This document shows positions 1 through 64,000 of a stretch of 64,000 nucleotides of DNA, piece by piece. The position numbers were made by a program, and so were the translations under genes. The notes beneath the pieces were generated by a model. The model saw only the letters and a list, made by a program, of their open reading frames with translations. It ran no database searches and had not been told where the DNA came from. Origin of the DNA: a virus. The first letter of the stretch is position 1, and each line of letters begins with the position of its first letter. Location: IMG/VR virus record IMGVR_UViG_3300038829_000269, positions 64,522-128,521 of that record; one strand, given 5' to 3'.

Positions 1-1427
1 GGGTCCAGGTTCATGTAGGTGTAGAAGGTCTGCTTGGAGATGAGGTTCGACTTCATCAACTCCTTCATCAGGCCCTTCATCTGCGCGTCGTCCTTCAGCT
101 TCATGAACTCGAACTCGATCTCGGGCACGATGTATTCGTCTCCGAACTCGGTCCGCTTCTTGAAGTCCTGGGCGATCGCCACCGGGCGGAAGATCGTCTC
201 CTTGATCCAGTCGATGAGCACCTGCTGGTTTCGGAGGTAGCGGTTGATCAGAATCTGCATCCCGATGCTGGCCGTCGCGAAGTTCGGGCCCGTGCCTCCG
301 ACCATCGCCTCGTTGCCCAGAAGCGCGGCGAGGATTTCCTCGCGCACCCACTTGGACTCGGACTCGAAGGCGTGAATCTTGCCCGCGCTGGAGACGTATT
401 CGGCGGAGATCGCGTGGTGATAGACGAACCACGCGCTCAGGTCCTGGCTCAGTTCGTCGAACGCCTCGCGCACCTGCTTGATCGCCTCGGGGTTCGCGGG
501 CATCTGGTCGGAGCCGACCTTGATCAGCTTGAGCGGCAGGATGTGGCGCTCGTAGACCGCCTGCTGCACGCGGCGGATCATGTCCTTCTGGATCAGGGGC
601 TTGAACGCGCGGAACATGATCGGGGTGCCGACCGTCTCGTAGGGGCTGAGCTTGAACGCGAGGTGGCTGACACGGAACTTGTTGAGCGGGATTTTCTCGC
701 CGCGCGCCACGAGGTTCACGAGTTCGCCGCCCTCGATCTTGGCCAACTGCTCGTAAAGCTCCTTGGGCTGGCGGCTGGCGACGATCCGCTTGAGGTTATC
801 GTCCGGGTCAAGCTTGAGCACGGGCTCGCCCGCGAGCGACGACTTCTCGACCTCGACGAAGTCGGGGTTCAGCAGGTTGAAGCCGGTCCAGATGCCACGA
901 CTGTCGTCCCACGATCCGAAAGGGAAGACGTTGGCGAGCTTCCACCACTCCAGGTTGATGTCCGAGAGCAGCTTCATGCCCTTGAGGATGTCGAAGAAAA
1001 GAATCTCGAAGAAGCGCTTGACCTTCTTGTCCTCGCACACGATGTTGATCCCGGTGAGCGGGAACTCAGAGTGCAGGTCGATCATCGTGCCGACGTAGCC
1101 GTCCGTCTTGTAGAAGTGGCGGCACCACTGGTTGATCTCCCGCGTCTTGGTCGGAAGCTGGAGGTTGATCGCCTCGAACAGCGGGTGATAGAACGACGGG
1201 GTCTGCCGGTGGAGGCCCGGCCGCATCCCGCTGAACCCGGAGGCCATCTTCTTCAGGCGCTCGCGCGGCATGTTCACGAGCGTGGAGCCGGGGCCCCCGT
1301 CGCGAACGCTGCTGGAGATGTTCTTCAGCATCTTGAACTCGGCGTCCAGGTTGGACGTGACGAGCGGCGACCCATTAGGGCCGAGGATGTTGCTCTGGAA
1401 GTTGTTTCCGTCTTTGGCATCAGCCAT
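1..1427 (-). CDS. Phage portal protein (3' end outside window)
   Basis: Manual translation from ATG at 1427, open to window edge (>475 codons): MADAKDG...FYHPLFEAINLQLPTKTREINQWCRHFYKTDGYVGTMIDLHSEFPL...GTPIMFRAFKPL; resembles portals of large myovirus-type phages; absent from ORF track because it has no stop in the window. Confidence 0.75.
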   Translation of the reverse strand, partial: MADAKDGNNFQSNILGPNGSPLVTSNLDAEFKMLKNISSSVRDGGPGSTLVNMPRERLKKMASGFSGMRPGLHRQTPSFYHPLFEAINLQLPTKTREINQWCRHFYKTDGYVGTMIDLHSEFPLTGINIVCEDKKVKRFFEILFFDILKGMKLLSDINLEWWKLANVFPFGSWDDSRGIWTGFNLLNPDFVEVEKSSLAGEPVLKLDPDDNLKRIVASRQPKELYEQLAKIEGGELVNLVARGEKIPLNKFRVSHLAFKLSPYETVGTPIMFRAFKPLIQKDMIRRVQQAVYERHILPLKLIKVGSDQMPANPEAIKQVREAFDELSQDLSAWFVYHHAISAEYVSSAGKIHAFESESKWVREEILAALLGNEAMVGGTGPNFATASIGMQILINRYLRNQQVLIDWIKETIFRPVAIAQDFKKRTEFGDEYIVPEIEFEFMKLKDDAQMKGLMKELMKSNLISKQTFYTYMNLD

Positions 1428-1433
1428 GTTTTT

Positions 1434-1846
1434 TTATCTCGCCTGCATGTCGTTGAACGTCTGGTTCGACTCGTTCGTCTGGCCCTCTTCGAGAGGATCG
1501 CTCTCCTTGAGGGCGTTCGGCATCGACGGCTCGACTAGAGTGCGACGCGCCTTCCACGCGGCAAAGATGCCGGAAGACGGAGAGCCGGTGTCCCCGGGTG
1601 AGTCGGTGCCGACGCCACGGAATTGTCCTTGGGCCGGACCGTCGAAGAACTCTGGCTCTTGGCCTTCAAGTCCCTGGTCGGGACGGAAGCGAACTTTTCG
1701 CGAAGGGCGCAGAGGCCCACGATGATCAGGGCCAGAATTTTCGTTCCGCTGGTCAACCGGCTGGTCGTATTCGACCGGCTGAAGGTTTTCAGGCCCACCG
1801 TCTCCTTTCTCGGAGTCGAAACCCCGCCCGTCTGCTCGGCGTTCAT
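1434..1846 (-). pseudogene. Small acidic head-region protein interrupted by an apparent -1 frameshift
   Basis: ATG at 1846 (TGATG coupling, GGAGG upstream) gives MNAEQTGG; the -1 frame from ~1822 reads GFDSEKGDGGPENLQPVEY...GIFAAWKARRT...DMQAR* to TAA at 1434 and has no start codon for its N-terminal ~125 codons. Confidence 0.45.
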
Positions 1847-4008
1847 CAAAGAGACCTCCCGGAGGAAGCGGCTTCCCGCGTCCCCCAGACCTCGCTGATC
1901 ACCTGACTCGGCGGCGCCGGGAGCTTGCGCGGGATTTCGTATCCCGCCGCCGCCCACGCGATCTGCCCGCTCTCGTCCATGGGCATGGCCACGGTCTCGC
2001 CCTTGGTCGGAAGACCCTGAGCGCTGTGCGCCGCCTCGTAGGCCTCGCCGTCGCGCGCCATCAGGATCACGCCCTGGAGGCCGAACGAGTTGGCGTTGCT
2101 CGACACGGTCACGACCTTGAACAGCTTCTTCTGGCCCTTGCCCTGGGGGAGCGGCGTCGGGTTGCTGGCCTGCTGGGCCTCGGGGTCGTGCTTCCCGCCG
2201 TCCTCGTGATCCATCCGCGAGTCGGACAGGCGCAGCGTGCCGATCAGGCTGGCGGTGGTCGCGGCCGGGAGCTTGGCGGGCTCCTTGTCCAGAGCCTCCT
2301 GCTGCGACTTCTGCTTCTCCTCGCGGCTCTTGCGGCGCTCTTCCTTCCGCTTCTTGTCCGACTCGATGCGGTCGTAGAGCGAGTTGATCGCCTCGTTCAG
2401 CGACTTGATCTTGGCCGGGTCCTTCTCGCCGCGCAGCTTCTCGCGCAGGTCCTTGATCTGGCGCTTCTCGCCCTTCGCGAGGTGCACCATCTCGTGGTCG
2501 CACGCGATCGCGACCTCGCCCTCGGCCAGGCCCATGGCCTTGCGGCCCCAGGCCTTCGCCTTGGCGAAGCTCACGCCGATCTCGATCCCGGTCCGCTTCT
2601 CGATCTCGGCCGCGACCTGGTGCGCGATCATCGGCATCTGGCGGCCGACCACCGGGTCCGTGAAGTAGGCGACGAGTTCGCTACCCAGTTCGACGGCCGT
2701 GTGCGCGGCGCTCGCCACGATCTCGGACGCGATGTGCAGGGCGGTCGGGCTCACCTGGCTCGCCTCCTGCTTCAGGCCGATCGTGTCCTTGAACGAGAGG
2801 CGCACGCGCTCGGGCTCCGAGCCCCAGGCGGGCATCCACATGATCATCTGCTGCGCGCGCGGCATCCAGTGCTCGACCGCCCCGCCCAAAGAGGCGTGGA
2901 TGCAGTGCTTGCACTTGTCGCGGTAGGTCTCGTGCGTCCAGTCGGACTCGAACCACACGCAGTCGCGGCACTTGTTCAGGTCCTTGTAGATCAGGTTGCC
3001 GGGCTCGGAATCGCCCGGGTCGCCGGACGCGGCGAACCGGCCCATGCGACCGCAGAGCTTGGCCTCCTCCATCATCGGGGCCATCGGCTCGTCCTTCTGC
3101 TGCTCGCCCTCGACCTGATCGGTCGGCGGCATCCCGGCGGGGGGCAGGCCCGGGACCGGCTCCTGCGCGCCGCCCATCATGTCGGAGACGTTCATCTCGG
3201 AGACGATGGCGCCGAGCAGCGACTCGACGAGGCACATCTTCATGTGGACGTGGCGCATGTCCTCGTAGCCGCCGTCCGCCTTCTTCTTGAGGCCGGACTG
3301 TCCCGCGATCGGCTCCATGGGCAGGGTCTCGGCGCCGGGCATCGGAGGCATGTCGGGCACGTCGCCGCTCACGTCCTCGGCGCCGGGCAGGCCCATCTCC
3401 ATGTCCATGGCCCCGCCGTCCGGGGCCGGGGCCATCTTCAGCTTCTCGACGTAGTGCTTCGCGTCGTTGAGCACGAGGAAGGCGTTCTCGATCGCCATGA
3501 CCTGGGGGATGGTCAGGGCCTGGACCTTCTGGCGAATCTGCGCGCAGGCGCCGCTCACCGCGTCGGCCTTCGACGCGATCTCGCTCGACAGGTCGGCGAG
3601 CAGCGAGTCGCCGCCCAACCCGTCTGGGCTCGACTGCGAACCGGCGACGCTGTCCTTCATCGAGGCCATGTCCGCCTCGATCCGGCTCAGGCGATCGGCG
3701 GCCTTCACGCGCTCGGACTGGCCGAGTTCACCCACCGCCTTCTGGAAGACTCCGGCGTAGCGGTCGAGCAGCGCCTTGTCCTCGGGGCCCGAGACCTTGG
3801 TCACGAGCGCGTCGGGGCGCACGGACCCGGCGGCGCGCGGCGTAGCGCCGTGCGTCTGGATCGCGTCGGAGAGGCGCTGCTCCTTCTGCTCGGCGGCCGA
3901 GGCCTGCCGAACGACGGGAGCCGAGAGACCGAGCTTGCCCGCGAGATTCGACCAGAAGTTGCTGGCCTTCTCGTCCTTGCCTTCGGGCGACTGGTAGGGG
4001 GTGATCAT
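1846..4008 (-). CDS. Modular putative head-internal/virion protein, 720 aa
   Basis: Start MITPYQ at 4008 with GAGGAGG RBS; RQAS/KKKA/RFAAS/KQEAS/TTAS/REAAS motifs, Cys cluster CRDC..CKHC, EKDPAK hairpin. Confidence 0.7.
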   Translation of the reverse strand: MITPYQSPEGKDEKASNFWSNLAGKLGLSAPVVRQASAAEQKEQRLSDAIQTHGATPRAAGSVRPDALVTKVSGPEDKALLDRYAGVFQKAVGELGQSERVKAADRLSRIEADMASMKDSVAGSQSSPDGLGGDSLLADLSSEIASKADAVSGACAQIRQKVQALTIPQVMAIENAFLVLNDAKHYVEKLKMAPAPDGGAMDMEMGLPGAEDVSGDVPDMPPMPGAETLPMEPIAGQSGLKKKADGGYEDMRHVHMKMCLVESLLGAIVSEMNVSDMMGGAQEPVPGLPPAGMPPTDQVEGEQQKDEPMAPMMEEAKLCGRMGRFAASGDPGDSEPGNLIYKDLNKCRDCVWFESDWTHETYRDKCKHCIHASLGGAVEHWMPRAQQMIMWMPAWGSEPERVRLSFKDTIGLKQEASQVSPTALHIASEIVASAAHTAVELGSELVAYFTDPVVGRQMPMIAHQVAAEIEKRTGIEIGVSFAKAKAWGRKAMGLAEGEVAIACDHEMVHLAKGEKRQIKDLREKLRGEKDPAKIKSLNEAINSLYDRIESDKKRKEERRKSREEKQKSQQEALDKEPAKLPAATTASLIGTLRLSDSRMDHEDGGKHDPEAQQASNPTPLPQGKGQKKLFKVVTVSSNANSFGLQGVILMARDGEAYEAAHSAQGLPTKGETVAMPMDESGQIAWAAAGYEIPRKLPAPPSQVISEVWGTREAASSGRSL

Positions 4009-4021
4009 TGGTGCGTCCTCC

Positions 4022-5869
4022 TCATGGAACGTATATCGGGCTGCCACCGGCGTCTCCGCCGACGCTTCTCTCTGCGAACTCGCCGGGCAGCGCGAGGCCA
4101 GCCTGGTCGTCCGTTTTCCGAAAGTCAACCTTCCCTTCGTTGTAATCCTCGACCGACAACCAGTCGTGGCGCGCGTGCGGCGACTGCTGACCGGAGGGGC
4201 GGACCACGTTGGTCTGCCCCGGGAAATTGGTGGGCGCGGACGCGAGCTTCATCGGGCGCGCGCCGCTCACGACGCACACGAGGTCCAGGGCCATGGCCGC
4301 CGCGTTCACTCGGTCGATCCACTTCGTGGCCAGCGTCACGACCTGGCCGATCTCGATCGACTCGTTGAGCCCTTCCTTCGCGTTGACCACGGCCTGGAGC
4401 GCGACGGTCAGCGCCTGGTCCAGCGGGATGGCCATCGACGTGATCTCGGCCGCGATCTGGTGAAGCTCCTGGACGTAGTGCGAGTGGCGCAGCGTCTTGC
4501 CCTCGTCCATCATCTCAGCGAACTCCTCGGACACCTTGACGAAGCGCTTGTCCACGATCTCGCCCGCCTCGTCCAGGTCGCGCAGCGCCTGGTTGTCCGT
4601 CTCTTTAAGGAGGGCCTGGAACTTCTCGTCCAGCCCCTTGCCCGCCTCGATCGCGCGGACCAGATCGTGGAGCACGGCCTGGGCCTCGACCTTCGTCAGT
4701 TCGCGGGGCCCGGCCAAGCGCAGCGCCCAGGACCAGCGCTTCGCGTAGGTCTGGCGCACCGCCGACAGCAGGTCGTGGTCATCGGCCGCCGCGAAGAACA
4801 GCGAGATCGCGCGCATGTCGTTGAGGTCAAACTGTTGAACGAGGCGCCAGAAGAGGTCGCGGACCGCGCGGTCCCCCGAATCCATTCCGGCGCTGGACAG
4901 CGCGTCGTGCAGGCGGTCGGCGTAATTGGTCTCCTGGTTCACGGCGTCGAGTGCCGACGCCCGATACTTCAGCTTCTGCTCGATCTCGTCCTGGTCGCGG
5001 CTGATCGACTCGTGCTGAGCCTTGACCTTCTCGTCGAAGATCACGACCTGGTTCTTGCCCGTGTTCTTGCCCACGACCAGCGCGTAGTGCGCCTCGATCG
5101 GGCGATGGCCGACGCCGATCGTCACCGTGTGCTTGGTCACGCGCTCGTGAATCTCCGAGATCGTCTTGAACACATCGGGATCGTTCGCCATGAAGAAAAG
5201 CATGTTGTCGCCGCCGTCGAAGATCAGGCGGCCACCGGCGCTCGACACCAGCTTGCGAATCGCGCGGTGCGCGTCGTGGATCGAGTTGCTGATCTTGGCC
5301 GCGATCTCTGGGTCGTCGGAGAGCAGAGAGTCCTCGACCAGGTGGCCCATGTCGTCGCCGTCCATCCCGACGTAGACCATGTCCTGGGGCTCGACCAACT
5401 GCTCCATCGTCTTCTCGGGCTGCGGCTCGTGATCGTCCGCGTGCCCGATCCCCGCCGCCTCGCGATCGGTCGGCGGCGTGAAGTTCTTGTCATACCACGC
5501 GCGGTCGTAGATCGGCGAGCGCTCGCTGACCCCGGACTGGCGCTGAACGGCCTTGTCCACGACGTATTGGGCCACGAACTTGTTCAGCGTCTCGATCAGG
5601 GTTTCTTTCGTGTCCGACTCGCTGACGTTGTTCGCGATCCGGTGCGTCAGCCAGTGGGTCCCGGACGAGACCTCGCGCGCGGTCAGGTCCAGGCCGCTCC
5701 GCATGAGGATGGCCTTCACCTGATCCTTCAACTGGGCGAAGGTCACGCCCGTGTTGAACATCGGCTGGTCCGGCGCCTGCTCGGGAAAAAGCGCGGCCTT
5801 CAGCAGACCGGCGACGAGCCAGTCCGGCTGCTGGTTGAGGCGCGTGCTGCTCTTCCCGTTTTCGATCAT
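4022..5869 (-). CDS. Modular putative virion protein with mCpol-like nucleotide cyclase domain, 615 aa
   Basis: Start MIENGK at 5869 overlapping upstream TGA; VYVGMDGDDMG...FDGGDNMLF...TVTIGVG...AHYALVVGKNTGKNQV at ~5035-5380 matches the mCpol pattern. Confidence 0.75.
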   Translation of the reverse strand: MIENGKSSTRLNQQPDWLVAGLLKAALFPEQAPDQPMFNTGVTFAQLKDQVKAILMRSGLDLTAREVSSGTHWLTHRIANNVSESDTKETLIETLNKFVAQYVVDKAVQRQSGVSERSPIYDRAWYDKNFTPPTDREAAGIGHADDHEPQPEKTMEQLVEPQDMVYVGMDGDDMGHLVEDSLLSDDPEIAAKISNSIHDAHRAIRKLVSSAGGRLIFDGGDNMLFFMANDPDVFKTISEIHERVTKHTVTIGVGHRPIEAHYALVVGKNTGKNQVVIFDEKVKAQHESISRDQDEIEQKLKYRASALDAVNQETNYADRLHDALSSAGMDSGDRAVRDLFWRLVQQFDLNDMRAISLFFAAADDHDLLSAVRQTYAKRWSWALRLAGPRELTKVEAQAVLHDLVRAIEAGKGLDEKFQALLKETDNQALRDLDEAGEIVDKRFVKVSEEFAEMMDEGKTLRHSHYVQELHQIAAEITSMAIPLDQALTVALQAVVNAKEGLNESIEIGQVVTLATKWIDRVNAAAMALDLVCVVSGARPMKLASAPTNFPGQTNVVRPSGQQSPHARHDWLSVEDYNEGKVDFRKTDDQAGLALPGEFAERSVGGDAGGSPIYVP

Positions 5870-8800
5870 CAGATGTTCTGGTTCGGAGTGTTGCCGAACT
5901 GGTGCGGCCCGCCCTCTCCGTGGGTCTCGGACGACTGACCGGCCGTCGACTTCGGGACGACGGCGCCCGACGGCAGCTTGACCAGGTTCTCGACCGCCGT
6001 GTTCCAGAGCGTGCACCAGTCGTGCGTCGGGTGCACCTCACCGGCGGGCGCGTAGTGCCCGGCCTTCTCGCACCACTCGCGGATGTCGAGGCCCGATCCG
6101 GTCTGGCTCGCCTTGTCCTTCACCGCGTCGGGAGCCGCGCTGGGCAGCGCCTCGGCCTTCTTCATGGTCGAGACGTTGACCTTCTTCTCGTCGGCCTTCG
6201 TCTGGTCGGAGGCCGGGGCCTTCGACTCGACCTTCTGCGGGATGTCCTTGACGATCGGGTCGTAGCCCACGCAGTCGCGGAAGTAGGCGGCGAGGAATCC
6301 GACGCCCTCGCGCTTCTCAGCGCCGCAGAACGGGAGCCGCGTGTGCTTGAACTCCCGGAGCGGCGAGTAGCCGACGGGGACGACCAGGCTCTTGCAGTTC
6401 TTGCACACCTCGGGGAACTTCAGGCTCTGGGACGAGAGCTTCTTGAACGTGCCCATGAAGTCCTTGACCTGCTCCTGGTTGTTCGGGTCCAGGCCCATGG
6501 TCACCATCTGGTTCTTGGCCTCGGGGTCCATATCGTAGGCGCTCGCCGACTTGCCGAACGCGCAGGACTCGGAGCAGTAGGTCTTTCCGCCCTTGGCCAC
6601 GATCGTCTCGCCGATCTCCTTTCCGCAGTTCGGGTTGGCGCACTTCTCTTTCGCCTTGGCCGCCTGCTTCTCGTTCAGATCGGTGTCCTCGATCTTCGCG
6701 CCCTTGTCCTTCATGTCCAGCGCCTGCTCCAGGGCCTCGCGCGTCATCTTCGGGGCGACCCCGGCCAGACCCTTGCCCTTCTCGGGCATGAGCGTGGAAC
6801 CCGAGTTGTCGGGCGCCTGCGTGGTCTCGGCCGGGACATCGGCGGGCTTCACGCCGGGCTCGGCGGCGAGGTCGGCGGGCGCGCCCGCCATCTCCTCGGT
6901 CTTCCCCGCCTTCGCCTTCTCCTGGAACGCGCTGATCTTGTCGTAGAGAAGCTGGAGGTCGGTGTAGTCGATCCCCATGTGCGGCGCGTTCCCGTTCTTG
7001 ATGTTGTTCATCTCGCGCTGGTGAACGGTCTGCCACTCGTTGTTGTATTGGTCCATCAGCGCCTGGAACTCGCGGAACGCGATCGGGTCCAGACCGGCGG
7101 GCGGCGCGATCTGCGGCGTGCCCATATCCGCGCTCGGCGCGGCGGCCGGGGCGGCCGGAGCGGCGGGCTGCGCGCCTTCCGGGGTCTGATCGGCGTTCGC
7201 GCCGGGAAGCAGCGTCTCGGGCGCGGGCGCGGCGGGCGGCGCGGCGAGGCGCGTGCGCTGCGCGTGCGCCAGGCGGTAGCCCAGGTTGCTGACCTCGGTT
7301 CCCGCCGTGCGGAAGAGGACGATCCCGGCCTTCGCCAGTTCCTTGGACGCGGACTCGAAGGATAGGTCAGACTGCTGGCCGTGCTGCTTGGACATGAGCA
7401 CGAGGTCGCGGAACGAGATCATCCGCTGGTCGAGCATGTTCAGCGAGTCGATGACCTTGGACAGGCCCGCGATCTTGACCACGCCCTTGGCCGCCGACTC
7501 GTAGCTGCCGAGCCCCTTGCCCTCATCCTCCAGCGACGGGGAATCGGGGTGCAGACCCGCGTCGTCGCGCGGCACGCCGGGGACCGTGTTCCCGTAGGCG
7601 TCGGACCGAGACGAGTTGGCGGGCTGGATCAGGCCCTGGTCAAGAAGCTGCTTGGCGCCGCGACCGTAGGAGCCCTGAAGCTGCCAGGCGAGGCCGGTGT
7701 CCACCAGATACTGGAAGAGTTCGATCGTCCCGGCCTCGTCCAGTTCGCCGCCCTCGAACGCCATGATCGCGCCGACGTGATCGTAGGCCTGCTTGCCTTT
7801 GGGCGCTGGATCGTGCTTGCCCTTGCCCGCTTCCAGGACGCGGACCGAAGTGGCGAAGCGCAGTTTGGCGCCCGCCCGGCCCTTCAGCGCGTTGGCCACG
7901 CGCTCCACCATCTTGCCGCCGTCCCAGATTTCCACGACGTAGTCGTGGCCGCCGTAGGTGATCGTGCGCGCGAGGTCCGTAGCGCTCTTCAGGTCGAGGC
8001 CCTTGGCCGTGGACCGGATCGAGCCGTCCCAGTTGATCTCACGGACCTCGGCCGACGCGAGCGTCGCGTGGCTGGAGGTCTGGTCGCCGGACGGGTAGCC
8101 GGTGTTCGACTCGGAGTTGACGCCCGTGTTCGTCGTGCTGGACATCGTGCCGGGCTCGCGGCGCTCCGCGCCCTTCGGGTTTTTGGCCTGGAGGGGGGAG
8201 ATCGGGGCGGCGATCTGCGCCGCCTCCTTGGAGATGGAGCGCACGAGGCCCTGGCGCGCGATCGTCGGCTTCTCGCCGGACGCCTGGCGCGTCATGTCGG
8301 GGGACGCCTTGCGGAACAGGAGCGGGCCGTCCTTGGCCGCGACCGCGCCGCCCATCCCGTCGGGGGCGTGGAAGTCGGGGGTCGTATACTTGATCTCGGG
8401 CACGACCTTCGGCTGCATCACGACCTCGAAGTCCTGGCCCTGGAACATCTCCTTGAGCCCGGACATGTTGAAGGCGTAGATGTTGTTCATCCCGTCGGTG
8501 AACGTCTTGGGCTCCATCAGCCCGCCGAGCACGAGGTCCACGGCCGCGTAGATCGTGCGCGGATCGCCCTGCGGACCGTAGAACGGAATTTGGAAGGCCA
8601 CTCGACCCGTCTGGGGCTGACCGGTGTGGTCGTCCCAACGGCTGATGTCGGCCTTCATATAGTGGATGCGCGATCCGCTGATCGTCATCGCGCCGAGCTT
8701 CTTCTCCAGCATCTGGCGCGCGCGGCCCACGACCTCGCTGATCTGACGCTCGCGGTCCTGGCCCGCGACCTGCGCGATGTCGCGCGAGCCGCCCTGACCT

Positions 8801-9000
8801 TGGTCGATGCGCGACACGCTCTCCGCCTGCTTCGAGGCGAAGGGGGTCGTGCGCTCGGGAGCCGACGCGGTCTTGACCTGAGCGCGCTTGGCGATCAGGC
8901 TCTCACCGGCGGCGACGACGCGGCTGACCATGTCGGCGGCCCACCCGGAGCGGGCGGCCTTGGCCTTCGCGGCCTTCTCTGCGATGTCCTTTTCGTTCAT
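5869..9000 (-). CDS. Large modular putative head-internal protein, 1043 aa
   Basis: Start MNEKDIA at 9000 with AAGGAG RBS; many KTAS/KQAE/RKAS/RQAS/KEAA/RTAG/KQAA/KKAE motifs; Cys-rich Zn modules; [20 protein letters not shown] module. Confidence 0.7.
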
Positions 9001-9014
9001 GGTAGTCGATCTCC

Positions 9015-9932
9015 TTAGTCGTGGCCCTGGCAAAACTTCGGGTTGCCGTCCGTGTTTTCCTTCATCGGCTTGTGGCAGGTCGGGCACTTCTCCGCCGCGT
9101 GCTGGACCAAATCGTCTTCCGAGACCGTGATCAGCGCCTGGGCCTTCTTCATGAAGATGCGGCAGCCGCAGTCGTCGCACACGTCCCCGTCGTGACCATG
9201 GCCGCACGATCCGCAGGCGGCCGACGCCTTCTTCTTATTGTGGACGGACCAGGCGACGGCCCACGGATTGTCCACGCTCACGTCGTGCTTGAGGCTCTTG
9301 ACCAGCTTCTCTTCGCCGGGGGGCGCGACCGCGATGCGCTGCACCGGCGGCTGCATCCGCTTCAGGAACTGGTCCTCGTTCTCGGTCGAGCGCTGGTTTC
9401 CGAACAGGTCGCACTGGCGGTTGCCGCACAACTTGAGGTCGGGGCGCTCGTCGCGATACATCTGCTTCGGGAGCTTGCACGAGGGGCAGGACTCGTCGAG
9501 CGCCGCCTGCTTCATCACGCCCTCGCCCTTGCACGCGGAGCACGGCTGCTGGCTGTGGGTAGACTCCGGGTCGCTCCCGCTGCCCTTGCAGCGCGAGCAC
9601 TTGTTGGCGGACGCCGAGCGGCGCATAACCTCGCCCTCGGTGTTCACTTGCTTGACCAGGAACTGGGAGCCGTCGGCCGCCTTCTCGATCGACCAGATCG
9701 AGCCCAGGCCACCGTCGATGTCCTCGGCGCGGTAGAGGCCCCAGCCCATGGGCTTGGCCAGGCGCATGAACCCGGCGGCCTCCGCCTCCTTCAGCGGGAT
9801 GCGGTCGGGCATCGGCACGACCTCGATCTCGCCGAGCGCGGCGCTCGCGGTCTTGACCATCTCGGAGCCAGCGCTCCTCACCTTGAGGCCGACGCTCTCG
9901 GCCAAGCCCTTCCAGAAGTTGGGTCCCATCAT
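9015..9932 (-). CDS. Putative head-associated protein with Zn-finger modules
   Basis: 305 aa; KTASA, KQAAL, RIAVA, KKASA, KKAQA motifs separate CxxC modules and a DNPWAVAWS module. Confidence 0.65.
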
Positions 9933-9936
9933 AAAT

Positions 9937-11229
9937 CTATCCTCCGACCACCTTGAACAGGTTCTTCTCGCGGTTCTGGTAGGTCTCGTCGATCACCGTC
10001 GGCGGCACCCCTTCATCCCGCAACTCGTCCACGATCTGCCCGGGCTCCAGGTGGTTCTTCTCCATCTGGATGATCTGCTGCTCGACGGCGCGATCCGAGC
10101 GCCGCTGCTGCCAGCGCTCGCCGAGGCGCGTCCGCACTTCCTGCGTCGGCGCGCCGAGACCCTTGTCTCCCTTATAAAGCTGGGAGGCGGGGTCGACCGC
10201 CGTGGTCTGCGCGTCCTCGTTCACCTGGTCGTGTTGGCCGTCGGTGTCCGACGGGTCGCTGATCTGGGCCAGGACCTGGCGCTCGTGGCGCGCGGCGCGT
10301 TCGGCGGCCGTGACCACGACGTGGGCTGCGGACGCGAACTGCTGGCCGGGACCGGTGCCGGACGCGGGGAGATCGGACGGCGCGCCGGGCTGGACCGAGC
10401 CCGGGTAGCTCTTCTTCAGATAGTCGAGCAGGTTGCGGCTCCACCAGACCTCGGGGGTCCAATCCTGCGTCATGTATTCGATCCCGCGCTCGATCGGCGC
10501 GGTGCTCCCGTCCTGGACGCTCTCCATGTAGGAGTTCTGCACGTCCTGGCCGTCGCCCTGCTGGAACGGGCCGTCGGTGCCGCCCCCGGCGTCCGCCTGC
10601 CGGTGCTTGCCCAACGGAGCCTCGCCCTCGACCGGCGCGCCCTGCGCCAGTTCGGCGAGGACCTGGGCTGAGCCCTTGGCCACGACCTGATCGGCCGGGA
10701 CCTCGCCGCGCACGCCGTCTCCCTCGATGAAGAACTGGACGGTCATCCCGGGCTGGGCGCCGGACTCGCGGACCAGGCCGTCGATCGCCGCAATCTGCTG
10801 GGCGTTCGGCATCGGCATGGTCATGACCACGCCGCCCGAATACCTGATCCAGCCGCCCTGCATCATCCGCATGGCGACGGCGGCCGGGGCCGACTGCGCC
10901 TGACCCGGCTGCGCGACGCCCTCGGCGACCAGACGCTGCTCGTTCTGCTTGACCCAGTCCCAGTGCTTCCCGTATTCGACGGGGATCACCTGGCCGCTGG
11001 GCTCGATCCACGCACTGGTCTTGGCCCCAGCGCCCTCGGCCCAGCACCAGCGCAGCACGTCGCTCGTCTGCATCATGATCACGGCGTGGGTCTGCGCCGT
11101 GATCTCGCCGATATGAAGCGCGCGGTGCGCCCGAGCCTGGAAGGCCCGGACGTGGAGAGGCACACGCTCGACTGCCGCCCACCTGGCGACGGTGGGCAGC
11201 AGTTCGCGCGCGATCCAGGACGCGATCAA
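9937..11229 (-). CDS. Putative head-associated modular protein (~430 aa, start uncertain)
   Basis: Probable TTG start (LIASWIARE) overlapping the TGA of the upstream small gene; SAWIEPSG...GGWIRY module; RQADA and ERWQQRRSDRA motifs. Confidence 0.55.
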   Translation of the reverse strand: MIASWIARELLPTVARWAAVERVPLHVRAFQARAHRALHIGEITAQTHAVIMMQTSDVLRWCWAEGAGAKTSAWIEPSGQVIPVEYGKHWDWVKQNEQRLVAEGVAQPGQAQSAPAAVAMRMMQGGWIRYSGGVVMTMPMPNAQQIAAIDGLVRESGAQPGMTVQFFIEGDGVRGEVPADQVVAKGSAQVLAELAQGAPVEGEAPLGKHRQADAGGGTDGPFQQGDGQDVQNSYMESVQDGSTAPIERGIEYMTQDWTPEVWWSRNLLDYLKKSYPGSVQPGAPSDLPASGTGPGQQFASAAHVVVTAAERAARHERQVLAQISDPSDTDGQHDQVNEDAQTTAVDPASQLYKGDKGLGAPTQEVRTRLGERWQQRRSDRAVEQQIIQMEKNHLEPGQIVDELRDEGVPPTVIDETYQNREKNLFKVVGG

Positions 11230-11399
11230 CTGGCGGTCTTCTTTTTGCACTCTTCGTCCTTGCACACGATCTTCCCGTCGACGACCACGGTGTTCTGCTT
11301 GCGGCACGCGGGACAAGGAGCCGATGAGATGCCGACCAGGGCCGTGACCCCGGTCCGCATGTTCGTCGTCAGTTCGATGACGATCGGCTCCTTGTCCAT
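11226..11399 (-). CDS. 57-aa Zn-ribbon protein
   Basis: Manual translation MDKEPIVIEL...CPACRKQNTVVVDGKIVCKDEECKKKTAS*; below ORF-track cutoff, fills the gap exactly. Confidence 0.55.
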   Translation of the reverse strand: MDKEPIVIELTTNMRTGVTALVGISSAPCPACRKQNTVVVDGKIVCKDEECKKKTAS

Positions 11400-11402
11400 G
11401 GT

Positions 11403-11903
11403 CTACTCGAAGCTCCGCTCGGGGAGCGGCGCGTTCGTGACCGGCGGCGTGATGGTCGGCTGCTGCGGGTTGACCACGGGGCCGGAGCCCACGGGGTTCG
11501 TCCCGATGACCTTCTTGTCCGAGTCGTTCGGCCGCAAGCCCGTCTCGATCTGACCGGTGGAACCGGCCGAGATCGACTGCGGGGCGAGCGGCATGTGACC
11601 GGCCGAGGACTCGTTGATGAAGTCCTCGCGCACGTTCACGCTCAGGTTCGGCGGCGTCTTGTTCACGGTCCGGTGATTCGTCTCGACGCGAGGCGTCTGC
11701 ACCGGGTTCATGTGAGGGACGTAGCCCGTGCTCGGGATCGGCGGCGGAGCGTCCGATTCGAGCTTGACCGACGCGGGGAGGTTCGTGGACGGCGGGTTCG
11801 CGGAAATGACCCCGGCGCGGCCCTTGATCTGGGACGCGCTGTCCACGGCTCCCTGCTTGACCTGCACCGCAGGGGACGACATCGTCGAAGGCTGTTGAGC
11901 CAT
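11403..11903 (-). CDS. Hypothetical Pro/Ser/Thr-rich protein
   Basis: 166 aa ORF, AAGGGAGG RBS, minus-strand codon bias. Confidence 0.6.
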   Translation of the reverse strand: MAQQPSTMSSPAVQVKQGAVDSASQIKGRAGVISANPPSTNLPASVKLESDAPPPIPSTGYVPHMNPVQTPRVETNHRTVNKTPPNLSVNVREDFINESSAGHMPLAPQSISAGSTGQIETGLRPNDSDKKVIGTNPVGSGPVVNPQQPTITPPVTNAPLPERSFE

Positions 11904-11913
11904 GGTCCCTCCC

Positions 11914-12822
11914 TTAGAACAACATCGCGGCCTGGTTGTCGCCGGGCCGGTGGATCACGTTGAGCATCGCGTGGTTGCGGGAACCGGCGCGGTTGATGGC
12001 GGTGAACGAACCCTTGGAGTTCGTCAACGCGCCGTCGCCGTCCGACGCCGTGTTCGCACCGCTCTGAAGGAAGAGCGCGGCGAACGCGGTCTGCGCGGTG
12101 CCCGCCGTTCCGCTGATCACGACGGAGACCAGCCCCATCGCGGGCTCGGACAGGAGCAGCGCGTCGTAAATCTCCTGAGCCGTGGACGCGCCGTCCTCCA
12201 TGCTCACCGAGATCAGGTTCCCGGTCACGGTGATCTCCTCGGCCCCGGCCGTGCCGGTGTCGAGGTATTCGATCTTCACGGCGTTGCCCTGCGCGCCCGG
12301 GGCCTTGGCCGTGAACGTCAGGTCCTGGATCACGCGCGAGGCGGAGACGGCGCCGCCCGGGGTGCCGCCGGAGAAAGCGCCGTAGCCCGTGGCGCAGCCG
12401 CCGGTCTTGGGCTGGCCGAGGACCACCGAGGTCTCGATCAGCGCCGGGTCGATGCTGTTGGCCAGCGCGCGAGCGCGGGCCGACTGGTTGGCGTCGAACG
12501 GACCGCCCGTGACGCCCGCCGAGAAGATGGCGTCGGAGTCGACGATGTGGTTGCCGTTCGCGTCGACGGAACCGTTGGCCACCATCGTCTTGTGCTCGGT
12601 GTTCGCCTTCGGCAGGTCGGGCTGCTGGACGGCGACGCGATACGGGCGGGGGACCTTCAGCAGATCGCTGGAGTCGCGACCGCCGGTCTCCTGGTTCGCG
12701 TCGTCGACGAGGGTCTGACCCAGCGTGAGGGCCGACTGACCGGCCGCGACCGGGGTCGTGGCGGGGTAGCCGCCCGCGATGGGTTCGAGAATGTTCTTCT
12801 GGGGGACTCCGATCTGGCTCAT
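11914..12822 (-). CDS. Putative virion structural protein with one sheath-like repeat module
   Basis: 302 aa, Gly/Ala/Thr-rich; IQDLTFTAKAPGAQGNAVKIEY...ISVSMEDGASTAQEI matches modules repeated in 23414..28960. Confidence 0.6.
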   Translation of the reverse strand: MSQIGVPQKNILEPIAGGYPATTPVAAGQSALTLGQTLVDDANQETGGRDSSDLLKVPRPYRVAVQQPDLPKANTEHKTMVANGSVDANGNHIVDSDAIFSAGVTGGPFDANQSARARALANSIDPALIETSVVLGQPKTGGCATGYGAFSGGTPGGAVSASRVIQDLTFTAKAPGAQGNAVKIEYLDTGTAGAEEITVTGNLISVSMEDGASTAQEIYDALLLSEPAMGLVSVVISGTAGTAQTAFAALFLQSGANTASDGDGALTNSKGSFTAINRAGSRNHAMLNVIHRPGDNQAAMLF

Positions 12823-12827
12823 GATTA

Positions 12828-13013
12828 TTACCCTCCGTGGGTGGTATTTTCCGGCGACTCAGCCTTCGGCTGGTTCCGTCTGACTGCCGCGTCGGCGATG
12901 TCGCCGATACGCTGCACCTGGTCCTTGGCACTGATGTCCGTGATCTTCGGGGTCGCGCTCTGAGCGATCTCTCTGATCTTCTCCAGCGTGGTCATCAGGT
13001 CCTGGGCGTCCAT
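12828..13013 (-). CDS. Hypothetical protein, 61 aa
   Basis: MDAQDLMTTLEKIREIAQ; TAATG coupling to upstream gene. Confidence 0.55.
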   Translation of the reverse strand: MDAQDLMTTLEKIREIAQSATPKITDISAKDQVQRIGDIADAAVRRNQPKAESPENTTHGG

Positions 13014-14008
13014 TAGGAAATCACCCTTCGGAAAAAATTCTTGATCATGTCGATCGCTCCCTTCGCGCCGAGGTAGACGACGTTCGTCAGGCGAGGGCCG
13101 GTAAACACCATGCCCTGGTCCTGGAAGCAAAGCCAGCCCTTGATCAGGCGCTCAGGCTTGTCATAGTCCTGCACCTGCGGCTGGATGAAGATCGGCATCT
13201 CGCCCAGGGCCTGGCCGCTGGGCACGACGTAGATCATGTGGTCCGGCATCTCCACGACGTGCACGGGGATCACCGCGTTCTTCGTCTTGAAGCAGACCGT
13301 GGCCTCGACCGGCCGTTTCTTCTCGAAGCCGGAAACCAGGTCGAAGATGTCGACGGCGCCGACCGCCGTGCTCCGCGAGCAGAGGATCACCGGGTTGTTG
13401 GTCTGGCCCACCGCGTCGATCGCGTTGAGCAGCACGGCCTCGGACCCGGCCACGGACTTGGCCCAGAGAACGCGGCCGAAGCGGGCGGCGACCCAGGACA
13501 GGGCCCGAATCGCGATCCGCGTCTCGTCCTGGACCAGAGCCTCGCGCAGGCGCGTGCGCGCGCGCTCCACCCGGTTGAAGGCGTCGCCGTTCAGGTCGGG
13601 CCAGCGCAGCGTGTGCACGTTGGAAAGAGGGAAGGACGAGGGGCGGATTCCCTGGCCGCGCATCGGGACGAACTCGATGTCCCGGACGGTCTTCACGCGC
13701 TCTTCCTCGCGCAGGCTGTCGCGGAAGGCGCGGCACTCCAGGACCCGGTCCTCGGACTGGACGAGGTGCACGACCACCGCCGGTCCGTGCTCGCCCTCGG
13801 AGAAAACGGGGCACTTGCCCTCACCGATCAGGTGGGGCTGGAGCAGGACGCGGGCCAACGAGTGGTCGTAGGCCTCGCGCGCGATCGTCGTGGACATGGC
13901 TTCGTTCATTTGCGCTCGCTTCTTGTCGTCGACCAGGCAGTCCTTGATCACCTGGTTCCTCTTCTTATAATCGTCCCCGGCTTGAGCCGAGGTCTTCAAC
14001 TTGTCCAT
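13013..14008 (-). CDS. HK97-fold capsid protein homolog (probably a divergent/minor capsid paralog)
   Basis: 331 aa from MDKLKTSA (GGAGG RBS); VERARTRLREALVQDETRIAIRAL and GEMPIFIQPQVQDYDKPERLIKGWLCFQDQGMVFTGPR resemble the P-domain and C-terminal strand pattern of HK97/encapsulin-like capsids of large phages. Confidence 0.55.
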   Translation of the reverse strand: MDKLKTSAQAGDDYKKRNQVIKDCLVDDKKRAQMNEAMSTTIAREAYDHSLARVLLQPHLIGEGKCPVFSEGEHGPAVVVHLVQSEDRVLECRAFRDSLREEERVKTVRDIEFVPMRGQGIRPSSFPLSNVHTLRWPDLNGDAFNRVERARTRLREALVQDETRIAIRALSWVAARFGRVLWAKSVAGSEAVLLNAIDAVGQTNNPVILCSRSTAVGAVDIFDLVSGFEKKRPVEATVCFKTKNAVIPVHVVEMPDHMIYVVPSGQALGEMPIFIQPQVQDYDKPERLIKGWLCFQDQGMVFTGPRLTNVVYLGAKGAIDMIKNFFRRVIS

Positions 14009-14046
14009 GGAAACCTCCAGGGGCTTGAGCCCCAGGACACCGTTCA

Positions 14047-16803
14047 CTACGACGCTCGGGACACCGCGCCATCGGCGCGATAGAGGCGCTTCCCGATTTC
14101 GCTCGGGATGCCCGGCCCCCCCTGCTCGATCAGCATCAGCAGATCGGCGAAGGCCTCGCTCTTGACCGCAGCCGTCTGCGGTCTCTTGTTCTTGATCACG
14201 ATGTCCTCGTCCTTCTTCATCTCGTTGCGGTCCTTCTCTCGGACCACCTCGTGAAGATCGGACACGTCCATCTTCGAGTTGAGGAAAGCGTCCTGGCGAC
14301 CATCGGGACCGTCGTCGCCCGCCACGCGCATCATGGCCTGGGACCACGACGCCATCTTCATGCGCTCCAGGCGCTGGCGCAGCTTCTCCTGACGCGCGGG
14401 ATCGGTCTCGCGCAGAATCTGGTCCTCGATGTCCTGGATGCGCGCCGCCCACTGCTGAGGGTTGAGCGACACAGTCTCCTCGGGCGTGGACGGGGCGAGC
14501 GTCCGGTCGATGCGATATTTGATCGGGCGGCCCCGCTCGTCGTGCTGTTGGATGAAAGCCTCGTTGTCGAGATTCGTGTTCTCGACCTCTGCGATCCCTT
14601 GAGCCGACTCGTCTGGGACCTGGTTGCGCTGCTGCGTGAGCTTCTTCTCCTCGCGCAGGCGGCGCTTCTCCTGGCGTTTGCGGTCGTTCTCTTCCTGGAC
14701 CCTGGCCTCGTGCTCGTGCCGCTTGATCTCCTCGGGCGTCGGGACCGCGACCCGGCCGCCATCGACCAGGTCCGAGAGCACGACGTTCAGCCCGGCCTGG
14801 GCCAGGGCTGAGCGCAGATAGGAGAGGTGGCGGGCAGTGGACACCGAGTAGGTCTTGGTCGTCATGTAGATCGTGCCGTCGGCGCCGCGCGTCGCCATCG
14901 GGAAGTGGCGGCCGTAGGAGTAGATCGTGTCCCCGTCGATGAACATGTTGTTGCCCTTGCCGCGAGTCGCGCCCTCGGCGAACGCGCGGGCCACGGCCCT
15001 GTTGTTCATCGCCATGGCCTCGGTCTCGAATCCGGCCTCGATCTCGATGTCCGAGACCACGAGGCGCCCGAGTTCGTCGTCCGCCACCACGATCCGGCCG
15101 TCGGCCGCCGCGATCCCGGCAGGCATCTTGGGCGCGCCGCCCGGGGGCAGCGGCTGCGCGGGCTTCTGCGGCTGCTGCGCGGCGGGCTGCGGCGCGGGTT
15201 TTTGTCCGGGAACTTGTCCCTGGGGTTTGGCCGGTTCCATCAGCACTTCTTCGGACTGGGCCGGAGCGTTTTGTCCCTGCTCCTGTCCGGGCGCGGCGGG
15301 AGCCTCGGCGCCCTCAGGCTCCGGGCTCACGACGTTCGCGGCGAACACGTCCATGACGTGCTCGGCCACCAGGCGCGGGACGCGGTAAAGCTGCCCCGCG
15401 ATGTCGATCAGGTAATCGTTGTCCTCGACCTTCTTGATCTTGCCCGTCATGTTCTTCTTGATCTGGCCGCGAGCAGAGAGCGCGTCGAACTCCAGATTCA
15501 CGTCCTCGATGAAGATGATCGGCGTTCCGTTGCGGAACTTCTCGCTCGGCCCGTTCTCGCCGCCCTCGGCCTGGCGCAGCATCTGGTCGTCGACCACGAT
15601 CGAAGCGGAAGAGTTGATCTGTTGCATCTTTTTAAGCTCCAGGACTTCCATGCCCATCTGCTCGACGCGCTTGATCATCGCGGCCATCTGCGCGCTGGTG
15701 AAGTCGGGGGCCTGGGCCACGGCGTTCGCCGAGTTCTTGTGCTTGAACTTGAAATACCAGCGATAGGTGTTGGGGTCGGACGGGTCCGGCGTCTCGATCG
15801 GGCCGGACGTGGCGGGAGCGGTCTTCTGCTCTCCTGGCGCGGGCGGCGCGGCCGGGGCCTTGGCGGCGGGCGCGGGCGCGGGCGCGGCCGGAGCCTGCTG
15901 ACCGGCGACCTCTGACAATGGGCGGGCGACGCGCATCTTGGCCGCGCCGCTGCGCTCGGTCTGGTGGATGAAGTCCAGCGCGTCCTTCCGGTTCAGGCCG
16001 TCGGCGATCGCCGCGCGCGGGGCCTGGTCGCCCTTCAGGATGAAGACAAAATACCAGCGGTAGACCGGGCCCTCGGCGCTCGGCTTGGGCGGCTGTAACT
16101 CCTGCGGCCACGGCTGGGGCTCTACCGGCATCCCCTGAGGGCGCGGAGCGATGTCCTCGACCGTCTCGCCGTGCTGGGCTGGCGCCGGGGCCGGGGCAGG
16201 CGCGGGGCGCGCGGCGGCGGGCGCCGGGGCCTGAGCGGGCTCCGGGGTCTGGCGCTGGAACGACTCGGGCGGCTTGGGCCCGACCGCGCCGCGCCCGGCG
16301 TCCAGGACCTGCTGGACCTCGGACTGGTAGCCCCAGTCGGTGAACAACTCGCCGAAGTAGCCGGTCAACTGCTTGGGATAAAGCTGGGGGTAGCGCTGCA
16401 CGTCCTGCGCCATGAACTGGAAGAACTCGGGCTCGCTGATCCGGTTCATCTCCAGGGTCTGCTGGAAGACAGCCGGGTTCGCGATCGTCCCGTCGGTGAT
16501 CGCGTTCAGGATGTCGACCAACTGAGTGCGCCCGATCCGAGCGATGTGCTCGATCGAGGCCTTCTTGGTCGTCGCCTTCGGGCTGTTCTGGATCACGGTC
16601 TGGTCGTCCTTTTTCTTCTTGCCCTCACCGGCAGCCCAGCGGTCGTATTTCGACCACATGTGCTTGATCATGCGCTCGGCTTCGTCCTGACGCATCTCCT
16701 TCTTCTCGACCTTCTTCCGCAACTTCTCTTCGGCCCGCTCGAAGTGGGGCCGCAGCGCCTGCCAGCCCTCCTCCGACACGAACGAGAAATCGGTGGCGGG
16801 CAC
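14047..16803 (-). CDS. Large modular putative head-internal protein, 918 aa
   Basis: GTG start; Pro/Ala/Gln linkers between modules; KKAS/RQAE/RVAG/YRAD motifs; two YRWYF-type repeats; YSYGRHFP...TYSVSTARH module; ETDPAR hairpin. Confidence 0.65.
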   Translation of the reverse strand: MPATDFSFVSEEGWQALRPHFERAEEKLRKKVEKKEMRQDEAERMIKHMWSKYDRWAAGEGKKKKDDQTVIQNSPKATTKKASIEHIARIGRTQLVDILNAITDGTIANPAVFQQTLEMNRISEPEFFQFMAQDVQRYPQLYPKQLTGYFGELFTDWGYQSEVQQVLDAGRGAVGPKPPESFQRQTPEPAQAPAPAAARPAPAPAPAPAQHGETVEDIAPRPQGMPVEPQPWPQELQPPKPSAEGPVYRWYFVFILKGDQAPRAAIADGLNRKDALDFIHQTERSGAAKMRVARPLSEVAGQQAPAAPAPAPAAKAPAAPPAPGEQKTAPATSGPIETPDPSDPNTYRWYFKFKHKNSANAVAQAPDFTSAQMAAMIKRVEQMGMEVLELKKMQQINSSASIVVDDQMLRQAEGGENGPSEKFRNGTPIIFIEDVNLEFDALSARGQIKKNMTGKIKKVEDNDYLIDIAGQLYRVPRLVAEHVMDVFAANVVSPEPEGAEAPAAPGQEQGQNAPAQSEEVLMEPAKPQGQVPGQKPAPQPAAQQPQKPAQPLPPGGAPKMPAGIAAADGRIVVADDELGRLVVSDIEIEAGFETEAMAMNNRAVARAFAEGATRGKGNNMFIDGDTIYSYGRHFPMATRGADGTIYMTTKTYSVSTARHLSYLRSALAQAGLNVVLSDLVDGGRVAVPTPEEIKRHEHEARVQEENDRKRQEKRRLREEKKLTQQRNQVPDESAQGIAEVENTNLDNEAFIQQHDERGRPIKYRIDRTLAPSTPEETVSLNPQQWAARIQDIEDQILRETDPARQEKLRQRLERMKMASWSQAMMRVAGDDGPDGRQDAFLNSKMDVSDLHEVVREKDRNEMKKDEDIVIKNKRPQTAAVKSEAFADLLMLIEQGGPGIPSEIGKRLYRADGAVSRAS

Positions 16804-16806
16804 GTT

Positions 16807-17292
16807 CTACCTCAGAATCCCGTTCCCGTTGCTCGTCTTGATCTTGATGTCGCGGTGCGACGGAGTCAGCACCTCGTTCGACCCGATCTTCTTCTTGAAC
16901 TCGGCGCGCTCCGCGATCGGGATATACTGGATGCCGTATTGATCGAAGCCGTAGAGGCTGGGCTCCGTGTGCTCCAGGACGTGGAGGAGCTTCTTGCGAT
17001 ACTCCTCCAGCGCCTCGTATTCGGCGCGCCCGATCTGGCCGATCTCCCACTGCTGACGGAGTTCGGCCGCCCGGTGATGCTTCAGCATCCTGACGGACAT
17101 GCCGATCCAGGTGTCGAACTTCATGTCCATGCCGATGCCCTTGCCGGGCTCCAGCGTGTCCTTCAGCTTCGCGTCGAGAAAATCGTTGTAGAGGTTTTCC
17201 AACACCTCGCGGGTATGGGGGACGGTGACCGACGCCTTCACGTCGGTCTTCGCATCCTGAACGACGACTCCCATGGGGGTGATCTCAGCCAT
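16807..17292 (-). CDS. Hypothetical protein
   Basis: 161 aa ORF with GGAGG RBS. Confidence 0.6.
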   Translation of the reverse strand: MAEITPMGVVVQDAKTDVKASVTVPHTREVLENLYNDFLDAKLKDTLEPGKGIGMDMKFDTWIGMSVRMLKHHRAAELRQQWEIGQIGRAEYEALEEYRKKLLHVLEHTEPSLYGFDQYGIQYIPIAERAEFKKKIGSNEVLTPSHRDIKIKTSNGNGILR

Positions 17293-17707
17293 TGGTCCTC
17301 CACTTCTTGTAAACCTCGTCGAAGAACCGCATGAAATTGCGCTCCGCGACCTGGAGAATTTCCTCGCCGCCCACGGACTGCGCGCGATTCTCTACGCGCT
17401 TGAACACCCAGACCGGGGTCACGATCATGATCTGGACCCCGGGGTGCTGGTCGCGGTGCGCGGCCATCGTGAGCACGGCGCGCTTCATCGCGTAGACGTG
17501 GTATTCCTCGTCCTGGCGCCAGAACGAGCCGACGCGGATCAGCGACCAGTTCGCGTCGAGAGGATAGGCCTCGCCCTCGGGCACCACGGCCACGAGCTTC
17601 TTCAGATCGAGTTGGGAAAATTTCTGGAGCCACTGGGCGCGGGACAGCGGCTGCTCCAGGGGCACGGTGGCCAGGCGCATCAGCGACTCTTGAAGGGGCT
17701 CAGCCAC
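17285..17707 (-). CDS. Hypothetical protein
   Basis: 140 aa ORF overlapping both neighbours by 8 nt. Confidence 0.6.
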   Translation of the reverse strand: MAEPLQESLMRLATVPLEQPLSRAQWLQKFSQLDLKKLVAVVPEGEAYPLDANWSLIRVGSFWRQDEEYHVYAMKRAVLTMAAHRDQHPGVQIMIVTPVWVFKRVENRAQSVGGEEILQVAERNFMRFFDEVYKKWRTNG

Positions 17708-17981
17708 CGATGTGCACCCCCTTGAAGAAGGTCTCGCCCTTCAACTCCATCGTGAAGCGATCCTTCGAGATATAGCAGTCGCGCAGCCCGTAGACCACGC
17801 TGCCGTTGTCGGCCTTGACCGCCGCGTCCTGACTCGCCTCGGGGTTACGCACGCACAGGCGGCAGATGCTTGAGGCGCCGGGGGCCGTTTTGGCCCCCGG
17901 CGCGCGCGGCGCAGAGTGGACGCAGCCCGAGCACCGGCCTCGGACTTGCCTCACTTGCTGCGGCGTCAAGCTCGTCGTCAT
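17700..17981 (-). CDS. Cys-rich hypothetical protein
   Basis: 93 aa; CSGC, CRLC and DCY. Confidence 0.55.
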   Translation of the reverse strand: MTTSLTPQQVRQVRGRCSGCVHSAPRAPGAKTAPGASSICRLCVRNPEASQDAAVKADNGSVVYGLRDCYISKDRFTMELKGETFFKGVHIGG

Positions 17982-18000
17982 GTGGTTCGTGATCTTCCTT

Positions 18001-18318
18001 TTAGCCCTGCTGGATGAAGCGGACCTTGACCGCGTGCGACACGATCAGTTCGACGCCGTGCTTCTGGCACACGGCCGCGATCTCCTTGGCCGCCGCGTCC
18101 TCCTTCGACTGGATGACGCGCTGGACCGCCTGCTGGGCGGCCAACTGCTTGTTGACCGCGTCCTGCTCCGGCGTCGGAGCGGCGGGCGCGGCGGGCGCCG
18201 CCGGGGTCTCGGCCGGGGCGGCGGGGGCGGTCTCGACGGGGGCGACGGGGGCGGCTTCGGCGGGCGCGGCGGGGGCCGGGGCTTCAGCCGGGGCCGTGGG
18301 GGCTTCGTTCATGGTCAT
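18001..18318 (-). CDS. Ala/Pro-rich hypothetical protein
   Basis: 105 aa; APA repeats followed by a helical C-terminus. Confidence 0.6.
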   Translation of the reverse strand: MTMNEAPTAPAEAPAPAAPAEAAPVAPVETAPAAPAETPAAPAAPAAPTPEQDAVNKQLAAQQAVQRVIQSKEDAAAKEIAAVCQKHGVELIVSHAVKVRFIQQG

Positions 18319-18328
18319 TTCTCCGTGT

Positions 18329-18754
18329 TCAGGGATGCGATCTGGACTGCAAAAGGGTCATGCCGCTGTTCCACGCCCACTTCAGGCCCTCGATCGCGAC
18401 GCTGCACCCGAAGACCGCGACGGCCGTGAGCTTGGCCCAGCCGCTCTCCAGGTTGCGAACGCGCTCGGGCAGCGGAAGGATGTTCTCCCTCTCGTCGCCC
18501 ACGATGACCTTCCTCACGTCGTCGAGGGACCGGAACTTCTCGGCCAGGCCGATCGTCCCGCTCTCCTCGTTCCCGAAAACCGTGTGCTCCAGCTTCTTGA
18601 ACCGGCCGTTCATGTCGGACCGGAGACCGTCGACAGCCTGCTTGTTCAGCAGTCCGGCCTGGGCCAGGGCCTTGAGGTCCCGGTCCAAAACGTCGAACCT
18701 TCCGTTGAGCTTGGCGATCTCGACTAGAACCTTGTCGTCGGCCATGATCGTCAT
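18329..18754 (-). CDS. Coiled-coil protein with C-terminal membrane segment (holin/XhlA-like architecture)
   Basis: Heptad-rich region with two repeated GLAEKFRSL/PLPERVRNL segments, then hydrophobic LTAVAVFGCSVAI. Confidence 0.45.
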   Translation of the reverse strand: MTIMADDKVLVEIAKLNGRFDVLDRDLKALAQAGLLNKQAVDGLRSDMNGRFKKLEHTVFGNEESGTIGLAEKFRSLDDVRKVIVGDERENILPLPERVRNLESGWAKLTAVAVFGCSVAIEGLKWAWNSGMTLLQSRSHP

Positions 18755-18764
18755 TGGCTCCGTC

Positions 18765-19160
18765 TTACGGAAGGCTGATGCCCCAGACCTTCACGCTCCC
18801 GGCCGCGCCGGGCGTGTAGGTCACGCGCATCTGGGAAAAGAGGTCGGTGGTCGAGAACTTGGCCAGAGTGTTGGCCACGACCGGGACCGTGGTGTGGAGG
18901 CGCCAGACGGCGGCTCCGCCCCCGGTCCGCTCGCTCTCGTCGATCATGATCTCGACGGCCATGGACCCGGCCTGGTCGGAGACCGCGTAGATCGTCTTCT
19001 GGTAGGCGGCGGGCCGGTCGTTGACCTTGACCGACTTGGACACGAGCGGGGTGGTGTCCGGGGCCGCGACGTTGAGGAGCATCCCGCTCGTCGTGAAGTC
19101 GGGTTGCGCCGGGTTCGGATCGGGGTTCGGCGTGCTGAACTCGGTGATCGGATCGGGCAT
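18765..19160 (-). CDS. Hypothetical beta-rich protein
   Basis: 131 aa ORF with good codon bias. Confidence 0.55.
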   Translation of the reverse strand: MPDPITEFSTPNPDPNPAQPDFTTSGMLLNVAAPDTTPLVSKSVKVNDRPAAYQKTIYAVSDQAGSMAVEIMIDESERTGGGAAVWRLHTTVPVVANTLAKFSTTDLFSQMRVTYTPGAAGSVKVWGISLP

Positions 19161-19166
19161 AGAGGT

Positions 19167-19364
19167 TTATCCTCTGAGTCGTGCCGAGAGCCACCGGTCG
19201 ATCGCCGCCCGTTCTTCGGGTGCGATGTCCTTGAGGCTGCGGCTGCAATGATCGCGAAAAGCCCGGGCAGGCAACTGCTTCCCGCCGGGCGTCAGCTTCT
19301 GGTCGCGATTATAAGCGGAAAATGCCCGCTCGACCTTCTCGATCGAATCCCACGGTCTGTTCAT
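19167..19364 (-). CDS. Hypothetical protein, 65 aa
   Basis: Small ORF filling the gap, AAGGAAG upstream. Confidence 0.45.
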   Translation of the reverse strand: MNRPWDSIEKVERAFSAYNRDQKLTPGGKQLPARAFRDHCSRSLKDIAPEERAAIDRWLSARLRG

Positions 19365-19382
19365 GAGGATGACACATCTTCC

Positions 19383-19425
19383 TTAAAAATGCAATACCCT
19401 GCGCCCTCTCGCGAGGTGGTATTTT
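19383..19425 (-). terminator. Possible intrinsic terminator
   Basis: AATACC/GGTATT (19393-19398/19418-19423) and inner CCTC/GAGG stems followed on minus strand by GCATTTTTAA. Confidence 0.3.
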
Positions 19426-19440
19426 CAGCCATCAGGTAGC

Positions 19441-19469
19441 TTGACTTATCTTGAATCATCTTGTAGTAT
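19441..19469 (+). promoter_or_regulatory. sigma70-type promoter, antisense to the terminase operon
   Basis: TTGACT-N17-TAGTAT in an AT-rich intergenic gap. Confidence 0.45.
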
Positions 19470-19471
19470 CG

Positions 19472-19651
19472 TCAGTCCTGCCCGAGCCCTCGGATCAGCA
19501 CGCTGCGCTCCATGGCCTGCTTCCAGTCGACCTTCCCGCTGATCCTCACGCTCGTCCCCGAAAGCTCGATCGCGCCGTCGCGCACGTCGACCGGTCCCAT
19601 GACCATGATCGCGTCCTCCGGCATCTTCTCGTCGACGATCAGGTTGAACAT
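19472..19651 (-). CDS. Hypothetical protein, 59 aa
   Basis: MFNLIVDEKMPEDAIMVMG..., AGGAG RBS just after terL stop. Confidence 0.5.
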   Translation of the reverse strand: MFNLIVDEKMPEDAIMVMGPVDVRDGAIELSGTSVRISGKVDWKQAMERSVLIRGLGQD

Positions 19652-19659
19652 GGTGTCTC

Positions 19660-21342
19660 CTAGCGGAACTGGTTCTTGATGATGAGGAACGGTAGCTTCC
19701 CGATGTTGGGACGCCGCTGACCGAAAATCGCGGGACCGAGCTTCGCCGCGCGCACCGCGAGCACGTCGGCGCAGCACACGTCGTCGTGGTCCGACTCCGG
19801 CGCCTGGATGCGCCGGTTGATCCCGAACCCGATGATCTCCTGCTCCAGAGCCGTCCACTGACGCACGCCCTTCTGGTAGTCCATCATCAGGTCCATGGGC
19901 GTGTTCGAGTCGACGCACGGGTAGCGCAGCCAGCCCATCTGCAACTGGCGCTTGAAGTCCATGAACATAGAGGTCTTCATGTTCATCGACGCGCCGACGA
20001 TCAGTTTGTCGCTCGCGCCGAAGTTCACGGTCTGGGCCGGGAACCCCTCGTTCGCCAGTTCCGGGATGATAGCCGCGCCGTTCCCGCCGAAGTCACCGAG
20101 GATCAGGCGCGGCGAGTGGAACGGGCCCTGCTTGGAGAAGAGGTTGGTCAACTCGCGCTTCTGGTCGGGCGACGGCATGTCGGACCAGGTGCAGCCGAAG
20201 ACCTTGATCAGGATCGGTCCGTAGCGCTTCCACACGGCGACCGCCGTCTCGTCCGCTCCCGTCCCGGTCGCGAAGTCGATGCCGACGTAGAACTCCTCGT
20301 CCATCGCCATCTGGCGCGTCTGGTGCGGCATCGAGCCGCTGGTGAGGATCGCCTTCTCGCGCGCGTCGAGGAACAGGCCGAACTGCTCCAGCCACCGAAG
20401 CTCGTATTGGGTCAGGAAGTCGTTCAACTCCTGCTGCCCCGGGTAATAGAAGTCCGACGTGTGCGGGAAGATTCCCGCGCGGATGTAGGTCTCCTTCTGC
20501 GCGAGCGGCATCATGTCGAGCACGAACTTGCTGATCCGGCGCCCGTTGTGCTCCAGGTAGCCCTCGCGCAGGAGGTTGTCGCAGATCAGCCAGTGGTGCC
20601 AGGTCTTGATCGCCTTCGCGTCGTTGTGCCAGGTGTTGAAAAAGTGGTTGCGGATCGGGCGCACGGTCCCGATCTTGCTGATCTTGGCGCCGGTCGCGCC
20701 ACCCATCGGCAGGATGCCCTGGGACACGACCACGTCGCTGATCTTCTGGCCCTCTTCCAGGATGATCCGGTTCAGGGTCTTACCGTCGTTCTCCGCCTGC
20801 TCGGACGCCGAGTAGGTCCTGATCTCGCAGCCGTTGTGCCACACGATCCTGTCGGTCGTCGTCTGCTCCCAGTTGATGAGCGCGCGGCCCTGCTTGGTGC
20901 AGCGCGCCCAGGCTTTCAACCGATCGGTGTCCAACTGGGCCTGCGCCGCCTTCGGCGCGAAGATGCCGATCCGGTATGGCTCGGCGTGGTGCTTGTTCCA
21001 CTCGGGGCCCTCAACCTCGCAGTTGATCGCGCAGGCGACGGCCACCGACGAGGTCTTTCCGACCTGGCGAGGCTCGACCGTGATCGTGGTGCGCGCCTGC
21101 GCGGTTAGCGCCCCGACTATGTCCACCTGGTTTGAGCACAGCACCTGGTTGAAGTAGTAGTTCGTGAACCGCTGCGGGTCGATAAACTCCTGGGCGACGA
21201 CCGACGGAGCGATCACATCGTGCTCGATGTGCGCCTCAGGCGGTTCAGGAAGCGGAGTCGAGGCCATGGCGCTGAACGCCATCGCCAGGTCGACGACTAC
21301 CGATCCACTTCCGGCGTCCAATGGCCGTGCTGGTGTTTCCAT
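19660..21342 (-). CDS. terL: Terminase large subunit
   Basis: Walker A EPRQVGKTS, Walker B IILEEG, RNase-H-like VGIDFATG and C-terminal HDDVCCADVLA. Confidence 0.92.
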   Translation of the reverse strand: METPARPLDAGSGSVVVDLAMAFSAMASTPLPEPPEAHIEHDVIAPSVVAQEFIDPQRFTNYYFNQVLCSNQVDIVGALTAQARTTITVEPRQVGKTSSVAVACAINCEVEGPEWNKHHAEPYRIGIFAPKAAQAQLDTDRLKAWARCTKQGRALINWEQTTTDRIVWHNGCEIRTYSASEQAENDGKTLNRIILEEGQKISDVVVSQGILPMGGATGAKISKIGTVRPIRNHFFNTWHNDAKAIKTWHHWLICDNLLREGYLEHNGRRISKFVLDMMPLAQKETYIRAGIFPHTSDFYYPGQQELNDFLTQYELRWLEQFGLFLDAREKAILTSGSMPHQTRQMAMDEEFYVGIDFATGTGADETAVAVWKRYGPILIKVFGCTWSDMPSPDQKRELTNLFSKQGPFHSPRLILGDFGGNGAAIIPELANEGFPAQTVNFGASDKLIVGASMNMKTSMFMDFKRQLQMGWLRYPCVDSNTPMDLMMDYQKGVRQWTALEQEIIGFGINRRIQAPESDHDDVCCADVLAVRAAKLGPAIFGQRRPNIGKLPFLIIKNQFR

Positions 21343-21348
21343 CTGAAC

Positions 21349-21858
21349 CTAGACGGGCCGGTAGACCGGCGAGTCTCCTTTGATGTGGGTTCCGGGACGC
21401 AATGTGTCCGGGTGCGCGAGGGTCGGAGCTTTCTTCGAGATCGGCGCTTGGGTTTTTTCATCGAAGTCTTTCTCAAACTTTTCACGCTGCGCGCTGGTGA
21501 CGAACACGCGCGGCCCCTGTTCGATTCTTTCCCTCACGACCTTGGGCTCGTAGCCCGGCGTGTAGGGGATATCCGTCGCGTTGATCAGCGACTCGTTCGG
21601 CAGGAGCCGGACGTTGAGGGGCTTGGCCTTCTCCATGGAGATCGACGACATGTCGAGCACGGGAGGCAGCGGTTGGTTGATGAGGTTGGCGTCGATGTAT
21701 TCTTGCGGCAAACCGGGCGGAACGTCGAGCGACTGCTTCTTCTCCTCGGCGTCGGGCGCGGCCGTGGCCTGCGGCGCCGGGGCGGGCGCGGTGAACGCCG
21801 GGGCCTCGGGAGCCGTGCTGGCCATAGGCTTGCTGTAAAGGTCGCTCAAGTCCTTCAT
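21349..21858 (-). CDS. Pro/Ala-rich hypothetical protein
   Basis: 169 aa ORF, AGGAG RBS, ATGA coupling. Confidence 0.6.
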   Translation of the reverse strand: MKDLSDLYSKPMASTAPEAPAFTAPAPAPQATAAPDAEEKKQSLDVPPGLPQEYIDANLINQPLPPVLDMSSISMEKAKPLNVRLLPNESLINATDIPYTPGYEPKVVRERIEQGPRVFVTSAQREKFEKDFDEKTQAPISKKAPTLAHPDTLRPGTHIKGDSPVYRPV

Positions 21859-23237
21859 CTTCGGCTCCTGGACACGCGCTGGTCCATGTCCGTCTGCGTG
21901 ATCTCGCCCTGGGCGAAGAGTTCGAGCAGGGTCTCAGACAGGTCGGCTGAGGCCAGTCGCTCCATCTCCTGATCCATGTCCGCCTGCGTGATCTCCCCGC
22001 GCTCAAAGCGATCGTGAAGCACCGCCTCCTTCTTCTTGCGGCGCTCGACGCGATCAGGGAACTCCGCGTCCAACTCCTTCTCGAACTCGGCGTAGTCCTT
22101 GGCCGTGGGCGTCACGTTGCACCGGCCGCCGATGATCTCCTCGGAGCCGCACACCAGGCAGCGCGGATGGCCATTCGGGTGCGTCCACTTCGCGGGCTTG
22201 AAATCGTGAGGCTTCTTCGCCTCGGGCTTCTTCTTATTCTCCCGGATCAGTTCCGTCTCCTTCTCATAGGCCGGGCTGTGCTTCTTCTTAGCGAGGTGCG
22301 CCAACCATTCCCCGCTCGGCGTCGCGCCGTAGATGAACCCGGAGTCGGGCATCGCGTGGGCCACGACCATGTCGCCCTGGCCGCCACCGAGCACCGCCTG
22401 CTCCACGGCCTGGTTCAGCGCCGCGATCTCCGCGTCCGTCAAATTTGGCTGCCCGGCCATCTGGCGCTGCATGTTCACGACCATCTGCCAGTTGCCGAGC
22501 GCGTGTTCCATCGCCTTCTGATGGTTGAGGCCCATGGACCGGTCGCGCTTGTAGCTGGCGATCGCCTTGGGCAGGATCGCGGCCATCCAATCGGCTCCGC
22601 GCCTCGTCATCCACACCGCGCGCAGGCCGCCAAACAGGCGCATGGACTTGTCCTTGAACTGCTGCTCGTTGATCTCGCCCCGGTTCCTCATCTCGATCAG
22701 GCGATCGAACTCCGCGTCCTGGTCCACGCTCGGCACCGCGTCCACGTTCGTCTTCAGCTTCTTTGCGTGCTCAGGCCCGTGCTGGAAGTAGGCGTCGAGG
22801 AACGTGCGCGCCTCTTGCGGCGTGTCGAACTCCAGGGTCTCGTCCCCGAGGATAACCGGCCACTTGCCGCTCTTCATCGACTCCGGCGTGCCGATAAACG
22901 CCTCGGGGTTGATGTCCTCGCGGTCGAGCGGCGGCTCCACCTGGCGCATGGCCGAGACCGACTTGCGAAACTGGCTCTCGGTCACGAACAGCGACTGCCC
23001 GCTGCGGTCGATCACGAAGTAGACGAACAGGTCGTCCTTGTCCGTGACGAACAGCTTGGTCTCGGCCGGGATCGTGACCCACTCCTGCTGCGGCTTGGTC
23101 AGGTCCATGGATTTCTTGTCCCCGACCGTCGCGTCGAACTGCTGGTTCACCCAGTAGTAGCGAATGGCGCGCACGTCCTCGATGTTACGCATCGCTGACG
23201 TGCGCTGCTGCCACCGGCTGAGGAGTGGATTGCTCAC
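21855..23237 (-). CDS. Modular putative virion protein with SHOCT-like repeats, 460 aa
   Basis: GTG start with GAGGAG RBS; leader MSNPLLSRWQQRTSA; internal LRAVWMTRRGA; three R/QGEI[NT]-type helical repeats; HPRCLVCG...RC Zn module. Confidence 0.65.
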   Translation of the reverse strand: MSNPLLSRWQQRTSAMRNIEDVRAIRYYWVNQQFDATVGDKKSMDLTKPQQEWVTIPAETKLFVTDKDDLFVYFVIDRSGQSLFVTESQFRKSVSAMRQVEPPLDREDINPEAFIGTPESMKSGKWPVILGDETLEFDTPQEARTFLDAYFQHGPEHAKKLKTNVDAVPSVDQDAEFDRLIEMRNRGEINEQQFKDKSMRLFGGLRAVWMTRRGADWMAAILPKAIASYKRDRSMGLNHQKAMEHALGNWQMVVNMQRQMAGQPNLTDAEIAALNQAVEQAVLGGGQGDMVVAHAMPDSGFIYGATPSGEWLAHLAKKKHSPAYEKETELIRENKKKPEAKKPHDFKPAKWTHPNGHPRCLVCGSEEIIGGRCNVTPTAKDYAEFEKELDAEFPDRVERRKKKEAVLHDRFERGEITQADMDQEMERLASADLSETLLELFAQGEITQTDMDQRVSRSRR

Positions 23238-23404
23238 GGCGTGGTCGGCTCCTCGGCGTTCATCTCGTTGATCGTCGCCTTGATCGCGTTGAGCAGGACG
23301 AGCGCAGACGGCAGGTCGGTCGCGTCCGGCGCCGTGATCTGAGGTTGCTTCTTGGACCTCTCGGCCAGAAGCTGATCTCCGGTCTTTCTGATTCGCGGTG
23401 CCAT
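23234..23404 (-). CDS. 56-aa head-fibre/decoration-like peptide
   Basis: Manual translation MAPRIRK...DATDLPSALVLLNAIKATINEMNA; resembles C-terminus of 38090..38647 (AAVALINEMKAKLDAMNA). Confidence 0.5.
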   Translation of the reverse strand: MAPRIRKTGDQLLAERSKKQPQITAPDATDLPSALVLLNAIKATINEMNAEEPTTP

Positions 23405-23413
23405 GATGATCTC

Positions 23414-26400
23414 CTATCCGAGGTTCGTGTTCAGCCGGTGCAAGTTGTTGTTCATGCGGACGAACAGCGCGTCTCCTACCTTTACCATTGGGTGGTGGTT
23501 TCCGCTCTGATCGCCGTCCAGCGCCGGGACCCAGGCCACGGAGTGGTCTCCGACGAACTTCTGGATGCCCATCCTGGTTCCGAAGTTGCTTCCCTGCGGG
23601 CAGGTGATCCACAGGGCCGACCCGTCGTAGAACAACCCCTGGACCCTGGCGAACTGGTTTCCGCCTGATCCGTCTCCCACGTTAAGAGGCCGGACGCGCG
23701 CGTTGGTCGCCGGGTCGATCTTGTGCACGGTCGGGAAGTTGTTGTCCCCGAAGTAAACGAACCCACCGCCGATCGCCACGGTAATCGCCCCGTTATTTCC
23801 GCCGAACGCGCCGGTGATGTGCGCGATCACGTCCATAGACGCGATGCCGATCCTGAATGGGGCGTCGGTTCCGCTTTCGTCGCACACCCACAGATCGGTC
23901 GCGTCCGCAGCCATACGTTGCGGCCCGCCATCGAAGATCACGGTCCCGATGTAAAAGAATCCGTCGCCAACGCCGCTGGGCAGGCCGTTGGCGATGAGCC
24001 GAAGGTATCCATCGGACGGAGACGTGAACCCGACAGCAGGTCCATTCGGACCGCTCGCCCATCCCATGCTTTCGCTGATTCCGGCGAGCGCCGACTTACC
24101 GCTGACGACCGACTGGATCATGGTCGCGGCGATGTCTCCGCCCCCGGCGAAGAACGTCTGGGCCACTGGCGCGGTCTGCTGGTTCAATTCGTTGCCGCTG
24201 ACGATCGTGGTGAAAGCCCCGTCTCCGGTCGTGTTGATGATCGCCTGGCGGACGTTCTCGGCGGTCGTCACGCCGCTGTCGATCTGAACGACGAGCCTCG
24301 TCCCGTCATAGAACGTGACATTCGCGGCTCCGAGCGTGGCTCCATCCGTATACTCCACGTTGAACAGGTTACCGGCCACGCCAGGCGTGTTGGACGTGAA
24401 CGTCAGGTCCTGGATCGTGAGCGCGGCAGTCGCCTGCTCCAGACCCATGTTCAGACGCATGACCTTCCCGTTTGACGCAGTGATGTAGAGGATCGACCCG
24501 GCCACCGCGATGTCGAGTGGCGATCCCTCGGCCGCAGTGCTGACCGATACTGCCGTTGACCCGTTCGCGGGGTTCACCTTCCGCACGAAGTCGACGCCAG
24601 TATTAGTGGTCCAGAACCAGTTTCCTCCGATCGTGATCCTGTCCGCAGGGTTGCCGAGGTCCATGGTCTCGATCACATGCTTGTAGAATCCTCCGTCGTA
24701 GAACAGGAGTGCGATCGCGTCCGTGGTCCCCGCAGCGCTGATGTAGAAACTCGCGTTGTTGGTGTAGATGCCGGACAGGTCTCCGGCCGCCCCCGTGTCC
24801 AGCGTCCTGGTGATGCCCCCTGCCGGAGAGTAGGCGTCAAGGAGAAGGATGTGGCCGGTGTCCATGGTCACGAACAGAACGCTGCTCGGTAACTCGTTGG
24901 CCATCCGACGAGGAAGACCTCCGTCCGCCGCCACACTCGGGCCGCCGAATATTTGGCCGCTCGTGTCGAACCGCCTGATCCTGGTGCTCGTCAGGTCGAG
25001 AGACCACAGAGACCCGCCACCGTCGAACGCGATGTCGTCCGGCGTGTTAGGCACCACGAACTGAGCCATGGTCTGCAATCCGTTGTTCGGATCGACTCGG
25101 TAGACCAGCTTGTTCGTCGGGTCGCTCAGGTAAAAGTTCGACCCGTCGTCGCGCGTGATTCCAGTGAGCGCCGAGGCCGTATAGGAGTTTGTCGTGACCG
25201 TGACCAGCGCGGCGGCGGCCGGGAAGGCGTTCACCGCATCCGCCACCTGTTGGTATTTGGAAACGCCGCTCTCGATCTGGATCGAGATCGCGTCTCCGAC
25301 CACGGACACGATCTCGGACCCGGCTGTTCCGCCCGCCGTGTATTCGATCGTGATCGCGTTCCCGACCGTGCCGGGCGTGACCGCCGTGTAGTCGATGTAG
25401 AACCCGGCGCCCTCGACGTGATAGATCGCGGCGACCGCGTCGATCCCTCCAGCCAGTGGAATGTATCCGGCGACCGACTGCAAGGTTCCGCCCGCTCCGG
25501 TCGACGCCGTGACCAGCGCGGCGGCGGCCGGGAGCCCGTTGACAGCGTCCACCACGTTCTGGGCCGTGGACACACCGGCCTCGATCTGCGTATTGATGTT
25601 GGTCGCGGGACCGGCGCCGAGGGCCGCGACCCTCGCCAGGTCGTCGGTCGCGTCGGCCTGAGCCCACATGAACTCGCCGTCGAACGCGATCTTTGCGAAC
25701 TGTGGACCGGGACCGGCGTAGCTCGTGATCGTGCCGCTCGGGTCGATGCGCGAGAATCCGCCGCTGCCGCGATCGGCCGTCCACATGTCGGTGCCGTCGA
25801 ACGCGATGCCTGTTGCGGGACCAGAGAGGCCAGGATAATTGGTCTCCACTCCGCTCGGGTCGATCTTGCTCACGCTAGAATCGTCGTTCGCCGTCCACAT
25901 ATTGACGCCGTCGAACGCGATGTCCCACGGGTTCCCGGTAACGGGATAGTCGGTCATGACCCCGGCTGGGGTGACCTTAGTCACCATGTTGGCCTGGTTG
26001 CGAGCGATCCACATGTTCGTTCCGTCGAACGCGATGGCCGTAGTCTGAGACAGAGCGAACTCCGTGATCAGGCCGTCGGTCGTCACCTTGTAGATGAACC
26101 CGCTGTTCGCGTTCGTCACCCACATGTTCCCGCCCGGGACGCCGGACGCAAGGTCGGTGGCGTCCGCCAACCCGTCGTAGGCGATCGCGCGCGGGCTCGT
26201 GTTCCCGTTGAGGCTCACGTTCATTCGGAGATCAGTCGTCGGGTCAAGTCGCGTGAGGCCAGACTCGGTGACCACCCAGAGATTGGCTCCGTCCCAGGCC
26301 GTGGCGACCGGAACGTCGTAGAAGTTCGAGTAGAGGCGCTTCGTGAATCCGTCTGGAGAGATGCGGGTCAGTTCGTTGTCCGGGTATCCGGCGACCCACA

Positions 26401-28960
26401 TATCGGTTCCGTCGAACGTGATGTCCAGGCCACGGTTCGATGGCATGGACACGATGGTGCCAGGCGCCTGCGGCACGACGGTCACGACCTCGGACCCGGC
26501 GGTCGCTCCACCGGTGTAGGACGCGGTGATGAAGTTCCCGGCGTTCCCGTCCGTGTTCGCCGTGTAGGTCACAGCCTGCGTCGTGAGCGTGGCGGCCACC
26601 GCGTCAACCCCGCTCCCCAGGTTCTGCGGGGCAGCGTCGTTGAGGAGTTGGCCGGTGCGGTTGCTCGACACGATCGTGTCGCTGGGAGTGTCGATCGCGA
26701 TGAAGAACCCCGTGCTGGTCGCGACCCACAGGTTGTTACCGATCACGACCCCGCGACGGGGGAGGCCGAACCCGGTGATGTCGATCGTCGTGAGCAGAGC
26801 CCCGGTGAATCTGTCCAGCTTCCTGATCAAGCTGCTCGTCCTGTCGATCGCGTAGATCGCGTTCACGTTAAAATCGACAGCCACGTCGTCCGGGTTATTC
26901 CCGGCCGGAACGATCTCGACGAAATACTCGTCGTTGTAGTCGAACGTCCTGACCTTGTCGTCAGGCGCGGTCTCGACCATGTGTAGATACTGGGCTGGCC
27001 CCCGCGTGATCCCACCCAGCGCACTGGCCCCGGACGGGAAGGTGTCGAGCAGCGTGTCGCCAGTGTCTATCTTCAGCAGGTCGCCGTTGTTCATCGTGAC
27101 CCAGAGATTTCCGTTCGCAAAGATTCCGGCGACCGGGAGGCCGGACGCGCTCACGTCTATCGTCCCTAACTGGTGGTCGGTCCCACCGCTGAAGCTCATC
27201 GGCGCGTTGTAGGGCGCCTGATTGTAGTTATGGATGGCGCTCGGCGATCCGGCGAACGCCCGGATCAGAGTCGAGGCCACCGGGTCAGCGTTCACCGCGT
27301 TCGCTATCTGGAACTCGCGCGCGAGTCCGGTTTGGTTGAAGACCGTGATCACGATGTCGTTCCCGGTCACGTCCACATCGGGCAGACCATCGCCCTTGAA
27401 CTCGAACTTGATCGTGAGGTTGTTGCCAGCCGTTCCATCTTGTAGCGCTGTGAACGCGAGGTTGAACACGCCGAGCGTCGCGTAGATCGGGTCTCGGTTC
27501 ACACGCCTGATTGTTGCGCTCGACTGGTCAATAATCCAGAGGTTGCTACCCCCGTCGGTCACGATCGAGTTGGGCTCCGATGTCTCTGGCTGGTCGAACA
27601 GGTTGTGGAATGTCTCGGCCACCGGATCGAACCGGTAGACCACGGGGTCTCCGCTCTGCCCGCTGCTCGCGAAGATGTAGGTCGCGTTCGATGTCAGGTA
27701 TCTCATTTGCTTGCCGGACACATAGGTAGAGACCACCGAGCCGGTCGCTGGATCGACCTTGTAGAGCGTGATAGAGTCGCACACGATCCACAGGTGCGAG
27801 AACGCGAAGATCATCTCGACTGGGCCTTCCGGGATCGTATAGGTGTTAAGCACCTGGCCAGAGAGGCTGACCCTTCTGATGAAATTTCCGCCCTGCCCCA
27901 TCATCCATAGGTCGGTCCCGTCATAGACCATGGAGTCCGATGTCTCGGGGCTGTAGTTCGGAGCCCCGTCGTCGAAATTCCAGGTGTTGGTCACGACGAA
28001 CGCGCCGGACCCGGTGTATGGGTTCGATCCGCCACCGCTCGGCGTCTGCCAGTTGGCGGCCGTCGCGCTGGTCGCGGTCAGGACCTGGCCGGTGGTCGGG
28101 GGCGCGGCGCTGGACACTACCACGTCGGCTCCCGTAGTGGCTAATGCTGAGGCGGGTCCTCCGGTCGGAGTCTGCCACGATCCAAGTCCGTTCGCGTCCG
28201 AGGTGAACACCTTGGTCGCGCCCTGCGTCCCGTCCACGATCTTCACCTGGCCTGTGAACGTGGAGAGGCCAGCGGAGTCGATGACGAGCGCGAGGACGCC
28301 GGTCGACATGCGGATCGACCCGTTTGGGAATCCGGCGTTGAGGTGGATTCTCCCCGTGTCATTGCTCCCCGGGAAGGTGAGCGTGATGTCGACGCCGGGC
28401 TCAGCCGCCCCCGTGAGGACCAGGGCGTTGCCCACGACGATCCTTGATCCGGCCTGGCTGAACTGGTTCGTCCCGGCGAGCAGCCGGATCGCTCCAGGCG
28501 CTCCGCCTGACGAAGCTCCGGGGTTTCCTCCGGTGAGCGTGATGTCACCGCCGCTGTTAAACGAATCGGCTCCGTTCCCAGCCGCGAGGTTGATCGAACC
28601 GCCGGGCCCGGAGACGCTGTTGTGCGCGGCCGAGATCGAGACGGCGCCGGGCGATCCCGAGGCGGTAATGGCAACAGTGAGCCCGTCAGTCGGCGAGAAT
28701 GTGAAGGCCGTGCTGCCCGTGATGTCCGTGCCGTTCGACCAGTAGGCGACCTGGCCAGCCACGCCCGACCCTCCGACACCGCCGCTCCCCGCCGACGGCG
28801 CCCATTGGGCGCCGTCGAACACCAGAGCCTGCCCCGGGGTCGGGGCCGTGGCCGAGATCGGAGTTCCCTTGATCTTGTCCACGGACACGGCATTACCCTG
28901 GCCGGAGATGTCTCCGCCGAGGTCTTTAATCTGCCTGCCGGTCAGTTGGGTCGCGCTCAT
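23414..28960 (-). CDS. Giant fibre/receptor-binding protein with multiple beta-propellers, 1848 aa
   Basis: N-terminal VDKIKGTPISATAPTPGQALVFDGAQWAP fibre motif; many Vgb-like blades (AFDGTNMW); four T-x-G-x-x-GN sheath-like modules. Confidence 0.75.
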   Translation of the reverse strand: MSATQLTGRQIKDLGGDISGQGNAVSVDKIKGTPISATAPTPGQALVFDGAQWAPSAGSGGVGGSGVAGQVAYWSNGTDITGSTAFTFSPTDGLTVAITASGSPGAVSISAAHNSVSGPGGSINLAAGNGADSFNSGGDITLTGGNPGASSGGAPGAIRLLAGTNQFSQAGSRIVVGNALVLTGAAEPGVDITLTFPGSNDTGRIHLNAGFPNGSIRMSTGVLALVIDSAGLSTFTGQVKIVDGTQGATKVFTSDANGLGSWQTPTGGPASALATTGADVVVSSAAPPTTGQVLTATSATAANWQTPSGGGSNPYTGSGAFVVTNTWNFDDGAPNYSPETSDSMVYDGTDLWMMGQGGNFIRRVSLSGQVLNTYTIPEGPVEMIFAFSHLWIVCDSITLYKVDPATGSVVSTYVSGKQMRYLTSNATYIFASSGQSGDPVVYRFDPVAETFHNLFDQPETSEPNSIVTDGGSNLWIIDQSSATIRRVNRDPIYATLGVFNLAFTALQDGTAGNNLTIKFEFKGDGLPDVDVTGNDIVITVFNQTGLAREFQIANAVNADPVASTLIRAFAGSPSAIHNYNQAPYNAPMSFSGGTDHQLGTIDVSASGLPVAGIFANGNLWVTMNNGDLLKIDTGDTLLDTFPSGASALGGITRGPAQYLHMVETAPDDKVRTFDYNDEYFVEIVPAGNNPDDVAVDFNVNAIYAIDRTSSLIRKLDRFTGALLTTIDITGFGLPRRGVVIGNNLWVATSTGFFIAIDTPSDTIVSSNRTGQLLNDAAPQNLGSGVDAVAATLTTQAVTYTANTDGNAGNFITASYTGGATAGSEVVTVVPQAPGTIVSMPSNRGLDITFDGTDMWVAGYPDNELTRISPDGFTKRLYSNFYDVPVATAWDGANLWVVTESGLTRLDPTTDLRMNVSLNGNTSPRAIAYDGLADATDLASGVPGGNMWVTNANSGFIYKVTTDGLITEFALSQTTAIAFDGTNMWIARNQANMVTKVTPAGVMTDYPVTGNPWDIAFDGVNMWTANDDSSVSKIDPSGVETNYPGLSGPATGIAFDGTDMWTADRGSGGFSRIDPSGTITSYAGPGPQFAKIAFDGEFMWAQADATDDLARVAALGAGPATNINTQIEAGVSTAQNVVDAVNGLPAAAALVTASTGAGGTLQSVAGYIPLAGGIDAVAAIYHVEGAGFYIDYTAVTPGTVGNAITIEYTAGGTAGSEIVSVVGDAISIQIESGVSKYQQVADAVNAFPAAAALVTVTTNSYTASALTGITRDDGSNFYLSDPTNKLVYRVDPNNGLQTMAQFVVPNTPDDIAFDGGGSLWSLDLTSTRIRRFDTSGQIFGGPSVAADGGLPRRMANELPSSVLFVTMDTGHILLLDAYSPAGGITRTLDTGAAGDLSGIYTNNASFYISAAGTTDAIALLFYDGGFYKHVIETMDLGNPADRITIGGNWFWTTNTGVDFVRKVNPANGSTAVSVSTAAEGSPLDIAVAGSILYITASNGKVMRLNMGLEQATAALTIQDLTFTSNTPGVAGNLFNVEYTDGATLGAANVTFYDGTRLVVQIDSGVTTAENVRQAIINTTGDGAFTTIVSGNELNQQTAPVAQTFFAGGGDIAATMIQSVVSGKSALAGISESMGWASGPNGPAVGFTSPSDGYLRLIANGLPSGVGDGFFYIGTVIFDGGPQRMAADATDLWVCDESGTDAPFRIGIASMDVIAHITGAFGGNNGAITVAIGGGFVYFGDNNFPTVHKIDPATNARVRPLNVGDGSGGNQFARVQGLFYDGSALWITCPQGSNFGTRMGIQKFVGDHSVAWVPALDGDQSGNHHPMVKVGDALFVRMNNNLHRLNTNLG

Positions 28961-28973
28961 GTTCTATGTCCTC

Positions 28974-30293
28974 TTAGTGGTAGCGGTAAGACGCGGTCAG
29001 CGTGTCGTTCGTCTGCGGAGCGCTCAGGTAGGTGATGTTCAACCCGCTGATCGTGTAGTCATTGCCCGCCCCGGAGCGCTGCTCCAAGCCGTTGAGGTGC
29101 AGGATTTCGGACCCGACGATCGGCGTGTTGGCCAGGGTGAACGCCGTGTTCGACCCGTTGATCGCCCCGCCCGGGACCTCGCGCGTCACGAACAGGCCGA
29201 CGGCGTTCAACTCGGCGGCCGTCGCGGTGACGGTCACGGAGTTCAAGCGCAGACCGTCGATCACGTCCAGGAACGCGCCGGACGCGACGGTCAGCGTGTT
29301 GCCCGAGAGGATCGTCTTGCTCGCGTTCGTGCGGAGCGCGGTCGCCCCGTCGCTCAGGTTGGCGAGCGCGATCTGCGTTCCGCCGACCCGGTAGACGCCC
29401 GTCACGTTCATGTCGCCGGTCACGGTAATGACGCCGCCGGACTCCGTCATGATCGAATCGGTGAGGGCCGTGCTGCCCGACCACTTCGGGATGGCGCCGG
29501 TCGTGCCGGAGCCGCTGAGTCCGCCGCCCGCGCCCGAGAACTGGGTGAATCCCAAGGGGTCGGTGCCCACGACCGCGTTCGGGATCGGCTGGTTGCAGAC
29601 CCAGCCGGTCTGCGCGTAGAGCGTGCCTTCCTCGATGAACGTGAAGTTGCCCGCCGCGTTCGATCCGGCCGCCATGTCCGCCGAGCGCGACCAGGCGCCC
29701 GCCGACACGATGAAGATGCCGTTCTGGACCGGGTTCGTCTGGCCGACGAGCAGCACGCGGTCGCCCGCGACGAGCGCCACGTCGTCGATCGTCTGCTCTC
29801 CGGTCAGGGCCACGTCCGCGACCGCGACCGCGCGGCACGAGTCCTTGATGTCGAGGCCCTGGGCCACGGAGTCGACATAGGCCTTGGACGCCGCGTCGCT
29901 GGCGGCGGACGGGGCGGCGAGGTTCGTGAGGTTGAACCCGCCCATCGACTGGTTGGCGGTGAACGCGCGCGTGCCGTTCGCCTTGATGTAGGATTCGACG
30001 AGGTTCGTGTCGAGGACCGTGGTCGCCGCGATCTTCGCGCCGGTGATCACCGCGTTCGCGATGGTCAAGACTCCGGCGGCGCTGATCGTCGCGTCGCCGC
30101 CCAGGGTCGCGGCCGTCGCGACTCCGGCGTTGCCCACGACGACCTGTCCGGTGCTCAGCGCGGCGAGCTTCGAGAAGGCGATCGCCGCCGCAGCGTTGAT
30201 CTCTGTGTTCGTGAGCGTGCCGGGCACGACTTTCGCGGCGGTGAGCGTCGCGTCCTTCGCCTGCGTTCCGAGATGAATCTGGGTTTGGGCCAT
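28974..30293 (-). CDS. Fibre/decoration protein
   Basis: LTGEQTIDDVALVAGDRVLLVGQTNPVQNGIFIV...FTFIEEGT domain typical of phage fibres; C-terminal AINGSNTAFTLANTP...YTISG Ig-like unit. Confidence 0.75.
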   Translation of the reverse strand: MAQTQIHLGTQAKDATLTAAKVVPGTLTNTEINAAAAIAFSKLAALSTGQVVVGNAGVATAATLGGDATISAAGVLTIANAVITGAKIAATTVLDTNLVESYIKANGTRAFTANQSMGGFNLTNLAAPSAASDAASKAYVDSVAQGLDIKDSCRAVAVADVALTGEQTIDDVALVAGDRVLLVGQTNPVQNGIFIVSAGAWSRSADMAAGSNAAGNFTFIEEGTLYAQTGWVCNQPIPNAVVGTDPLGFTQFSGAGGGLSGSGTTGAIPKWSGSTALTDSIMTESGGVITVTGDMNVTGVYRVGGTQIALANLSDGATALRTNASKTILSGNTLTVASGAFLDVIDGLRLNSVTVTATAAELNAVGLFVTREVPGGAINGSNTAFTLANTPIVGSEILHLNGLEQRSGAGNDYTISGLNITYLSAPQTNDTLTASYRYH

Positions 30294-30312
30294 GGTCGTT
30301 GTCTCCTATGAA

Positions 30313-30855
30313 TTAGAGGCGGTAGTCCGCCAACAGGTTCGTGTTCACGTCCGGCGCGGTCAGGAACGTGATGTTCGGTCCGACGATCGTGTAATCGACC
30401 GTAGGTCTCTGTCGGAGACCGCCTTTATACAGGTGCAGCGACCCGGGCGCAGGAGTGTTGGCCAGAGTGAAATTGGGGTTGGAGCCGTTGATCAGACCGG
30501 CAGGGACCTCGGAGTCGATGAACGTCAGGGTCCCGGCCGTGGACTGCCACTCGGCGGAGTCCGGCCCGGTCGCGACCAGCGCCTTGCCGATCGACGGCTG
30601 GTTCGTGATCTGGAAGTGATAGGGCCCGATCGCGGCGGGCTTGGCCTCGGCCTGGGGCGAGCCCGTGCTCGGCTCTTCCGGCCCCAGGTTCAGGAGGCCG
30701 CCGCTCGTGAGGAACGAGCCTAGCTGCTCGGACTTCTCCGCGTCCTCGTTGAAGACCAGGACCTCGACCCCGCCCGGGATCGGGAGTCCGAATCCCTGCC
30801 CGTTGGGCATGTCGCTGACGATGATCAGGCCGGTCGTGTTGTTCTTGAGCTTCAT
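30313..30855 (-). CDS. Decoration/fibre-like protein
   Basis: N-terminus paralogous to 38090..38647; C-terminal INGSNPNFTLANTP...DYTIVG unit shared with 28974..30293. Confidence 0.65.
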   Translation of the reverse strand: MKLKNNTTGLIIVSDMPNGQGFGLPIPGGVEVLVFNEDAEKSEQLGSFLTSGGLLNLGPEEPSTGSPQAEAKPAAIGPYHFQITNQPSIGKALVATGPDSAEWQSTAGTLTFIDSEVPAGLINGSNPNFTLANTPAPGSLHLYKGGLRQRPTVDYTIVGPNITFLTAPDVNTNLLADYRL

Positions 30856-30907
30856 GAAATTTTTCTCGACTGGTGCGGGATCGCGGCGCGCTCGCGCCCT
30901 AGACAGG

Positions 30908-31111
30908 TCACCACTTGGCGTTCTCCGGCCGCCGCTTCCGTTCTCGCTCGCTCACCATCTGCCAGCCGCGACAATGACGGTCCGCGCACGGGCCATTGCA
31001 CTCCTCGGCCTGAAGACCGAGACTCTTGATCTTCTCGTTGGATAGGGTGCTGTGCTCGTAAAACCACTGCTCGAACTCCCAGCGCGTCGTCATCTTCGGT
31101 AATTTGGCCAT
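30908..31111 (-). CDS. Small Cys-containing hypothetical protein
   Basis: 67 aa; ECNGPC...CRGW. Confidence 0.5.
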   Translation of the reverse strand: MAKLPKMTTRWEFEQWFYEHSTLSNEKIKSLGLQAEECNGPCADRHCRGWQMVSERERKRRPENAKW

Positions 31112-31114
31112 GGT

Positions 31115-34100
31115 TCACAGTCGGCACCTGCCACACCAGCCCCGCTCGCCGGGTTTCTTCCCCGGCCATTCGTGAGAACACTCTTGGACCGCGCCCGGCG
31201 ACCTCTGCTCGTGGATCGCCGTCGTCTCACCGGCCCGACGCCGCCAAATATCCTTGATCCCGGCGCTCAGCGATCGGATGCGCTGCTCGATCTGCTGCTT
31301 CTTCGCCGGGTCCTGCTCCAAAGCCAGTTGGTCGAGGAGCGAGTCGATCTTCGACTGCACGTCGCCCTGGTTCATGGTCGGAACGTGCTCGACGCTCGTT
31401 GGCTCCGGGTCCTTGAGCAAGGAGAACTCGGCGGTCCCACCGTCGAACCGGATCACGCCGCGATCGAGCATCTGGCCGATCACCTGCTGCACCATGTCCG
31501 CGAACGGCCGGTCGAAATCCGCGACCTCTCCGTTTTCATCGAGCATCACGCCCTTACCCTCTCCGATCAACTCGCTCAGGTCGCGCGAGATCGTGGACGG
31601 CCCCTTGCGGAGCAGGTCGACGATGTGGTTCTCGATCATCTTGGGGTTGGACGGGATCGACTGCTCTGGGACCTGGCCCACGACGCCGCCGCTCACGACG
31701 AAGCGCAGGTCGTCGGCGCGCACCACGCCAGAGCCGCGCGTCGGGAGCCCGGCGCCCGCCTTGCCCTTCGGCGGCCAGAACGTGATCTTCAGGAGTTCGG
31801 GCGAGCCGCCGTGGTTCAGCCGGAACTTCTTGAGAACCTTGACCGTGGTGCCCTTCGGCAGCACGAAGCTATCGACGTGATCGCCCTGGCCCTTGGACGC
31901 GCGCTCCCAGACCCGCAGGTCGTCGGTCAGCACCATCTGAGAACCAGGATCGTCGACCATCGCGGCCGTCTTCTCCTTCACGCGCTGGCTCTTGGGCACG
32001 AGCTTCAGAAACTCGTCCCACGACATCTTCTTGATCCCGCCGAAGTGGGCCTTCTCCATGTGCTCCAGGTAGCTGGCCTTGGCCTCGGCCTCGGACGAGT
32101 AGCCGAGCATGATCTTGTCCTCGTCGTATTCCCCGGTCTTCTTGTCGAGTTGGGTGACGACGAACGCGAGGTCGGAGTCCCGATCGGGACCCGCGTAAAC
32201 GTCGATCTCCTCACCGTCCTCGCCCTCGGTCTGCCGGATGTAGCCGTAGTCGGCCTTCATCAGCTTCTCGTAATCATTGCCCGGCAGGTGCTTCCACGTC
32301 CGGGTGCTGCCCTTCGGCCACTCGATGCCGACCTTCACCCCGTTGATCTCGATGATCTTCTTCAGCGGGTCGTTGGCCTGGCGCATGACCCAGCGCTCGA
32401 ACATCGAGCCCATCTTGTAGTCGGGGTTGATCGGCGTGCGGCCGACGCCAGGCTTCTTCACGCCGACCAGGGCCGGGATCGAGTCCATGCCAAGGACCAT
32501 GGCCTGCGCGGTGCGATGGTTCCCGTCCATGACCCAGAGCACGCCGTCGTCGCCCCTGATCACGACCACGGGGTTCGCCTCGATCTCTCGACGCTGCGCG
32601 CGCGCGCCGCCCTTGAGCCGTGGCTCGCCCATGTCGGCGAGGTAGTCGGCCGACTCCTCGTCGAGCCACTGCTTGGTGTCCTCGATCGGGTCCTTTCCGA
32701 AATTGGTGTCGCGCGGGTTGATCCTGGTCAGCGTCCAGACGAAGTCCGTGACCTTCTGCGCGATGCCGCTGCCCGCGATCTCGTCCTCGTTGATCTGGCC
32801 GAGGACCTGGTGAATGAGCGCGGCCTGATCGTCACCGGCGCGCCGGTGCCAGCGGCTGAGCAACGAAGAGGAAATCTGCTTCATGCGGCGGCGCAGCGTC
32901 TTCTCGTCGATCTCTCCCCGGTTAAACTTGTCGAGCAGGCTGTCCTTGGTCTCGGTCGGCACGTCCTTGAGCGTCATGGTCCCGGGCTTGCGGCAGTCGA
33001 TCGAGTGGCCGTCGCCGGGACACTCGCGGCTCCCGCAGGTGGGGCAACGGCGCGTGGACATGTCGTCGTTCGCCATGCACTCGTCGCAGAAGCACTCGGG
33101 GCCGTGCTTGTATCCCGTCCCCTCGCCGTAGCCGATGTCGGTCGCGGCGCGGAACTCCTGGACCGGCGCGGAATACTGGTTGGTCTTCATCACCCGGCCG
33201 CGCACGATGATCTTGGAGTAGATCGGGCTGTAGAAGAAAATCGTGTGGTCGTTGCTGTGCGGCTGGACGCCGACCACGGCGCCCTTCGGCAGCACGGCCT
33301 CGTTCTCGGTCCCGGAGTCGGAGCCGATCGCGGTGCACCGAAGTTCCCTGAGCAGCTTCTGCTCGCTGTTCGCGGCGCGCCGCTCGCGCCACTTCTGGGT
33401 GAGCGAGTTCAGGTGCAGGTTCTCGGGACCGCCGCCGCCCCACTCGATGATCAAGGACGAGAGCCTGGCCTTCGCCTCGTCCATGGTCATGCCCATGTCC
33501 TTGTGCAGGACCACGGCCATGTTCATCAGGAGGTCGGCGGCCTGCTGCGGGCTCATGAGGTCGGCGCGCTGCTGCTCGAACATCGAGAACGCCGCCTGCT
33601 TGAGCCGGTCTTCGCCCCCGGGCTCCTGGAGCTTCTGGTTCGCCTCGTCCCGGCCGTAGCCGAAATAGTCGAGCGCGCGCTCGATGTCCGGGTAGAGCGA
33701 GATGTTCTGCGACTCGCGGATGTTCGCGTTCGGCTCGATCTTCATCGCGGCGTAGGTGTAGAGCCGCCCCACGAGTTCGGTGAACTGCTGTCCGACGGCC
33801 GCGTCGTGGATGATCCGATCGTCGGTCCTGAGCTTGAGCCACTGGTCGATGTCCTTCGTCGGCATCATGACCGGGACCTCTTGGCCCCGGTAGGTGATGG
33901 TCCCGATCTGGGTCTCGGCCTGAGCAGCGCGACGCGCGCGCCACGCGGCGACCAGCGGGTGGCGGACCATGTCGTCGGGCCCCTGCGTGCGATCGCGCTC
34001 GAAGCCCTGATCCTTGTAGAGGTTCTTGAGCGCGGGCTTCGGAATCCTGGGCTCGCCCGTGGGCTTCGCGTGCAGGTCGAGCGGCACGCCGTATTCGTCG

Positions 34101-37100
34101 GCGAGCGCCGTGAGCCAGGCCAGGCACTCGCGCGCCCGGCCCTTGCGCGGGTCCATCGACTGGAGCCATTTGAGCGTGATGATCCACGGATACTCGGGAT
34201 CGGGGCCGCCGCGCCACGGGTGAACCTCGACGATCACGCTGTCGTTCCACACGCGCTGGCCCCTGGTGAACGGGTGCCCGGCCGTCTGGTCGTAGACCGC
34301 CTGCATGAACGCCTGAATCTGGTCGGGCCACGGGGCGTTGAACGGCCCGCTGGCCGGGTCCGCGCCCTCGGCCCGGCGCGAGAACCACCTGGCGAGCAGC
34401 GACGCGGTCGGCATCTGCCCGCTGGGGTTGGCGCGCGCCGTCTCCTCGTCCGCCAACTCGTCCATCGACGGATAGCGCGGGTCGCCCACGTTTGTGATCA
34501 GGTAGTCCGGCGCCCCGAACTGGGAGTGGGTGATGTCGATCACCTTCCCGTCCAACTGGAGCCAGTCGTGAGACCAAAGGTTCCCGTTCGCGTCGCGATA
34601 ATAGGAGGAGATGTGCTCCGGCTCCATCTCGGCGGCGAACAGGTGGTCGGCCAGCGCCTCGCTGTCCCCGGTGCAGTCGAGACCGCCAGCCCAGTCCTCG
34701 GCCACCCTCCCGTCCCAGTAGGCTTTCATCAGCTTCTCGACCAGCGCCCAATCCGTCCCGCCAGCCCGACGCTGATTCCAAGAGGAGAGGAGGCTCTGCC
34801 GTTCCCCGCCGGTATTTTTTTGGAGCACGAGCAAAACCTGCTCCGGCGTCGGGATGCGCTCCCAGTCCTGGACCACGTTCCCGGCCTGATCCGTCCGGCG
34901 CCCCGAACGCGGGAAGCTCGGGTCGATCTGGATCATCGCCTGCCAGATCGTGCCGAACCCGGAGATGATGATCGACTGGATGTCGTCCCACGAGTCGGTG
35001 GTCGGGTTCTGGAGGAAATTGAGAATCCGCTTCCTGATCTCTGGCGAGAGCGGACCGAACATGTTCCGAGCCTTGTCCAGCGCGGGACCGAGGTCGCGCA
35101 TCGGCCGGGCGGCCACCTTTTCCAACCAAATGGAGAGAAGCGGCCTCTGCCGTTCTCCGGCCCTGAAAAAATTCGAGGTGCTGCTCGCGGTCAGGCCCAT
35201 GATGTTCCCGGACATCGGATGATCCCAGGGCTCGGACTGCGGGAGGAGGAAGGCGTCCACGACCCCGCCCGTGATCTCCGCGACCTTGGCCCGGAACGCC
35301 TGGTTCGCCTCGGACATCAGCGCGTTCCCGGAATGGAAGACCACCACGTCGAGATCGGAGTCGTCGCGCGCGTCGCCCTTCCATCGCGACCCGGTCAGAT
35401 GCACGCTCGTGATCTGGTGATCGCGATGCTCGCGCGCCCCGCTCTTGGTGAACGCGGTCCACAGGTCGCCGATCAGCATCTGGGGATCGGAGAATCCGGC
35501 TTGGGCCAGGACCTCGACCGGCGAGCGCTTCACGACCACCTTCTCCTTCTTCTTGCTCGTGGGGTCGTAGGCGTCGCCGCGTCGAGTCCAAGCCTCGCTG
35601 CTCGAATCCCAGAAGCCGGACTCGTCCTGGTGGCGCTCGTCGATCTCCCCAAGGTAGGTGAACTTCCGGTAGCAGCGGCCATCGCCCATCGGGTTGTAGC
35701 ACTCGCCCTTGGACGGGGCCCACGAGCACTTCTTGCAGTAGCTCATGATCGCGCCGAGATGGTTCGTGGTCTCGGCCTGGACGTGGCCGCACACCGTGCA
35801 CTGGTAGCGGCGCCAGGTGTTCTTCACGATCTCGGGGTCCGGCGCCCAAAGCTGATCCTTCTCCGCGCGGCGCACGAGGAACAAGGCGCGCAGCGCGCGC
35901 AGCGACTTCAACTGCTGCTCGATCTGGGGACGGGCCCCGGGCTCCGACTGCCACCGCTCCAGCAGCGCGTCGACCTTCTGCTGGCGATCGCCCTCGCTCA
36001 TCGTGTTCACCTGGCTCAGATCGGTGGGCGCCACGGGCTTCATCCCCCACTGGTTGCGCGCCTCGTTGAACTCGATCTCGCCATCGCGCTCCAGGCGGTT
36101 GAGCGCGTATTCGTAGACCGTGACGAAGTTCGCGTCGTAGGGCCAGCGCGAGGACTCGACGGCCTTCATCCCGAGTTCGTCAGGGGTCAACGGCGACTTT
36201 CGGAGTTCGTTCGCGATGAACGAGATCAGGCGACCGGCCTCCTGGTTGAAAGCCTGGGGCGGAACCGGGTTTGCGTCCGGCACCTTCTTCTGAGCGGCGC
36301 CCACGCCCCCGTTCTTGCGCCGGTCGTGGATCAAAATCCAATCGGTTCCCTTGCTAATCTTGTCGATCACGTTCTCGTCGATCAGGTCCTTGATCGCGCG
36401 CGCAAACGGGCCCCAGGACGAGAGGTCCGCACCCTTGATCTGGTTGAAAAGCTCGTGGGCCTTGATCCTGAACTGGTTGGTCGACGGCTCGTCGCGGCGC
36501 TTGAACTCGACCCAGTCGAGGATCGCTTGGCGGAAGGGGTCGGCCGCCGCCGCGCGCGAGAGCCACCGCGCCCTGAGCGTCGCGAGCCGGATCACAAGAT
36601 CGTTGCCCGAGTCGAAGCGCCGCATCTCGCCCTCGTGCTCCTGGATCAGGCCGTCGCTAAGCATCCGGTTGAGGAGCGAGCGCATCCCGGGCTCGGTGTC
36701 CTCCATCACCAGGTGATCGTGCTCCTGGAGCGCGGCCAAGATCAGTTTCTGCATCAAGCCCTGCTGGCGATAGGCGGGGTCGGTCGCGGCGAGCCCCGCC
36801 GTGTTCCCCGTGATCAGCAGGTAGCTGAACATGCCCTTGGGCAGCGGAGAGTCCCAGTTCCCGGTCGCATAGAAATTTTGGTCGGCCGACTGCGGGTCGA
36901 AATCGGGCGTGACCAGCGCCCAGAGTTCGCCGTCGTCCACCGGCCAGTGGCGGACGTTCGGCGTCTGGTGCTCATCATTCTGCTGCGTCGCGCTCTTCTC
37001 GCCGAGCGCGCGCTCGTCGTCCTTCTTCAGTTCCTGGACCTCGTCCTCGATCCGGTCGAAGCGCTTCAGGTCCTCGCGCACATGGGACTTGGGCAGTTCG

Positions 37101-38083
37101 ATGGTCTCGCGCTCGGCCGCCTTCCTCTCGATGCACTCGGGGTCCGTGCACCGACCCGCGCGGTGCCAGCCCGCGCTCCGGCCGCAGGAGCGCGCCGCCG
37201 CCAGGCGCCCATCCATCTCCGCGTGGATCAACTTGAAGTTGATAAGGTAGTTCGCGTATTCCTCTTTCTTGTCGAGCGGGTGCGCGGCACAACAGGCAGA
37301 GAGTCGTCCGTCCTGATCCGTGTTCGCGAAGCGCTTGTGGTTCGCCGCCGCCTCGCGCACGATGGACGAGGGGGGGAGGTCGCCCGGATAGACGACCGAT
37401 CCCTTCCCAGCGTGGTTCTCGTCCTGCTCCGCGTTCAGATCGGGCTCCAGGCGCGCGGCGTCCGGGACCAGGACCTCGAACACGACGACCCCTTCTCCCA
37501 TCTGGGTTTCGAGATTGGCGAACGCCTCGGCCTCGTCCGGGGTCGTCGCGAGGTAGACCGGACCGCGCAGCCCGTCCCTCTTGATCGAGTCCGCGTTCCT
37601 CGCGGGCGTCCCGTGATAGTAGCGGCGGGCCGCCGCGCTCTTGGTCGGACCGTGACCATGAGCTTGGTCATCCTCACCATGCTGCTCGCCATCGGGATGA
37701 GGGGGACCTCCGGGCTCGGTCGTCTGCTGCCGGAGGACCGGCCACCCGAAGTTGGCGCGCAGCCGATCGCTGAGCGCGTGCCAGTCGATCTCGTTGAGCT
37801 TGATCCCGGGGAACCGATGCCAGTGGTCGCGGGTCGCGGGCTCCGACACCCAGCCGATGGCCGCGCCCATCACCCAGTCGTGGAAAAGCTGAGCGTCCTC
37901 GTTCGGGTCGAGGTTGTCGACGATCATCTCGGTCTGGGTCGCGGTGATCCTCTCCAGCGGACCGCTGGTCAGGAACTTGAAGAGCCGGTCGGTGGACACG
38001 CCCTCTCGGCCGGGCGTGGCGGAAGACGAGAGGATGCTGTCCCTCATCGCCCTCCGCGCACGCCAGACCGAGTTCAGGCTCAT
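31115..38083 (-). CDS. Polyvalent protein, 2322 aa (ART-like, 2x GNAT, nucleotidyltransferase, Cys-His-Asp module, ParB-like, pyrophosphatase-like, wHTH, Zn modules)
   Basis: YYHGT..GPVYLATT; DPAYRQQGL; PRKGRARECL..LYKDQGF; TGSRWKGDARDDSDLDVV; DCTG..WSHDWL..IDIT; VMDGNHR; IEWPKGSTR..DYGYIRQTEGEDGEEIDVY..YDEDKIMLGY. Confidence 0.85.
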   Translation of the reverse strand: MSLNSVWRARRAMRDSILSSSATPGREGVSTDRLFKFLTSGPLERITATQTEMIVDNLDPNEDAQLFHDWVMGAAIGWVSEPATRDHWHRFPGIKLNEIDWHALSDRLRANFGWPVLRQQTTEPGGPPHPDGEQHGEDDQAHGHGPTKSAAARRYYHGTPARNADSIKRDGLRGPVYLATTPDEAEAFANLETQMGEGVVVFEVLVPDAARLEPDLNAEQDENHAGKGSVVYPGDLPPSSIVREAAANHKRFANTDQDGRLSACCAAHPLDKKEEYANYLINFKLIHAEMDGRLAAARSCGRSAGWHRAGRCTDPECIERKAAERETIELPKSHVREDLKRFDRIEDEVQELKKDDERALGEKSATQQNDEHQTPNVRHWPVDDGELWALVTPDFDPQSADQNFYATGNWDSPLPKGMFSYLLITGNTAGLAATDPAYRQQGLMQKLILAALQEHDHLVMEDTEPGMRSLLNRMLSDGLIQEHEGEMRRFDSGNDLVIRLATLRARWLSRAAAADPFRQAILDWVEFKRRDEPSTNQFRIKAHELFNQIKGADLSSWGPFARAIKDLIDENVIDKISKGTDWILIHDRRKNGGVGAAQKKVPDANPVPPQAFNQEAGRLISFIANELRKSPLTPDELGMKAVESSRWPYDANFVTVYEYALNRLERDGEIEFNEARNQWGMKPVAPTDLSQVNTMSEGDRQQKVDALLERWQSEPGARPQIEQQLKSLRALRALFLVRRAEKDQLWAPDPEIVKNTWRRYQCTVCGHVQAETTNHLGAIMSYCKKCSWAPSKGECYNPMGDGRCYRKFTYLGEIDERHQDESGFWDSSSEAWTRRGDAYDPTSKKKEKVVVKRSPVEVLAQAGFSDPQMLIGDLWTAFTKSGAREHRDHQITSVHLTGSRWKGDARDDSDLDVVVFHSGNALMSEANQAFRAKVAEITGGVVDAFLLPQSEPWDHPMSGNIMGLTASSTSNFFRAGERQRPLLSIWLEKVAARPMRDLGPALDKARNMFGPLSPEIRKRILNFLQNPTTDSWDDIQSIIISGFGTIWQAMIQIDPSFPRSGRRTDQAGNVVQDWERIPTPEQVLLVLQKNTGGERQSLLSSWNQRRAGGTDWALVEKLMKAYWDGRVAEDWAGGLDCTGDSEALADHLFAAEMEPEHISSYYRDANGNLWSHDWLQLDGKVIDITHSQFGAPDYLITNVGDPRYPSMDELADEETARANPSGQMPTASLLARWFSRRAEGADPASGPFNAPWPDQIQAFMQAVYDQTAGHPFTRGQRVWNDSVIVEVHPWRGGPDPEYPWIITLKWLQSMDPRKGRARECLAWLTALADEYGVPLDLHAKPTGEPRIPKPALKNLYKDQGFERDRTQGPDDMVRHPLVAAWRARRAAQAETQIGTITYRGQEVPVMMPTKDIDQWLKLRTDDRIIHDAAVGQQFTELVGRLYTYAAMKIEPNANIRESQNISLYPDIERALDYFGYGRDEANQKLQEPGGEDRLKQAAFSMFEQQRADLMSPQQAADLLMNMAVVLHKDMGMTMDEAKARLSSLIIEWGGGGPENLHLNSLTQKWRERRAANSEQKLLRELRCTAIGSDSGTENEAVLPKGAVVGVQPHSNDHTIFFYSPIYSKIIVRGRVMKTNQYSAPVQEFRAATDIGYGEGTGYKHGPECFCDECMANDDMSTRRCPTCGSRECPGDGHSIDCRKPGTMTLKDVPTETKDSLLDKFNRGEIDEKTLRRRMKQISSSLLSRWHRRAGDDQAALIHQVLGQINEDEIAGSGIAQKVTDFVWTLTRINPRDTNFGKDPIEDTKQWLDEESADYLADMGEPRLKGGARAQRREIEANPVVVIRGDDGVLWVMDGNHRTAQAMVLGMDSIPALVGVKKPGVGRTPINPDYKMGSMFERWVMRQANDPLKKIIEINGVKVGIEWPKGSTRTWKHLPGNDYEKLMKADYGYIRQTEGEDGEEIDVYAGPDRDSDLAFVVTQLDKKTGEYDEDKIMLGYSSEAEAKASYLEHMEKAHFGGIKKMSWDEFLKLVPKSQRVKEKTAAMVDDPGSQMVLTDDLRVWERASKGQGDHVDSFVLPKGTTVKVLKKFRLNHGGSPELLKITFWPPKGKAGAGLPTRGSGVVRADDLRFVVSGGVVGQVPEQSIPSNPKMIENHIVDLLRKGPSTISRDLSELIGEGKGVMLDENGEVADFDRPFADMVQQVIGQMLDRGVIRFDGGTAEFSLLKDPEPTSVEHVPTMNQGDVQSKIDSLLDQLALEQDPAKKQQIEQRIRSLSAGIKDIWRRRAGETTAIHEQRSPGAVQECSHEWPGKKPGERGWCGRCRL

Positions 38084-38089
38084 GGTGTT

Positions 38090-38647
38090 CTAGGCGTTCA
38101 TCGCGTCGAGCTTCGCCTTCATCTCGTTGATGAGCGCGACCGCCGCGTCGTATTTCGCCTTCAGGTCGTTGGCCAGGTCGATCACGGCCTGGGCCTCGGC
38201 CTGGACGTAGCCGACGGACGCGGGACCGGCGGCGGCCACCAGGGTGACCACCGCGTCGGCCTCGACGAGCACCGTGCTCTTCAGCGCCTTGAGATCGACC
38301 TCGTCCTTGCGCGCGGCGTCGCCGAGCGCGGACGGCGCGCCCAGGCCCGTGACCTTGAACCCGCCCATCGCGATCGCGCCGGTCATCGTGCCGCCCGCCT
38401 TGGGCAGCGCGTCGGCCGCCAGCGAACCGGACTGGTCCGCGACGTTCGAGCCGTCCAGCGGCTCCTCGTCCGAGAGCTTGGTGATGACCCCGGCGGTGAT
38501 CAGCGAAGACAACTGGGACGAGCGCTCGGCGTCCTCGTCGAACAGCAGGTGCTCGGCCTGCGTCTGGAGCGTGAGCCCCTGGCCCGACTGTCCGCCGGGC
38601 AGGTCGCTGATCGACACGCTGCCGGTCGACACGTTCTTGATCTTCAT
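38090..38647 (-). CDS. Head decoration/fibre-like protein
   Basis: 185 aa; AAGGAG RBS; GGTMTGAIAMGGFKVTGLGAPSALGDAARK fibre motif; C-terminal coiled coil. Confidence 0.65.
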   Translation of the reverse strand: MKIKNVSTGSVSISDLPGGQSGQGLTLQTQAEHLLFDEDAERSSQLSSLITAGVITKLSDEEPLDGSNVADQSGSLAADALPKAGGTMTGAIAMGGFKVTGLGAPSALGDAARKDEVDLKALKSTVLVEADAVVTLVAAAGPASVGYVQAEAQAVIDLANDLKAKYDAAVALINEMKAKLDAMNA

Positions 38648-38973
38648 CTGGTTCTCCTTAAAACGTCTTGGGGTTTACCCGTCAGCGCGTGGCCGTCGGG
38701 GCACTGCGAAATCGGCGCTTGCAGCATCTCGCGCTCGAAGTGGCGCGAGTCGAAATCCTTCGTCAGGTCCTCGATCCACTGGCGGCTCACTGGCCGGGCC
38801 GTGGTCCAGCACAGCGGGTGGACTAGATCGTGGACCTGCTCGTCCACCTGGTCCACTTGGAGCCGCCCGTCCGTCGAGCGCCGGGTGCCGGGAGCGTGGA
38901 CTAGATCGGGAGCGCGGTGGTCCCCGTAGTCCACAGTGTTCAGCGAATCGCGATGTTCACCCGCGCTGAACAT
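38644..38973 (-). CDS. Hypothetical protein, 109 aa (doubtful; overlaps motif cluster)
   Basis: Coupled at both ends (TAATG, ATGA) but N-half is shaped by GTCCAC repeats. Confidence 0.35.
   Translation of the reverse strand: MFSAGEHRDSLNTVDYGDHRAPDLVHAPGTRRSTDGRLQVDQVDEQVHDLVHPLCWTTARPVSRQWIEDLTKDFDSRHFEREMLQAPISQCPDGHALTGKPQDVLRRTR
38817..38935. repeat. Cluster of six GTCCAC/GTGGAC hexamers including a 13-bp direct repeat
   Basis: GTGGACTAGATCG at 38818-38830 and 38896-38908; TAGTCCAC read three times across both strands. Confidence 0.6.
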
Positions 38974-39092
38974 TATCGGCGGCCCCCGGTGCAGCAGCCC
39001 CGCCGACATCTCGGGTTCTTGCGCTTCGTCGTCAGGTGCCCGACGATCAGGCCGATCACGATCCCGACGAAGACCCAGGCCGTGGGGTTCAT
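38973..39092 (-). CDS. 39-aa single-pass membrane peptide
   Basis: MNPTAWVFVGIVIGLIVGHLTTKRKNPRCRRGCCTGGRR*, GGAGG RBS. Confidence 0.5.
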   Translation of the reverse strand: MNPTAWVFVGIVIGLIVGHLTTKRKNPRCRRGCCTGGRR

Positions 39093-39141
39093 CGCCGACC
39101 TCCGGTGAAAATCGAGAGCAGAGCGATCAGGTTCATCAGCC

Positions 39142-39660
39142 TCATCGTGTTCTCCGACGCGGTGCGGGATGCTCGACGCGGGTCGAGCGCAGGTGAATCC
39201 AGAGGATCACCAGGGAGATGAGCGCGAGCGCGGTCATGAGCTTCGTGGGCTCGGACAGCGGCTGAGGTTCTACGGACTCTTGGGGCTCGCGGAGGATCAG
39301 CGGGGCCCGGACGGGCGCGGGGGACGACGCGATCTGAAAATTTTGTAAAAAATTGTAAAGGGGCGACGCGCCATGGTCGGAAAAGTTTTCAATTTCTCTA
39401 AGGGGGTTATCTGAGGCCGAGGCACCCCCCCCTAGACCTTTTTGCACCGTTCCCCGCGCGGCCTCGGCGCCCCAGGCCGCCGGGCTCAGGGCCAGGGCGA
39501 TCACCAGGCCCAGCAGCGCGGCCAGCATCACCGTGCGCCTCGGCACCAGGCCCACGATCCCCACCAGGCTCAGAGGCTGGGCGGGCAGCGGGCGCCCGAT
39601 GCTGACGAACACCTGGCGCACCTGCTCGCGGTCGAGGCCGCCGGTCCCCTGGTCTCTCAC
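39142..39660 (-). CDS. Hypothetical membrane protein (start uncertain)
   Basis: GTG overlapping upstream TGA; hydrophobic MLAALLGLVIALAL and LMTALALISLVILW; middle part has atypical AT-rich codons. Confidence 0.35.
   Translation of the reverse strand: MRDQGTGGLDREQVRQVFVSIGRPLPAQPLSLVGIVGLVPRRTVMLAALLGLVIALALSPAAWGAEAARGTVQKGLGGGASASDNPLREIENFSDHGASPLYNFLQNFQIASSPAPVRAPLILREPQESVEPQPLSEPTKLMTALALISLVILWIHLRSTRVEHPAPRRRTR
39336..39445. other. AT-rich/homopolymer island
   Basis: GAAAATTTTGTAAAAAATTGTAAAG, GGAAAAGTTTTCAATTT, a C7 run and TTTTT in an otherwise very GC-rich region. Confidence 0.55.
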
Positions 39661-40949
39661 CGCTCGGCCTCCGCGTCCACGATCAGCGCGTCCTTCCCCG
39701 CCTGCGCGCCCTTCGCCATCAGCCGGTCGGCCGCCATCTTCACGAGGCGCGCGAGTTCGGCCTGCTCGCTCGGGGCCAGCACGCTCTTCATCTCGCGCAT
39801 CATCTGGCTCGCGGCCTCCTTGCGAAGGAGCACGGGGTCGGCGCTCGTGCTCGGGACCTCGGCCTCGACCCGGCGCATGTAGAGGACCGTGCGGCTCAGG
39901 CTCTCGACCACGGTCGCCAAGCTGTCCCACGTTCGGACCGGGACCTTGGCCGTGGCCAGCACCGCGAGCCGCGCGAGCCGCCGCTGGAGGACCTGGAGAT
40001 CGGAGTGCCCGGTCATCACCCGGGCCTCGGCCAGGATCGCGTTCATCGCTTCCACGATCTCGGGGTCCTTGAACGGGTCGAGGCGATCGAGGGACACGCC
40101 GGGCATCACCTGGCCCGCGACCGGCGCCTGGTCCATCGTCCGGGTGAGCGCCGAGACCTCGTTGACCCGGTCGACCACGCCCTGCGCCGCGTCCATGATC
40201 CCGTGGGCCCGGAGCCCGGCGCGCACCGCCTGGTCGCGGGGCAGCAGGCCGAACTCGACGCGCCAGCGCTGGATCGTGCGCTCGACCGTCCGGTAGCGAG
40301 CGGCGATCATCTCGTTGGTGTGCGCCGGGTCGTGCCAGAGCGTGGCGAACTCCGCGATCTGGGGCTGGGTCACGGGCTTGAACGGGTGGGGCTTACCCGA
40401 GGACTTGGGCGCCGGGCCCGGGGGCAGGCCGTGGCCCACGCTCCCCATGAGCCCAGGGACTGGGCCCGTGGGGAGTGAAGGAGCGCGCTCTTCATGAGCC
40501 CTGAGCGTGGGCTCGTTGTGAGCGGCGGTGGATAAGTCTGTGGACGGTGGGGATAACTCCCCCCGGAGCGCGGCGGCCAGGGACACGGGCGCGCCCGGAG
40601 GCAGCGGCTGCTCGGGGATCAGCGGCCGGGCCATGGCCTCGATGCTCTCGGGCGCGGGCGGGATCATGCGCGTGTCGGGCGGCAGGCTGTCGGGGATCGC
40701 GGGACCGGCGACCGGCGGCGACGCGCATACCCCGCCAGGACCAAGAGGTCCATTCTGATCGAGTTGTCCACCGGAGCCTGTCACCTGTCGGCTGTCGCCC
40801 ATGACACCGTGCGCCACGCTACCCGACAGGTCGATTGACTCACTATGAGCCCTGGCCGTGGGCTCGTGGGGAGCGAGGCCGAGAGACGTGGGCTGGCCGA
40901 GAACCAGGTGCTCGATCGGCTCAGGAAGCTGCGGGGCTGCGTCGTCCAC
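39657..40949 (-). CDS. HTH protein, candidate terminase small subunit (start uncertain, possibly 40448)
   Basis: HTH-like TNEMIAARYRTVERTIQRWRVEFGL followed by helical region; Pro-rich N-terminus. Confidence 0.4.
   Translation of the reverse strand: MDDAAPQLPEPIEHLVLGQPTSLGLAPHEPTARAHSESIDLSGSVAHGVMGDSRQVTGSGGQLDQNGPLGPGGVCASPPVAGPAIPDSLPPDTRMIPPAPESIEAMARPLIPEQPLPPGAPVSLAAALRGELSPPSTDLSTAAHNEPTLRAHEERAPSLPTGPVPGLMGSVGHGLPPGPAPKSSGKPHPFKPVTQPQIAEFATLWHDPAHTNEMIAARYRTVERTIQRWRVEFGLLPRDQAVRAGLRAHGIMDAAQGVVDRVNEVSALTRTMDQAPVAGQVMPGVSLDRLDPFKDPEIVEAMNAILAEARVMTGHSDLQVLQRRLARLAVLATAKVPVRTWDSLATVVESLSRTVLYMRRVEAEVPSTSADPVLLRKEAASQMMREMKSVLAPSEQAELARLVKMAADRLMAKGAQAGKDALIVDAEAER
40527..40556 (-). 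promoter_or_regulatory. Three adjacent DnaA-box-like 9-mers
   Basis: TTATCCCCA, CCGTCCACA, TTATCCACC (consensus TTATCCACA), creating two otherwise rare TTA codons. Confidence 0.45.
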
Positions 40950-41149
40950 TGGGCTAGGACCTCGTCAGGGCCGTGGGCCTCCAGGATCAAGAGGCCGAAC
41001 GGCGCCGCGTGCTGCGCGCGGCTCCAGAGCGCTGCGTCGTCGCCCCTGTTCGCCGCCGTCATGGCCCTGGCGGCGGGCTCCCGGCCGGTCTGCTCCCCGG
41101 TCGCCCGCCGCCATCAGCCGCTCGCCGCCCCGGGTGCAACCAGGGCCAT

Positions 41150-41560
41150 AAAGTTCGGGCCGTGAGGCCCCGGCTCACCTGCGTCGATCCGTCTGCCTTG
41201 GGCCTGAGCCCTTGGACGAGACCAGCCTCGACCGGCGCCGTCTTGATCACCACCCTTACGGGCAGCATCGCGATCGCCGGGCCCAGACCGTGGTCGCCGG
41301 GGGCACGGGGCCCGCTGTGCTGATCGGCGCCGGTCGGTCCTACCCGGTTCCCTGCTCCCGCTGGCTCGAAGCCCTCGGGCTGCGTCTTCGTGATCGTCTC
41401 TCGACCGCTGCGTCAGCGGCCCCTCGTCCGCCTCGCGCGCGCTGCGTCCCCGGATGTGCGAGAGACCCACGAGCCCTGGTCGTCCACAGCGCATCGCCTT
41501 GTCGGCGCGGCGCGCGGCATCAGCCACGGCCCGTGGGTCTCTGAGTCCGACCCGCGATTC
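41150..41560 (-). ncRNA. Candidate structured non-coding RNA (ends approximate)
   Basis: Directly downstream of sigma70 promoter, no convincing ORF; 14-bp stem 41528-41541/41462-41475, 10-bp stem 41325-41334/41231-41240, CCC-GTAA-GGG GNRA hairpin at 41253-41262. Confidence 0.5.
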
Positions 41561-41566
41561 GCTATG

Positions 41567-41595
41567 AGGATAGCATGGCACACGCGCGCTGTCAA
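41567..41595 (-). promoter_or_regulatory. sigma70 promoter with extended -10
   Basis: TTGACA (41595-41590), 17-nt spacer ending TGC, TATCCT (41572-41567). Confidence 0.75.
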
Positions 41596-41707
41596 GGTCA
41601 AGACGCACGATCGCTACAAGTCCTCAATAGGCGCGGGCGTCGCGCGCATGATACGATCGCGTCATCAAGCTGCACGCCGTTGATTGTCGGACTGGGAGGA
41701 CGCGAGG

Positions 41708-41971
41708 ATGAGCGGCATCATTCTAATGGAGCGGGGATCGGTCGGCGCGCAGATCGAGGACGACGCGCGGCTGATCACCGAGCAGGACCTGGAGCTAGAT
41801 GTTGGCGACGCGCGCGCGCTGATCTTGTGCAGCGCGTTGCCCGTCGAGCGCGTGAGGCGCGAAGTCGATCGGCTCGGCGATCGCGCGTGGATCGTGGGTA
41901 GGAGCACCGCGTGCACGTCGAAGAGCAGCACGCTGCACCGTCACTGGGCGTTGAGCCGAGCGGGGCGCTGA
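41708..41971 (+). CDS. Hypothetical protein, 87 aa; only credible plus-strand gene
   Basis: GGAGG upstream, GC3-rich codons on plus strand, ends at a shared hairpin. Confidence 0.45.
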   Translation: MSGIILMERGSVGAQIEDDARLITEQDLELDVGDARALILCSALPVERVRREVDRLGDRAWIVGRSTACTSKSSTLHRHWALSRAGR

Positions 41972-41983
41972 GCAGCAGACCTT

Positions 41984-42026
41984 AGAAGCGAAGAGCCCCG
42001 AGGCCGGTGCTCAGGCCTCGGGGCTC
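41984..42026 (-). terminator. Intrinsic terminator (possibly bidirectional)
   Basis: Perfect 13-bp inverted repeat GAGCCCCGAGGCC/GGCCTCGGGGCTC (41993-42026) followed on minus strand by TTCGCTTCT. Confidence 0.75.
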
Positions 42027-42048
42027 AGGCGACGGTGACGATCTTCGA

Positions 42049-42576
42049 CTAGGCGGCGACCGGCTCCCTCTGCGGCTGAGGAACCTTGTCCGCGTTGTTC
42101 ACCCTCACGTTCAGGTGACCGAGCGTGAAGTAGGCGCCGAGGCTGATCTCCAGATCGGCATCCGGCTCCGAGAACTGCTCGTCCTTGTTCTTGTTCCTGC
42201 CCGCGCGCGCGTCGGCCGTGATCGTCACGCCGAACGATCCTTCTCCGAACCCCGCGCTCGCGATCCCGAACTCCAGGGTCGCGGCCGGGCTCTCCTCGCC
42301 CACCTTCAGGGACAGAGCGCGCGTCGTGGCGATGATCGCGTAGTCCCAGACCTTCTCGCGCAGCGTGGCGCGGTCCAGCACGCCGAGCGGGTTCGTCGGC
42401 AGCGTCTGCTCGTAGTTCAGCGCCCTGGCCAAGGCGATGATCTTGTCCACCGTCTGCTCGACGAACGTGATGACCTCGTAGCGATCCTCGCTCAGGATAG
42501 CCTGAGCCCGAGGGAAGTGCATCGCCCTCTCCGCGTCGTTGAGCCCCGTCGGCGTCCCGTCTTCTCTCTTCTCCAT
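42049..42576 (-). CDS. Hypothetical protein
   Basis: 175 aa, GAGGTGAAAGG upstream, ends before terminator. Confidence 0.65.
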   Translation of the reverse strand: MEKREDGTPTGLNDAERAMHFPRAQAILSEDRYEVITFVEQTVDKIIALARALNYEQTLPTNPLGVLDRATLREKVWDYAIIATTRALSLKVGEESPAATLEFGIASAGFGEGSFGVTITADARAGRNKNKDEQFSEPDADLEISLGAYFTLGHLNVRVNNADKVPQPQREPVAA

Positions 42577-42638
42577 GTCCTTTCACCTCTCCGTAGTCTT
42601 GCTCTCCGCCGGGCCCACGATGGGGCTCGGTCGGTCCC

Positions 42639-42848
42639 TTAAATCGACTTGCGTTTGTTACCTAATCCGATCATGTCCACGTTCAGACGCTCGACGACCT
42701 TGAGCGCAGCGTCGATCACCCGCTTGCGTCGGCGCTCGACGCCCCGGAGCCTGATCCCGTTCTCGTCCAGGCCCTTGAGCAGGAGTTCGGCCGTGGTCGC
42801 GCGCAGCAGGCGGGCGAGCGTCCTATACTGCGGTCGGCGCGTGGCCAT
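42639..42848 (-). CDS. Basic hypothetical protein, 69 aa
   Basis: MATRRPQYR..., TGATG coupling. Confidence 0.5.
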   Translation of the reverse strand: MATRRPQYRTLARLLRATTAELLLKGLDENGIRLRGVERRRKRVIDAALKVVERLNVDMIGLGNKRKSI

Positions 42849-43963
42849 CAGCGCTTCCTCACCTTGGGCGCTCGGTTCCCTGCCAGTCGGCGTCCGAGTT
42901 TGGTCGAGCGCCATACTGGGTCTTGGCCGCCGAGCACGCGCTCCACCAACCCGTGCGACTCCATGGCCACGAGCAGGCGGGTGGCCGCGTCCGCGTCGCA
43001 ATCCAGAGCGTCGGTCACCATCTTGATTCTGAAATCGTAGCGCCGAGCGGCGCGCAGAACCTTCCTCGCGCGCATCACCCGCAGGCCGCCGATCACTGCC
43101 GGGAACTCGGGAACCACTCTCCGGCTGGTGTATTCCTTGGCCCGTGCCTGCTTAGCCTCGGCACCAAGTGGCTGGACGCTGGCCACGGTCGCCAAGTTCA
43201 TGTAGAGGTCGAGCGGGTTCACGTCGCTCAGCCCGCTCATCTGCCCGTCGTTCACCTCGATCACGATCCATCTGCCGTCGGCGGTCTCCGCCACGTCCAC
43301 AACAAAGAACTGAGCGTGGTCCGCGATCCGGTCTGCGGCCTGAAGCGCGAGCCTGATCCCGTCCTCGGTGATCGGCGCGCGTTCCTCGGTCGCGGTCCAG
43401 TAGAACCCGTAAGCCAGGTTCGTGCGCCCCCAGAAGAAGAAGCGCCACTCGTTGGCGAACGGCAGGCCGTTGAGTCCAACCTCAAGCACTCGGAGCGGGA
43501 CGTGCTCGCGGTAGATCAGGCCCTGGGGACCGATCAAGCCGTCCTGGCCCAGTTCGCTCGTGATCCGCAGCGCGTCGTCCCAGGTCGGGGCGAACATCTT
43601 CTGCTTCCACTCAAACTTCCGGCTGTTGGTCGCGCCCTTGACCACGAGCGGCACGCCGCGCTTGACCGAGGCGAGCGTGCGCCATGACCTGGGCGTCATG
43701 TCGACCAGAGTCTCATACCAGTGGAAGCCAGCGATCCACTGGTGCTGGCGCAGTGTGTTGGCGAGCCTTGAGCCCTGAACCGCGAGGTCGTGCTCCAACT
43801 CCATATAGTAGGGGAGCACGGAGTAGCGCCCGATCACCAGCTTCTTGCTGAGGCCCACGCGGCTCTCGACCACGGGCATGTGCCTGCGCGCCACCTCGAT
43901 CTCGGACTGCACCTCTCCGTTGAACTCGGGCCTGAACAGAATCACTGGCTCTAGTCGTTCCAT
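42848..43963 (-). CDS. ATP-grasp protein (DUF4343/R2K-like) with C-terminal wHTH-like extension
   Basis: VVKGATNSRK, NEWRFF, FFVVDVAETADGRWIVIEVNDGQMSG; extension ATRLLVAMESHGLVERV...WRSTKLG. Confidence 0.75.
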   Translation of the reverse strand: MERLEPVILFRPEFNGEVQSEIEVARRHMPVVESRVGLSKKLVIGRYSVLPYYMELEHDLAVQGSRLANTLRQHQWIAGFHWYETLVDMTPRSWRTLASVKRGVPLVVKGATNSRKFEWKQKMFAPTWDDALRITSELGQDGLIGPQGLIYREHVPLRVLEVGLNGLPFANEWRFFFWGRTNLAYGFYWTATEERAPITEDGIRLALQAADRIADHAQFFVVDVAETADGRWIVIEVNDGQMSGLSDVNPLDLYMNLATVASVQPLGAEAKQARAKEYTSRRVVPEFPAVIGGLRVMRARKVLRAARRYDFRIKMVTDALDCDADAATRLLVAMESHGLVERVLGGQDPVWRSTKLGRRLAGNRAPKVRKR

Positions 43964-44286
43964 ATCTCCCTCAACGTCGGCTCTTCTCTCACGATCTTCA
44001 CTGACCTGGACGCGCGCCGGGTCCGGGCATAGGCCTCGGCCCACCGGCCTCCCATGTCGAACATCTCCTGCGGGCCGGGTGCGTGGTTCATCCGGTCGAT
44101 CGCGGCGCGCAGCGTCTCGTAGCTCAGGACCTGGGCGTCAGCCGCGTCGCTCACGTTGCTCATGCCGCTGGCGAAATCTTGGGCTATCCTTGCCGCGTTC
44201 TCATCGCGCAGAGCCTCCGCGAACTCGCGCTCGCGGGCGTCCTGGTTCATTCCCTGGTAGATAATGGCGCGCTGGCTTATTTCCAT
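43951..44286 (-). CDS. Hypothetical protein with C-terminal EPTLREIWND tag
   Basis: 111 aa; TGATG coupling. Confidence 0.65.
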   Translation of the reverse strand: MEISQRAIIYQGMNQDAREREFAEALRDENAARIAQDFASGMSNVSDAADAQVLSYETLRAAIDRMNHAPGPQEMFDMGGRWAEAYARTRRASRSVKIVREEPTLREIWND

Positions 44287-44780
44287 CAGTCGGCCCACAC
44301 TTCGCGCAGCGTCGGCTCGGGCTCGTCAGGCGCCCGCATCTCGATGAGTTCGTTGACCCGGCCCTCGATCTCCATCTCGATCCAGGCCTGGAGTTCGAGC
44401 GGCGTGCCCCGCTCCATCGGGTCGTTGAGCACCGCGTTCATGCTCGCGCTGGCGTCGGCCACCAGGAGAAAGAACTCCTCGTCCGTCACCCGGTAGCGGC
44501 GCACGATCCTGCTCACGGCGAGCATCACATCCAGGCGCACGAAGTCCTCGGGCCTGCGCCCACGGTTCAGGGCGAGCAGCGCGTCCGCGTGCTGCGGGTT
44601 GTAGGGCTCGACGTGCCCCCACGAGGAGATGTCGTCGCCCACCCGGAGCACGATCGGCTCGCGGCCCGGGACCGCGTTCGCGGGCACCGTGACCGTCCGG
44701 TCGCGCGGGTCGATGATCCACCCTATCGGATGAAACGGGTTGGGCACCGGGCCCGAGAACCATAGGTCGGTGATCATCAT
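44286..44780 (-). CDS. Hypothetical protein with C-terminal EPTLREVWAD tag
   Basis: 164 aa; ATGA coupling. Confidence 0.65.
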   Translation of the reverse strand: MMITDLWFSGPVPNPFHPIGWIIDPRDRTVTVPANAVPGREPIVLRVGDDISSWGHVEPYNPQHADALLALNRGRRPEDFVRLDVMLAVSRIVRRYRVTDEEFFLLVADASASMNAVLNDPMERGTPLELQAWIEMEIEGRVNELIEMRAPDEPEPTLREVWAD

Positions 44781-44938
44781 GGGCGCCGATCAAGCTGCCT
44801 TCTGATCTCATCGCCGGTCCGCTTCAGCCACGAGGCGCGCAGCCTGAGCAGCGCAGTCGGATCGCGCTCGATCAGCGCGCGCACCATCTCCTCCTTCTCC
44901 AGGCGCTCCATCTCGCGGAACGTGATTAGTCTGCCCAT
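44777..44938 (-). CDS. Hypothetical protein, 53 aa
   Basis: MGRLITFREMERLEK...; start lies inside the upstream tag DNA. Confidence 0.5.
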   Translation of the reverse strand: MGRLITFREMERLEKEEMVRALIERDPTALLRLRASWLKRTGDEIRRQLDRRP

Positions 44939-45840
44939 ACTTCCATCAGTGTGGGCTCGCGCGTCCACTGCGCCACGGGCTCGGCCTCCGCCGCGCGCGC
45001 CGGGACCACCATGATCTGGCGCGCGCAGAGGCCGCAGCGCACCACCATGTTCCCGCGCTCGGCGGCCGAGCGGGCGCCTGCGTCGCACTGGGGGCAGGGG
45101 CGCGCGTCCTCGAAGCTCGACCTGATCCTCCAGACCCAGGGCTCACCCTCGTGGTCCAGGCCACGGCCGTAGAACCAGGTCGTCCAGTCCCCGCGATCGT
45201 AGGGCACGCTCGTGTCCACCGGCTGGTTGGTCACCGGGTTCCATGTGTAGCTCGCGCCGTTGCCCAACGAGATCACGCTGTCGTCGCTGCTCGCGCTGGT
45301 CAGAGTGAAGCTCGTGTTCATACCGTCGGCGCTGTCCAGGCGCGAGTCGATGTAATAGGAGGCGCCGTCCACGCTCACGCGCCGAGCCGGGTCCTGGCGC
45401 TGCCGCTCACGAGCCTGCTCCATCTCCGTGATCCGGCGCATCGAGTCGTTCCACGCGGGCACCGCGTCGCCCATCAGGAGGGCGGCGTCCGGCACCGGGC
45501 GCACGCGCTCCACCTCGTCGTCCGTCCCCGCGATGAACCCCTGGACATTGTGCACGTCGAGTTCGCCGCGCTGGTTCATCAGACGCAGGTGCTCGGACTC
45601 CACGATGAGCAGCGTGTTCATTGGTGGCAGGTTATGATCCGAACCGTGCGCCGTGGCCTCGACCTCGACCTCGACCGCTGAGTGGCCCGCGACGATCGCG
45701 TAGGGGAGGACCGTGCGGTAGGCGAGCAGCCCGCCGGGGCGCTGGCAGACGAGCACCGTCCCCGCGTCGATCAAGAACATGGCGGTTGGCGGCGTGACCG
45801 GGGCCGAGAGCCTGAACGTGACGAAGCCGCGCGCTCTCAT
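44926..45840 (-). CDS. Protein with baseplate-J-like N-terminal segment and C-terminal EPTLMEVWAD tag
   Basis: MRARGFVTF..LIDAGTVL..YRT..IVAGHSAVEVEVEATAHGSDHNLP; CPQC..CGLC Zn ribbon. Confidence 0.6.
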   Translation of the reverse strand: MRARGFVTFRLSAPVTPPTAMFLIDAGTVLVCQRPGGLLAYRTVLPYAIVAGHSAVEVEVEATAHGSDHNLPPMNTLLIVESEHLRLMNQRGELDVHNVQGFIAGTDDEVERVRPVPDAALLMGDAVPAWNDSMRRITEMEQARERQRQDPARRVSVDGASYYIDSRLDSADGMNTSFTLTSASSDDSVISLGNGASYTWNPVTNQPVDTSVPYDRGDWTTWFYGRGLDHEGEPWVWRIRSSFEDARPCPQCDAGARSAAERGNMVVRCGLCARQIMVVPARAAEAEPVAQWTREPTLMEVWAD

Positions 45841-46037
45841 CCGTGGATCACGGACATGGTCGTCCGCTCCTCCAGGCTCAGGCCGGTCGCGATCTCGCCG
45901 CAAGCGCAGCGCTTGTTCGTGCAGCGCGGCGCCACGATCAGCGGGGCGCTGAGCGAGAACGGGCCGGGGAGCGGCGGGCTCCATACCGGGAGGATGAACC
46001 GGTGCGCGTGCGGGAGCGCTTCGACTGGCAAGCTCAT
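45837..46037 (-). CDS. Small Cys-containing hypothetical protein, 66 aa
   Basis: ATGA coupling both ends; CTNKRCACG. Confidence 0.45.
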   Translation of the reverse strand: MSLPVEALPHAHRFILPVWSPPLPGPFSLSAPLIVAPRCTNKRCACGEIATGLSLEERTTMSVIHG

Positions 46038-46360
46038 GGGTAGGAGAACCCTCCGTCGCAGTTGCGCTCCATGACCCAGCGCGGCGGCATCTCGCCCACG
46101 AACCGGGGCTCGGACGTTCGCCACCAGTAGCCCGCGTAGAGCCAGTGCGCGAACGTCGGCATCCCGTGGGCCGAGAGCCAGATCGCGGCGCGCTGTCGCC
46201 TGCCCACGGGCCTGAACACCTGCGGCTGCCGGATGTAGTCGACCGCCCGGCGCCGGAGCGCGGCGTCGTCCTCATGCGCCAGGCGCGTGATCCCCATGTT
46301 CGCGACCAGGGCGTCAAGCGCCTGGCCCTCGGCACGCGGGTAGTTGTCAGGGCGTTCCAT
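46034..46360 (-). CDS. Protein with baseplate-J-like N-terminal motif
   Basis: AEGQALDALVANMGITRLAHEDDAALRRR. Confidence 0.55.
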   Translation of the reverse strand: MERPDNYPRAEGQALDALVANMGITRLAHEDDAALRRRAVDYIRQPQVFRPVGRRQRAAIWLSAHGMPTFAHWLYAGYWWRTSEPRFVGEMPPRWVMERNCDGGFSYP

Positions 46361-47427
46361 CAGTCTCTCCAAAGCTCCATGAGCGTGGGGTCCGCCTCAC
46401 GCTGCGGCATCTTGTCCATCCCCTCCACGATCTGCACGTTGAACCACCGGATCATGGGCTCGGTCAACCCCACGTTGTCCATGATCCGCTGCGCGCGCTC
46501 CGAGCGCTGGTCCACGATGTAGTATTCGGCGATCGCCCGGGCCAGGATCGCGTTGTCCCCGGCCGTGAGCCCCGCGAGCCTGCGCTCTACCTCGGGCGTC
46601 GGCTGCTCGACCATGTGCATGGCTGGCGCCAGGCGCTCGACCCCACCCTCCTCCATGATCCGGTGCACTTCCTCGGCGGCCTGCGCCGGGGTCAGGTTGC
46701 GCTCGCGCATCAGGTCGCGGCCCCGGCGCAGCATCATGTCCTGGATCACGCGCTGCTCGTATTGGGGCAGGGTCTCGCCCGCGCGCTGCCCGTAGTCCTG
46801 GCCGTCCACGTTCGCGATCGCGCGTAGTGGCACCCCCGCCTCGATCTGGCGCGCGTTGATCAGCGCGGCGGCCAGGCGCCTTACCTCGTCCGGCGGGATC
46901 GCGACAGTCCCAGACTCTGGTAGGGCCACCACCAGGTCGCGGATCGGGATCGCCATCTGCTGGCCGTCGATCACGTTCTGCTCCAGGTAGGCGCGGAGCA
47001 CCGGCAGGTCACCGTCCGACGTAATCTCGCGCTGGCCCCGGCGCGTGACGATCGTGACGTGCGTGGGCCGCCCCTCTGGCTCCACCGCGATGTCCATCGC
47101 CAGGCCCTGGGCGTGCTGCGACCTGGGCCTGATCGCGTCGGGGCGAGCGTGCCGCCCGGTCGCGACCATGATCAGCCGATGGCGCTCTCCCCGATCGTTC
47201 TGGATGTGGAGCGTTGGCTCCACGTCCGACACCTCGATCAGCGCGAGTTCCTGGAGCATGAGCCGCACCCGACCGGTGCTGAACTCCACCTCCTGATAGT
47301 AGGTCGACTCCAGGCCCGGATCGTCCTGGATGCGGACGTAGTGGTCGAGCGCTCGTTGCAGGACGTGGATGTCCTGGTCGATATTGCACTCGATGTTGAA
47401 CCCGCTGGTGAAGCGCAGGATGTGCAT
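46360..47427 (-). CDS. Hypothetical protein with C-terminal DPTLMELWRD tag, 355 aa
   Basis: Start MHILRF by TGATG coupling. Confidence 0.65.
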   Translation of the reverse strand: MHILRFTSGFNIECNIDQDIHVLQRALDHYVRIQDDPGLESTYYQEVEFSTGRVRLMLQELALIEVSDVEPTLHIQNDRGERHRLIMVATGRHARPDAIRPRSQHAQGLAMDIAVEPEGRPTHVTIVTRRGQREITSDGDLPVLRAYLEQNVIDGQQMAIPIRDLVVALPESGTVAIPPDEVRRLAAALINARQIEAGVPLRAIANVDGQDYGQRAGETLPQYEQRVIQDMMLRRGRDLMRERNLTPAQAAEEVHRIMEEGGVERLAPAMHMVEQPTPEVERRLAGLTAGDNAILARAIAEYYIVDQRSERAQRIMDNVGLTEPMIRWFNVQIVEGMDKMPQREADPTLMELWRD

Positions 47428-48038
47428 CAGTCGGCCCAGACCTCGGCCAGGTTCGGCTCTTCGCGCGCCGGGCGCCGTGGCCGCTCCTGATTTCGTGGCT
47501 CGTAGCCCGCGCTCTCGTCGATCACGCACTGGCGTCCGAGCACCTGCTGAATCTGGTTCCCATTCTGGTCCACGCTCAGTCGCCAGTTGATCGTCGTCGC
47601 GAAGTCCGAGCCCGTGGCCATGTCGAAAGACGAGTAGTCGGTCGACGTATAGGTGGTGGGAAGCGCGCTTGGCGTGCTGGAGAACAGCGTCCGCATCTGG
47701 TTTGGCGTCATCCCAAGAGGTTCATCGGCACCGCCCGTCGCGGGCATCGACTGGCCGACGAGCACGCGGCCCTGGTGCCAGAGGTCTTCGAGCCAGTCAG
47801 GGAGCAGCGGGCGGTCGATCACGTTCGCCGGGATGTTCCCGACCTGCCCGTTGATCTCGCACGCGCACTCGATGTTCGCGAGTTCGCCTGGGAGCAGGAT
47901 GTGCTCGCGGATCGTGCTGAACATCGGGTGGCCAGCAGAGCGATGAGCGCCGAACCTGGAGCCTGCCTCGATCACGAGAGGCGCGGCCCCGTCCGCATTG
48001 TAGTCGTAGAACACGCTGATCGAGACTTGAGCACGCAT
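47427..48038 (-). CDS. Protein with baseplate-J-like segment and C-terminal EPNLAEVWAD tag
   Basis: LVIEAGSRF..FSTIRE..IECACEINGQVGNIPANVI; TAATG coupling. Confidence 0.6.
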   Translation of the reverse strand: MRAQVSISVFYDYNADGAAPLVIEAGSRFGAHRSAGHPMFSTIREHILLPGELANIECACEINGQVGNIPANVIDRPLLPDWLEDLWHQGRVLVGQSMPATGGADEPLGMTPNQMRTLFSSTPSALPTTYTSTDYSSFDMATGSDFATTINWRLSVDQNGNQIQQVLGRQCVIDESAGYEPRNQERPRRPAREEPNLAEVWAD

Positions 48039-48271
48039 TAGTCGGCCCACACCTCGCGCAGTGTCGGCTCCTCGCGCGCGACGCGCTGAGGACGCTTCGG
48101 CTCGTCCATCAGGTCGTCGATGGTCACGCCGCTGAGGTCCACGTTCGTCGGAATGTCATTGGCGCTAACGCTCTCGAATCTGATCTCTGAGTTGTTTTGG
48201 AAGTTGTTCTGCCAGCGCACGCTCTCAGTGAACCGCTGATAGATTCCTCCCCAGTCCATCATCGTGCTCAT
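48038..48271 (-). CDS. Hypothetical protein with C-terminal EPTLREVWAD tag
   Basis: 77 aa. Confidence 0.6.
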   Translation of the reverse strand: MSTMMDWGGIYQRFTESVRWQNNFQNNSEIRFESVSANDIPTNVDLSGVTIDDLMDEPKRPQRVAREEPTLREVWAD

Positions 48272-48274
48272 GGC

Positions 48275-48622
48275 CTAGAACTTGAAGCGAGCGCGGCTCA
48301 CGGGCACCGATCCGATCTCCGCCGTGATCTCACAGATGCCGTGCTCCTGCTCCTCGTCCAGGTCCAGGAGCGTGGAGAACGTGACCTGGGGGATCGCCTT
48401 GATCCCCTTGTGGTCGGGGCTCAGCATGGCGAGCGCCAGGCTCGCGCCGATCCCCTCCGTGATCTCGCCCACGAAGATGCGCGGCATCTTGTCGCCCCGA
48501 CACCAGGCACGGACCACGTCGCCCGCCATCTCGCTGATCTGCTCAGCGCCCTGCCTGAAGATGACCAGGGCCCTGGCCTCCAGCTTCTCGCGCGTCGCCT
48601 TCTGCTCTTCGGTCTCGATCAT
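48275..48622 (-). CDS. Hypothetical protein
   Basis: 115 aa, coupled. Confidence 0.6.
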   Translation of the reverse strand: MIETEEQKATREKLEARALVIFRQGAEQISEMAGDVVRAWCRGDKMPRIFVGEITEGIGASLALAMLSPDHKGIKAIPQVTFSTLLDLDEEQEHGICEITAEIGSVPVSRARFKF

Positions 48623-48810
48623 CGTTTCTTCCTCAGGACCTCGGCCACGAGCCTGACCTCGTGATAGCGATACTCCCGCGTCAGACTCTTGAGCCCGCGC
48701 AGCTTGCGGCAGACCGACCCGTCCTTGACCGAGACCCCGACCCAGCGCCCGGCCATGTCGAAGGCGAGCCCCGTGCCCATCTCGATGCGCTTCTCGATCT
48801 TCCTGGCCAT
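48619..48810 (-). CDS. Small basic hypothetical protein
   Basis: 63 aa, coupled. Confidence 0.55.
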   Translation of the reverse strand: MARKIEKRIEMGTGLAFDMAGRWVGVSVKDGSVCRKLRGLKSLTREYRYHEVRLVAEVLRKKR

Positions 48811-48813
48811 GGC

Positions 48814-49302
48814 CTAGACCTTGTTCGCGAGCCTGACCACCGGCGTCTCGGTCAGGTCCAGCTTGTCGGCTTCGAGCTTGATCACGTTGAGCTTGGTGCT
48901 CAACTCGGGGTCAAGCGGCTTCTCCATGATCCCGTCGAGCGTCGCGGTCGGGACCATGGGCCAGATCACGTCGAGCAGCCCGCCGATCGACACCGTGGTG
49001 ATCAGCGCGCCCGCCTGCCGGATGAGGCGGCAGCCCGCAGCGTAGAGCGCGTCCCGCTCCTTAGCCTTCTTCTCCAGCGCCTTGATCCGCGCCGGGACCT
49101 CGCCGCACTTGGTGCCGGGCCAGCCGAGCGCGGCCTTCACGAAGTTGCCGCCCTGTGCGGCCTGCGCGCAGTCGATCTTCGTCACGCCGTAGGTCACGAC
49201 GTGCTCGCGGCCGTCGTGGTCGAACGCCGTGATGATCACCTGCTTCAGGCCCTGGGCCTTGGCCAAGTCCTTAGCCACTTGGATCGGGATTCGTTTGGGC
49301 AT
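48814..49302 (-). CDS. Hypothetical protein, 162 aa
   Basis: Start MPKRIPIQVAK by TGATG coupling. Confidence 0.6.
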   Translation of the reverse strand: MPKRIPIQVAKDLAKAQGLKQVIITAFDHDGREHVVTYGVTKIDCAQAAQGGNFVKAALGWPGTKCGEVPARIKALEKKAKERDALYAAGCRLIRQAGALITTVSIGGLLDVIWPMVPTATLDGIMEKPLDPELSTKLNVIKLEADKLDLTETPVVRLANKV

Positions 49303-49523
49303 CAGCGCTTCCTCCTGGCGCTCAGAGCCATGCGCGCCATGTTCACCTGCTCCTGCGCCTCCTTCTCCGTGACTCCCTTGGGCTCGTAGATCAGCATGGT
49401 CGCCGGGTATCCGCGACCGCGCTTGTGTCTCTTCATGCTCTGGAGGTTCTGGATCACGTTGGCCAGGTCCTTCTCGTTCTTGAACGCGAGGGTCATGCCC
49501 TTGCTGCTGATCAGGACCATCAT
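49302..49523 (-). CDS. Hypothetical protein
   Basis: 73 aa, coupled. Confidence 0.55.
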   Translation of the reverse strand: MMVLISSKGMTLAFKNEKDLANVIQNLQSMKRHKRGRGYPATMLIYEPKGVTEKEAQEQVNMARMALSARRKR

Positions 49524-50242
49524 GCGGCCACCGCCTCAAGCCGCTCCAGTTCGCGCTGCATCTCGATGAACCCTTCGCCGAGCGGCGAGTTGAACGCCTC
49601 CCAGGTCAGGGGCATCGCGCGCTGCATGAACTTGGCCAGCGCGTGCGAGAACTGCCGGGTCTCCCACTGCGCGTGGTTCTCCGACCTCAGCGAGATGAAG
49701 TGCATCAGCGCACGGGCGTTCACCGTCCAATACCACTCGGTGTAGAGGTTCGTGGGCAGGACCATTCGCGCCATCTCGCGGGCCACGCCGCAGTTGAGCA
49801 TCTGGCGGTAGAGGAACATGTCGCTCTCGTTCGCCACGAGCAGGGCCTTGGACAGGTCCTCGTGCATCAGGTCCGGGGTCGGGACCGAGCCCTGTTTGTT
49901 CTTCGTGTCCTGCTTGCGCCACTCCTTCGGGATGTAGAACTCCTCGGGCGCCTCGCGGTAGCGGAAGCTCGTCTCGTTGTAGCTCGACATGCGGTGCCTG
50001 ATCCACTGGCGCGCGACGAAGATCGGGAGCTTGACGTGGAACTGGAACACGGCGTGCTCGAACGGGCTGCCGTGGTTGTTCTTCAGCAGGTAGGCGATCA
50101 ACTTGCGATCGTCCTCCGGCGTCTTGGGCTCGGACTTGAAGCTGACGCGCGCGGCGCGCACCACGCTCAGGTCGCCGCCCATCTTGTCCTCCAGCCGGAC
50201 GAAGCCCTTGTCCAGCACCCCGATCAGATTCGTGTCGTTCAT
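49520..50242 (-). CDS. thyX: Flavin-dependent thymidylate synthase
   Basis: VRAARVS, HGSPFEH, ARQWIRHRMSSYNETSFRY (RHR-x7-S motif), EMARMVLP, FISLRSENHAQWE. Confidence 0.95.
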   Translation of the reverse strand: MNDTNLIGVLDKGFVRLEDKMGGDLSVVRAARVSFKSEPKTPEDDRKLIAYLLKNNHGSPFEHAVFQFHVKLPIFVARQWIRHRMSSYNETSFRYREAPEEFYIPKEWRKQDTKNKQGSVPTPDLMHEDLSKALLVANESDMFLYRQMLNCGVAREMARMVLPTNLYTEWYWTVNARALMHFISLRSENHAQWETRQFSHALAKFMQRAMPLTWEAFNSPLGEGFIEMQRELERLEAVAA

Positions 50243-50550
50243 TGCGCGGTCTCCTTGGTTTCCTTCAGCGCCCGGTCCCGGGCCACGCCCAGGATTCCGT
50301 ATCCAGCGATGTCGCCCCACGGGGTTTCGCCCAGGGCGTCCTTCTGCGTCGCGATCCTGAACAGCTTGTCGAGGACGCGGGTCACGCCCAGCATGTCCTC
50401 GTATTGGTCGGGACGCACGCCCTGCGGGTAGAGCACGCGCAGAATCTTGCCGCTCTGAGCGAAGGCGTCTCCGTAGGCCGCGTTCTTCACCTGCACGAGC
50501 TTCCCGATCTCGGTCCCGATCTCGGCGAACTCCTGACCTTTCTCAGCCAC
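50239..50550 (-). CDS. DUF1599/nucleotide-modification-associated domain 1 protein
   Basis: KNAAYGDAF...RVLDKLFRI...WGDIAGYGIL. Confidence 0.7.
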   Translation of the reverse strand: MAEKGQEFAEIGTEIGKLVQVKNAAYGDAFAQSGKILRVLYPQGVRPDQYEDMLGVTRVLDKLFRIATQKDALGETPWGDIAGYGILGVARDRALKETKETAQ

Positions 50551-50932
50551 GCTGCCTCCCTGAAATCTTGAGATACGACGTGACGCGCCAGCCCCCGTCG
50601 CGCGTCGCCAGCAGGCCGAGCCACTTCCTTAGTCCGATCGACCTTCGTAGCGCCGGGTCGAAAATCAAGTTCCGACGCTTGACCACGAAGTGGCCGACGC
50701 GCTCATCGCCCTTGACCTTGAGCACGGCGTGGTCTATCACCGGCCACAGCCGATCGCGGCGCGCGCCGGTCACGGTCCACCCGAGACTGCCCAGGGCATG
50801 GCGCACGTCCGATCCGTTCGTCAACCCGGTCTTACCCATCAGCTTCTCGATCTCGTCGATCGGCCGCTGCTCGATGATCGCGACGCACGTCTGCCCGCAG
50901 TTGTTCTGGCGGGTCTGAGGGAAGTGCCTCAT
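50543..50932 (-). CDS. Peptidase C39-like protein
   Basis: QTRQNNCGQTCVA...GHFVV...IFDPA (Q-x4-CG, H, D). Confidence 0.65.
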   Translation of the reverse strand: MRHFPQTRQNNCGQTCVAIIEQRPIDEIEKLMGKTGLTNGSDVRHALGSLGWTVTGARRDRLWPVIDHAVLKVKGDERVGHFVVKRRNLIFDPALRRSIGLRKWLGLLATRDGGWRVTSYLKISGRQRG

Positions 50933-51234
50933 GAGAGCGTGCCGACCTCCTTCGAGTATTCGAGGAACTTCTCGATCTTCACCTTCTTCGCGTCGATGTC
51001 CGGGCGCAGGGCCGCGACCAACTCGTCCATCGACGTGCCGGGCAGCGCCAGTTCGATGGCGCCGCACAGGTCCGCAACCTCGCCCAGGAGACGCGCGCGG
51101 TTGTCCTTCTCCTTGCCGGGCTCCTGACCGGGCTGGACCTCGGTCAGGCCGAAGCGCACGACCTTCGACGCGCGCTGCGCGACCTCGCCGCCCTCCTCGC
51201 CCACGATCGTGAACAGATGCTCTTGTCGGTTCAT
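50929..51234 (-). CDS. MazG-like all-alpha NTP pyrophosphohydrolase
   Basis: EEGGEVAQRASKVVRFG...LLGEVADL. Confidence 0.65.
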   Translation of the reverse strand: MNRQEHLFTIVGEEGGEVAQRASKVVRFGLTEVQPGQEPGKEKDNRARLLGEVADLCGAIELALPGTSMDELVAALRPDIDAKKVKIEKFLEYSKEVGTLS

Positions 51235-51602
51235 GTGAATAGCTCCAGTTCCCTCTTGAATGTGAAAAACTTTCCCGCGTGCACCGCGTCCACCACGTCC
51301 TGGCCCGAGTAGCCGTTCCACTTGATGGCGACGCGGAACGCGCTGACCCCGACGAGTCGGCCGCCGGTCCCCTTCTTGCAGAACGGCTGGTTGTCGACCA
51401 GGGACCAGACGCAGGTGCCAACGTCCTTGATGTGCACGTCGCCGCACCGGCAGCGGTGGACGCCCACGCGCGCGATCGTGTTGAACCCGGTGCGCTCACT
51501 GATCTCCAGCGGCTTGATCAGGTCCTTGATCTTGGCCCCGCCGACGTATCCCGAGATCAAGCCCATGCGCTGGGCGTCCGTCAAAAGTGGTCCTCGCGGC
51601 AT
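51231..51602 (-). CDS. HTH plus Zn-finger protein
   Basis: IKDLIKPLEISERTGFNTIAR; CRC..C..C. Confidence 0.5.
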   Translation of the reverse strand: MPRGPLLTDAQRMGLISGYVGGAKIKDLIKPLEISERTGFNTIARVGVHRCRCGDVHIKDVGTCVWSLVDNQPFCKKGTGGRLVGVSAFRVAIKWNGYSGQDVVDAVHAGKFFTFKRELELFT

Positions 51603-51603
51603 C

Positions 51604-52002
51604 CTATCTCCTCTTCTTCTTCCAACCCCACTGGGCTTGGCGCTTCCACGGCTGAATCGGCTTGGGCGGCGGCTCGCTCGCCTTCTTCACGGCCTCCAGG
51701 TGCTCGGCGAACGCTCTGAGGTCAGGGACTGGAGGCGGGGTGATCGCCGGGGCCCGGTCGTCGATCGTCACGACGCCCCCGTGCGCGTGGATCGCCGCGA
51801 GCAGCGCCATGGTCATGAGGTGATTGTCCCGGCTGTGCGTGACCATCACGAACTTGGGCTCGCGCGGTGCCGTCCCGTTCTCGCTCCCGTCCGAGTAGCA
51901 CTGGCCGGTCGAGGTCGGGCCGCCGCACGCCGGGCACGAGCAGCCGCAAGCGGTGCACGGGGCGGTGGCCATCGGGTCGGTGCCGTGCTTGCACTCAGCC
52001 AC
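51604..52002 (-). CDS. Cys-rich hypothetical protein
   Basis: 132 aa; CTACGCSCPACG. Confidence 0.55.
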   Translation of the reverse strand: MAECKHGTDPMATAPCTACGCSCPACGGPTSTGQCYSDGSENGTAPREPKFVMVTHSRDNHLMTMALLAAIHAHGGVVTIDDRAPAITPPPVPDLRAFAEHLEAVKKASEPPPKPIQPWKRQAQWGWKKKRR

Positions 52003-52348
52003 GCCTCTTCCCCAGGTGCATGATCTGGCGCTTCTGGTCTTCGATCACGTCGAAAAGGAACTGACCCTCGGCGTTGCTCAGCCCGATCGTGGCCTTCAAC
52101 TCGGGCAGCAGCTTCAAGCGGCGCAGGTCTTGGAGGTGCGCGTGCGCCGCGCTCAGTGAGCGGAGGCCGAACTCGGCCTGGACCTCGCGCACGGTCGGAA
52201 CGCGGTTGTCCTCCAGCATCCGGGTCCGGCAGAACATGAGGACCGCCGCCTTCTTCCGGCCCAGGCCCTCGATCTCCGGCATCTCGACGCCGATTCTAAC
52301 GCGCGCGCGCAGCGAGTCGAGCAGCGCCTGCTTCTCTGGTGTGATCAT
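51995..52348 (-). CDS. LexA-type DNA-binding (wHTH) domain protein without peptidase domain
   Basis: PTVREVQAEFGLRSLSAAHAHLQDLRRLKLL matches the LexA N-terminal pattern. Confidence 0.65.
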   Translation of the reverse strand: MITPEKQALLDSLRARVRIGVEMPEIEGLGRKKAAVLMFCRTRMLEDNRVPTVREVQAEFGLRSLSAAHAHLQDLRRLKLLPELKATIGLSNAEGQFLFDVIEDQKRQIMHLGKRRG

Positions 52349-52602
52349 TCGGTCCCCGCCATCACCTTGCCGATGATCTCGACGCCTTTCTCGATTCGCT
52401 CCTCTCGCTCGCGGGAGCGAAGCTCTTCGGACATGGCGGCGACCGGGCCGCCGAGGATGTTGGCCACCGTGCCCATGATCTCGCGCAGGCGATCGACTTC
52501 CTTGACCATGCACTTGTTGCACATGAACAGCGCGTGCTCCTCGCACGTCCGGCTGCTCGGCCTCAGGAAGGACTTCGGAATCGGGTAATCGGCGATAGCC
52601 AT
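52345..52602 (-). CDS. Hypothetical protein
   Basis: 85 aa; CEEH..CNKC. Confidence 0.55.
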   Translation of the reverse strand: MAIADYPIPKSFLRPSSRTCEEHALFMCNKCMVKEVDRLREIMGTVANILGGPVAAMSEELRSREREERIEKGVEIIGKVMAGTE

Positions 52603-52605
52603 GTT

Positions 52606-52640
52606 ATGTAGGAGTATTATACATCTAGTAACGCTATTAT
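52606..52640 (-). promoter_or_regulatory. Possible promoter (-10 TATAAT)
   Basis: Perfect TATAAT at 52621-52616 in an AT-rich gap; no good -35. Confidence 0.35.
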
Positions 52641-52966
52641 GCCAGTCCTCGCCTCTTTTCGATCTTGTTCAACATGCGGTCGAGGAGCGTATAGCTCACG
52701 GCCAGAGACTCACTCGCTACCGCAATCTTGTCGCGCCCGACCTTGACGCAGATCGGCGGCTGCTTGGTGCTCATCACGCCGATGACGAGCGGGCGTCCGA
52801 ACAGGAGCTTGATCTTCTCGATCCAGTCCGGCTCCCAGCATGAGTAGATCGCGCCGTCCTCTCCCCGCACGCCCTCCAGGTCCTGGATCGTGCCGACAAC
52901 CGTGTCCTCGCGCCCGAGGAACTTGACCGCGCCCTTGGCCTTGACAGGAGCGGGCTTCAAGCGCAC
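52637..52966 (-). CDS. Hypothetical protein
   Basis: 109 aa; YSCWEPDWIEKIKLLFG. Confidence 0.55.
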   Translation of the reverse strand: MRLKPAPVKAKGAVKFLGREDTVVGTIQDLEGVRGEDGAIYSCWEPDWIEKIKLLFGRPLVIGVMSTKQPPICVKVGRDKIAVASESLAVSYTLLDRMLNKIEKRRGLA

Positions 52967-53418
52967 CTCCGGTCCACGGACATCGGCTGCCCGCGAGGCA
53001 CGAGCGCGATGTCCAGCCCCACCTCTCCGCTCTGCGCCAGGCTCGGCTCCTCGCGCATCATGTCCATCAGGTCGTCGAACGAGATGTGCAGGATCGTGGG
53101 CGGGACCTTGCGCTTCATCATGTAGTCGATCACCATCTGGCGCACGCGCCGCGCCTTGGTCTCGGGCTCGGCGCGCGTGCCTTTCGGACCAGGCCGAAAG
53201 TCCTGGGTGATGACCGTGCCCACGCGCCGCTCCGTATAGGTGCCGCCGCAGTCGGTCTTAAACTGTCCGATGTTGTCCAGCGGCTCGACGAGGCGCACCA
53301 CGCGGTGGCTGCCCCCGATGTAGACCTCGGTCCCGAACCCGTAGTCGCCGTCCCCAGGCCACTTGATCCCGAGCTTGCGGATCGCGCGCTTTAACTGCTC
53401 GTCTCTGAGCTTATCCAC
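52957..53418 (-). CDS. Hypothetical protein
   Basis: 153 aa, coupled. Confidence 0.55.
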   Translation of the reverse strand: MDKLRDEQLKRAIRKLGIKWPGDGDYGFGTEVYIGGSHRVVRLVEPLDNIGQFKTDCGGTYTERRVGTVITQDFRPGPKGTRAEPETKARRVRQMVIDYMMKRKVPPTILHISFDDLMDMMREEPSLAQSGEVGLDIALVPRGQPMSVDRRCA

Positions 53419-54043
53419 GGGCTCCCTCCGCCGAGACGCAGACCGCGCACATCGGCTTCTTCCCGTCCCCGATGTGATCGAGGCTCGTGACCACCGGTCT
53501 GCCGCAGGCGCAGGTCATCTCCACGTTCTGGTTTGGAGGCACGATGGTCCTCAGCGGCTCATGCTGCTGCGCCTGGCCCTTGGGCGGCGAGCAGGGGAAC
53601 GCCGTGCTCATCAGCGTGTGGGCCACGATCCCGGACAGGCGCAGGCCGTCGACCGTGTAGGTGGCCTCGACCCAGAACGCTCCGCCGTGGCTGATCCCCG
53701 TGCACTGCCCGCAGCGGCATCCCTGGATCAGGTCGAAGACCGCGCACTCGACATGGTTCCGCATGTCGGCGAGCGTCAGTTCCCGGAGCCAGTCGGCGCC
53801 CGCGAACTCGATGCTCACCTCCTTGGCGAAGCCATGGACGAAGTCGTTGACCTTCGGCGCGTTCTCCGCGAGCACGCGCCGCGTCTCGGCGATGAGCCCC
53901 GTCAGATGCTCGACCTTGTGCACGTTCTGCTGATGACCGCGCGAGCGCCACCAGAACCAGGCGTAGCAGATGCCGAACCCGATGGCCAAGAACATGATGA
54001 TGAACAGCGTGAGCCCGATCGGGCCGCCTTGGATGTAGACCAT
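53411..54043 (-). CDS. Membrane-anchored Cys-rich protein
   Basis: N-terminal hydrophobic LTLFIIMFLAIGFGICYAWFWW; CRCGQC, CACG..CAVC. Confidence 0.6.
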   Translation of the reverse strand: MVYIQGGPIGLTLFIIMFLAIGFGICYAWFWWRSRGHQQNVHKVEHLTGLIAETRRVLAENAPKVNDFVHGFAKEVSIEFAGADWLRELTLADMRNHVECAVFDLIQGCRCGQCTGISHGGAFWVEATYTVDGLRLSGIVAHTLMSTAFPCSPPKGQAQQHEPLRTIVPPNQNVEMTCACGRPVVTSLDHIGDGKKPMCAVCVSAEGARG

Positions 54044-54047
54044 AGGA

Positions 54048-54431
54048 CTAGACCGGGGCCGTCTCCGGCGCGGGCTGCGGCGCCGTCGGGTTCACGCCCT
54101 TGACCAGGGTGTAGCCCCTGGTCCCCGTCTTGATCAGGCGCTCCAGACTGATCGAGACCTTGATCGGCGGCTTGCCGTCCTTGGCCTTGGTCCCCTCGAT
54201 GTCGACCGAGCGCGTGCCGCTCGCCTTGCCCGCCTTGATCTCCTTCACCGCGAAGAACTGGTTGGCCACGCGCCAGTCTCCGTCCTTGAACACCTGCCCG
54301 ACCACCACCTCTTCCTTGTTCATGAGCCACTTGCCTCTCGGGTGCATCTGTATTTGCGCCAAAGCCGGGACGTTCTGCGTCCGCAGGTTCCTTATCAGAC
54401 GACGGAAGCTCTGACTCTTGGTCATCGTCAT
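54048..54431 (-). CDS. Basic hypothetical protein
   Basis: Start MTMTKSQ with GGAG RBS. Confidence 0.55.
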   Translation of the reverse strand: MTMTKSQSFRRLIRNLRTQNVPALAQIQMHPRGKWLMNKEEVVVGQVFKDGDWRVANQFFAVKEIKAGKASGTRSVDIEGTKAKDGKPPIKVSISLERLIKTGTRGYTLVKGVNPTAPQPAPETAPV

Positions 54432-54730
54432 TTCCGTGTCTCCCCGAACGTGTTGTTGATCAGCTTCAACGCCTGATCGCGCGCCTCGGGCTGCCGGGCC
54501 GTGGCCCAGGTCCTGAGCATTGCGTGCTTCGAGCGACCTGCCCACTCGCGCACCGCGTTGTTGCGAAGGTAGACGAGCGCCGGGTTGTTCCACTGGAGCA
54601 CGTCAGCCAGCAGCCCTGGCACCACGCGCATCCTCCGTCCCATGGGCGCGCGCGAGACCTTGAGGCTGATCCCCACGTCGCCCGCGTCCTCGGACTTGCC
54701 GACGAGTTCCAGGATGTCGACGATGCTCAC
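54428..54730 (-). CDS. Hypothetical protein, 100 aa
   Basis: GTG start overlapping upstream TGA. Confidence 0.5.
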   Translation of the reverse strand: MSIVDILELVGKSEDAGDVGISLKVSRAPMGRRMRVVPGLLADVLQWNNPALVYLRNNAVREWAGRSKHAMLRTWATARQPEARDQALKLINNTFGETRK

Positions 54731-55236
54731 TCGGCCCTCCAGTAGACGCGGACCGGGACGTTCCAGCGCCGGTAGCCGAGGTCTTCCCACTTCCAGGTGC
54801 TGACCACGCCGTTCGTGAACGGCTCGCGGTTCACAAGGCGGAAGAACTGACCGTCCTGGTGCCCGATGATCAGCACCGAGTGCAGGCCGATCTTGTCGTC
54901 CCAGATCGGGATCGAGATCACGCCGCCCTTGTCCAGGAGCTTGGTCGCCAACTCCTTGCTCATCTCCAGCGCCCGATACTTGTCGACGCGGATTCGCGGC
55001 CACTGCGGGTGGACGGTGAACCGCTCTTCGATCTCGTCCAGCCGCTCCTCGATCGCGGAGCCGTGCTCGGCGCCCGCCTGGCGCACCAGGAGAGCGAAGT
55101 CCTCGCTGTCCTGGTCCCAAGGCTGGTCGATGGCCCCGAAGTGGAGCAGGGCGTTGCCCAAGCTGATCAGGGCGCAGACGTGCGGTCTCTTCTGCCCCAT
55201 GTAGTTGATGGTCTCGGTATTCATGCGGTAATCCAT
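54727..55236 (-). CDS. Papain-fold (C39-like) peptidase candidate
   Basis: GQKRPHVCALISLGNAL...HSVLIIG...RLVN (Q, C, H, N order). Confidence 0.5.
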   Translation of the reverse strand: MDYRMNTETINYMGQKRPHVCALISLGNALLHFGAIDQPWDQDSEDFALLVRQAGAEHGSAIEERLDEIEERFTVHPQWPRIRVDKYRALEMSKELATKLLDKGGVISIPIWDDKIGLHSVLIIGHQDGQFFRLVNREPFTNGVVSTWKWEDLGYRRWNVPVRVYWRAE

Positions 55237-55748
55237 GGCTGCGGCTTGAGCTTGTATTTGAGGTAGAGCGGATGCCCCGGCTGCCCGGTCTTCGTCACGG
55301 TGATCGCGTGGAGCAGCGCCAGCGACCCGTTCTTCCTGAAGATGTCCTTCACCTGCTCGTCGCGGCCCAGGTAGCCGCCGTGCGATCCCCAGCCCGCGAC
55401 GATCATCCCGCCGCCGCAGTCCCACGCCGCGCGCAGGATCGCCAGATCGTTGTGCTCGCCCACCACGTCGATCCCCGCCTCGGCCGAGTCCTTCATGTCC
55501 TCGGGGTCCGTCGCCCGGAACGCGAAGATGTTGACCACGATCAGGCCGTCGTATCCGTATTCTCGCGCGCGGCGCTCCATGCGCTCGACCGTCGGATCGT
55601 TCAAGTTCTCGTCGGCCGTGCTCGGGTTGAGCCCGATGAACACTAGGTAGCGCTTCCCCGGACCCCAGACGCGCCACAGCCAATAGCGGTGGACGCGCCC
55701 GGGGCCGAAGATGGCTCCCTTCTCGCCGACGATCTTGAACTCGATCAA
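55221..55748 (-). CDS. DUF1643 family protein
   Basis: HRYWLWRVW..FIGLNPSTAD..DPTV..VNIFAFRATDP..IVAGWG..PGHPLY. Confidence 0.85.
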   Translation of the reverse strand: MIEFKIVGEKGAIFGPGRVHRYWLWRVWGPGKRYLVFIGLNPSTADENLNDPTVERMERRAREYGYDGLIVVNIFAFRATDPEDMKDSAEAGIDVVGEHNDLAILRAAWDCGGGMIVAGWGSHGGYLGRDEQVKDIFRKNGSLALLHAITVTKTGQPGHPLYLKYKLKPQPWITA

Positions 55749-56065
55749 GGCTTGATCACCATGCCGCCGAGGTTGAGCGCCACGCTGATCCCCACCTTGC
55801 TCTCGTCCGGGTAGAGGTTGACGGTCACGGTGAACACGTCGTCCGATCGGATGGCCCCGGTGCAGCCCTCGCCACCGGCGAAGAACTCGTCGATCGCCTC
55901 GAAGATCAGCGGCTGCAACTGGGTGTCGAACTTCTTGTCCAGGCCGAGGCAGGGGAGCGTGCCCGCCGCCTCGACCTTGATCTTCTGCGTCAGGTCCTGG
56001 ATCGCGCCCGCGTGCTTGATCAGGAACTCGGCCTTCGTCATGTCGGAGGTCATGGTCGCGGTCAT
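55745..56065 (-). CDS. Hypothetical protein
   Basis: 106 aa, coupled. Confidence 0.55.
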   Translation of the reverse strand: MTATMTSDMTKAEFLIKHAGAIQDLTQKIKVEAAGTLPCLGLDKKFDTQLQPLIFEAIDEFFAGGEGCTGAIRSDDVFTVTVNLYPDESKVGISVALNLGGMVIKP

Positions 56066-56295
56066 CGCGCGCCACCGGTGACGAGCGGCGCGGCCTCGGC
56101 GTCGGGCTGATCCGGCGTGATCTGCGTGCCCTGCGAGAGAGCCGCCGGGTAATGCGGGTGCCGGTGCTTCAAGATGTCGGCGTCCTTGCGCTGCTTGTCG
56201 CGAAGCGCCAGGCCCGCGCGCCGGGCGCTGGCCTGAGCCTGCTTGCGCTTCGCCTGCCGCTTGCGTCTCTTCTGCTGGAGTTTGTTCTGGTTCAT
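56062..56295 (-). CDS. Small basic hypothetical protein
   Basis: 77 aa; KRRKRQAKRK. Confidence 0.5.
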   Translation of the reverse strand: MNQNKLQQKRRKRQAKRKQAQASARRAGLALRDKQRKDADILKHRHPHYPAALSQGTQITPDQPDAEAAPLVTGGAR

Positions 56296-56298
56296 GTT

Positions 56299-56736
56299 CT
56301 AGGTGTGGCCGATGGGGCCGCCCTCCTTCTCGTTCAAGAGCGCCCCGACCGCGCGGTCCGCCGGGTGCTGCTCGACCTTCTCCTCTTCCTTCTTCGGCGC
56401 CTTCTTCTCGTCGGTCGTCCCAAGCAGAAGGTAGATGTCGATGTGCGGGTCCTTCGTCAGGTCGATGAAGTCGAGCGACCCGTGGACCTCGACGCGCAGG
56501 CCGCTGTCGTTCACCGCGACGAACAGCTTGCCGCTGTTTCCGTAGTGCTCCTCCAGCGCCTGCGTGATCATGCCCCACAGCTTGTCGCTCACCTGCTTCT
56601 GGCTGAGGAACCCGTCGAAGAACTTGGTCGCTCGGTCGGCCACGCCCCAGACCAGGACGTTGACCTGCTCGAAGTTGCGGGACACGAAGTCCTTGGCCTC
56701 GTCCTTCGCCTGCTCCTGCCTCATGCCCATGACCAC
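56299..56736 (-). CDS. Hypothetical protein
   Basis: 145 aa ORF. Confidence 0.55.
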   Translation of the reverse strand: MVMGMRQEQAKDEAKDFVSRNFEQVNVLVWGVADRATKFFDGFLSQKQVSDKLWGMITQALEEHYGNSGKLFVAVNDSGLRVEVHGSLDFIDLTKDPHIDIYLLLGTTDEKKAPKKEEEKVEQHPADRAVGALLNEKEGGPIGHT

Positions 56737-56737
56737 G

Positions 56738-56977
56738 CTACCGGCTCTCCGACGTGCTCTTCACGTCGATGAGCGTGGGGATCAGCGTGCCCTTCAGGAT
56801 CGGCAAGATGATGAACAAGCCGACGCAGTGCCAGAACGGAATGTGCAGGTAGACCTGCGGCAGCCAGTAGAAATAGATCGCGGCGAGCCTGTTCCAGATG
56901 AACCAGAACGGGATGCTGAGGCTGATGCTGACGGTCAGGCTGATCACCCAGCCGATGAACGGGAGCTTGTTGATCAT
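56738..56977 (-). CDS. Small membrane protein
   Basis: 79 aa, almost entirely hydrophobic/aromatic. Confidence 0.6.
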   Translation of the reverse strand: MINKLPFIGWVISLTVSISLSIPFWFIWNRLAAIYFYWLPQVYLHIPFWHCVGLFIILPILKGTLIPTLIDVKSTSESR

Positions 56978-57249
56978 CGGAGCTTGGCCTCCACGAGCTT
57001 GACCCAGTCGCCCAGCGTCTTCGCGTTCTCGGACTCCTCGTCGCCAATCTGCCGGTCGATCTCTTCCTCGACCCACATGCAGAACTCGACCTTGTCCAAT
57101 TCGTCCATCCCGATCTTGGTGTCGAGCACCGCGTCGATCGGAAGCTCGTCGACCTCCTCCTGCGTCAGACCGATGGTCTCGCGCAGGCCGCGCTTCACCA
57201 GGTCCAGCGTCTCTTCCTTCTTCGGCGTCTCCGTCTTGGCCTCAGCCAT
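56974..57249 (-). CDS. Acyl-carrier-protein homolog lacking the phosphopantetheine Ser
   Basis: IGMDELDKVEFCMWVEEEIDRQIGDEESENAKTLGDWVKLV aligns to ACP GxDSLDxVELxMxxEEEFxxxIxDEExE..TVGD; Ser position is GAA (Glu) at 57100-57102. Confidence 0.75.
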   Translation of the reverse strand: MAEAKTETPKKEETLDLVKRGLRETIGLTQEEVDELPIDAVLDTKIGMDELDKVEFCMWVEEEIDRQIGDEESENAKTLGDWVKLVEAKLR

Positions 57250-57850
57250 TCCATCCTCCGCGCTTCTTGTGCTCCCAGCCCGTGGCCGGGGAAATCATGT
57301 CGACGGACACCCACCGCTCTTCGCCCGCCTTGTCGCCGGACTGCCGCTCGATCTTGATCGACTGGCGATCGGCCGCGATCTCGGTGATCCACCAGGCGCT
57401 GTCCGAGTCAGGGCCCTGCGTGGTCTCCCACAGGTCGCCGATCCGCAGGCAGACCGGGTGGCTGTTGAACACCTCGATCGTCTCGTAAAGCTCCTTCTGC
57501 TTCCACTCGGGGACCGGCGCCAGGCCCATGACGACCCAGCCCTCGGTCACCACGTTCTCGACTTCGGCCCGGTTCGTCGACGGCTGCGCGCCGCCCGTGA
57601 AGATGTAGGTCACCTGCTTGAACATCTCCCGGCCGTAGTTGTCGCCGTCCGGGTGGTAGTCGATGAGCAGCAGGAAGTCGCCGATCCTGAAGTCACGGTC
57701 GTTGAACCGGACCTCGAACGTCTTGAACCCGGCGAGCACCGCGTCGTAGAAATGGGTGAGCGTCTTGAGCCTGTGCATCTTGTGGCTGCGCCCCGGCAGC
57801 GGCATGATCGCGAGCGGCGGGAGCATCGTCTGCGTGTGCATGTGGTGCAT
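57242..57850 (-). CDS. DUF3850/ASCH-like domain protein with extra C-terminal domain
   Basis: HRLKTLTHFYDAVLAGFKTFEVRFNDRDFRIGDFLLL. Confidence 0.75.
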   Translation of the reverse strand: MHHMHTQTMLPPLAIMPLPGRSHKMHRLKTLTHFYDAVLAGFKTFEVRFNDRDFRIGDFLLLIDYHPDGDNYGREMFKQVTYIFTGGAQPSTNRAEVENVVTEGWVVMGLAPVPEWKQKELYETIEVFNSHPVCLRIGDLWETTQGPDSDSAWWITEIAADRQSIKIERQSGDKAGEERWVSVDMISPATGWEHKKRGGWNG

Positions 57851-58347
57851 CAGTCTCTCCAGATTTCCATCAGATTCGGCTCGCGGTCGGGCAGGTGCTT
57901 CTCCGCGATCGGCGCCACCTCGTTGATCAACTCGCGCAGCGCGTCGAGGCCGCGCTCGTTCATCTGCCCAGTGGTCTCGTTCGTGCGCCTGAACGCCATG
58001 TCCCTAATCCCCTCTGCTTCGAGCATCGTGACCGGGCCGCTCTGGTTCAGGTGGATGCGCGCGATCGCGTAGTTGTCGACCTGGTCCGTGTGCTCGTTCA
58101 TCACCTGCATCCTGGGCGTGCGCCGCTCATCCTCGGTTGCCGCACGCTGGCTGGTGATCACGCCCAGCACGTTCACCCGGTTGAACTCCGAGGCCTGCTC
58201 CGACATCGTCCGAACGTCGAGCGTGTAGTAGACGCCGTTCCAGACCACGGAGGCGCGCGCCATGTGCGACACCCGGAAGGGTGCAGCCGTGTCGCTGCCG
58301 ACCGTGAAGCTGTTGTAGGCGCCGACGCGCTCTGACATTCTAGGCAC
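57850..58347 (-). CDS. Hypothetical protein with C-terminal EPNLMEIWRD tag
   Basis: 165 aa. Confidence 0.6.
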   Translation of the reverse strand: MPRMSERVGAYNSFTVGSDTAAPFRVSHMARASVVWNGVYYTLDVRTMSEQASEFNRVNVLGVITSQRAATEDERRTPRMQVMNEHTDQVDNYAIARIHLNQSGPVTMLEAEGIRDMAFRRTNETTGQMNERGLDALRELINEVAPIAEKHLPDREPNLMEIWRD

Positions 58348-59071
58348 CGGTCCACTCCGACACCCGGCCGCCGGGCTCGGGGTCGCGCAGTGGCATGATC
58401 ACGACGCGCCACGATCCATCCTCGCGCTCGATCCACACGGGGCTTGTCCGGCCTTCGGCCATGATCCTGATCCTGGTCCCCGGCTCATACGGGACGTGGG
58501 CCAGGAACCTGGCGAGCAACGAGCGGTCGAACACCACCTGGCGGTAGGAGCCGGGCTTGATCTCGAACTTCTCGCCCGGGGTGCACACCGGGCAGTAGAG
58601 GATGCCGACGCCGGAGCAGCGCTTGCACGCGCAGTCGTGGGCGTCGTTGCACGAGTGGCACTTAGCCTGGCGCGTTCCGATCCCGAAGCACGCCGGGCAG
58701 TTCTTGGCCCAGTCCCCGGCGCACGCGCATGGCAGCGTCCCGTCCCATCCCTGGCCTAGCCAGCGCTTGAACGAGGCGAGCGAATAGAGGCGTCCCTTGA
58801 TCTCGTGGATCAACAGACCCTCGATCATCGCGCGCTGGTTGTCGTCGGGCGACCGCCACTCCACCTGGTCGCGGACCATGAGCGAGGCCGCGCCGTTCGA
58901 GGCGAAAATCCACGGCTGCTCGTTGAGCACGGTGCTCATCGGGTAGATCGAGAGGCTGAACGCCACGTCACCGACCCCCACGTTCTTGACCTTCTGGTCT
59001 TCCCGCTTGATCGGGTCTGGCAGCCACTTCATCCATCGGTGCTTGTCGTAGTTGTTTGTCATGTGAGCCAC
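58340..59071 (-). CDS. Cys-rich protein with sliding-clamp-like C-terminus
   Basis: Multiple CxxC (CPACFG, CHSC, CKRCSG, CPVC); ends SPVWIE..WRVVIMPLR. Confidence 0.5.
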   Translation of the reverse strand: MAHMTNNYDKHRWMKWLPDPIKREDQKVKNVGVGDVAFSLSIYPMSTVLNEQPWIFASNGAASLMVRDQVEWRSPDDNQRAMIEGLLIHEIKGRLYSLASFKRWLGQGWDGTLPCACAGDWAKNCPACFGIGTRQAKCHSCNDAHDCACKRCSGVGILYCPVCTPGEKFEIKPGSYRQVVFDRSLLARFLAHVPYEPGTRIRIMAEGRTSPVWIEREDGSWRVVIMPLRDPEPGGRVSEWTGA

Positions 59072-59649
59072 GCGATCATGAGATCGCTCATCTCCCTCGG
59101 CCTCGGCATCCGCTTCGCTTCTTGCGCCTGATACTCTCCAGTCGTCACGTTCTGCACCGGCAACTCGCGACGCTCTCGTTCGCCCACCATGCGGCTCGCT
59201 TCCCGGACATAGGCGTAGGTGAACGACTGCCGCCTGGTCTGGTGCCGGGACCTGACCTGAATGTCGTAGCGCAGCGCGTCCGGCCTGCTCCCGATCTCCA
59301 CCTCGACCGGGTCGCTCCCATGCCCCTCGGACACCACGCGGATATTCCCCACGATGTCGTCACCGTGACGACCTCCGCGCGGGTCCAGGCTCCGATCGGT
59401 CGCTATCGGGATGCCGAAGAACATCGTGCTTTCGCGCGTCGCAGGCCCACCGGCCGCCGGGCTCAGTTGATAACGCTCGCGCCGGTCCCAGAGCGCACGC
59501 CAGATTTCCGTCATCGGCCTGCTCATGTGGATGGCCGTCACGCGCTGCCCCTCATGCTCGAAGCCCTGAAGGCACTCGATCAGCGAGGTTCGGATCATCT
59601 CTTCGATGGTCTCAAGCGCACGTTCCGGCCAGGCACGAAGCTGAAGCAT
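59059..59649 (-). CDS. Hypothetical protein
   Basis: 196 aa ORF. Confidence 0.55.
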   Translation of the reverse strand: MLQLRAWPERALETIEEMIRTSLIECLQGFEHEGQRVTAIHMSRPMTEIWRALWDRRERYQLSPAAGGPATRESTMFFGIPIATDRSLDPRGGRHGDDIVGNIRVVSEGHGSDPVEVEIGSRPDALRYDIQVRSRHQTRRQSFTYAYVREASRMVGERERRELPVQNVTTGEYQAQEAKRMPRPREMSDLMIAWLT

Positions 59650-59650
59650 C

Positions 59651-60274
59651 TCAGGCGGGCGCCGCCGCCTCCTGCTTGAACTTCTGGTAGATCGCCTTGA
59701 CCTTGTCCTGGTAGTCAGGCGACTTGGTCAGCGGCAGGTTCGGATCGAAGGTCCCGGGCAAGACCACCGGGCGGCCGATGACGTTGACGTGCCACGGAGT
59801 GAAGATCGGCGGCTGCCAGATGTATTTCGGCTGCTCGTCCTCGTCCAGGATCACGCGGCCCTTCTCGTCCTTCTCCGGCACGAACCAGCGCCGGTCCCAC
59901 TGGGAGCGCTGCACGTCGCTCATCTGGTCGAGAGGGATCGGCGGCTCGTCGGCCGGGTGCACGCGCTCGTGCCACGAGTTCCACCAGAGGCGGAAGTCCT
60001 CGCCCCGCACGCTGAACACCGCGATGTTCTTGACCACGGCCTCCATCATCACGAACGTGGTGTTCGGCTGCACGAGCTTCACGACCTCGGACGGGGCCAT
60101 GCCCGTGGACAAGGCCTTGAGCATGAGCCCGACCTGCTCCAGGACCATGAGTCCGTATTGGCGCCCCTCGCCCGGGTCCGCGCTGATCGTCTCTGCGACG
60201 TGCTTCTTCCACACCGCCTGCATCTCGGGCTTGACCCCGGGATGATCCGGCACCGTCTCTTCTTCGTTGGCCAT
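59651..60274 (-). CDS. Hypothetical protein, 207 aa
   Basis: Start MANEEETV with GAGAGGTGAG RBS. Confidence 0.6.
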   Translation of the reverse strand: MANEEETVPDHPGVKPEMQAVWKKHVAETISADPGEGRQYGLMVLEQVGLMLKALSTGMAPSEVVKLVQPNTTFVMMEAVVKNIAVFSVRGEDFRLWWNSWHERVHPADEPPIPLDQMSDVQRSQWDRRWFVPEKDEKGRVILDEDEQPKYIWQPPIFTPWHVNVIGRPVVLPGTFDPNLPLTKSPDYQDKVKAIYQKFKQEAAAPA

Positions 60275-60351
60275 CTCACCTCTCCTAGAACAGATTTTTT
60301 CGGCAGGCTGGCGACTGACAAACCAGCGCCTCGGACTCGATCGCAACATCA

Positions 60352-60930
60352 TCATGCGGACAGGCCGACATCGGCGCGGAGTCCACCGCAGTCGACGCAC
60401 AGCTTGCCTTCGCGGCTAGTTCGCCAGCGGAGATTCCGAACGTATGCCAGAAGAATCCCGTGGAAGAAATGTTCTCCATACGTCTCCCTCACAAACCTCG
60501 GCTGCAAACGCTTGCCGCGCTTCACGATCTTCAACTCCGGCCGATACTTCAGGACCCCAGGCTCGTCGTCCTCGTAACGGTTCGGACGATGCTCCAGCAT
60601 GTTCCATTCGAGCAGGTAAATCTCGGGCGGCAACTCGTCCGGCTTGATCAGCCCCGGCGGCGTCACGAAGAAGAAGCGGTTGAAGTAGCGCAGGTAGGTC
60701 TGCCACTTGTCGTCCTTCAGGAAGTCGCTGCGGCTCACCTTGATCTCGAACCCGTTGATCTGGAGCTTTCCCAGGTCGATGGTCACCACGTCAACGCGGC
60801 GGTCCACGTCCTTCAGCGTGAACTCGTCCATCCAGACCGCGTCTTGTTCATTCTCGATCCCGTAGGTGTGAGCCAGCTTTCGCAGGTTCTCAACCGTGGG
60901 CTCGGGCTTCGTGGTAGACCACTTGATCAT
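60352..60930 (-). CDS. MmcB-like PD-(D/E)xK nuclease
   Basis: RVDVVTID..GFEIKVSRSDFLKDDKWQTYLRYFNRFFFVTP. Confidence 0.8.
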   Translation of the reverse strand: MIKWSTTKPEPTVENLRKLAHTYGIENEQDAVWMDEFTLKDVDRRVDVVTIDLGKLQINGFEIKVSRSDFLKDDKWQTYLRYFNRFFFVTPPGLIKPDELPPEIYLLEWNMLEHRPNRYEDDEPGVLKYRPELKIVKRGKRLQPRFVRETYGEHFFHGILLAYVRNLRWRTSREGKLCVDCGGLRADVGLSA

Positions 60931-60939
60931 GATGCTGCT

Positions 60940-61143
60940 CTACGCCGCGAGGACCACCGAGTAGGCGTTTCCGCAGCCGGGGCAACCGGCCTTCTGTCCG
61001 ACCTGCTTCAGCGGCTCGCGCAGATCGAGGCGGCACGTCACGATCGCCTCGCCCTTCTGGACCATGTGGGTGAACTCCAGAATCGGCTGGTCGTAGTCCT
61101 TCGGCACTTCGATGACTTCTTCCTTCTTCTCTTCGTTGGCCAT
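60940..61143 (-). CDS. Small Zn-ribbon protein
   Basis: 67 aa; CPGCG; AAAGGAGG RBS. Confidence 0.55.
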   Translation of the reverse strand: MANEEKKEEVIEVPKDYDQPILEFTHMVQKGEAIVTCRLDLREPLKQVGQKAGCPGCGNAYSVVLAA

Positions 61144-61153
61144 AGGGCCTCCT

Positions 61154-63040
61154 TTAAGCGGCGATCGTTTCCGGCATCAGCGAGCGCGTGACGCGCAGGT
61201 TCGAGCCCTGCTCTTCGAGCAGGCCGTTGCGCCGGAGCGTGGACAGCATGTTCGTGTAGTGGCCGGACGTGATGCTCAGGCCGATCCCGCCCGCGACCTC
61301 GTCGCGCGTCCAGTAGCGCTCGGGGTTCGCTTCCTCGGACCGGATCAGCCAGTCGAGCAGGCGCCACTCGGTGCCGCCCAGGTTCTGCTGCCACATGGCG
61401 CGGACCTCGTCCACGGACTGCGCGATGCCCAGGAACTGGTGACACTGGTCTTGGCCGCCGCTGGTCAGGCCGAACCCGGCGTGGTCCTCGTCCGCGAGCC
61501 CGGCGGTCCGAAGCTCGCTCAGGATGTTCGTGTAGTGGCCGGACGTGATGCTCAGGCCGCTGAGCGTCGCGAGTTGGGCGCGCGTGAGCCGGGACGGATG
61601 GCGCCGGGCCAGGGCGATGAGCACGCGGTCCTTGCCAGACTTGGTCGACAGGGTCCCGCGCGCGGCGGTCATCGGCCCGGCGGGGGCCGGGACGCGCGCG
61701 TGCGGGGCGCTGGGCGCGTGGCGAGCATCGCGCACCGGGGCGGCGGCCGGGGCCGGAGCCCTGGCCGGAACGACGGGGGCCGGGGCCTTCTGGAGCGCGG
61801 CCACGGTCTGGGCCAGGTTCGCGTTCAGAGCCAGCACCTTCTTCGTCTCGGTGAACGCGATCGCGGCCTCTCCCGCCCCCGCCGAGATGATCTCGGCCAC
61901 TTTCTCCAGGCGCTTGATCTCGCTCTCCTTGAGCAGCGGGACGCGCACGATCTCCACCTTGACCTTGGTCACCGTCACCTTCTCTGGCGCCGGGGCCTTG
62001 CCGGGCTTGAGCGCGGGCGCCGCCTTGAGCTTGGCGAGGCGCACGTTCTCGGCCAGTGCCGCCGCGAGCTTCTGCTTCAGCTTGCTCGGGTCGTTCAACT
62101 GGGCCTTCTCGATGGTCTCGGCCATGCGCTTGCGATACTTCACCAGGTCGGGCTTGGTCGCGGCGCCGGGCGCGCGCTTGATCTCGCCCGCCTTGGGCGT
62201 GGCCGACGAGTCGAAGGTGTGACGAGCGCGGAACCGGACGATGCCCTCGTGCCTCAGATAGCCAGGGGACACGACGAGCGCGCTGCCCACCGGAAGCTCG
62301 CGGAGCTTGACCACGATGTCCTTGTGCCGGACCTTCTCGACGTGCTCTCCCAGCCAGTCCATGATCGCGCTGACCGAGTTCGGGCCCACGGTTCGGAACG
62401 CGATCATGTAGTCGGCGAGTTCGGACACCGACTTGTTCATGCGCGCGGAGCGCTGGGTGATGAGCAGGCAGCCGACGCCGACGTTGCGCCCTTCCTCAAC
62501 CAACATCTCGATCGCGCCGACGCAGCGCGCGAGTTCCGGCGAACCGTGGGGGATCATCTGCGGGCAGAAGCGACCGGCCTCGTCGATGATCACGAGCAGC
62601 GGCTCCGTCTTCTCGCCCTGTCGCTCGTAGAGCCGCGTGCAGTAGTCGGCGACGAACCTGATCTTCTCGGCCTTGCTCCACATCTTCCCGTTCTTGTGCC
62701 GGGAGATGTCGATCACGGTGCTGACGTGCTCGTCGACCACCAGGTCGGCGACCACGGCGCCGGACGTGGGCTCGATCTCGATGTCGCCGTGCTTGCCGCC
62801 GACGATCAGGACCTCGATGCCCTTGGACTCGCGGTCCGCGCCGTGCTGGAGTCCATAGCCCACGCCCATCGGGTCGATGAGCGAGAACTTGAGGCCAGCG
62901 CGGTCAAGCTCCTCTGGGATCACGCCGATCCCGAGGCTGGACTTGCCCATGCCCTTGCCTCCGTAGATCACGCCGCTGGCCGTGACCAGCGAGAGCGGGA
63001 AGCTGAGATCGTTCGACAACTTGAGGGTTCTGGCGTTCAT
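61154..63040 (-). CDS. HerA/FtsK-superfamily ATPase (DUF87-like) with two C-terminal wHTH repeats
   Basis: Walker A GGKGMGKS, LIDPMG, Walker B VIIDEA, ITQR; twice GLSITSGHYTNxL. Confidence 0.85.
   Translation of the reverse strand: MNARTLKLSNDLSFPLSLVTASGVIYGGKGMGKSSLGIGVIPEELDRAGLKFSLIDPMGVGYGLQHGADRESKGIEVLIVGGKHGDIEIEPTSGAVVADLVVDEHVSTVIDISRHKNGKMWSKAEKIRFVADYCTRLYERQGEKTEPLLVIIDEAGRFCPQMIPHGSPELARCVGAIEMLVEEGRNVGVGCLLITQRSARMNKSVSELADYMIAFRTVGPNSVSAIMDWLGEHVEKVRHKDIVVKLRELPVGSALVVSPGYLRHEGIVRFRARHTFDSSATPKAGEIKRAPGAATKPDLVKYRKRMAETIEKAQLNDPSKLKQKLAAALAENVRLAKLKAAPALKPGKAPAPEKVTVTKVKVEIVRVPLLKESEIKRLEKVAEIISAGAGEAAIAFTETKKVLALNANLAQTVAALQKAPAPVVPARAPAPAAAPVRDARHAPSAPHARVPAPAGPMTAARGTLSTKSGKDRVLIALARRHPSRLTRAQLATLSGLSITSGHYTNILSELRTAGLADEDHAGFGLTSGGQDQCHQFLGIAQSVDEVRAMWQQNLGGTEWRLLDWLIRSEEANPERYWTRDEVAGGIGLSITSGHYTNMLSTLRRNGLLEEQGSNLRVTRSLMPETIAA
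61248..61559. repeat. Perfect 36-bp direct repeat pair
   Basis: ATGTTCGTGTAGTGGCCGGACGTGATGCTCAGGCCG at 61248-61283 and 61524-61559. Confidence 0.8.
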
Positions 63041-63306
63041 TAGAAAGGGGCTCCTGGGGTCACGTTGTTCCGGTTCACCGGCTTGAAATCTTCTGGCACT
63101 TCCGTGATCGGCGTCTCTGCGCCGGTCTTCTTGATCTCGACCTGGATCGACGGGTCGGGTCCGAACTCTCCCGGGAACTCCTCGTTGAGGAACGCCTGGG
63201 TCTTGAGGTTAAGCTGCGACTCGGTCTCCGCGTCCACGACCCTCTCCTTGCCGGTGAGTTCGTAGACGGCCACTTGCTTGATGGCGCGGAGCAGATACTT
63301 AGCCAC
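63040..63306 (-). CDS. Hypothetical protein
   Basis: 88 aa, TAATG coupling. Confidence 0.55.
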   Translation of the reverse strand: MAKYLLRAIKQVAVYELTGKERVVDAETESQLNLKTQAFLNEEFPGEFGPDPSIQVEIKKTGAETPITEVPEDFKPVNRNNVTPGAPF

Positions 63307-63583
63307 GCTTCTGCCCCTGGCCGCGCGCGGCGGTCCCGATCAGGCCCGCCTCGCGATACGGGCTCCTGGTCATGGCGTTGGCGCGCTTGCGCTTGCGGCT
63401 GCGCCACGCGGTCTCCACCGCCGCGAACCGGCGGCTGCGCGCCAGCTTGCGGAAGTCGTCCTTCAGGCTCGGCGTGAGCCGGGCCCAGGGCGAGGTGAAC
63501 GAGTTGACGCGCAGCCGCTTGTCCACCGCGCGCCAGATCGTCCAGATCAGCTTGGCCTTGAACTCCAATTCCTGAGGGCTCAA
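63299..63583 (-). CDS. Basic hypothetical protein
   Basis: 94 aa, coupled. Confidence 0.5.
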   Translation of the reverse strand: MSPQELEFKAKLIWTIWRAVDKRLRVNSFTSPWARLTPSLKDDFRKLARSRRFAAVETAWRSRKRKRANAMTRSPYREAGLIGTAARGQGQKRG

Positions 63584-63993
63584 GGCTGCGAGGCTCCCGG
63601 CAGGATCAGGCCGCCTTCCGTCCGCTGCTCGCCGGGCTTGACCGTGGGGTCGATGATCCCGCTGGTCGCGGCACGGATGTCGACGACGATCGGGCTCTTC
63701 TCGTCGAGCAACTGCGCGAACATGATCTCGGCGGAGCGCAGGTAGATCAGCTTGTCGCCGAGGTTGAGCGGCAGGCAGGTGAGAATCTGCTTGCCGCCGC
63801 CAGCCTGCATGATGACCTGGTGCGGGTTGCGAAGCTCGATGATCCGGTCGGCGGCCCCGATCTCCTCGGTCACCACCTGCTCGGGTCCGCCCTCGGCCTT
63901 GACCGCGTGCGTGTGCTTGACCTTCGGCTGAAGGAGGTCGGCCGCCAGGCAGCGCTTGAAATGCTGGTCGTCGCTCTTCAGGTCTTCCGGCAC
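63580..63993 (-). CDS. Hypothetical protein (true start may lie beyond window)
   Basis: 137+ aa ORF at right edge. Confidence 0.5.
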   Translation of the reverse strand: MPEDLKSDDQHFKRCLAADLLQPKVKHTHAVKAEGGPEQVVTEEIGAADRIIELRNPHQVIMQAGGGKQILTCLPLNLGDKLIYLRSAEIMFAQLLDEKSPIVVDIRAATSGIIDPTVKPGEQRTEGGLILPGASQP

Positions 63994-64000
63994 GTCGACG

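Follow-up and report, generated by a model that had tools for sequence, protein, structure and literature searches.

An mCpol cyclase domain with an intact active site in a head-module protein of an uncultured phage

Introduction

Enzymes of the mCpol family, reportedly defined by Burroughs et al. in 2015, have a minimal palm fold of the Cas10/GGDEF type, oligomerise so that two protomers form one active site, and convert NTPs into a cyclic di- or oligonucleotide. Experimental work on the family dates from 2025, when it was described as the synthase of Panoptes, a guard of bacteria in which removal of a constitutive nucleotide by phage sponges or nucleases leads to cell death (PMC12657218, PMC12657230, PMC13577387). 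mCpol has so far been studied only in this bacterial guard. No mention of a phage-encoded mCpol was found in the Panoptes studies, the review, or the polyvalent-protein and jumbo-phage surveys searched.

A second group of systems concerns enzymes carried by virions. Iyer et al. (2017) argued that phage polyvalent proteins, including those bearing GGDEF and InPase domains, are packaged and injected, and the rationale given for such modules was that they disturb the nucleotide signalling of the host or act against competing elements (PMC5512222). The term mCpol occurs zero times in the text of that work (PMC5512222).

Here we describe an mCpol domain in a phage head-module protein. The DNA analysed (the window) is a 64,000-nucleotide stretch of the IMG/VR virus record IMGVR_UViG_3300038829_000269. 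The phage is an uncultured, high-GC myovirus of about 140 kb. In a search of sequencing runs, its DNA was traced to a metagenome from groundwater; aquatic, watershed, and soil runs matched it in part, and no RNA run was among those listed.

Results

The carrier protein contains an mCpol domain with an intact active site

The gene that carries the domain occupies positions 4022..5869 on the minus strand and encodes a product of 615 aa, as seen in the ORF list and its translation; the peptide quoted in the preliminary description is genuine and comes from this ORF. The stop codon lies at 4022-4024, and the next gene downstream starts about 10 nt beyond it. At the other end, the ATG (5869-5867) overlaps by one base the stop of the upstream 1112-aa ORF (TGATG). 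The database entry P0002 is identical to the 615-aa product. The residue numbers used here are those of P0001, which has one additional leading residue. No TM segment was found in the 615-aa protein.

The Pfam mCpol profile PF18182 matched residues 167-279 over its whole length (profile positions 1-114 of 114; E 1.7e-21; 77.2 bits against a cut-off of 26.4), and a six-frame search recovered the same profile in the carrier gene with 80.2 bits. OptS, the Panoptes synthase (9mnr_A), aligned to the domain with an E value of 3.6e-12, and pairwise alignment gave 30-33% identity. The AF2 model of the region had pLDDT values above 90. Against solved mCpol structures, Foldseek scored the modelled domain at TM 0.81-0.83 over 115 columns, and VIA superposed the model on OptS with Z 17.7 and an rmsd of 1.8 A over 116 of 119 residues at 33% identity. 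The GGDEF and Cas10 palms, at Z values of about 12-14, ranked clearly below OptS. In KpOptS, Asp6 and Asp57 are the catalytic, metal-binding aspartates, and Ser30 takes part in nucleobase recognition, serine at that position favouring adenine (PMC12657218). The corresponding positions in the carrier protein are as follows.

5036..5374, minus strand: mCpol palm domain, residues 167-279, defined by PF18182, the OptS alignment, Foldseek, and VIA
5354..5362, minus strand: DGD motif, D171-G172-D173, with D171 at KpOptS Asp6 in an ungapped OptS alignment; invariant in 18 family members
5288..5290, minus strand: Ser195, at the KpOptS Ser30 position by the offset of the OptS alignment; invariant in the family
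5204..5215, minus strand: GGDN motif, residues 220-223, with D222 at KpOptS Asp57 in an ungapped OptS alignment (AAD in KpOptS); invariant in 18 relatives

The earlier proposal of an mCpol-like unit with both acidic motifs present was borne out by a full-profile match far beyond chance, the OptS alignment and fold, and the catalytic residues. Its sequence, fold, and catalytic residues identify the domain as a true mCpol whose active site is intact. We infer that it is probably an active enzyme that uses adenine nucleotides, and that adenine specificity may be conferred by Ser195, as judged from the aligned sequences. It does not have the minimal stand-alone format (about 120-130 residues), being embedded at residues 167-279 of 615 aa. 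Since a working-looking copy of mCpol is present in a phage, the phage may itself make immune-type nucleotides.

The cyclase is the most conserved part of the carrier family

About 18 full-length relatives of the carrier protein were found, with 27-70% identity and the same gene neighbours. Across 18 relatives, the most distant of which has 27% identity, the motifs DGD, GGDN, and GKNxGK do not vary. Mean pairwise identity is highest in the cyclase domain (0.71, versus 0.42-0.52 for the other folded parts), and the strongest constraint in the family is thus on the cyclase. Two natural variants depart from this pattern. In P0020, which occupies the same place in the genome, the N-terminal domain and the tail are present and the cyclase is absent, and P0055 is a short relative with a degenerate active site; the carrier is therefore able to persist without cyclase activity.

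These variants bear on the reading that the protein serves chiefly as a structural component of the head or of ejection, in which the cyclase is a relic or a fold reused for binding nucleotides or DNA. The carrier is indeed mostly helical or disordered, like many internal and ejection proteins. Against this, the cyclase is the very part that is most conserved, and its catalytic and substrate-contact residues are all invariant in the 18 aligned members. We consider a mainly structural protein very improbable.

Neither the gene DNA, the full protein, nor the domain alone matched any GenBank phage (50,697 records) at BLAST sensitivity with E<=1; mCpol is absent from PHROGs; and a scan of genome contigs gave only two weak, unrelated mCpol matches.

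Helical and disordered parts flank the cyclase

The layout predicted from the models is an N-terminal helical domain, a floppy linker, mCpol, an LKYRA helix, a helical domain with a four-helix bundle, and a disordered tail.

5483..5800, minus strand: N-terminal helical domain, residues ~25-130, family-specific; AF2 pLDDT mostly above 90, mean pairwise identity 0.52
5381..5482, minus strand: disordered acidic linker, residues 131-164, containing REAAG (5450-5464); pLDDT below 50 for 131-160
4955..4972, minus strand: LKYRAS, residues 301-306, in a helix after the palm domain; K302, Y303, and A305 invariant
4253..4936, minus strand: C-terminal all-helical domain, residues 313-540, ending in a long four-helix bundle in the AF2 models
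4025..4252, minus strand: conserved disordered C-terminal tail, residues 541-616 (...HDWLS.EDYN...GGD.GG.PIYVP); pLDDT below 55

The N-terminal domain gave no Pfam match even at E<=10 and has no paralogue in the phage. A Cas10/Cmr2 lead for residues 1-135 was dropped, because its scores in the language-model atlas (0.81-0.87) lay below the useful range and Pfam at E<=10 gave no Cas10-related match. The C-terminal part likewise had no Pfam match even at E<=10. Its helical domain found no atlas model at TM >=0.5, the language-model atlas returned nothing for residues 310-616, and the domain modelled alone resembled only generic long helical bundles (best Z 10.3, where about 13 is advised for helical proteins). 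The linker is the least conserved segment of the carrier (identity 0.29). The motifs of the tail, by comparison, are kept down to 27% overall identity and occur also in the short variants P0020, P0021, P0054, and P0055. That the carrier domains and the disordered tail stay conserved in the absence of the cyclase suggests a role in structural attachment, and the N-terminal domain and the conserved tail could be the parts that anchor the protein to the head.

Profile searches with the N-terminal and C-terminal helical domains, the tail, and the LKYRA helix turned up no second copy of any of them elsewhere in the phage, and a targeting signal common to the carrier and neighbouring cargo was dropped as a candidate for this reason.

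The preliminary description had the mCpol unit flanked by REAA|G and YRAS|A, taken here as proposed protease sites. REAAG (137-141) ends 25 residues before the unit, inside the predicted disordered linker, and LKYRAS lies about 22 residues past the Pfam domain and does not abut it. Such short motifs occur at about chance frequency (3 REAA and 3 YRA[SDEG] across the 143 ORFs of the proteome), and the motif [KR]xA[ASGE] is not enriched in the carrier protein (z 0.6). REAA was rejected as a protease site on its chance frequency and its conservation in close relatives only. YRAS was rejected because LKYRA is invariant in the mCpol subfamily, including proteins of quite different architecture; LKY[RK]A follows mCpol also in P0019, P0021-24, P0027, P0028, and P0030, among them the polyvalent P0023. 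The two cleavage sites are thus not supported.

The carrier gene lies in the head module, and the nearest mCpol domains outside its family belong to polyvalent proteins

The gene stands in the order TerL ... 1112 aa, mCpol, 721 aa, portal, 261 aa, prohead protease, 973 aa, major capsid protein. This agrees with the earlier description of a phage-encoded gene of the head block near the portal: in this viral record the TerL gene is on one side of the carrier and the portal gene, two genes downstream, on the other, and the TerL, portal, protease, and capsid genes around it mark a virion and packaging module.

5869..9207, minus strand: upstream neighbour, 1112 aa, multi-module, with a DUF7417 module from Pfam and PHROG matches at residues 480-533
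1846..4011, minus strand: downstream neighbour, 721 aa, with no match to a known family; position conserved in relatives
1..1427, minus strand: portal protein, 568 aa in the record and running past the left end of the window; phrog_16240 E 1.4e-44, Portal_Mu E 1e-5
19660..21342, minus strand: large terminase subunit, upstream boundary of the block; phrog_2 E 1.6e-14
31115..38083, minus strand: 2322-aa polyvalent-type protein; PF18823 (polyvalent-class InPase) E 7.1e-36 at residues 1908-2027

In Streptomyces and Rhodococcus phages, the DUF7417 module of the 1112-aa neighbour forms a small gene of its own, and the relatives likewise have a large protein at this neighbour's position. The order of large protein, mCpol protein, large protein, and portal-sized gene recurs in relatives that share 34% and 68% identity, as well as in a third lineage. 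The 2322-aa protein has, besides its InPase, a weak Pol-beta NTase signature (NTP_transf_2, E 1.5e-4 at 889-922), and its PHROG matches, to minor head and DarB-like proteins, cover the InPase region only.

Outside the carrier family, the nearest mCpol domains are modules of true phage polyvalent proteins. Their architectures include mCpol+InPase, ligase+mCpol+GGDEF+PrimPol, ART-PolyVal+GNAT+mCpol, and mCpol+SAM lyase, and one such protein is encoded between minor-head and tail-sheath genes on a 110-kb viral contig. Polyvalent proteins combine at least two unrelated effector or enzymatic domains; in the carrier, mCpol is the only recognisable one, and the carrier is therefore not itself polyvalent.

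The TerL-portal position, the tight translational coupling to large multi-module neighbours, the 2322-aa InPase protein of the same late region, and the polyvalent mCpol kin together make virion cargo plausible, and we give packaging of the carrier an even chance. The protein might instead be a late cytoplasmic enzyme that is never packaged and acts in the producing cell, where it might keep ligand-repressed guard effectors silent until assembly is complete, or time lysis or assembly through a nucleotide signal. What is shown goes no further than co-transcription with late genes, structural operons do hold enzymes that are not virion components, and the carrier yielded neither a common targeting signal nor a head-anchor domain (no Pfam or PHROG match to MuF/SPP1 gp7-like proteins, a portal fusion, or another anchor). 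On the other side, the place beside large unannotated proteins and just upstream of a portal-sized gene is kept in three lineages; the carrier domains and tail are conserved even without the cyclase, which suggests structural attachment; and the proteins that hold the closest mCpol domains are polyvalent and predicted to be injected. An unpackaged enzyme is an unlikely reading.

No effector partner is recognisable in the phage ORFs scanned

The preliminary description had noted that no cognate effector gene is adjacent, and this held on wider inspection: the 1112-aa and 721-aa neighbours have no recognisable effector domains, and none of the approximately 120 ORFs scanned gave a match to a known nucleotide-sensor or effector family. 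CARF, SAVED, S-2TMbeta, PilZ, and cNMP-binding families were all absent from this set; a few large tail-region proteins were compared with PHROGs only or lay outside the scan. A nucleotide-binding membrane effector such as accompanies Panoptes synthases (S-2TMbeta, CARF-TM, or SAVED-TM) is thus lacking at the carrier locus. The setting differs as well: Panoptes is encoded by bacterial genes, typically beside CBASS in a defence island, whereas the carrier lies in the TerL-portal block of a viral record.

An action against Panoptes would presuppose depletion of the signal by the phage; among the families that Pfam gave for the phage ORFs scanned, no sponge or nuclease could be recognised. Flooding of CBASS or type III receptors with an agonist would be harmful to the phage unless the product were an antagonist.

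By turning on a host effector that responds to cOA or CDN, or a general second-messenger pathway, the product might also serve as an agonist in competition between elements, for example in superinfection exclusion or in remodelling of host physiology, with no silencing of immunity. The same alternative was proposed by Iyer et al. for polyvalent GGDEF domains (PMC5512222). GGDEF and mCpol occur together in one polyvalent protein, P0029, and stand-alone GGDEF cyclases are found in phages, e.g. the Bacillus phages G and SP-15 (fold matches). Set against these points, no responsive effector family is present among the phage ORFs scanned, and activating an abortive-infection effector at entry would be costly to the phage. 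We regard this use of the product as quite improbable.

Discussion

Taken as a whole, the evidence is best explained by a competent mCpol cyclase on a phage carrier, probably loaded into the head, that tampers with host nucleotide signalling; we hold this explanation to be evenly balanced between right and wrong. The carrier gene is transcribed together with the head-morphogenesis genes, and its product would be made late. Most likely it would be built into the head and then released with the DNA into the next host, as proposed for polyvalent proteins. It would oligomerise there, or in the producing cell at a late stage, and turn ATP into a cyclic di- or oligo-adenylate, and this product could interfere with nucleotide-based signalling of the host. 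As targets, the most attractive would be Panoptes-type guard effectors, which are ligand-repressed, or cOA/CDN receptors, which the product could jam. A role against nucleotide-based immunity is possible, and we put it forward tentatively; a role specifically against Panoptes is doubtful.

The most pointed version of this mechanism has the active mCpol ejected from the head with the genome, supplying at once the cyclic adenylate that guards read as "all clear" (Panoptes I/II, Panoptoo-like). This course of events is rather unlikely. If it were true, the phage could turn sponges or nucleases on CBASS or type III signalling and leave the guard untriggered, and signal synthesis would be a new class of counter-defence. 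That class would be widespread, because mCpol recurs in polyvalent and virion-module proteins of several unrelated phage lineages.

The carrier and its relatives indicate that phages took up mCpol, that its active site is under strong constraint, and that both virion modules and polyvalent "injected toolbox" proteins came to hold it. Should the enzyme prove active and be delivered, it would be a candidate, open to direct testing, for the phage answer to Panoptes-type guards that is so far missing and, in a wider sense, for synthesis as a means by which viruses manipulate cyclic-nucleotide immunity. The family is also a source of compact, effector-free mCpol variants for biochemistry, and the recurrent association of mCpol with InPase suggests how the cyclase reaction may be driven.

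Among known systems, Panoptes OptS/mCpol (KpOptS 9mnr and 9pd0; mCpol 9nwn; types I and II) is the same domain family as the carrier mCpol by profile, alignment, and fold. Both have the two catalytic Asp residues and a Ser at the position that recognises the base, and neither has an attached sensor domain, which fits constitutive activity. They differ in setting and format, OptS being a stand-alone protein of about 125 aa in a bacterial defence locus and the carrier mCpol lying inside 615 aa in a phage head module. In place of the AADG of OptS, the carrier mCpol reads GGDN; a partner of the OptE, S-2TMbeta, or CARF-TM kind is missing; and its LKY[RK]A helix after the palm is specific to its subfamily, unlike Panoptes OptS.

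The polyvalent GGDEF, RelA/SpoT, and InPase modules share with the carrier the principle of a palm enzyme that makes a nucleotide signal within a virion-module protein (PMC5512222), and an InPase polyvalent protein is encoded in the same phage. In contrast to those polyvalent proteins, the carrier has one recognisable catalytic domain and no recognisable MuF or portal anchor.

The concept proposed for the carrier is also that of P1 DarB/DarA and of the T4 internal proteins and Alt, with which it has no known kinship in sequence or fold. These proteins are loaded into the head, co-injected with the DNA, and active before phage gene expression, and the loading of some relies on the prohead protease and on short signals for targeting or processing. 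They block restriction or modify host proteins and are not known to synthesise signalling nucleotides. Phage NARP1/2 reconstitute NAD+ and are not known to be virion-borne; theirs is a counter-defence that re-makes a depleted small molecule. Although the chemistry and the enzymes are unrelated, this logic is the one proposed here for an anti-Panoptes cyclase.

An intact mCpol domain between the terminase and portal genes

The peptide singled out in the preliminary description is encoded in a minus-strand open reading frame at window positions 4022..6016. The gene in fact starts at ATG 5869-5867, where one base is shared with the TGA that ends the 1112-aa ORF upstream (TGATG), and the resulting 615-aa product (the mCpol carrier) is identical to database entry P0002; residues are numbered as in P0001, longer by a single leading residue. 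Pfam PF18182 (mCpol) matched residues 167-279 over its full profile (positions 1-114/114; E = 1.7e-21; 77.2 bits, cut-off 26.4), confirming the domain where it had been proposed, and Cas10/Cmr2 palm 2 gave a weaker match. A six-frame search found a single mCpol copy in the whole record.

Domains and genes discussed in the text (window positions, strand, content)
5036-5374, minus: mCpol domain, PF18182, residues 167-279
5869-9207, minus: 1112-aa upstream neighbour; DUF7417/phrog_3908 module, residues ~470-530
31115-38083, minus: 2322-aa protein; InPase PF18823 (polyvalent-class; E = 7e-36), residues 1908-2027; weak Pol-beta nucleotidyltransferase signature, residues 889-922

The domain aligned without gaps to KpOptS, the mCpol synthase of bacterial Panoptes defence (9mnr_A, E = 3.6e-12), and to 9nwn, another solved mCpol. 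With an offset of 165, D171, D222 and S195 are equivalent to Asp6, Asp57 and Ser30 of KpOptS. Asp6 and Asp57 hold metal and are required for activity, and at position 30 a Ser favours adenine while an Asn moves the product towards cGAMP (PMC12657218). The acidic motif is GGDN in the phage protein but AADG in OptS, GGDN being nearer to the Cas10 and GGDEF signatures. Judging from these residues, the phage mCpol is probably catalytically active, and ATP use is suggested by the invariance of Ser195. In OptS, one protomer holds the triphosphate of a given substrate and another protomer its base (PMC12657218), so the phage enzyme would, by analogy, have to oligomerise.

An AlphaFold2 model of the carrier, built from 42 sequences, reached pLDDT >90 over the entire mCpol domain. 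The modelled domain matched OptS with a Foldseek TM of 0.81-0.83 and a VIA Z of 17.7 (rmsd 1.8 A over 116/119 residues), clearly above the VIA Z of 12-14 obtained for GGDEF, Cas10, GTP cyclohydrolase III and class III cyclase palms. This superposition and the alignment together indicate that the predicted fold is that of a palm-domain cyclase, as first proposed.

Conservation of the mCpol carrier

A word-indexed search gathered 18 family proteins, mostly 608-639 aa long, with identity from 70% down to 27%, and an exhaustive search of 1.84 billion representatives returned 630 mCpol-containing matches, only nine of them at E<1e-30. Invariant in the 18-member alignment are DGD, G176, V179/E180, S195, I198, F218, GGDN, T246, H248, G253/G255, GKNxGK (268-273) and K302/Y303/A305.

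Segments of the carrier in the AlphaFold2 model, with mean pairwise identity among 14 full-length members
N-terminal domain, residues ~25-130: helical, confident; 0.52
Acidic linker, residues 131-160: disordered, contains REAAG; 0.29
mCpol palm domain, residues 165-280: 0.71
Long helix with LKYRAS, residues 281-312: confidence dips there; 0.52
C-terminal region, residues 317-535: all-helical, confident; 0.42
C-terminal tail, ending GGDxGGxPIYVP: disordered yet conserved; 0.48

Segment identity was highest in the mCpol domain, so the enzyme is the part of the carrier under the strongest selection. The non-catalytic parts had no Pfam match even at E<=10 and no paralogues found elsewhere in the phage; modelled alone, the C-terminal region formed a long-helix bundle with only generic helical-bundle matches (best Z 10.3). 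No transmembrane segment was present in the protein (best 19-residue hydropathy 1.28). Two short relatives depart from this plan. P0020 (320 aa, L021:1341-3525) keeps the N-terminal domain and the tail, with the cyclase and the greater part of the helical domain missing; its gene lies at the same genomic position as that of the carrier, with a TnpB/IS605 gene inserted just upstream. The short relative P0055 (L022:75-941, on a contig of only 1.3 kb) carries DFS and DSME where the two acidic motifs would be, retains the conserved tail, and looks like a catalytically dead carrier. The carrier can thus outlive its enzyme.

The phage and its late region

The source record (139,276 bp, IMG/VR), of which the window covers bases 64522-128521, comes from a groundwater metagenome and is labelled a provirus, 79% complete. 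Despite this label, no integrase or host flank was seen in the record, whose ends carry SNF2, other helicases and phage genes. G+C in the window is 62-71%, and nearly all genes lie on the minus strand. By its Baseplate_J, sheath initiator and gp5 C-terminal domain signatures, the phage is a myovirus. Its major capsid protein (L005:12092-12970, minus strand; record 57091-57969) is 62% identical to gp27 of Bacillus phage G, which has a low-GC genome of 497 kb, versus ~140 kb and 65% G+C for the groundwater phage. Among the more distant relatives are an Acidobacteria phage and Mycobacterium cluster C phages. The early/replication region (window 38000-64000 and L008) encodes ThyX, two R2K-clade ATP-grasp domains, a DUF3850 (ASCH-like) protein, an SbcC-like ATPase and an MmcB-like nuclease.

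In transcription order, the late region starts with the 2322-aa protein, a head-decoration-like protein, an 1848-aa beta-propeller protein, a 585-aa protein and the large terminase. Several small genes, a 918-aa protein, an unannotated stretch and 302-, 166-, 459- and 305-aa proteins follow, then the 1112-aa protein, the mCpol protein, a 721-aa protein, a small gene and the portal, and finally a 261-aa protein, the prohead protease, 973- and 182-aa proteins and the major capsid protein. The 1848-aa protein (window 23414-28960, minus strand) contains Vgb_lyase- and SGL-type beta-propeller repeats (E = 4e-16).

The local order of large protein, mCpol protein, 630-920-aa protein, small genes and portal gene recurs in L002 and L004, contigs whose mCpol proteins are 34% and 68% identical, and in a third lineage; the portal gene matches Portal_Mu in L002 and L004. 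In the third lineage (the contig of the distant relative P0017) the gene at the portal position encodes 937 aa with faint Hint, intein-splicing and LAGLIDADG matches, which suggest an intein. The family conserves an mCpol whose active site is intact, and in the groundwater phage its gene is translationally coupled within the terminase-to-portal block.

In 65 Streptomyces and 5 Rhodococcus phage records, the DUF7417 module of the 1112-aa neighbour stands as a small gene of its own, in some of them adjoining an Ocr-like anti-restriction gene; the neighbour thus resembles several small effector modules strung together. In the 2322-aa protein, PHROG matches to minor-head and DarB-like proteins stem from the InPase region only, and it is likely an injected polyvalent protein.

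Proposed protease sites

The preliminary description had the mCpol unit flanked by REAA|G and YRAS|A, taken here as proposed protease sites within REAAG and LKYRAS. Sited in the disordered linker, REAAG would be open to a protease; tetrapeptides of this kind turn up about as often as expected by chance, and this one is conserved only in the closest relatives. LKYRA is invariant and belongs to the post-palm helix of the subfamily: LKY[RK]A, ~80-105 residues after GGD, marks these domains regardless of the remaining architecture. Its occurrence in proteins of unrelated architecture makes a part of the enzyme, or of its oligomerisation, as likely as a module boundary. Neither peptide is supported as a cleavage site.

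Enrichment of [KR]xA[ASGE] (z-score against shuffled sequences; low-complexity linkers could inflate scores)
305-aa protein (window 9015-9932): 4.8
2322-aa protein (window 31115-38083): 4.4
Prohead protease (L005:16944-17990): 4.2
973-aa protein (L005:13706-16627): 3.4
1112-aa protein: 2.6
mCpol protein: 0.6
721-aa protein: 0.5
918-aa protein: 0.1
Portal: -0.4
Major capsid protein: -0.8
TerL: -1.3

The pattern was 2-5x commoner than in shuffles in the prohead protease and the 973-aa, 305-aa and 2322-aa proteins, with no enrichment in the portal, capsid, terminase and mCpol proteins. This distribution is compatible with a processing code, and could also be caused by low-complexity linkers.

mCpol domains in polyvalent proteins

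In the exhaustive search, the most similar mCpol domains outside the family were often embedded in large multi-domain proteins, whose architectures, as read from Pfam matches, are classical polyvalent ones. Polyvalent proteins have been described as packaged, injected toolkits (Iyer et al. 2017, PMC5512222).

Pfam architectures of mCpol proteins outside the family
P0023: mCpol and InPase in one fused protein
P0029: ATP-dependent DNA ligase, mCpol, GGDEF, LigD PrimPol, sigma-70 region 2, LigD phosphoesterase
P0050: ART-PolyVal, DUF5661, GNAT, mCpol
P0125: DUF5661, mCpol, SAM lyase
P0060: mCpol, PI3/4-kinase-like

P0029 (1992 aa, L018:10001-15979; the same protein at L013:7712-13690) joins two different palm cyclases, mCpol and GGDEF, in one polypeptide; its gene lies between capsid/minor-head genes and the tail sheath on a 110-kb viral contig also in IMG/VR. 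Across the 87 nearest representatives, co-occurrence was limited to families of this type, namely DUF5661, GGDEF, NUDIX, InPase, LigD and ART-PolyVal; no CARF, SAVED or HEPN family co-occurred.

Possible role of the phage enzyme

The position of the gene, the polyvalent relatives, and the persistence of the N-terminal domain and tail without the enzyme make it plausible that the carrier is packaged in the virion. The recurrent link to InPase, fused in P0023 and encoded by this phage in the same late region, suggests pyrophosphate removal as the pull on the mCpol reaction. No known receptor or effector family was recognised among the ~120 phage ORFs scanned, in keeping with the earlier claim that no cognate effector gene is adjacent. 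The original interpretation is partly supported: an intact mCpol in a phage head module, with no effector partner in the ORFs scanned, stands, and the named cleavage sites are unsupported.

The most economical idea for the role is that the mCpol product would keep a ligand-repressed guard effector closed, an immune target that is speculative. Against this idea, the phage ORFs gave no recognisable family of sponges or nucleases. The flooding of CBASS or type III receptors with decoy nucleotides, also put forward earlier, would trigger abortive infection if the product were an agonist, so it makes sense only with an antagonist product.

Comparison with known systems

In the two Nature papers of 2025, the type II Panoptes paper of 2026 and a review from that year, mCpol appears as a bacterial enzyme only, partnered by S-2TMbeta, CARF-TM, SAVED-TM or HEPN. 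The accessible part of the Panoptes supplement makes no mention of polyvalent, portal, MuF or InPase. A jumbo-phage survey gives phosphodiesterases as counter-nucleotide tools, and mCpol is absent from it; PHROGs holds no family for the mCpol protein, and nothing was found in the literature under 'anti-Panoptes'. The phage mCpol belongs to a known enzyme family, here in a viral, virion-module setting that is new and has no description in the literature searched, and its carrier is tied to the polyvalent-protein theme.

Follow-up and report, generated by a model that had tools for sequence, protein, structure and literature searches.

Among the weapons that a phage delivers into the cell, polyvalent proteins are believed to come first, and the locus described here raises the question of why one short peptide should recur along the whole length of such a protein. 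The window, a 64,000-nucleotide stretch of a virus record, carries an open frame of 2322 aa (locus A, 31115..38083, (-)), which the initial annotation read as a string of effector domains released at about a dozen W-x-x-R-R-A delimiters. Is this peptide a cutting site, a seam between exchangeable units or an address?

A polyvalent cargo protein and its recurring peptide

The open frame is genuine: its translation is stop-free and its codon-position GC is coding-like (GC3 0.91, GC2 0.44). The assignment of its product to the phage polyvalent proteins also stands. Pfam models identified an InPase domain (aa 1908-2027, 32003..32362 (-); PF18823, E 7e-36) and a pol-beta-type nucleotidyltransferase (NTase) motif region (aa 889-922, 35318..35419 (-); PF01909, E 1.5e-4, 22.5 bits against a cut-off of 21), and fold matches identified a Cys-His-Asp module of the transglutaminase/papain-like fold (aa 1108-1228, 34400..34762 (-)). 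Relatives of the protein, which span 1005-3902 aa at syntenic positions, encode ART-PolyVal and thymidylate kinase, and the gene is phage-encoded as in that class, its source being an IMG/VR virus record. The remaining domains named at the outset fared less well: GNAT and ParB-like were not confirmed and ART returned only a weak Tpt1/KptA match (E 0.13), the sole result of PDB sequence searches with aa 1750-1897 (ParB-like) and aa 130-506 (ART, GNAT). The Cys-His-Asp module, whose C, H and D are invariant in 11 paralogs (AF2 pLDDT 81), matches transglutaminase-like proteins, the McjB C-terminal domain and NlpC/P60, as well as the thiol-protease-like region of Pasteurella multocida toxin. It is an accessory cassette, missing in 4 of 14 members (P0006, P0009, P0011 and P0054) and present in multiple copies in P0005.

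A large terminase gene lies ~10 kb downstream of locus A within the window, and a 918-aa protein encoded at 14047-16803 is probably the portal. Relatives of subclade B carry their terminase genes after the polyvalent gene, with one intervening gene of ~200 aa. Subclade A has locus A flanked by baseplate-like and fibre-like genes, so a head location of the product is an assumption. PHROG and tblastn searches matched the InPase domain to proteins bearing minor head or virion annotations. A tblastn search against 50,697 phage records matched only the InPase domain and found no related cultured phage. Host or provirus borders were rejected as no host genes were found among the large ORFs outside the window. 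These ORFs are phage-like and include helicases, an SbcC-like protein and a beta-helix fibre.

Only one part of the protein was found in every member of the family. This universal module (aa 1572-1735, 32879..33370 (-)) comprises a beta-rich part, a Cys cluster and a SHOCT-like helix, and occurs once per relative (10/10) at 66-90% identity. It had only 13 representatives in 1.84 billion proteins, no PDB sequence match and no Atlas neighbour above 0.8. Its AF2 model is poor (pLDDT 42), the SHOCT-like helix alone being confidently drawn (pLDDT 74-80). The module was considered as a protease and rejected, since divergent copies conserve neither the candidate S-N-D-H nor any His.

The delimiter that had been proposed proved real and non-random but written too short: the S at -5, the L, F or I at -4 and the R at -1 were missing from a full motif of ~11 residues, S-[LFI]-x-x-R-W-x-x-R-[RA]-A. 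The strict form, W..RRA, is present 5 times in the 2322-aa protein, whereas shuffled sequences contain it 0.03 times on average and none of 2000 attains 5; a loose form occurs 11 times against 0.38 expected, and RRA 8 times against 1.08 expected. We built a position matrix from the locus-A family, for which a threshold of 6 bits corresponds to ~0.5 false hits family-wide. This matrix revealed ~100 unique copies across 10 metagenomic relatives, with W in 92/101 copies and R at +3 also in 92/101, across unrelated cassettes. None reaching 12 bits was found among 39 other InPase polyvalent proteins. As a side observation, the motif is confined to a small clade, itself limited to the 13 representatives among 1.84 billion proteins.

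All 12 sites listed by the initial annotation were recovered where it had placed them, on the minus strand; 10 score above the threshold (18-32 bits), one is the N-terminal copy and one is degenerate. The N-terminal copy, M-S-L-N-S-V-W-R-A-R-R-A (38048..38083), has its W at aa 7 and falls outside matrix scoring solely through the length of the scoring window. It is followed by W507 (TLRARWLSRAA, 36548..36580, 29.1 bits) and by the variant F735 (ALRALFLVRRA, 35864..35896, 22.2 bits), which is preceded by a conserved helix, QIEQQLKSLRA, that recurs ahead of other delimiters. The degenerate W832 (SSEAWTRRGD, 35573..35605) remains below threshold and is the positional equivalent of a full delimiter at aa 1417 of P0005, both standing after the same Zn-ribbon cassette. 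Then come W986 (PLLSIWLEKVA, 35111..35143, 18.1 bits), W1102 (SLLSSWNQRRA, 34763..34795, 31.1 bits), W1233 (SLLARWFSRRA, 34370..34402, 26.8 bits), W1381 (PLVAAWRARRA, 33926..33958, 23.9 bits) and W1565 (SLTQKWRERRA, 33374..33406, 25.5 bits, alignment A1). The W1745 delimiter (SLLSRWHRRAG, 32834..32866, 31.8 bits, alignment A1) is in a W-x-R-R-A register and is preceded by the SHOCT-like helix RGEIDEKTLRRRMKQI, and W1898 (SMFERWVMRQA, 32375..32407, 27.5 bits) lies 10 aa ahead of the InPase domain. The last delimiter, W2280 (GIKDIWRRRAG, 31229..31261, 24.4 bits), is followed by a conserved C-terminal Cys/His tail, C-x-H-x-W-P-G-K-K-x-G-x-x-G-W-C-G-R-C-x-L (31118..31228 (-)), common to P0001, P0003-6, P0008, P0053 and P0054.

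Cassettes are exchanged at the motif, and selection acts on the peptide

Comparison of the relatives showed where the delimiters lie with respect to the exchanged units. Ends of BLASTP blocks fall within 10 aa of a delimiter in 37.7% of cases, against 8.2% under random placement (maximum 14.6% in 1000 trials). The claim that each delimiter falls at a domain boundary is upheld in that block ends do cluster there; some boundaries nevertheless have no delimiter, and aa 13-506 and aa 1898-2279 are each multi-domain without an internal one. Module order is permuted among relatives, and the delimited units are gained, lost and permuted, so the comparison of orthologs suggested at the outset gave the result that was then anticipated. 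A cassette of ~240 aa is inserted in P0003 exactly at the W986 delimiter, as judged from the junction sequences, while W1381 is the right-hand junction of a cassette replaced in P0004. Cassette swaps between proteins of 85-92% identity join at the motif edges, GERQ| and |A-ARP or RRAA|ETQ. The motif is thus a site of cassette exchange, insertion and deletion between related phages, and a conserved short site is present at the junctions of functional units.

What is conserved at these junctions is the peptide, not the DNA. Delimiters use the same codon at 68 of 204 same-residue positions, where 80 were expected, and no two delimiters match exactly over more than 11 nt. Since the codons are not conserved, selection acts on the peptide. 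A DNA repeat or recombination site of the shufflon or integron type was rejected on the same two counts, and internal translation starts were rejected because the motif comes with neither a start codon nor a consistent Shine-Dalgarno sequence. Copies of one lineage moreover have a common dialect, mostly A-S-F-R-x-R-W in subclade B and S-L-L-x-x-W in subclade A, a contrast of F/R with L/L at -4/-3.

The peptide is predicted to form a helix of roughly three turns between flexible stretches. AF2 draws the motif as a helix spanning exactly -4 to +5 and detached from the folded core, with a pLDDT of 51-66 against >90 for the core; model m48a5fb679544, for instance, places W1102 in a helix of residues 3-12 and W1233 in a helix of residues 134-144. 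From -4 to +4 the motif is free of Gly, Pro and acidic residues and has a mean net charge of +3. Its helical hydrophobic moment is not above random (0.38 vs 0.30), so that the helix reading rests on the spacing of conservation and on low-confidence AF2 segments, and we dropped an argument based on an amphipathic helix. The R-R-A occurs in two registers relative to W (39 copies of W-x-x-R-R-A and 29 of W-x-R-R-A), a variation easier to reconcile with a linear site, for example one recognised by a protease, than with a rigid helix face.

The motif heads two cargo proteins

In 10 of 11 locus-A family members, the motif directly follows the initiator Met, and in several it lies within 8-12 residues of the C-terminus (at the extreme C-terminus in four). 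A tag that worked from the N-terminus alone would have no need of these last copies. A second cargo gene, locus B (21855..23237 (-), GTG start), encodes 460 aa identical to database protein P0057 and stands two genes before the large terminase, a position which its homologs also occupy in relatives. The intervening gene is in the small-terminase position (169 aa, 21349-21858) and is followed by the large terminase itself (19660-21342; phrog_2 terminase large subunit, E 1.6e-14), the pair (19660..21858 (-)) showing conserved synteny. Residues 305-401 of the locus-B protein are 66% identical to a delimiter-flanked cassette of P0010.

The locus-B protein begins with the leader M-S-N-P-L-L-S-R-W-Q-Q-R-T-S-A (23193..23237 (-), 11.6 bits). 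Its homologs start with MSEPILSRWRQRQSA, MGDGLLSRWTERHAG, MANAMFSRWLQRK, MIDSLLNRWVERRAA and similar peptides, the motif heading 10 of 14 locus-B proteins (12 by eye). A weak internal delimiter, W209 (GLRAVWMTRRGA, 22596..22628 (-), 4.6 bits), has as its counterpart at the equivalent place in the homolog P0059 the peptide FGFKTTWFLRRA, at 14.9 bits, and short locus-B homologs begin exactly at the W209-equivalent site. Locus-B cargo varies between phages, with a LigT/2H/Acb1-like domain in one, and short versions devoid of module 1 retain the leader. The locus-A and locus-B proteins of one phage consequently bear the same N-terminal peptide ahead of different first modules. Because the peptide heads both the giant protein and a second cargo protein, it looks like an address tag as well as a seam.

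The motif is confined to the cargo genes of these two loci. At >=9 bits in the coding frames of the 139-kb genome and of the flanks of the relatives L001-L005, it was found beyond locus A only in the locus-B protein, as the leader in the window and as an internal delimiter in L002. A criterion of >=4 bits adds one match probably outside any coding frame (10.1 bits) and a borderline site in a 459-aa ORF. A general prohead-protease site common to head proteins was rejected, as at >=9 bits the motif is absent from all other coding frames bar the locus-B protein and the one 10.1-bit match, the capsid and other virion-region proteins being among those that lack it.

Readings of the motif and known systems

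Our preferred reading, at a probability of roughly 0.45, is that the cargo units of this phage clade are joined and addressed by the motif, a seam and portable tag recognised by one partner. Each cargo cassette of the giant protein is flanked by the motif, which would be its tag, and a single phage-encoded partner would read all copies; if the T4 capsid-targeting sequence and the DarB signal of P1 are taken as models, the likeliest partner would be the machinery that loads cargo into the virion. Repetition of the tag at each seam may provide multivalent attachment, and any cassette, wherever it landed or however the gene was split, would still have a valid tag ahead of it. Loading may also involve a cut next to the tag, following R-R-A or preceding the Ser, as in T4.

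The most serious alternative treats the locus-A product as a polyprotein and the motif chiefly as the place of its cleavage into about a dozen separate effectors. Such cleavage would take place within the particle or once the protein has entered the cell, and the embedded Cys-His-Asp module, an unrecognised protease of the phage or one of the host would carry it out. Nearly every cassette junction has a conserved site, both registers retain R-R-A with A, G or S after it, as expected of a linear site, and the site is set between flexible stretches. The papain/transglutaminase-like fold of the Cys-His-Asp module would suit such a role, its matches including McjB-type leader peptidases. There is precedent too, as MARTX toxins use an embedded cysteine protease domain to free their effectors at sites between the domains, and the T4 capsid-targeting sequence is cleaved off by the prohead protease. 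Iyer et al. 2017 (PMC5512222) already proposed processing and a polyprotein analogy for polyvalent proteins, with zincin metallopeptidases, common though not obligatory in the class, as the processing enzymes, but a HExxH zincin module was found in none of 10 family members. No recognised cognate protease accompanies the sites wherever they occur, though an unrecognised or a host enzyme may do so. Although its fold was confirmed, the Cys-His-Asp module was rejected as a dedicated processing enzyme given its accessory, in one member multi-copy, distribution, and the loci examined do not supply it in trans. The sole universal module has no conserved His, and the 139-kb record, ~79% complete, yielded no match to S78, S77 or ClpP prohead proteases. 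Nor is the motif a general prohead-protease site, being absent from the capsid and other virion-region proteins. Finally, a pure cutting role leaves the post-Met leader, the locus-B leader and the near-C-terminal copies unexplained, and a cut at the post-Met copy or 8-12 residues from the C-terminus would free only a tiny peptide. The cutting of the locus-A protein into a dozen effectors is hence possible but unsupported, and we consider a mainly proteolytic motif to be on the unlikely side.

Both functions could be combined, the motif being an address tag and a cutting mark, so that a 250-kDa string of a dozen anti-host enzymes would be loaded through multivalent tags and then cut next to every tag into effectors. 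We hold this to be rather unlikely. If true, a grammar common to two genes would make newly captured domains both loadable and releasable, and phages would have an equivalent to MARTX-type effector delivery whose tag is defined and transferable.

It seems improbable that the motif is a passive seam, a neutral linker read by nothing which insulates domains so that junctions falling inside it survive. Such a linker would account for cassette junctions at the motif edges, for the detachment of the motif from the folded core in the AF2 model and for degenerate copies (WTRRGD, WLEKVA and the P0003 copy IRFKMLLA). It would not account for the constancy of W and of R at +3 across unrelated cassettes or for lineage-wide dialects, nor for an N-terminal copy retained where nothing needs insulation; the 39 other polyvalent proteins manage without the motif, and there is no DNA-level homology able to guide recombination. 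Least probable of all is a generic ligand, a basic Trp helix binding DNA, RNA or a membrane interface and thereby tethering domains to the packaged genome or helping them across the envelope, since the net charge of +3, the lack of acidic residues and a likeness to arginine-rich nucleic-acid-binding and Trp/Arg membrane-active peptides are set against a conserved Ser at -5, hydrophobic residue at -4 and Ala at +5 that it does not need, dialects that it does not predict and a hydrophobic moment that is not elevated.

Several known systems resemble parts of this arrangement. A SHOCT-like helix, R-G-E-I-[DT]-x-x-x-h-x-x-x-M, stands immediately ahead of several delimiters, and the locus-B protein has a sub-threshold Pfam SHOCT match (PF09851), but the delimiter lies outside the SHOCT model and most delimiters have no such helix. 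MARTX toxins and viral polyproteins likewise have interchangeable effector domains separated by short sites, and in MARTX the effector content varies from strain to strain by cassette exchange. Unlike the motif-bearing family, for which no universal protease was found, MARTX toxins have a dedicated, universal cysteine protease domain that cuts at simple Leu-containing linkers. The phage-type polyvalent proteins (PMC5512222) similarly string unrelated enzymatic domains in a giant phage protein encoded beside virion or packaging genes, but their proposed zincin is absent here while a boundary peptide is present. Iyer et al. 2017 describe no recurring boundary peptide ('linker', 'boundaries' and 'shuffl' occur 0 times in the text), and full-text literature searches found none either, in agreement with the initial annotation, which knew of no description of such a delimiter grammar. 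The post-Met motif in nearly all members, the second motif-headed cargo protein and the lineage dialects are new here.

The address tag and seam that we favour has its closest likeness in the targeting signals of T4 and P1. [quoted passage not shown] As in these phages, a short N-terminal peptide is common to otherwise unrelated cargo of one phage. The T4 and P1 signals, which have no sequence similarity to the motif, are single and N-terminal, whereas the present peptide, a putative targeting signal, recurs 10-15 times inside the protein, at the seams. It marks units of exchange, heads two different cargo proteins and may co-evolve within lineages. Should it prove to be a loading tag, foreign proteins could be packaged into phage particles with its help and cargo genes of uncultured phages recognised by it; were it cut as well, it would be the first defined processing code for a polyvalent protein. 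In P1, too, the signal heads a 250-kDa polyvalent protein.

The delimiter peptide in the polyvalent cargo protein

The source of the window is an IMG/VR virus record of 139,276 bp, classed as a provirus and about 79% complete; the window has a GC content of about 65% and nearly all of its genes are carried on the minus strand. The polyvalent cargo gene (31115-38083(-)) consists of 2322 open codons with a GC3 of 0.91, and the long open frame antisense to it (31172-38929(+)) was rejected as a high-GC shadow. Pfam searches revealed an InPase domain at aa 1908-2027 (E 7e-36) and a pol-beta nucleotidyltransferase motif at aa 889-922, both encoded on the minus strand. The InPase part matches minor head/virion proteins and a DarB-like family (PHROG, tblastn), while tblastn found no match to cultured phages outside this domain. 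Nine metagenomic homologs of 2167-3831 aa share the motif peptide. The gene is flanked by a pair of paralogs of about 180 aa (38090-38647(-) and 30313-30855(-)), whose products start with MK[IL]KN-x-[ST]TG…[IV]SD[LM]P; the product of the downstream paralog has a C-terminus similar to the one in a 439-aa head-decoration/fibre-like protein (28974-30293). Directly after the cargo gene, a conserved 67-aa gene (30908-31111(-)), also found in relatives L001, L002 and L005, encodes a Cys cluster, C-N-G-P-C-x-x-x-H-C-R-G-W, that recalls the Cys/His tail with which the polyvalent protein ends.

The strict form W-x-x-R-R-A occurs five times in this protein against a shuffle mean of 0.03 (0 of 2000 shuffles reached five), and a loose form 11 times against 0.38. 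All 12 motif sites listed by the initial annotation were found where it had placed them. Under a position matrix derived from the family, which recovered 101 unique copies in 10 proteins, 10 of these 12 score 18-32 bits, and the N-terminal copy matches in full; WTRRGD is degenerate and stands at a position occupied by a full delimiter in family member P0005. Numbered from W (position 0, 92/101 copies), the consensus has S at -5 (69/101), L, F or I at -4, R or L at -3, R at -1, R at +3 (92/101), R or A at +4 and A at +5. Two R-R-A registers exist, W-x-x-R-R-A (39/100) and W-x-R-R-A (29/100), as do lineage dialects, mostly A-S-F-R-x-R-W in P0009-11 and mostly S-L-L-x-x-W in the others. The motif is specific: none of 39 other InPase-bearing polyvalent proteins contains a match of at least 12 bits, and only one other gene with the motif turned up in a scan of coding frames across the entire 139-kb genome and the relatives' 10-kb flanks.

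A borderline delimiter-like peptide, T-R-L-G-E-R-W-Q-Q-R-R-S-D (7.3 bits), was seen at 10096-10128(-) in ORF 9937-11316, about 60 aa from the C-terminus of a 459-aa head-gene-region protein. Outside the window, the helicase region contains a 259-aa ORF (genome positions 14915-15691(+), L008) with a possible leader-like start, M-G-L-F-D-F-W-K-R-R-R-E-G, which may be due to chance since the loose pattern matched 4 of 166 ORFs.

Delimiters as seams between exchange units

Of the ends of BLASTP blocks between family members, 37.7% lie no more than 10 aa from a delimiter, versus 8.2% under random placement (maximum 14.6% in 1000 trials); block starts cluster between -8 and -4, block ends between +4 and +8. 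From one family protein to another, the same cassettes are arranged in varying order. In P0003, 92% identical to P0001, a cassette of about 240 aa exactly replaces the WLEKVA delimiter, with junctions ...GERQ| and |ARPMRD; in P0004 (85% identical) one cassette between two delimiters is replaced and homology returns right after RRAA. The initial annotation had described a polyprotein cut into plug-and-play domains, and the plug-and-play part is borne out, the exchange units being bounded by delimiters. In an alignment of the one universal module (aa 1572-1735), conservation begins 2-3 residues past the upstream R-R-A, spans the downstream delimiter as far as W and ends there; therefore, each delimiter moves with the preceding cassette.

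The peptide, not the DNA, is what is conserved. Same-residue delimiter positions share a codon 68 times versus 80 expected from gene codon usage, and exact nucleotide matches between delimiters reach 11 nt at most; with no shared-codon excess and no longer matches, a DNA repeat is ruled out as what is being conserved.

Leader copies and the second cargo gene

The motif directly follows Met in 10 of 11 of the family's polyvalent proteins (e.g., MSLNSVWRARRA, MDLKSAWRDRRA, MTVGILSRWRRRRA, MADLFGRWRARLA). At the C-terminus, four members carry a delimiter 8-12 residues from the end and the others a conserved Cys/His tail. The second cargo gene (21855-23237(-), 460 aa, GTG start) lies two genes ahead of the large terminase and encodes a protein starting M-S-N-P-L-L-S-R-W-Q-Q-R-T-S-A, and 10 of 14 same-position homologs have the leader by strict pattern (12 by eye). 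Their first module varies by phage, being a LigT/2H/Acb1-like phosphoesterase in one, and three short versions without module 1 start with the leader or an internal delimiter. After-Met copies occur in two different proteins clade-wide and are kept despite loss of the first module, which shows that the peptide has some role where a cargo unit begins. Residues 305-401 of the second cargo protein share 66% identity with a cassette within P0010 that is flanked by delimiters; thus, both genes use one cassette pool. In subclade B, which includes P0009-11, the terminase genes are preceded by a single gene, 3.7-3.9 thousand codons long, with one gene of about 200 aa between.

Residues 318-374 of the second cargo protein (22116-22286(-)) hold a roughly 55-aa element, …YEKETELIRENKK…H-x-F-x-P-A-K-W-T-H-P-N-G-H-P-R-C-x-x-C-G…, which is covered by no Pfam family but was also met, at 55-78% identity, in numerous phage proteins that are otherwise unrelated, including fusions to portal, Mu F, XkdF-protease, NUDIX, ParB and InPase domains. 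Nearby, an 1848-aa protein in fibre position (23414-28960(-); 1412-1848 aa across relatives) has Vgb-lyase-like and SGL beta-propeller matches.

A different terminal peptide was observed at 43951-58347(-), where seven ORFs (ends at 43951, 44286, 44926, 46360, 47427, 48038 and 57850) finish with [E/D]-P-[T/N]-L-x-E-[V/I/L]-W-x-D-stop. Their codons vary, 5 of the 7 stops overlap the next ATG, and three baseplate-region proteins of relative L006 are likewise tagged. An R2K-clade ATP-grasp gene (42848-44044(-), PF14243) closes the cluster and is a candidate reader of the tag, since RimK-type ligases modify protein C-termini.

Readings of the motif

We tentatively read the motif, with a probability of about 45%, as an address tag and seam recognised by a single partner, cutting beside the tag being an open option. 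That it is primarily a cleavage site is possible but rather unlikely; nothing found in this analysis supports cutting. HExxH occurs in no family member, and the S78, S77 and ClpP families have no match in the record (about 79% complete). A Cys-His-Asp module, whose three residues are invariant in 11 paralogs, matches folds of transglutaminase-like proteins, McjB-type leader peptidases, NlpC/P60 and a Pasteurella toxin thiol-protease-like domain. It is present in three copies in P0005, missing from P0006, P0009, P0011 and P0054 and found nowhere else in the loci examined, and behaves like any other cassette. Only the universal module is present in all members, at 66-90% identity; its family counts 13 representatives among 1.84 billion proteins, relatives beyond it were not detectable, divergent copies keep no His and structure prediction was poor.

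Two further readings are a passive linker, which is improbable, and a generic nucleic-acid or membrane binder, which is very improbable.

As to form, the motif is without Gly, Pro or acidic residues from -4 to +4 and has a mean net charge of +3, and Gly and Pro increase on either side of it. The Cys-His-Asp cassette gave a good AF2 model (pLDDT 81), in which both flanking delimiters are helices spanning exactly -4 to +5, apart from the core (pLDDT 51-66 versus above 90). Amphipathicity is not claimed because the helical hydrophobic moment is no higher than random.

A boundary peptide is described neither by Iyer et al. 2017 (PMC5512222) nor in reports reached by full-text literature search; for polyvalent proteins, Iyer et al. 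proposed processing by metallopeptidases and an analogy with polyproteins.

Follow-up and report, generated by a model that had tools for sequence, protein, structure and literature searches.

A C-terminal peptide shared by otherwise unlike, lysine-poor phage proteins looks like an address tag beside an ATP-grasp ligase gene

Seven proteins encoded in a 64,000-nucleotide stretch of phage DNA (the window, i.e., the whole stretch that was analyzed) end in the same short peptide and are almost devoid of lysine. All but one of their genes lie in a single block that is followed directly by the gene for an ATP-grasp ligase. Together, the tail, the lysine-free carriers, and the ligase gene look like an undescribed address-tag system whose reader is at the candidate stage.

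A preliminary description had placed the tail at the C-terminus of seven proteins, and two search patterns confirm these sites. A degenerate DNA pattern located seven tails in the window versus 0.00 expected from 100 shuffles. A six-frame search of the whole 139,276-bp genome with a looser peptide pattern returned exactly seven, each directly before a stop codon, all on the minus strand and at the positions given previously. A chance origin of the tail is excluded. The tagged genes and those interspersed with or following them are:

gJ, 57850..58338, minus strand: 162 aa (165 from GTG), tail EPNLMEIWRD, one Lys at -16; 10 kb upstream of the tagged block
gA, 48038..48271, minus strand: 77 aa, tail EPTLREVWAD, one Lys at -19
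gB, 47427..48038, minus strand: 203 aa, tail EPNLAEVWAD, no Lys (0/203), N-terminal Baseplate_J barrel domain
gC, 46360..47427, minus strand: 355 aa, tail DPTLMELWRD, one Lys, at -17
gD, 46034..46360, minus strand: 108 aa, untagged, within the block, no Lys
gD2, 45837..46037, minus strand: 66 aa, small, untagged, based on the GC3 frame plot
gE, 44926..45840, minus strand: 304 aa, tail EPTLMEVWAD, no Lys (0/304), Baseplate_J barrel domain and Cys4 ribbon
gF, 44777..44938, minus strand: 53 aa, untagged, its ATG within the tail codons of gE
gG, 44286..44780, minus strand: 164 aa, tail EPTLREVWAD, no Lys (0/164)
gH, 43951..44286, minus strand: 111 aa, tail EPTLREIWND, one Lys at -15
gI, 42848..43963, minus strand: 371 aa, R2K-clade ATP-grasp ligase by sequence, untagged, 3.8% Lys, its start overlapping the tail of gH

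The tail is a short, strictly C-terminal peptide on otherwise unlike proteins. All-against-all BLAST of the carrier bodies recovered orthologue pairs only, except for gB and gE with their shared Baseplate_J barrel. The earlier statement that the carriers have no other similarity therefore stands for the bodies in general, but not for this pair, nor for the lysine-poor composition common to all carriers. In total, 48 tagged proteins occur in seven lineages that form one small clade of uncultured phages, with 7-11 unrelated carriers of 71-380 aa in each phage; searches of IMG/VR and of 185,579 prokaryote species genomes yielded no tagged proteins. The tail persists in orthologue pairs with 26-50% identity (35% for gC), in agreement with the proposed family of otherwise unlike client proteins marked by it. 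At tag boundaries the block varies in gene content, and two separate tagged genes of the relative L001 match gE. The untagged gD has an orthologue with 3 Lys in L001 and is missing from L035.

Selection on the tail acts on the peptide. Across 20 tags, codon positions 1 and 2 carry 1.4-2.0 bits of information and position 3 carries 0.2-0.5 bits. Glu -5 is encoded by GAG and GAA, Leu by CTG, CTC, CTT, and TTG, and Arg by CGC, CGT, CGG, AGG, and AGA. Third positions vary and Arg codons come from both the CGN and the AGR family, so purifying selection maintains the tail as a peptide, as had been proposed from synonymous variation among the seven tags. Conservation of the DNA only, named at the time as the outcome that would overturn this proposal, does not fit third positions that are free and Arg and Leu codon families that are mixed.

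The preliminary description also held that the DNA of the tail supplies the start of the next gene. This overlap is real in all seven cases (TGATG or TAATG in five, an ATG inside the Trp codon region in two), but it is not a property of the tag, as TGATG is equally common at untagged genes of the operon. A nucleic-acid element, either a start-associated signal coupling translation to the downstream gene or a recombination joint that swaps cassettes, would explain the overlap of stop and start in five of the seven as well as the shifts in gene content at tag boundaries, including the split counterpart of gE. As the main cause it is extremely improbable, given the low information at third positions, the switches between codon families, the equally frequent overlap at untagged genes, and the lack of a conserved Shine-Dalgarno sequence (GAGGTG at two sites; GAAATC, GAGCTT, or GAGATA at others). 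A joint of this kind is possible as a side effect, in keeping with the changes at tag boundaries. In the start-associated sequences (SAS) of cluster K mycobacteriophages, which are DNA repeats upstream of starts, the nucleotide sequence itself is conserved; a SAS-like or intergenic repeat was rejected for the tail because its third positions are free and the ribosome-binding sequence is not conserved.

Glu -5 and the terminal Asp never vary in the tail, which has a free carboxyl end. Covariation links positions -6 and -2, with R accompanied by A or N and M by R (Fisher p=3e-4), and both switch together in two orthologue pairs, which suggests a helix. The tail could consist of a Pro/Arg-rich flexible linker leading into a short amphipathic helix, P-T-L-[R/M]-E-V-W-[A/R]-D, with Leu -7, Val -4, and Trp -3 on one face. 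Pro, Arg, and Glu are overrepresented in the linker, and hydrophobic residues are scarce (Pro plus Arg 22% vs 15%, hydrophobic residues 25% vs 32%, figures that describe composition only). A structural model of gC predicts, at low confidence, disorder in the linker (pLDDT <50) and a helix at residues 349-354.

If a lysine desert is taken as an unbroken run of 150 or more lysine-free residues, or one covering half or more of the protein, beyond what base composition accounts for, the tagged carriers are lysine desert proteins. Lysine makes up 0.2-0.3% of tagged proteins vs 4.6-6.4% of their neighbors. The tagged proteins of the window contain 4 lysines in 1379 residues (P about 6e-21), and those of four further lineages contain 13 in 4396 residues outside positions -24 to -11, vs 4.6% in untagged neighbors. 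The few remaining lysines cluster 11-24 residues before the C-terminus, 12 of the 15 lysines of tagged proteins lying at -21 to -12 (p=5e-13). In-frame AAR accounts for 0.29% of codons in tagged genes vs 6.38% in neighbors at similar G+C (66.8% vs 64.8%), while out-of-frame AAR is not depleted. Only Lys (0.04x) and Cys (0.30x) are depleted in the carriers; Asn and Met, one-step neighbors of Lys codons, are enriched. The preliminary description had passed over both this desert and the ATP-grasp gene that always follows the block, the features most telling on mechanism.

Among the roles suggested in the preliminary description were docking on a hub, a degron, and an export signal. The tail is probably a shared docking handle for one reader, to which it would present unrelated lysine-free phage proteins. 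Because nearly all lysines and most cysteines have disappeared from the carriers outside the ~14 residues next to the handle, we infer that the chemistry of the reader is directed at amines, perhaps as acyl transfer or ligation. The carriers would then be clients or adaptors that must escape modification, as in the lysine deserts of ubiquitin-ligase substrate receptors, from which lysine has been removed so that the adaptor escapes its docked enzyme (PMC10665810, PMC10169902, PMC13696103). As in those receptor panels, many target-binding bodies would share one docking element. The receptors, however, belong to eukaryotic E1-E2-E3 systems, none of which is known here, and docking would depend on a 10-residue tail and not on a folded box; cysteine is depleted as well. 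Poxvirus ANK/PRANC proteins likewise have a docking box common to viral adaptors. The complete reading, in which the tail is a handle for one reader with amine-directed chemistry and the ATP-grasp is the most likely reader, has somewhat less than an even chance of being correct.

The leading candidate for the reader is gI, although this assignment is tentative and well short of probable. gI matches Pfam R2K_3 (PF14243, E=1.2e-20) and R2K_2 (PF18299, 2e-13), with an R2K ATP-grasp region at residues 1-260 and a poorly conserved C-terminal extension. K109, R115, K116, R152, and E236-V-N238-D-G are invariant in five homologues. As judged from sequence, gI belongs to the R2K clade with its nucleotide-binding and E-x-N catalytic motifs intact; its subfamily is uncertain, as the motif reads E-V-N-D and not the ExGD of R2K.3 (PMC4431377). 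R2K enzymes are predicted protein-peptide ligases in phage-host conflict whose targets have been elusive, and their nearest known relatives are RimK-like families (PMC4431377). gI is the best-conserved protein of the region (82% identity), and in all six lineages for which the sequence suffices its gene immediately follows the tagged block. Structural comparison of the gI model ranks LysX/ArgX bound to LysW first, followed by PsnB and RimK. By analogy with LysX/ArgX and the EDWGE of LysW, or RimK and the acidic end of S6, gI would bind the tail or convert the carboxylate of its terminal Asp to an activated form.

Several points argue against gI as the reader. Known ATP-grasps that modify proteins couple a free amino acid to an activated protein carboxylate; this chemistry offers no obvious reason for a lysine desert and would make lysines near the activated end the most dangerous, yet those are the ones tolerated. 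One tagged gene, gJ, is located 10 kb from the enzyme gene. The link between enzyme and tag comes from six related, syntenic genomes and is co-inheritance, not independent co-occurrence. About 1000 ATP-grasps homologous to gI exist, and homologues at 43-60% identity are found in seven unrelated phage backbones with neither tags nor lysine deserts nearby, so tagged clients are not a general requirement of the enzyme. Among the ATP-grasps of the clade, the C-terminal extensions show no mutual conservation and are therefore unlike a dedicated tag-binding module. We also considered the tail as a graspetide core, which needs a conserved Thr/Ser-to-Asp/Glu pair for its ester ring, and rejected it: Thr occupies position -8 in 13 of 20 tails, with Asn, Lys, or another residue in the rest (EPNLAEVWAD, EPNLMEIWRD, EPKTMEVWRD), so no hydroxyl is conserved. 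PsnB is found among the structural matches of gI despite this result.

The EDWGE tail of LysW is ligated by LysX/ArgX: the ATP-grasp recognizes this handle and uses the carboxylate of the terminal residue to acylate an amine (PMC10433800). The tails of LysW/ArgW and of the phage proteins are both strictly C-terminal, follow a Pro/Glu-rich stretch, and read acidic-x-Trp-small-acidic-COOH (EDWGE vs E-V-W-A-D). However, LysW is one small Cys4 zinc-ribbon protein of a lysine/arginine biosynthetic operon, ends in Glu, and is accompanied by pathway genes (lysX/Z/Y/J/K), whereas here 7-11 unrelated proteins end in Asp among phage genes, and gI is an R2K-clade enzyme with 14-18% identity to LysX, in which no GSWGR reader motif was seen. 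The likeness is resemblance, not homology. An identity as LysW-type amino-group carriers was rejected for the tagged proteins on their mutually unrelated bodies of 71-380 aa, their E-[VIL]-W-x-D ends, and their phage-gene neighbors. RimK/S6 and tubulin-tyrosine ligase/tubulin also involve ATP-grasps that recognize and extend an acidic protein C-terminus, and RimK is among the top gI matches, but each of these enzymes has a single substrate, with no tag common to many proteins and no lysine desert.

One form of the gI reading is a phage-encoded protein-tagging system, in which gI would hold, through the tail, lysine-free adaptors that each bring it a different host target, or would join their terminal Asp to lysines of host proteins. 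We consider such a system unlikely; if real, it would be an ATP-grasp-based viral counterpart of ubiquitin-ligase receptor panels or pupylation and would supply the first substrates for phage R2K enzymes.

The reader could instead be a host protein. In that case, phage proteins would use the tail to dock on a host hub. This hub would itself be a machine that acts on lysine, or would cooperate with one; examples are a Pup ligase/proteasome, if the host is actinobacterial, and a conjugation defense of the ubiquitin-like kind. The desert would protect phage proteins that must sit on this machine as inhibitors or hijackers. This proposal, to which we assign a low probability, is consistent with the limitation of the desert to tagged proteins, which puts the hazard at the reader, and with a genome G+C of 65%; adaptation to pupylation has been suggested to explain the lysine deserts of Actinobacteria and Mycobacterium phages (PMC13696103, PMC10665810). 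The phage record encodes no TPR or PDZ reader, and the ATP-grasp family, occurring elsewhere without tags, is not necessarily the reader. However, the closest cultured phage, Bacillus phage G, has 31% identity in the terminase, the tail is present in 0 of 185,579 species genomes and so gives no sign of host-motif mimicry, and its sequence has no link to a known Pup, Mpa, or E2 ligand. Should the reader be a host machine, the tail itself could serve as bait for its discovery.

Two further roles were considered for the tail. Encapsulin C-terminal cargo-loading peptides and the capsid-targeting tail of the HK97 protease are models for a loading or assembly signal, which here would fix proteins inside the procapsid or on the baseplate for travel in the virion. 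Encapsulin cargo and the tagged proteins have the same design, in which dissimilar bodies end in a peptide of ~10 residues behind a linker, flexible in the former and predicted to be so in the latter; two carriers have a Baseplate_J barrel domain in a phage that also encodes a true baseplate J, and the block lies just before the structural genes. Encapsulin peptides, however, are Gly/Ser/Leu/Ile-rich stretches of about 10 residues, with a different consensus, that are read by an HK97-fold shell and do not avoid lysine. The tagged genes all belong to a block of nucleotide-metabolism and small genes, with gJ deep inside it, and no structural protein carries the tail. A loading signal would also leave the loss of lysine and cysteine unexplained and, as weak evidence, Pfam Phage_capsid (HK97-type) is unmatched in the phage record; we regard this role as improbable. 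A degron that hands early proteins to a protease for timed removal would share the strictly terminal position of ssrA-type and other C-terminal degrons, but is very improbable: most bacterial C-degrons finish with non-polar residues, whereas the tail ends in Asp, and degradation by Clp, Lon, or FtsH is lysine-independent, which would leave the desert unexplained unless a Pup system is involved, as in the host-protein proposal above.

Terminal peptides plug many proteins into one machine in clamp binders, SSB partners, encapsulin cargo, and F-box receptors. T7 DNA polymerase is the docking partner of the acidic C-terminal tails of T7 gp2.5 and gp4, and SSB has a similar C-terminal tip; as proposed here, a short terminal peptide common to several proteins is read by one partner. 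Those tails are acid runs tipped by Phe on two or three replication proteins with a known reader, whereas the present tail is amphipathic, Trp-centered, and Asp-ended on up to 11 proteins. The second signature, near-complete removal of lysine and of most cysteine, is confined to carriers and hence internally controlled; such within-genome controls are missing in the lysine-desert literature, where G+C bias is the main confounder. The combination of tag, desert, and ligase gene makes the targets of phage R2K enzymes and the adaptive value of phage lysine deserts addressable with small soluble proteins.

Upstream of gJ, a further lysine-poor protein has a different conserved tail:

196-aa protein, 59059..59649, minus strand: one Lys (-18), tail [MR]-I-A-W-L-T-COOH

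This tail is also retained in the L012 orthologue at 30% identity and is possibly a variant of the EPTL-type tag.

We confirmed all seven of the C-terminal tails claimed in the preliminary description, [E/D]-P-[T/N]-L-x-E-[V/I/L]-W-x-D, with stops at window positions 43951, 44286, 44926, 46360, 47427, 48038, and 57850 (residues are numbered back from the terminal Asp at −1). Written as a degenerate DNA pattern, the tail matches these seven sites and no others in the window, and none in 100 shuffles. A looser peptide pattern searched in six frames of the 139,276-bp genome returns the same seven only, each followed immediately by a stop codon. All transcription in the window is on the minus strand, and refinement of the gene map by GC3 frame plots and overlapping starts gave the arrangement below.

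Tagged genes and their neighbors, in block order
gA, minus strand, 77 aa, tagged; first in the block
gB, minus strand, 203 aa, tagged; after gA
gC, minus strand, 355 aa, tagged; after gB
gD, minus strand, 108 aa, untagged; after gC
gD2, minus strand, 66 aa, untagged; after gD
gE, 44926–45840, minus strand, 304 aa, tagged; after gD2
gF, minus strand, 53 aa, untagged; after gE
gG, minus strand, 164 aa, tagged; after gF
gH, minus strand, 111 aa, tagged; after gG
gI, 42848–43963, minus strand, 371 aa, untagged; last in order, its start overlapping the gH tail
gJ, minus strand, 162–165 aa, tagged; 10 kb upstream of the block
196-aa protein, 59059–59649, minus strand; upstream of gJ, one Lys at −18, ending DLMIAWLT

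The gene junctions are ATGA, TGATG, or TAATG overlaps; because the untagged genes have the same ones, these overlaps belong to the operon and not to the tag. The carriers had been described as having no other similarity, which does not hold for gB and gE: both, like their orthologues, contain a baseplate protein J barrel domain. Otherwise the tagged bodies match one another only as orthologue pairs, at 26–50% identity. The true baseplate J gene lies 75 kb from gB and gE, and Pfam models for tail-sheath, HK97-capsid, TPR, and PDZ domains gave no match to the phage record. A virion-loading signal is a less likely explanation of the tail. Near its C-terminus, gE has a Cys-x2-Cys...Cys-x2-Cys ribbon, and a similar ribbon is inserted mid-protein in a 429-aa homologue of gC (P0003). 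The structure model of gC itself (pLDDT 59) was too poor for structural search, and Atlas searches with gC and gJ yielded no usable match.

Among 5.8 billion proteins, gC has only five non-identical relatives, with none in IMG/VR; those at 35% identity retain the tail, ending EPTVMEAWRD. Eight tagged genes lie in the homologous block of a distant relative (54-kb JGI contig), which has three more elsewhere, and a third lineage (L012) carries two. Using the neighboring ATP-grasp gene as a search handle, we found four further syntenic relatives with seven, nine, six, and six tagged genes, for a total of 48 tagged proteins in seven lineages. Their consensus is (R)-E-P-[T/S/N]-[L/T]-[R/M]-E-[V/I/A/L]-W-[A/R/N/S]-D, in which no variation occurs at Trp −3 or Asp −1 and almost none at Glu −5. 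The most distant lineage has a gC orthologue (L037:6703–7653) that starts with a hydrophobic segment resembling a membrane anchor; this segment is missing from the other orthologues. The 196-aa lysine-poor protein occupies a position where a relative carries a normally tagged gene. Its L012 orthologue (30% identity) ends PTRIAWLT, and the common tail, [M/R]-I-A-W-L-T, may be a second flavor of the handle.

The preliminary description had proposed a pattern search of phage proteomes. In a metagenome scan, all real tails came from contigs belonging to this clade. The strict DNA pattern had no match in IMG/VR, where the looser one gave a single chance match and no real tail; six chance matches, in non-coding frames or unrelated ORFs, and no real tail were found among 185,579 prokaryote species represented by one genome each. 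A blastn search of cultured phages with the block gave no match, and literature searches with tail pentapeptides returned only noise. An identical 68-residue open frame ending LEPVVPEIWVD is shared by a Thermomicrobiaceae MAG and a pair of metagenome contigs (L016, L021, and L034); it appears to be a chance pattern match unrelated to the phage tag.

We computed information content by codon position over 20 tails from three lineages. Positions 1, 2, and 3 hold 1.4, 1.7, and 0.5 bits at Pro −9, 2, 2, and 1 bits at Glu −5 (GAG and GAA being used equally), and 1.0, 1.5, and 0.2 bits at Val −4. Arg is encoded by CGC, CGT, CGG, AGG, and AGA and Leu by CTG, CTC, CTT, and TTG. This codon periodicity and the mixed Arg and Leu families bear out the earlier argument from synonymous variation that selection acts on the peptide. 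Conservation at the DNA level only is not what we observed, as information follows the codon and no Shine–Dalgarno sequence is conserved at the tail sites; a nucleic-acid-level element is a less likely explanation. The proposal that the tail DNA also serves as a joint for cassette shuffling survives in part. Gene content does shift at tag boundaries: the lineages differ by gene gain and loss in the block, and gE residues 1–149 and 122–188 match two separate tagged genes in the relative L001. Because the DNA identity of the tails is weak, however, shuffling would be a by-product at most.

Covariation within the tail suggests a shape. Arg at −6 pairs with Ala or Asn at −2 in nine of nine cases, and where −6 is not Arg (it is then mostly Met), −2 is Arg in nine of 11 (Fisher p = 3e-4). 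The two positions switched together in two orthologue pairs, and the rule is looser in the most distant lineages. From this i/i+4 dependency, the initial Pro, and the single face formed by Leu −7, Val −4, and Trp −3, we infer that the tail would form a two-turn amphipathic helix. The sole helix model is of low confidence.

The tagged proteins are also nearly devoid of Lys. Those in the window contain four Lys in 1379 residues; gB, gE, and gG have none, with Arg normal at ~10%, and the untagged genes flanking on both sides have 3–11% Lys. Every lineage shows this lysine desert. In the four further genomes, 13 Lys occur in 4396 residues outside the linker, compared to 748 in 16,264 (4.6%) in untagged neighbors. 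Only Lys (0.04×) and Cys (0.30×) are depleted among the 20 amino acids, Cys amounting to 0.45% versus 1.46% across all lineages. Asn (1.9×) and Met (1.4×), both single-step neighbors of Lys codons, are enriched, and Arg is only 1.14×; Lys residues seem to have been replaced via single-base changes rather than by Arg.

Base-composition bias is excluded as the cause, since the AAA/AAG depletion is confined to the reading frame: in-frame, these two account for 0.29% of the codons of tagged genes versus 6.38% in neighbors, and out-of-frame they equal or exceed the neighbors' level. The G+C contents differ by only two points. The remaining Lys residues cluster beside the tail, with 12 of 15 at −21 to −12, where density is normal (p = 5e-13), and 16 of 29 in a second set at −24 to −11. 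Cleavage or shortage of tRNA-Lys is an unlikely cause, because these tolerated codons directly precede the tail and a ribosome stalled there would cost the tag.

These features point to a common partner, or reader. The strictly terminal position and invariant last residue suggest that a free C-terminal end would be read, and the many unrelated bodies that one reader would serve many clients. That the desert is limited to clients and spares residues beside the tail suggests that a hazard to Lys (and Cys) would be located at the reader, with residues held near the docking site beyond its reach. Ubiquitin-ligase receptors also have lysine deserts, for which the same logic has been put forward (PMC10665810, PMC10169902). 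The main rival to a phage-encoded reader is a host one tied to a lysine-directed system, such as pupylation or a ubiquitin-like defense; a degron is less likely. As reader, gD is rejected because it is missing from the relative L035.

The leading candidate, encoded by the phage itself, is gI, an R2K-clade ATP-grasp (PF14243, E = 1e-20) and putative carboxylate-amine ligase. It directly follows the tagged block in six of six lineages with enough sequence and is the region's best-conserved protein, its identity to the distant relative's copy being 82%, compared to 30–50% for tagged proteins. The nucleotide-binding and E-x-N motifs are invariant among homologues. Phage R2K enzymes have been predicted to modify proteins in phage–host conflict, with targets called unknown (Burroughs, Zhang, Aravind; PMC4431377). 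A PDB sequence search with gI gave nothing significant. The best solved matches to its AlphaFold model (pLDDT 69) are LysX/ArgX crystallized with LysW; next come PsnB, a peptide macrocyclase, and RimK, one match being its structure with ribosomal protein S6. The substrates of these enzymes are proteins or peptides with acidic ends. LysX ligates an amine to the terminal residue of LysW, which ends E-D-W-G-E (PMC10433800); the phage tail ends E-V-W-A-D. A graspetide ester ring was rejected, Thr −8 not being conserved.

That gI is the reader is possible but doubtful. About a thousand homologous ATP-grasps exist, and seven examples at 43–60% identity lie in unrelated phages with no tags or deserts. 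Its C-terminal extension (residues 295–362; weak winged-helix match, PF25213, E = 1.7e-4) is not conserved: relatives have shorter, unrelated extensions, and tagless homologues end at ~260 aa. Known ATP-grasp protein chemistry alone predicts no lysine desert, and the link between gI and the tag comes from one syntenic clade, and thus from shared descent. In two tagless phages (L005:1023–2096 and L006:10815–12017), a common 357–400-aa gene (33% identity) follows the ATP-grasp and could encode its partner or substrate there.

Docking peptides shared at protein termini are already known as a kind; this tail sequence is new. As far as we found, the combination of a tail, a within-genome Lys/Cys desert, and a fixed ATP-grasp neighbor is undescribed. 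It is unlikely, though possible, that the phage encodes a protein-tagging system of a new kind.

The genome is a contig from a groundwater metagenome, and its record is labeled a provirus. At its ends (1–5400 and 131900–139000) lie ORFs whose N-terminal sequences may be helicase-like and SbcD/Mre11-nuclease-like. Given a 170-kb ENA contig, the record may represent part of a ~170-kb phage and not a prophage. By terminase, the nearest cultured phage is Bacillus phage G (31% identity). Two different proteins (window 19663–21348 and 61157–63208, minus strand) match terminase-large-subunit families in PHROGs, and the latter also resembles FtsK-like ATPases.
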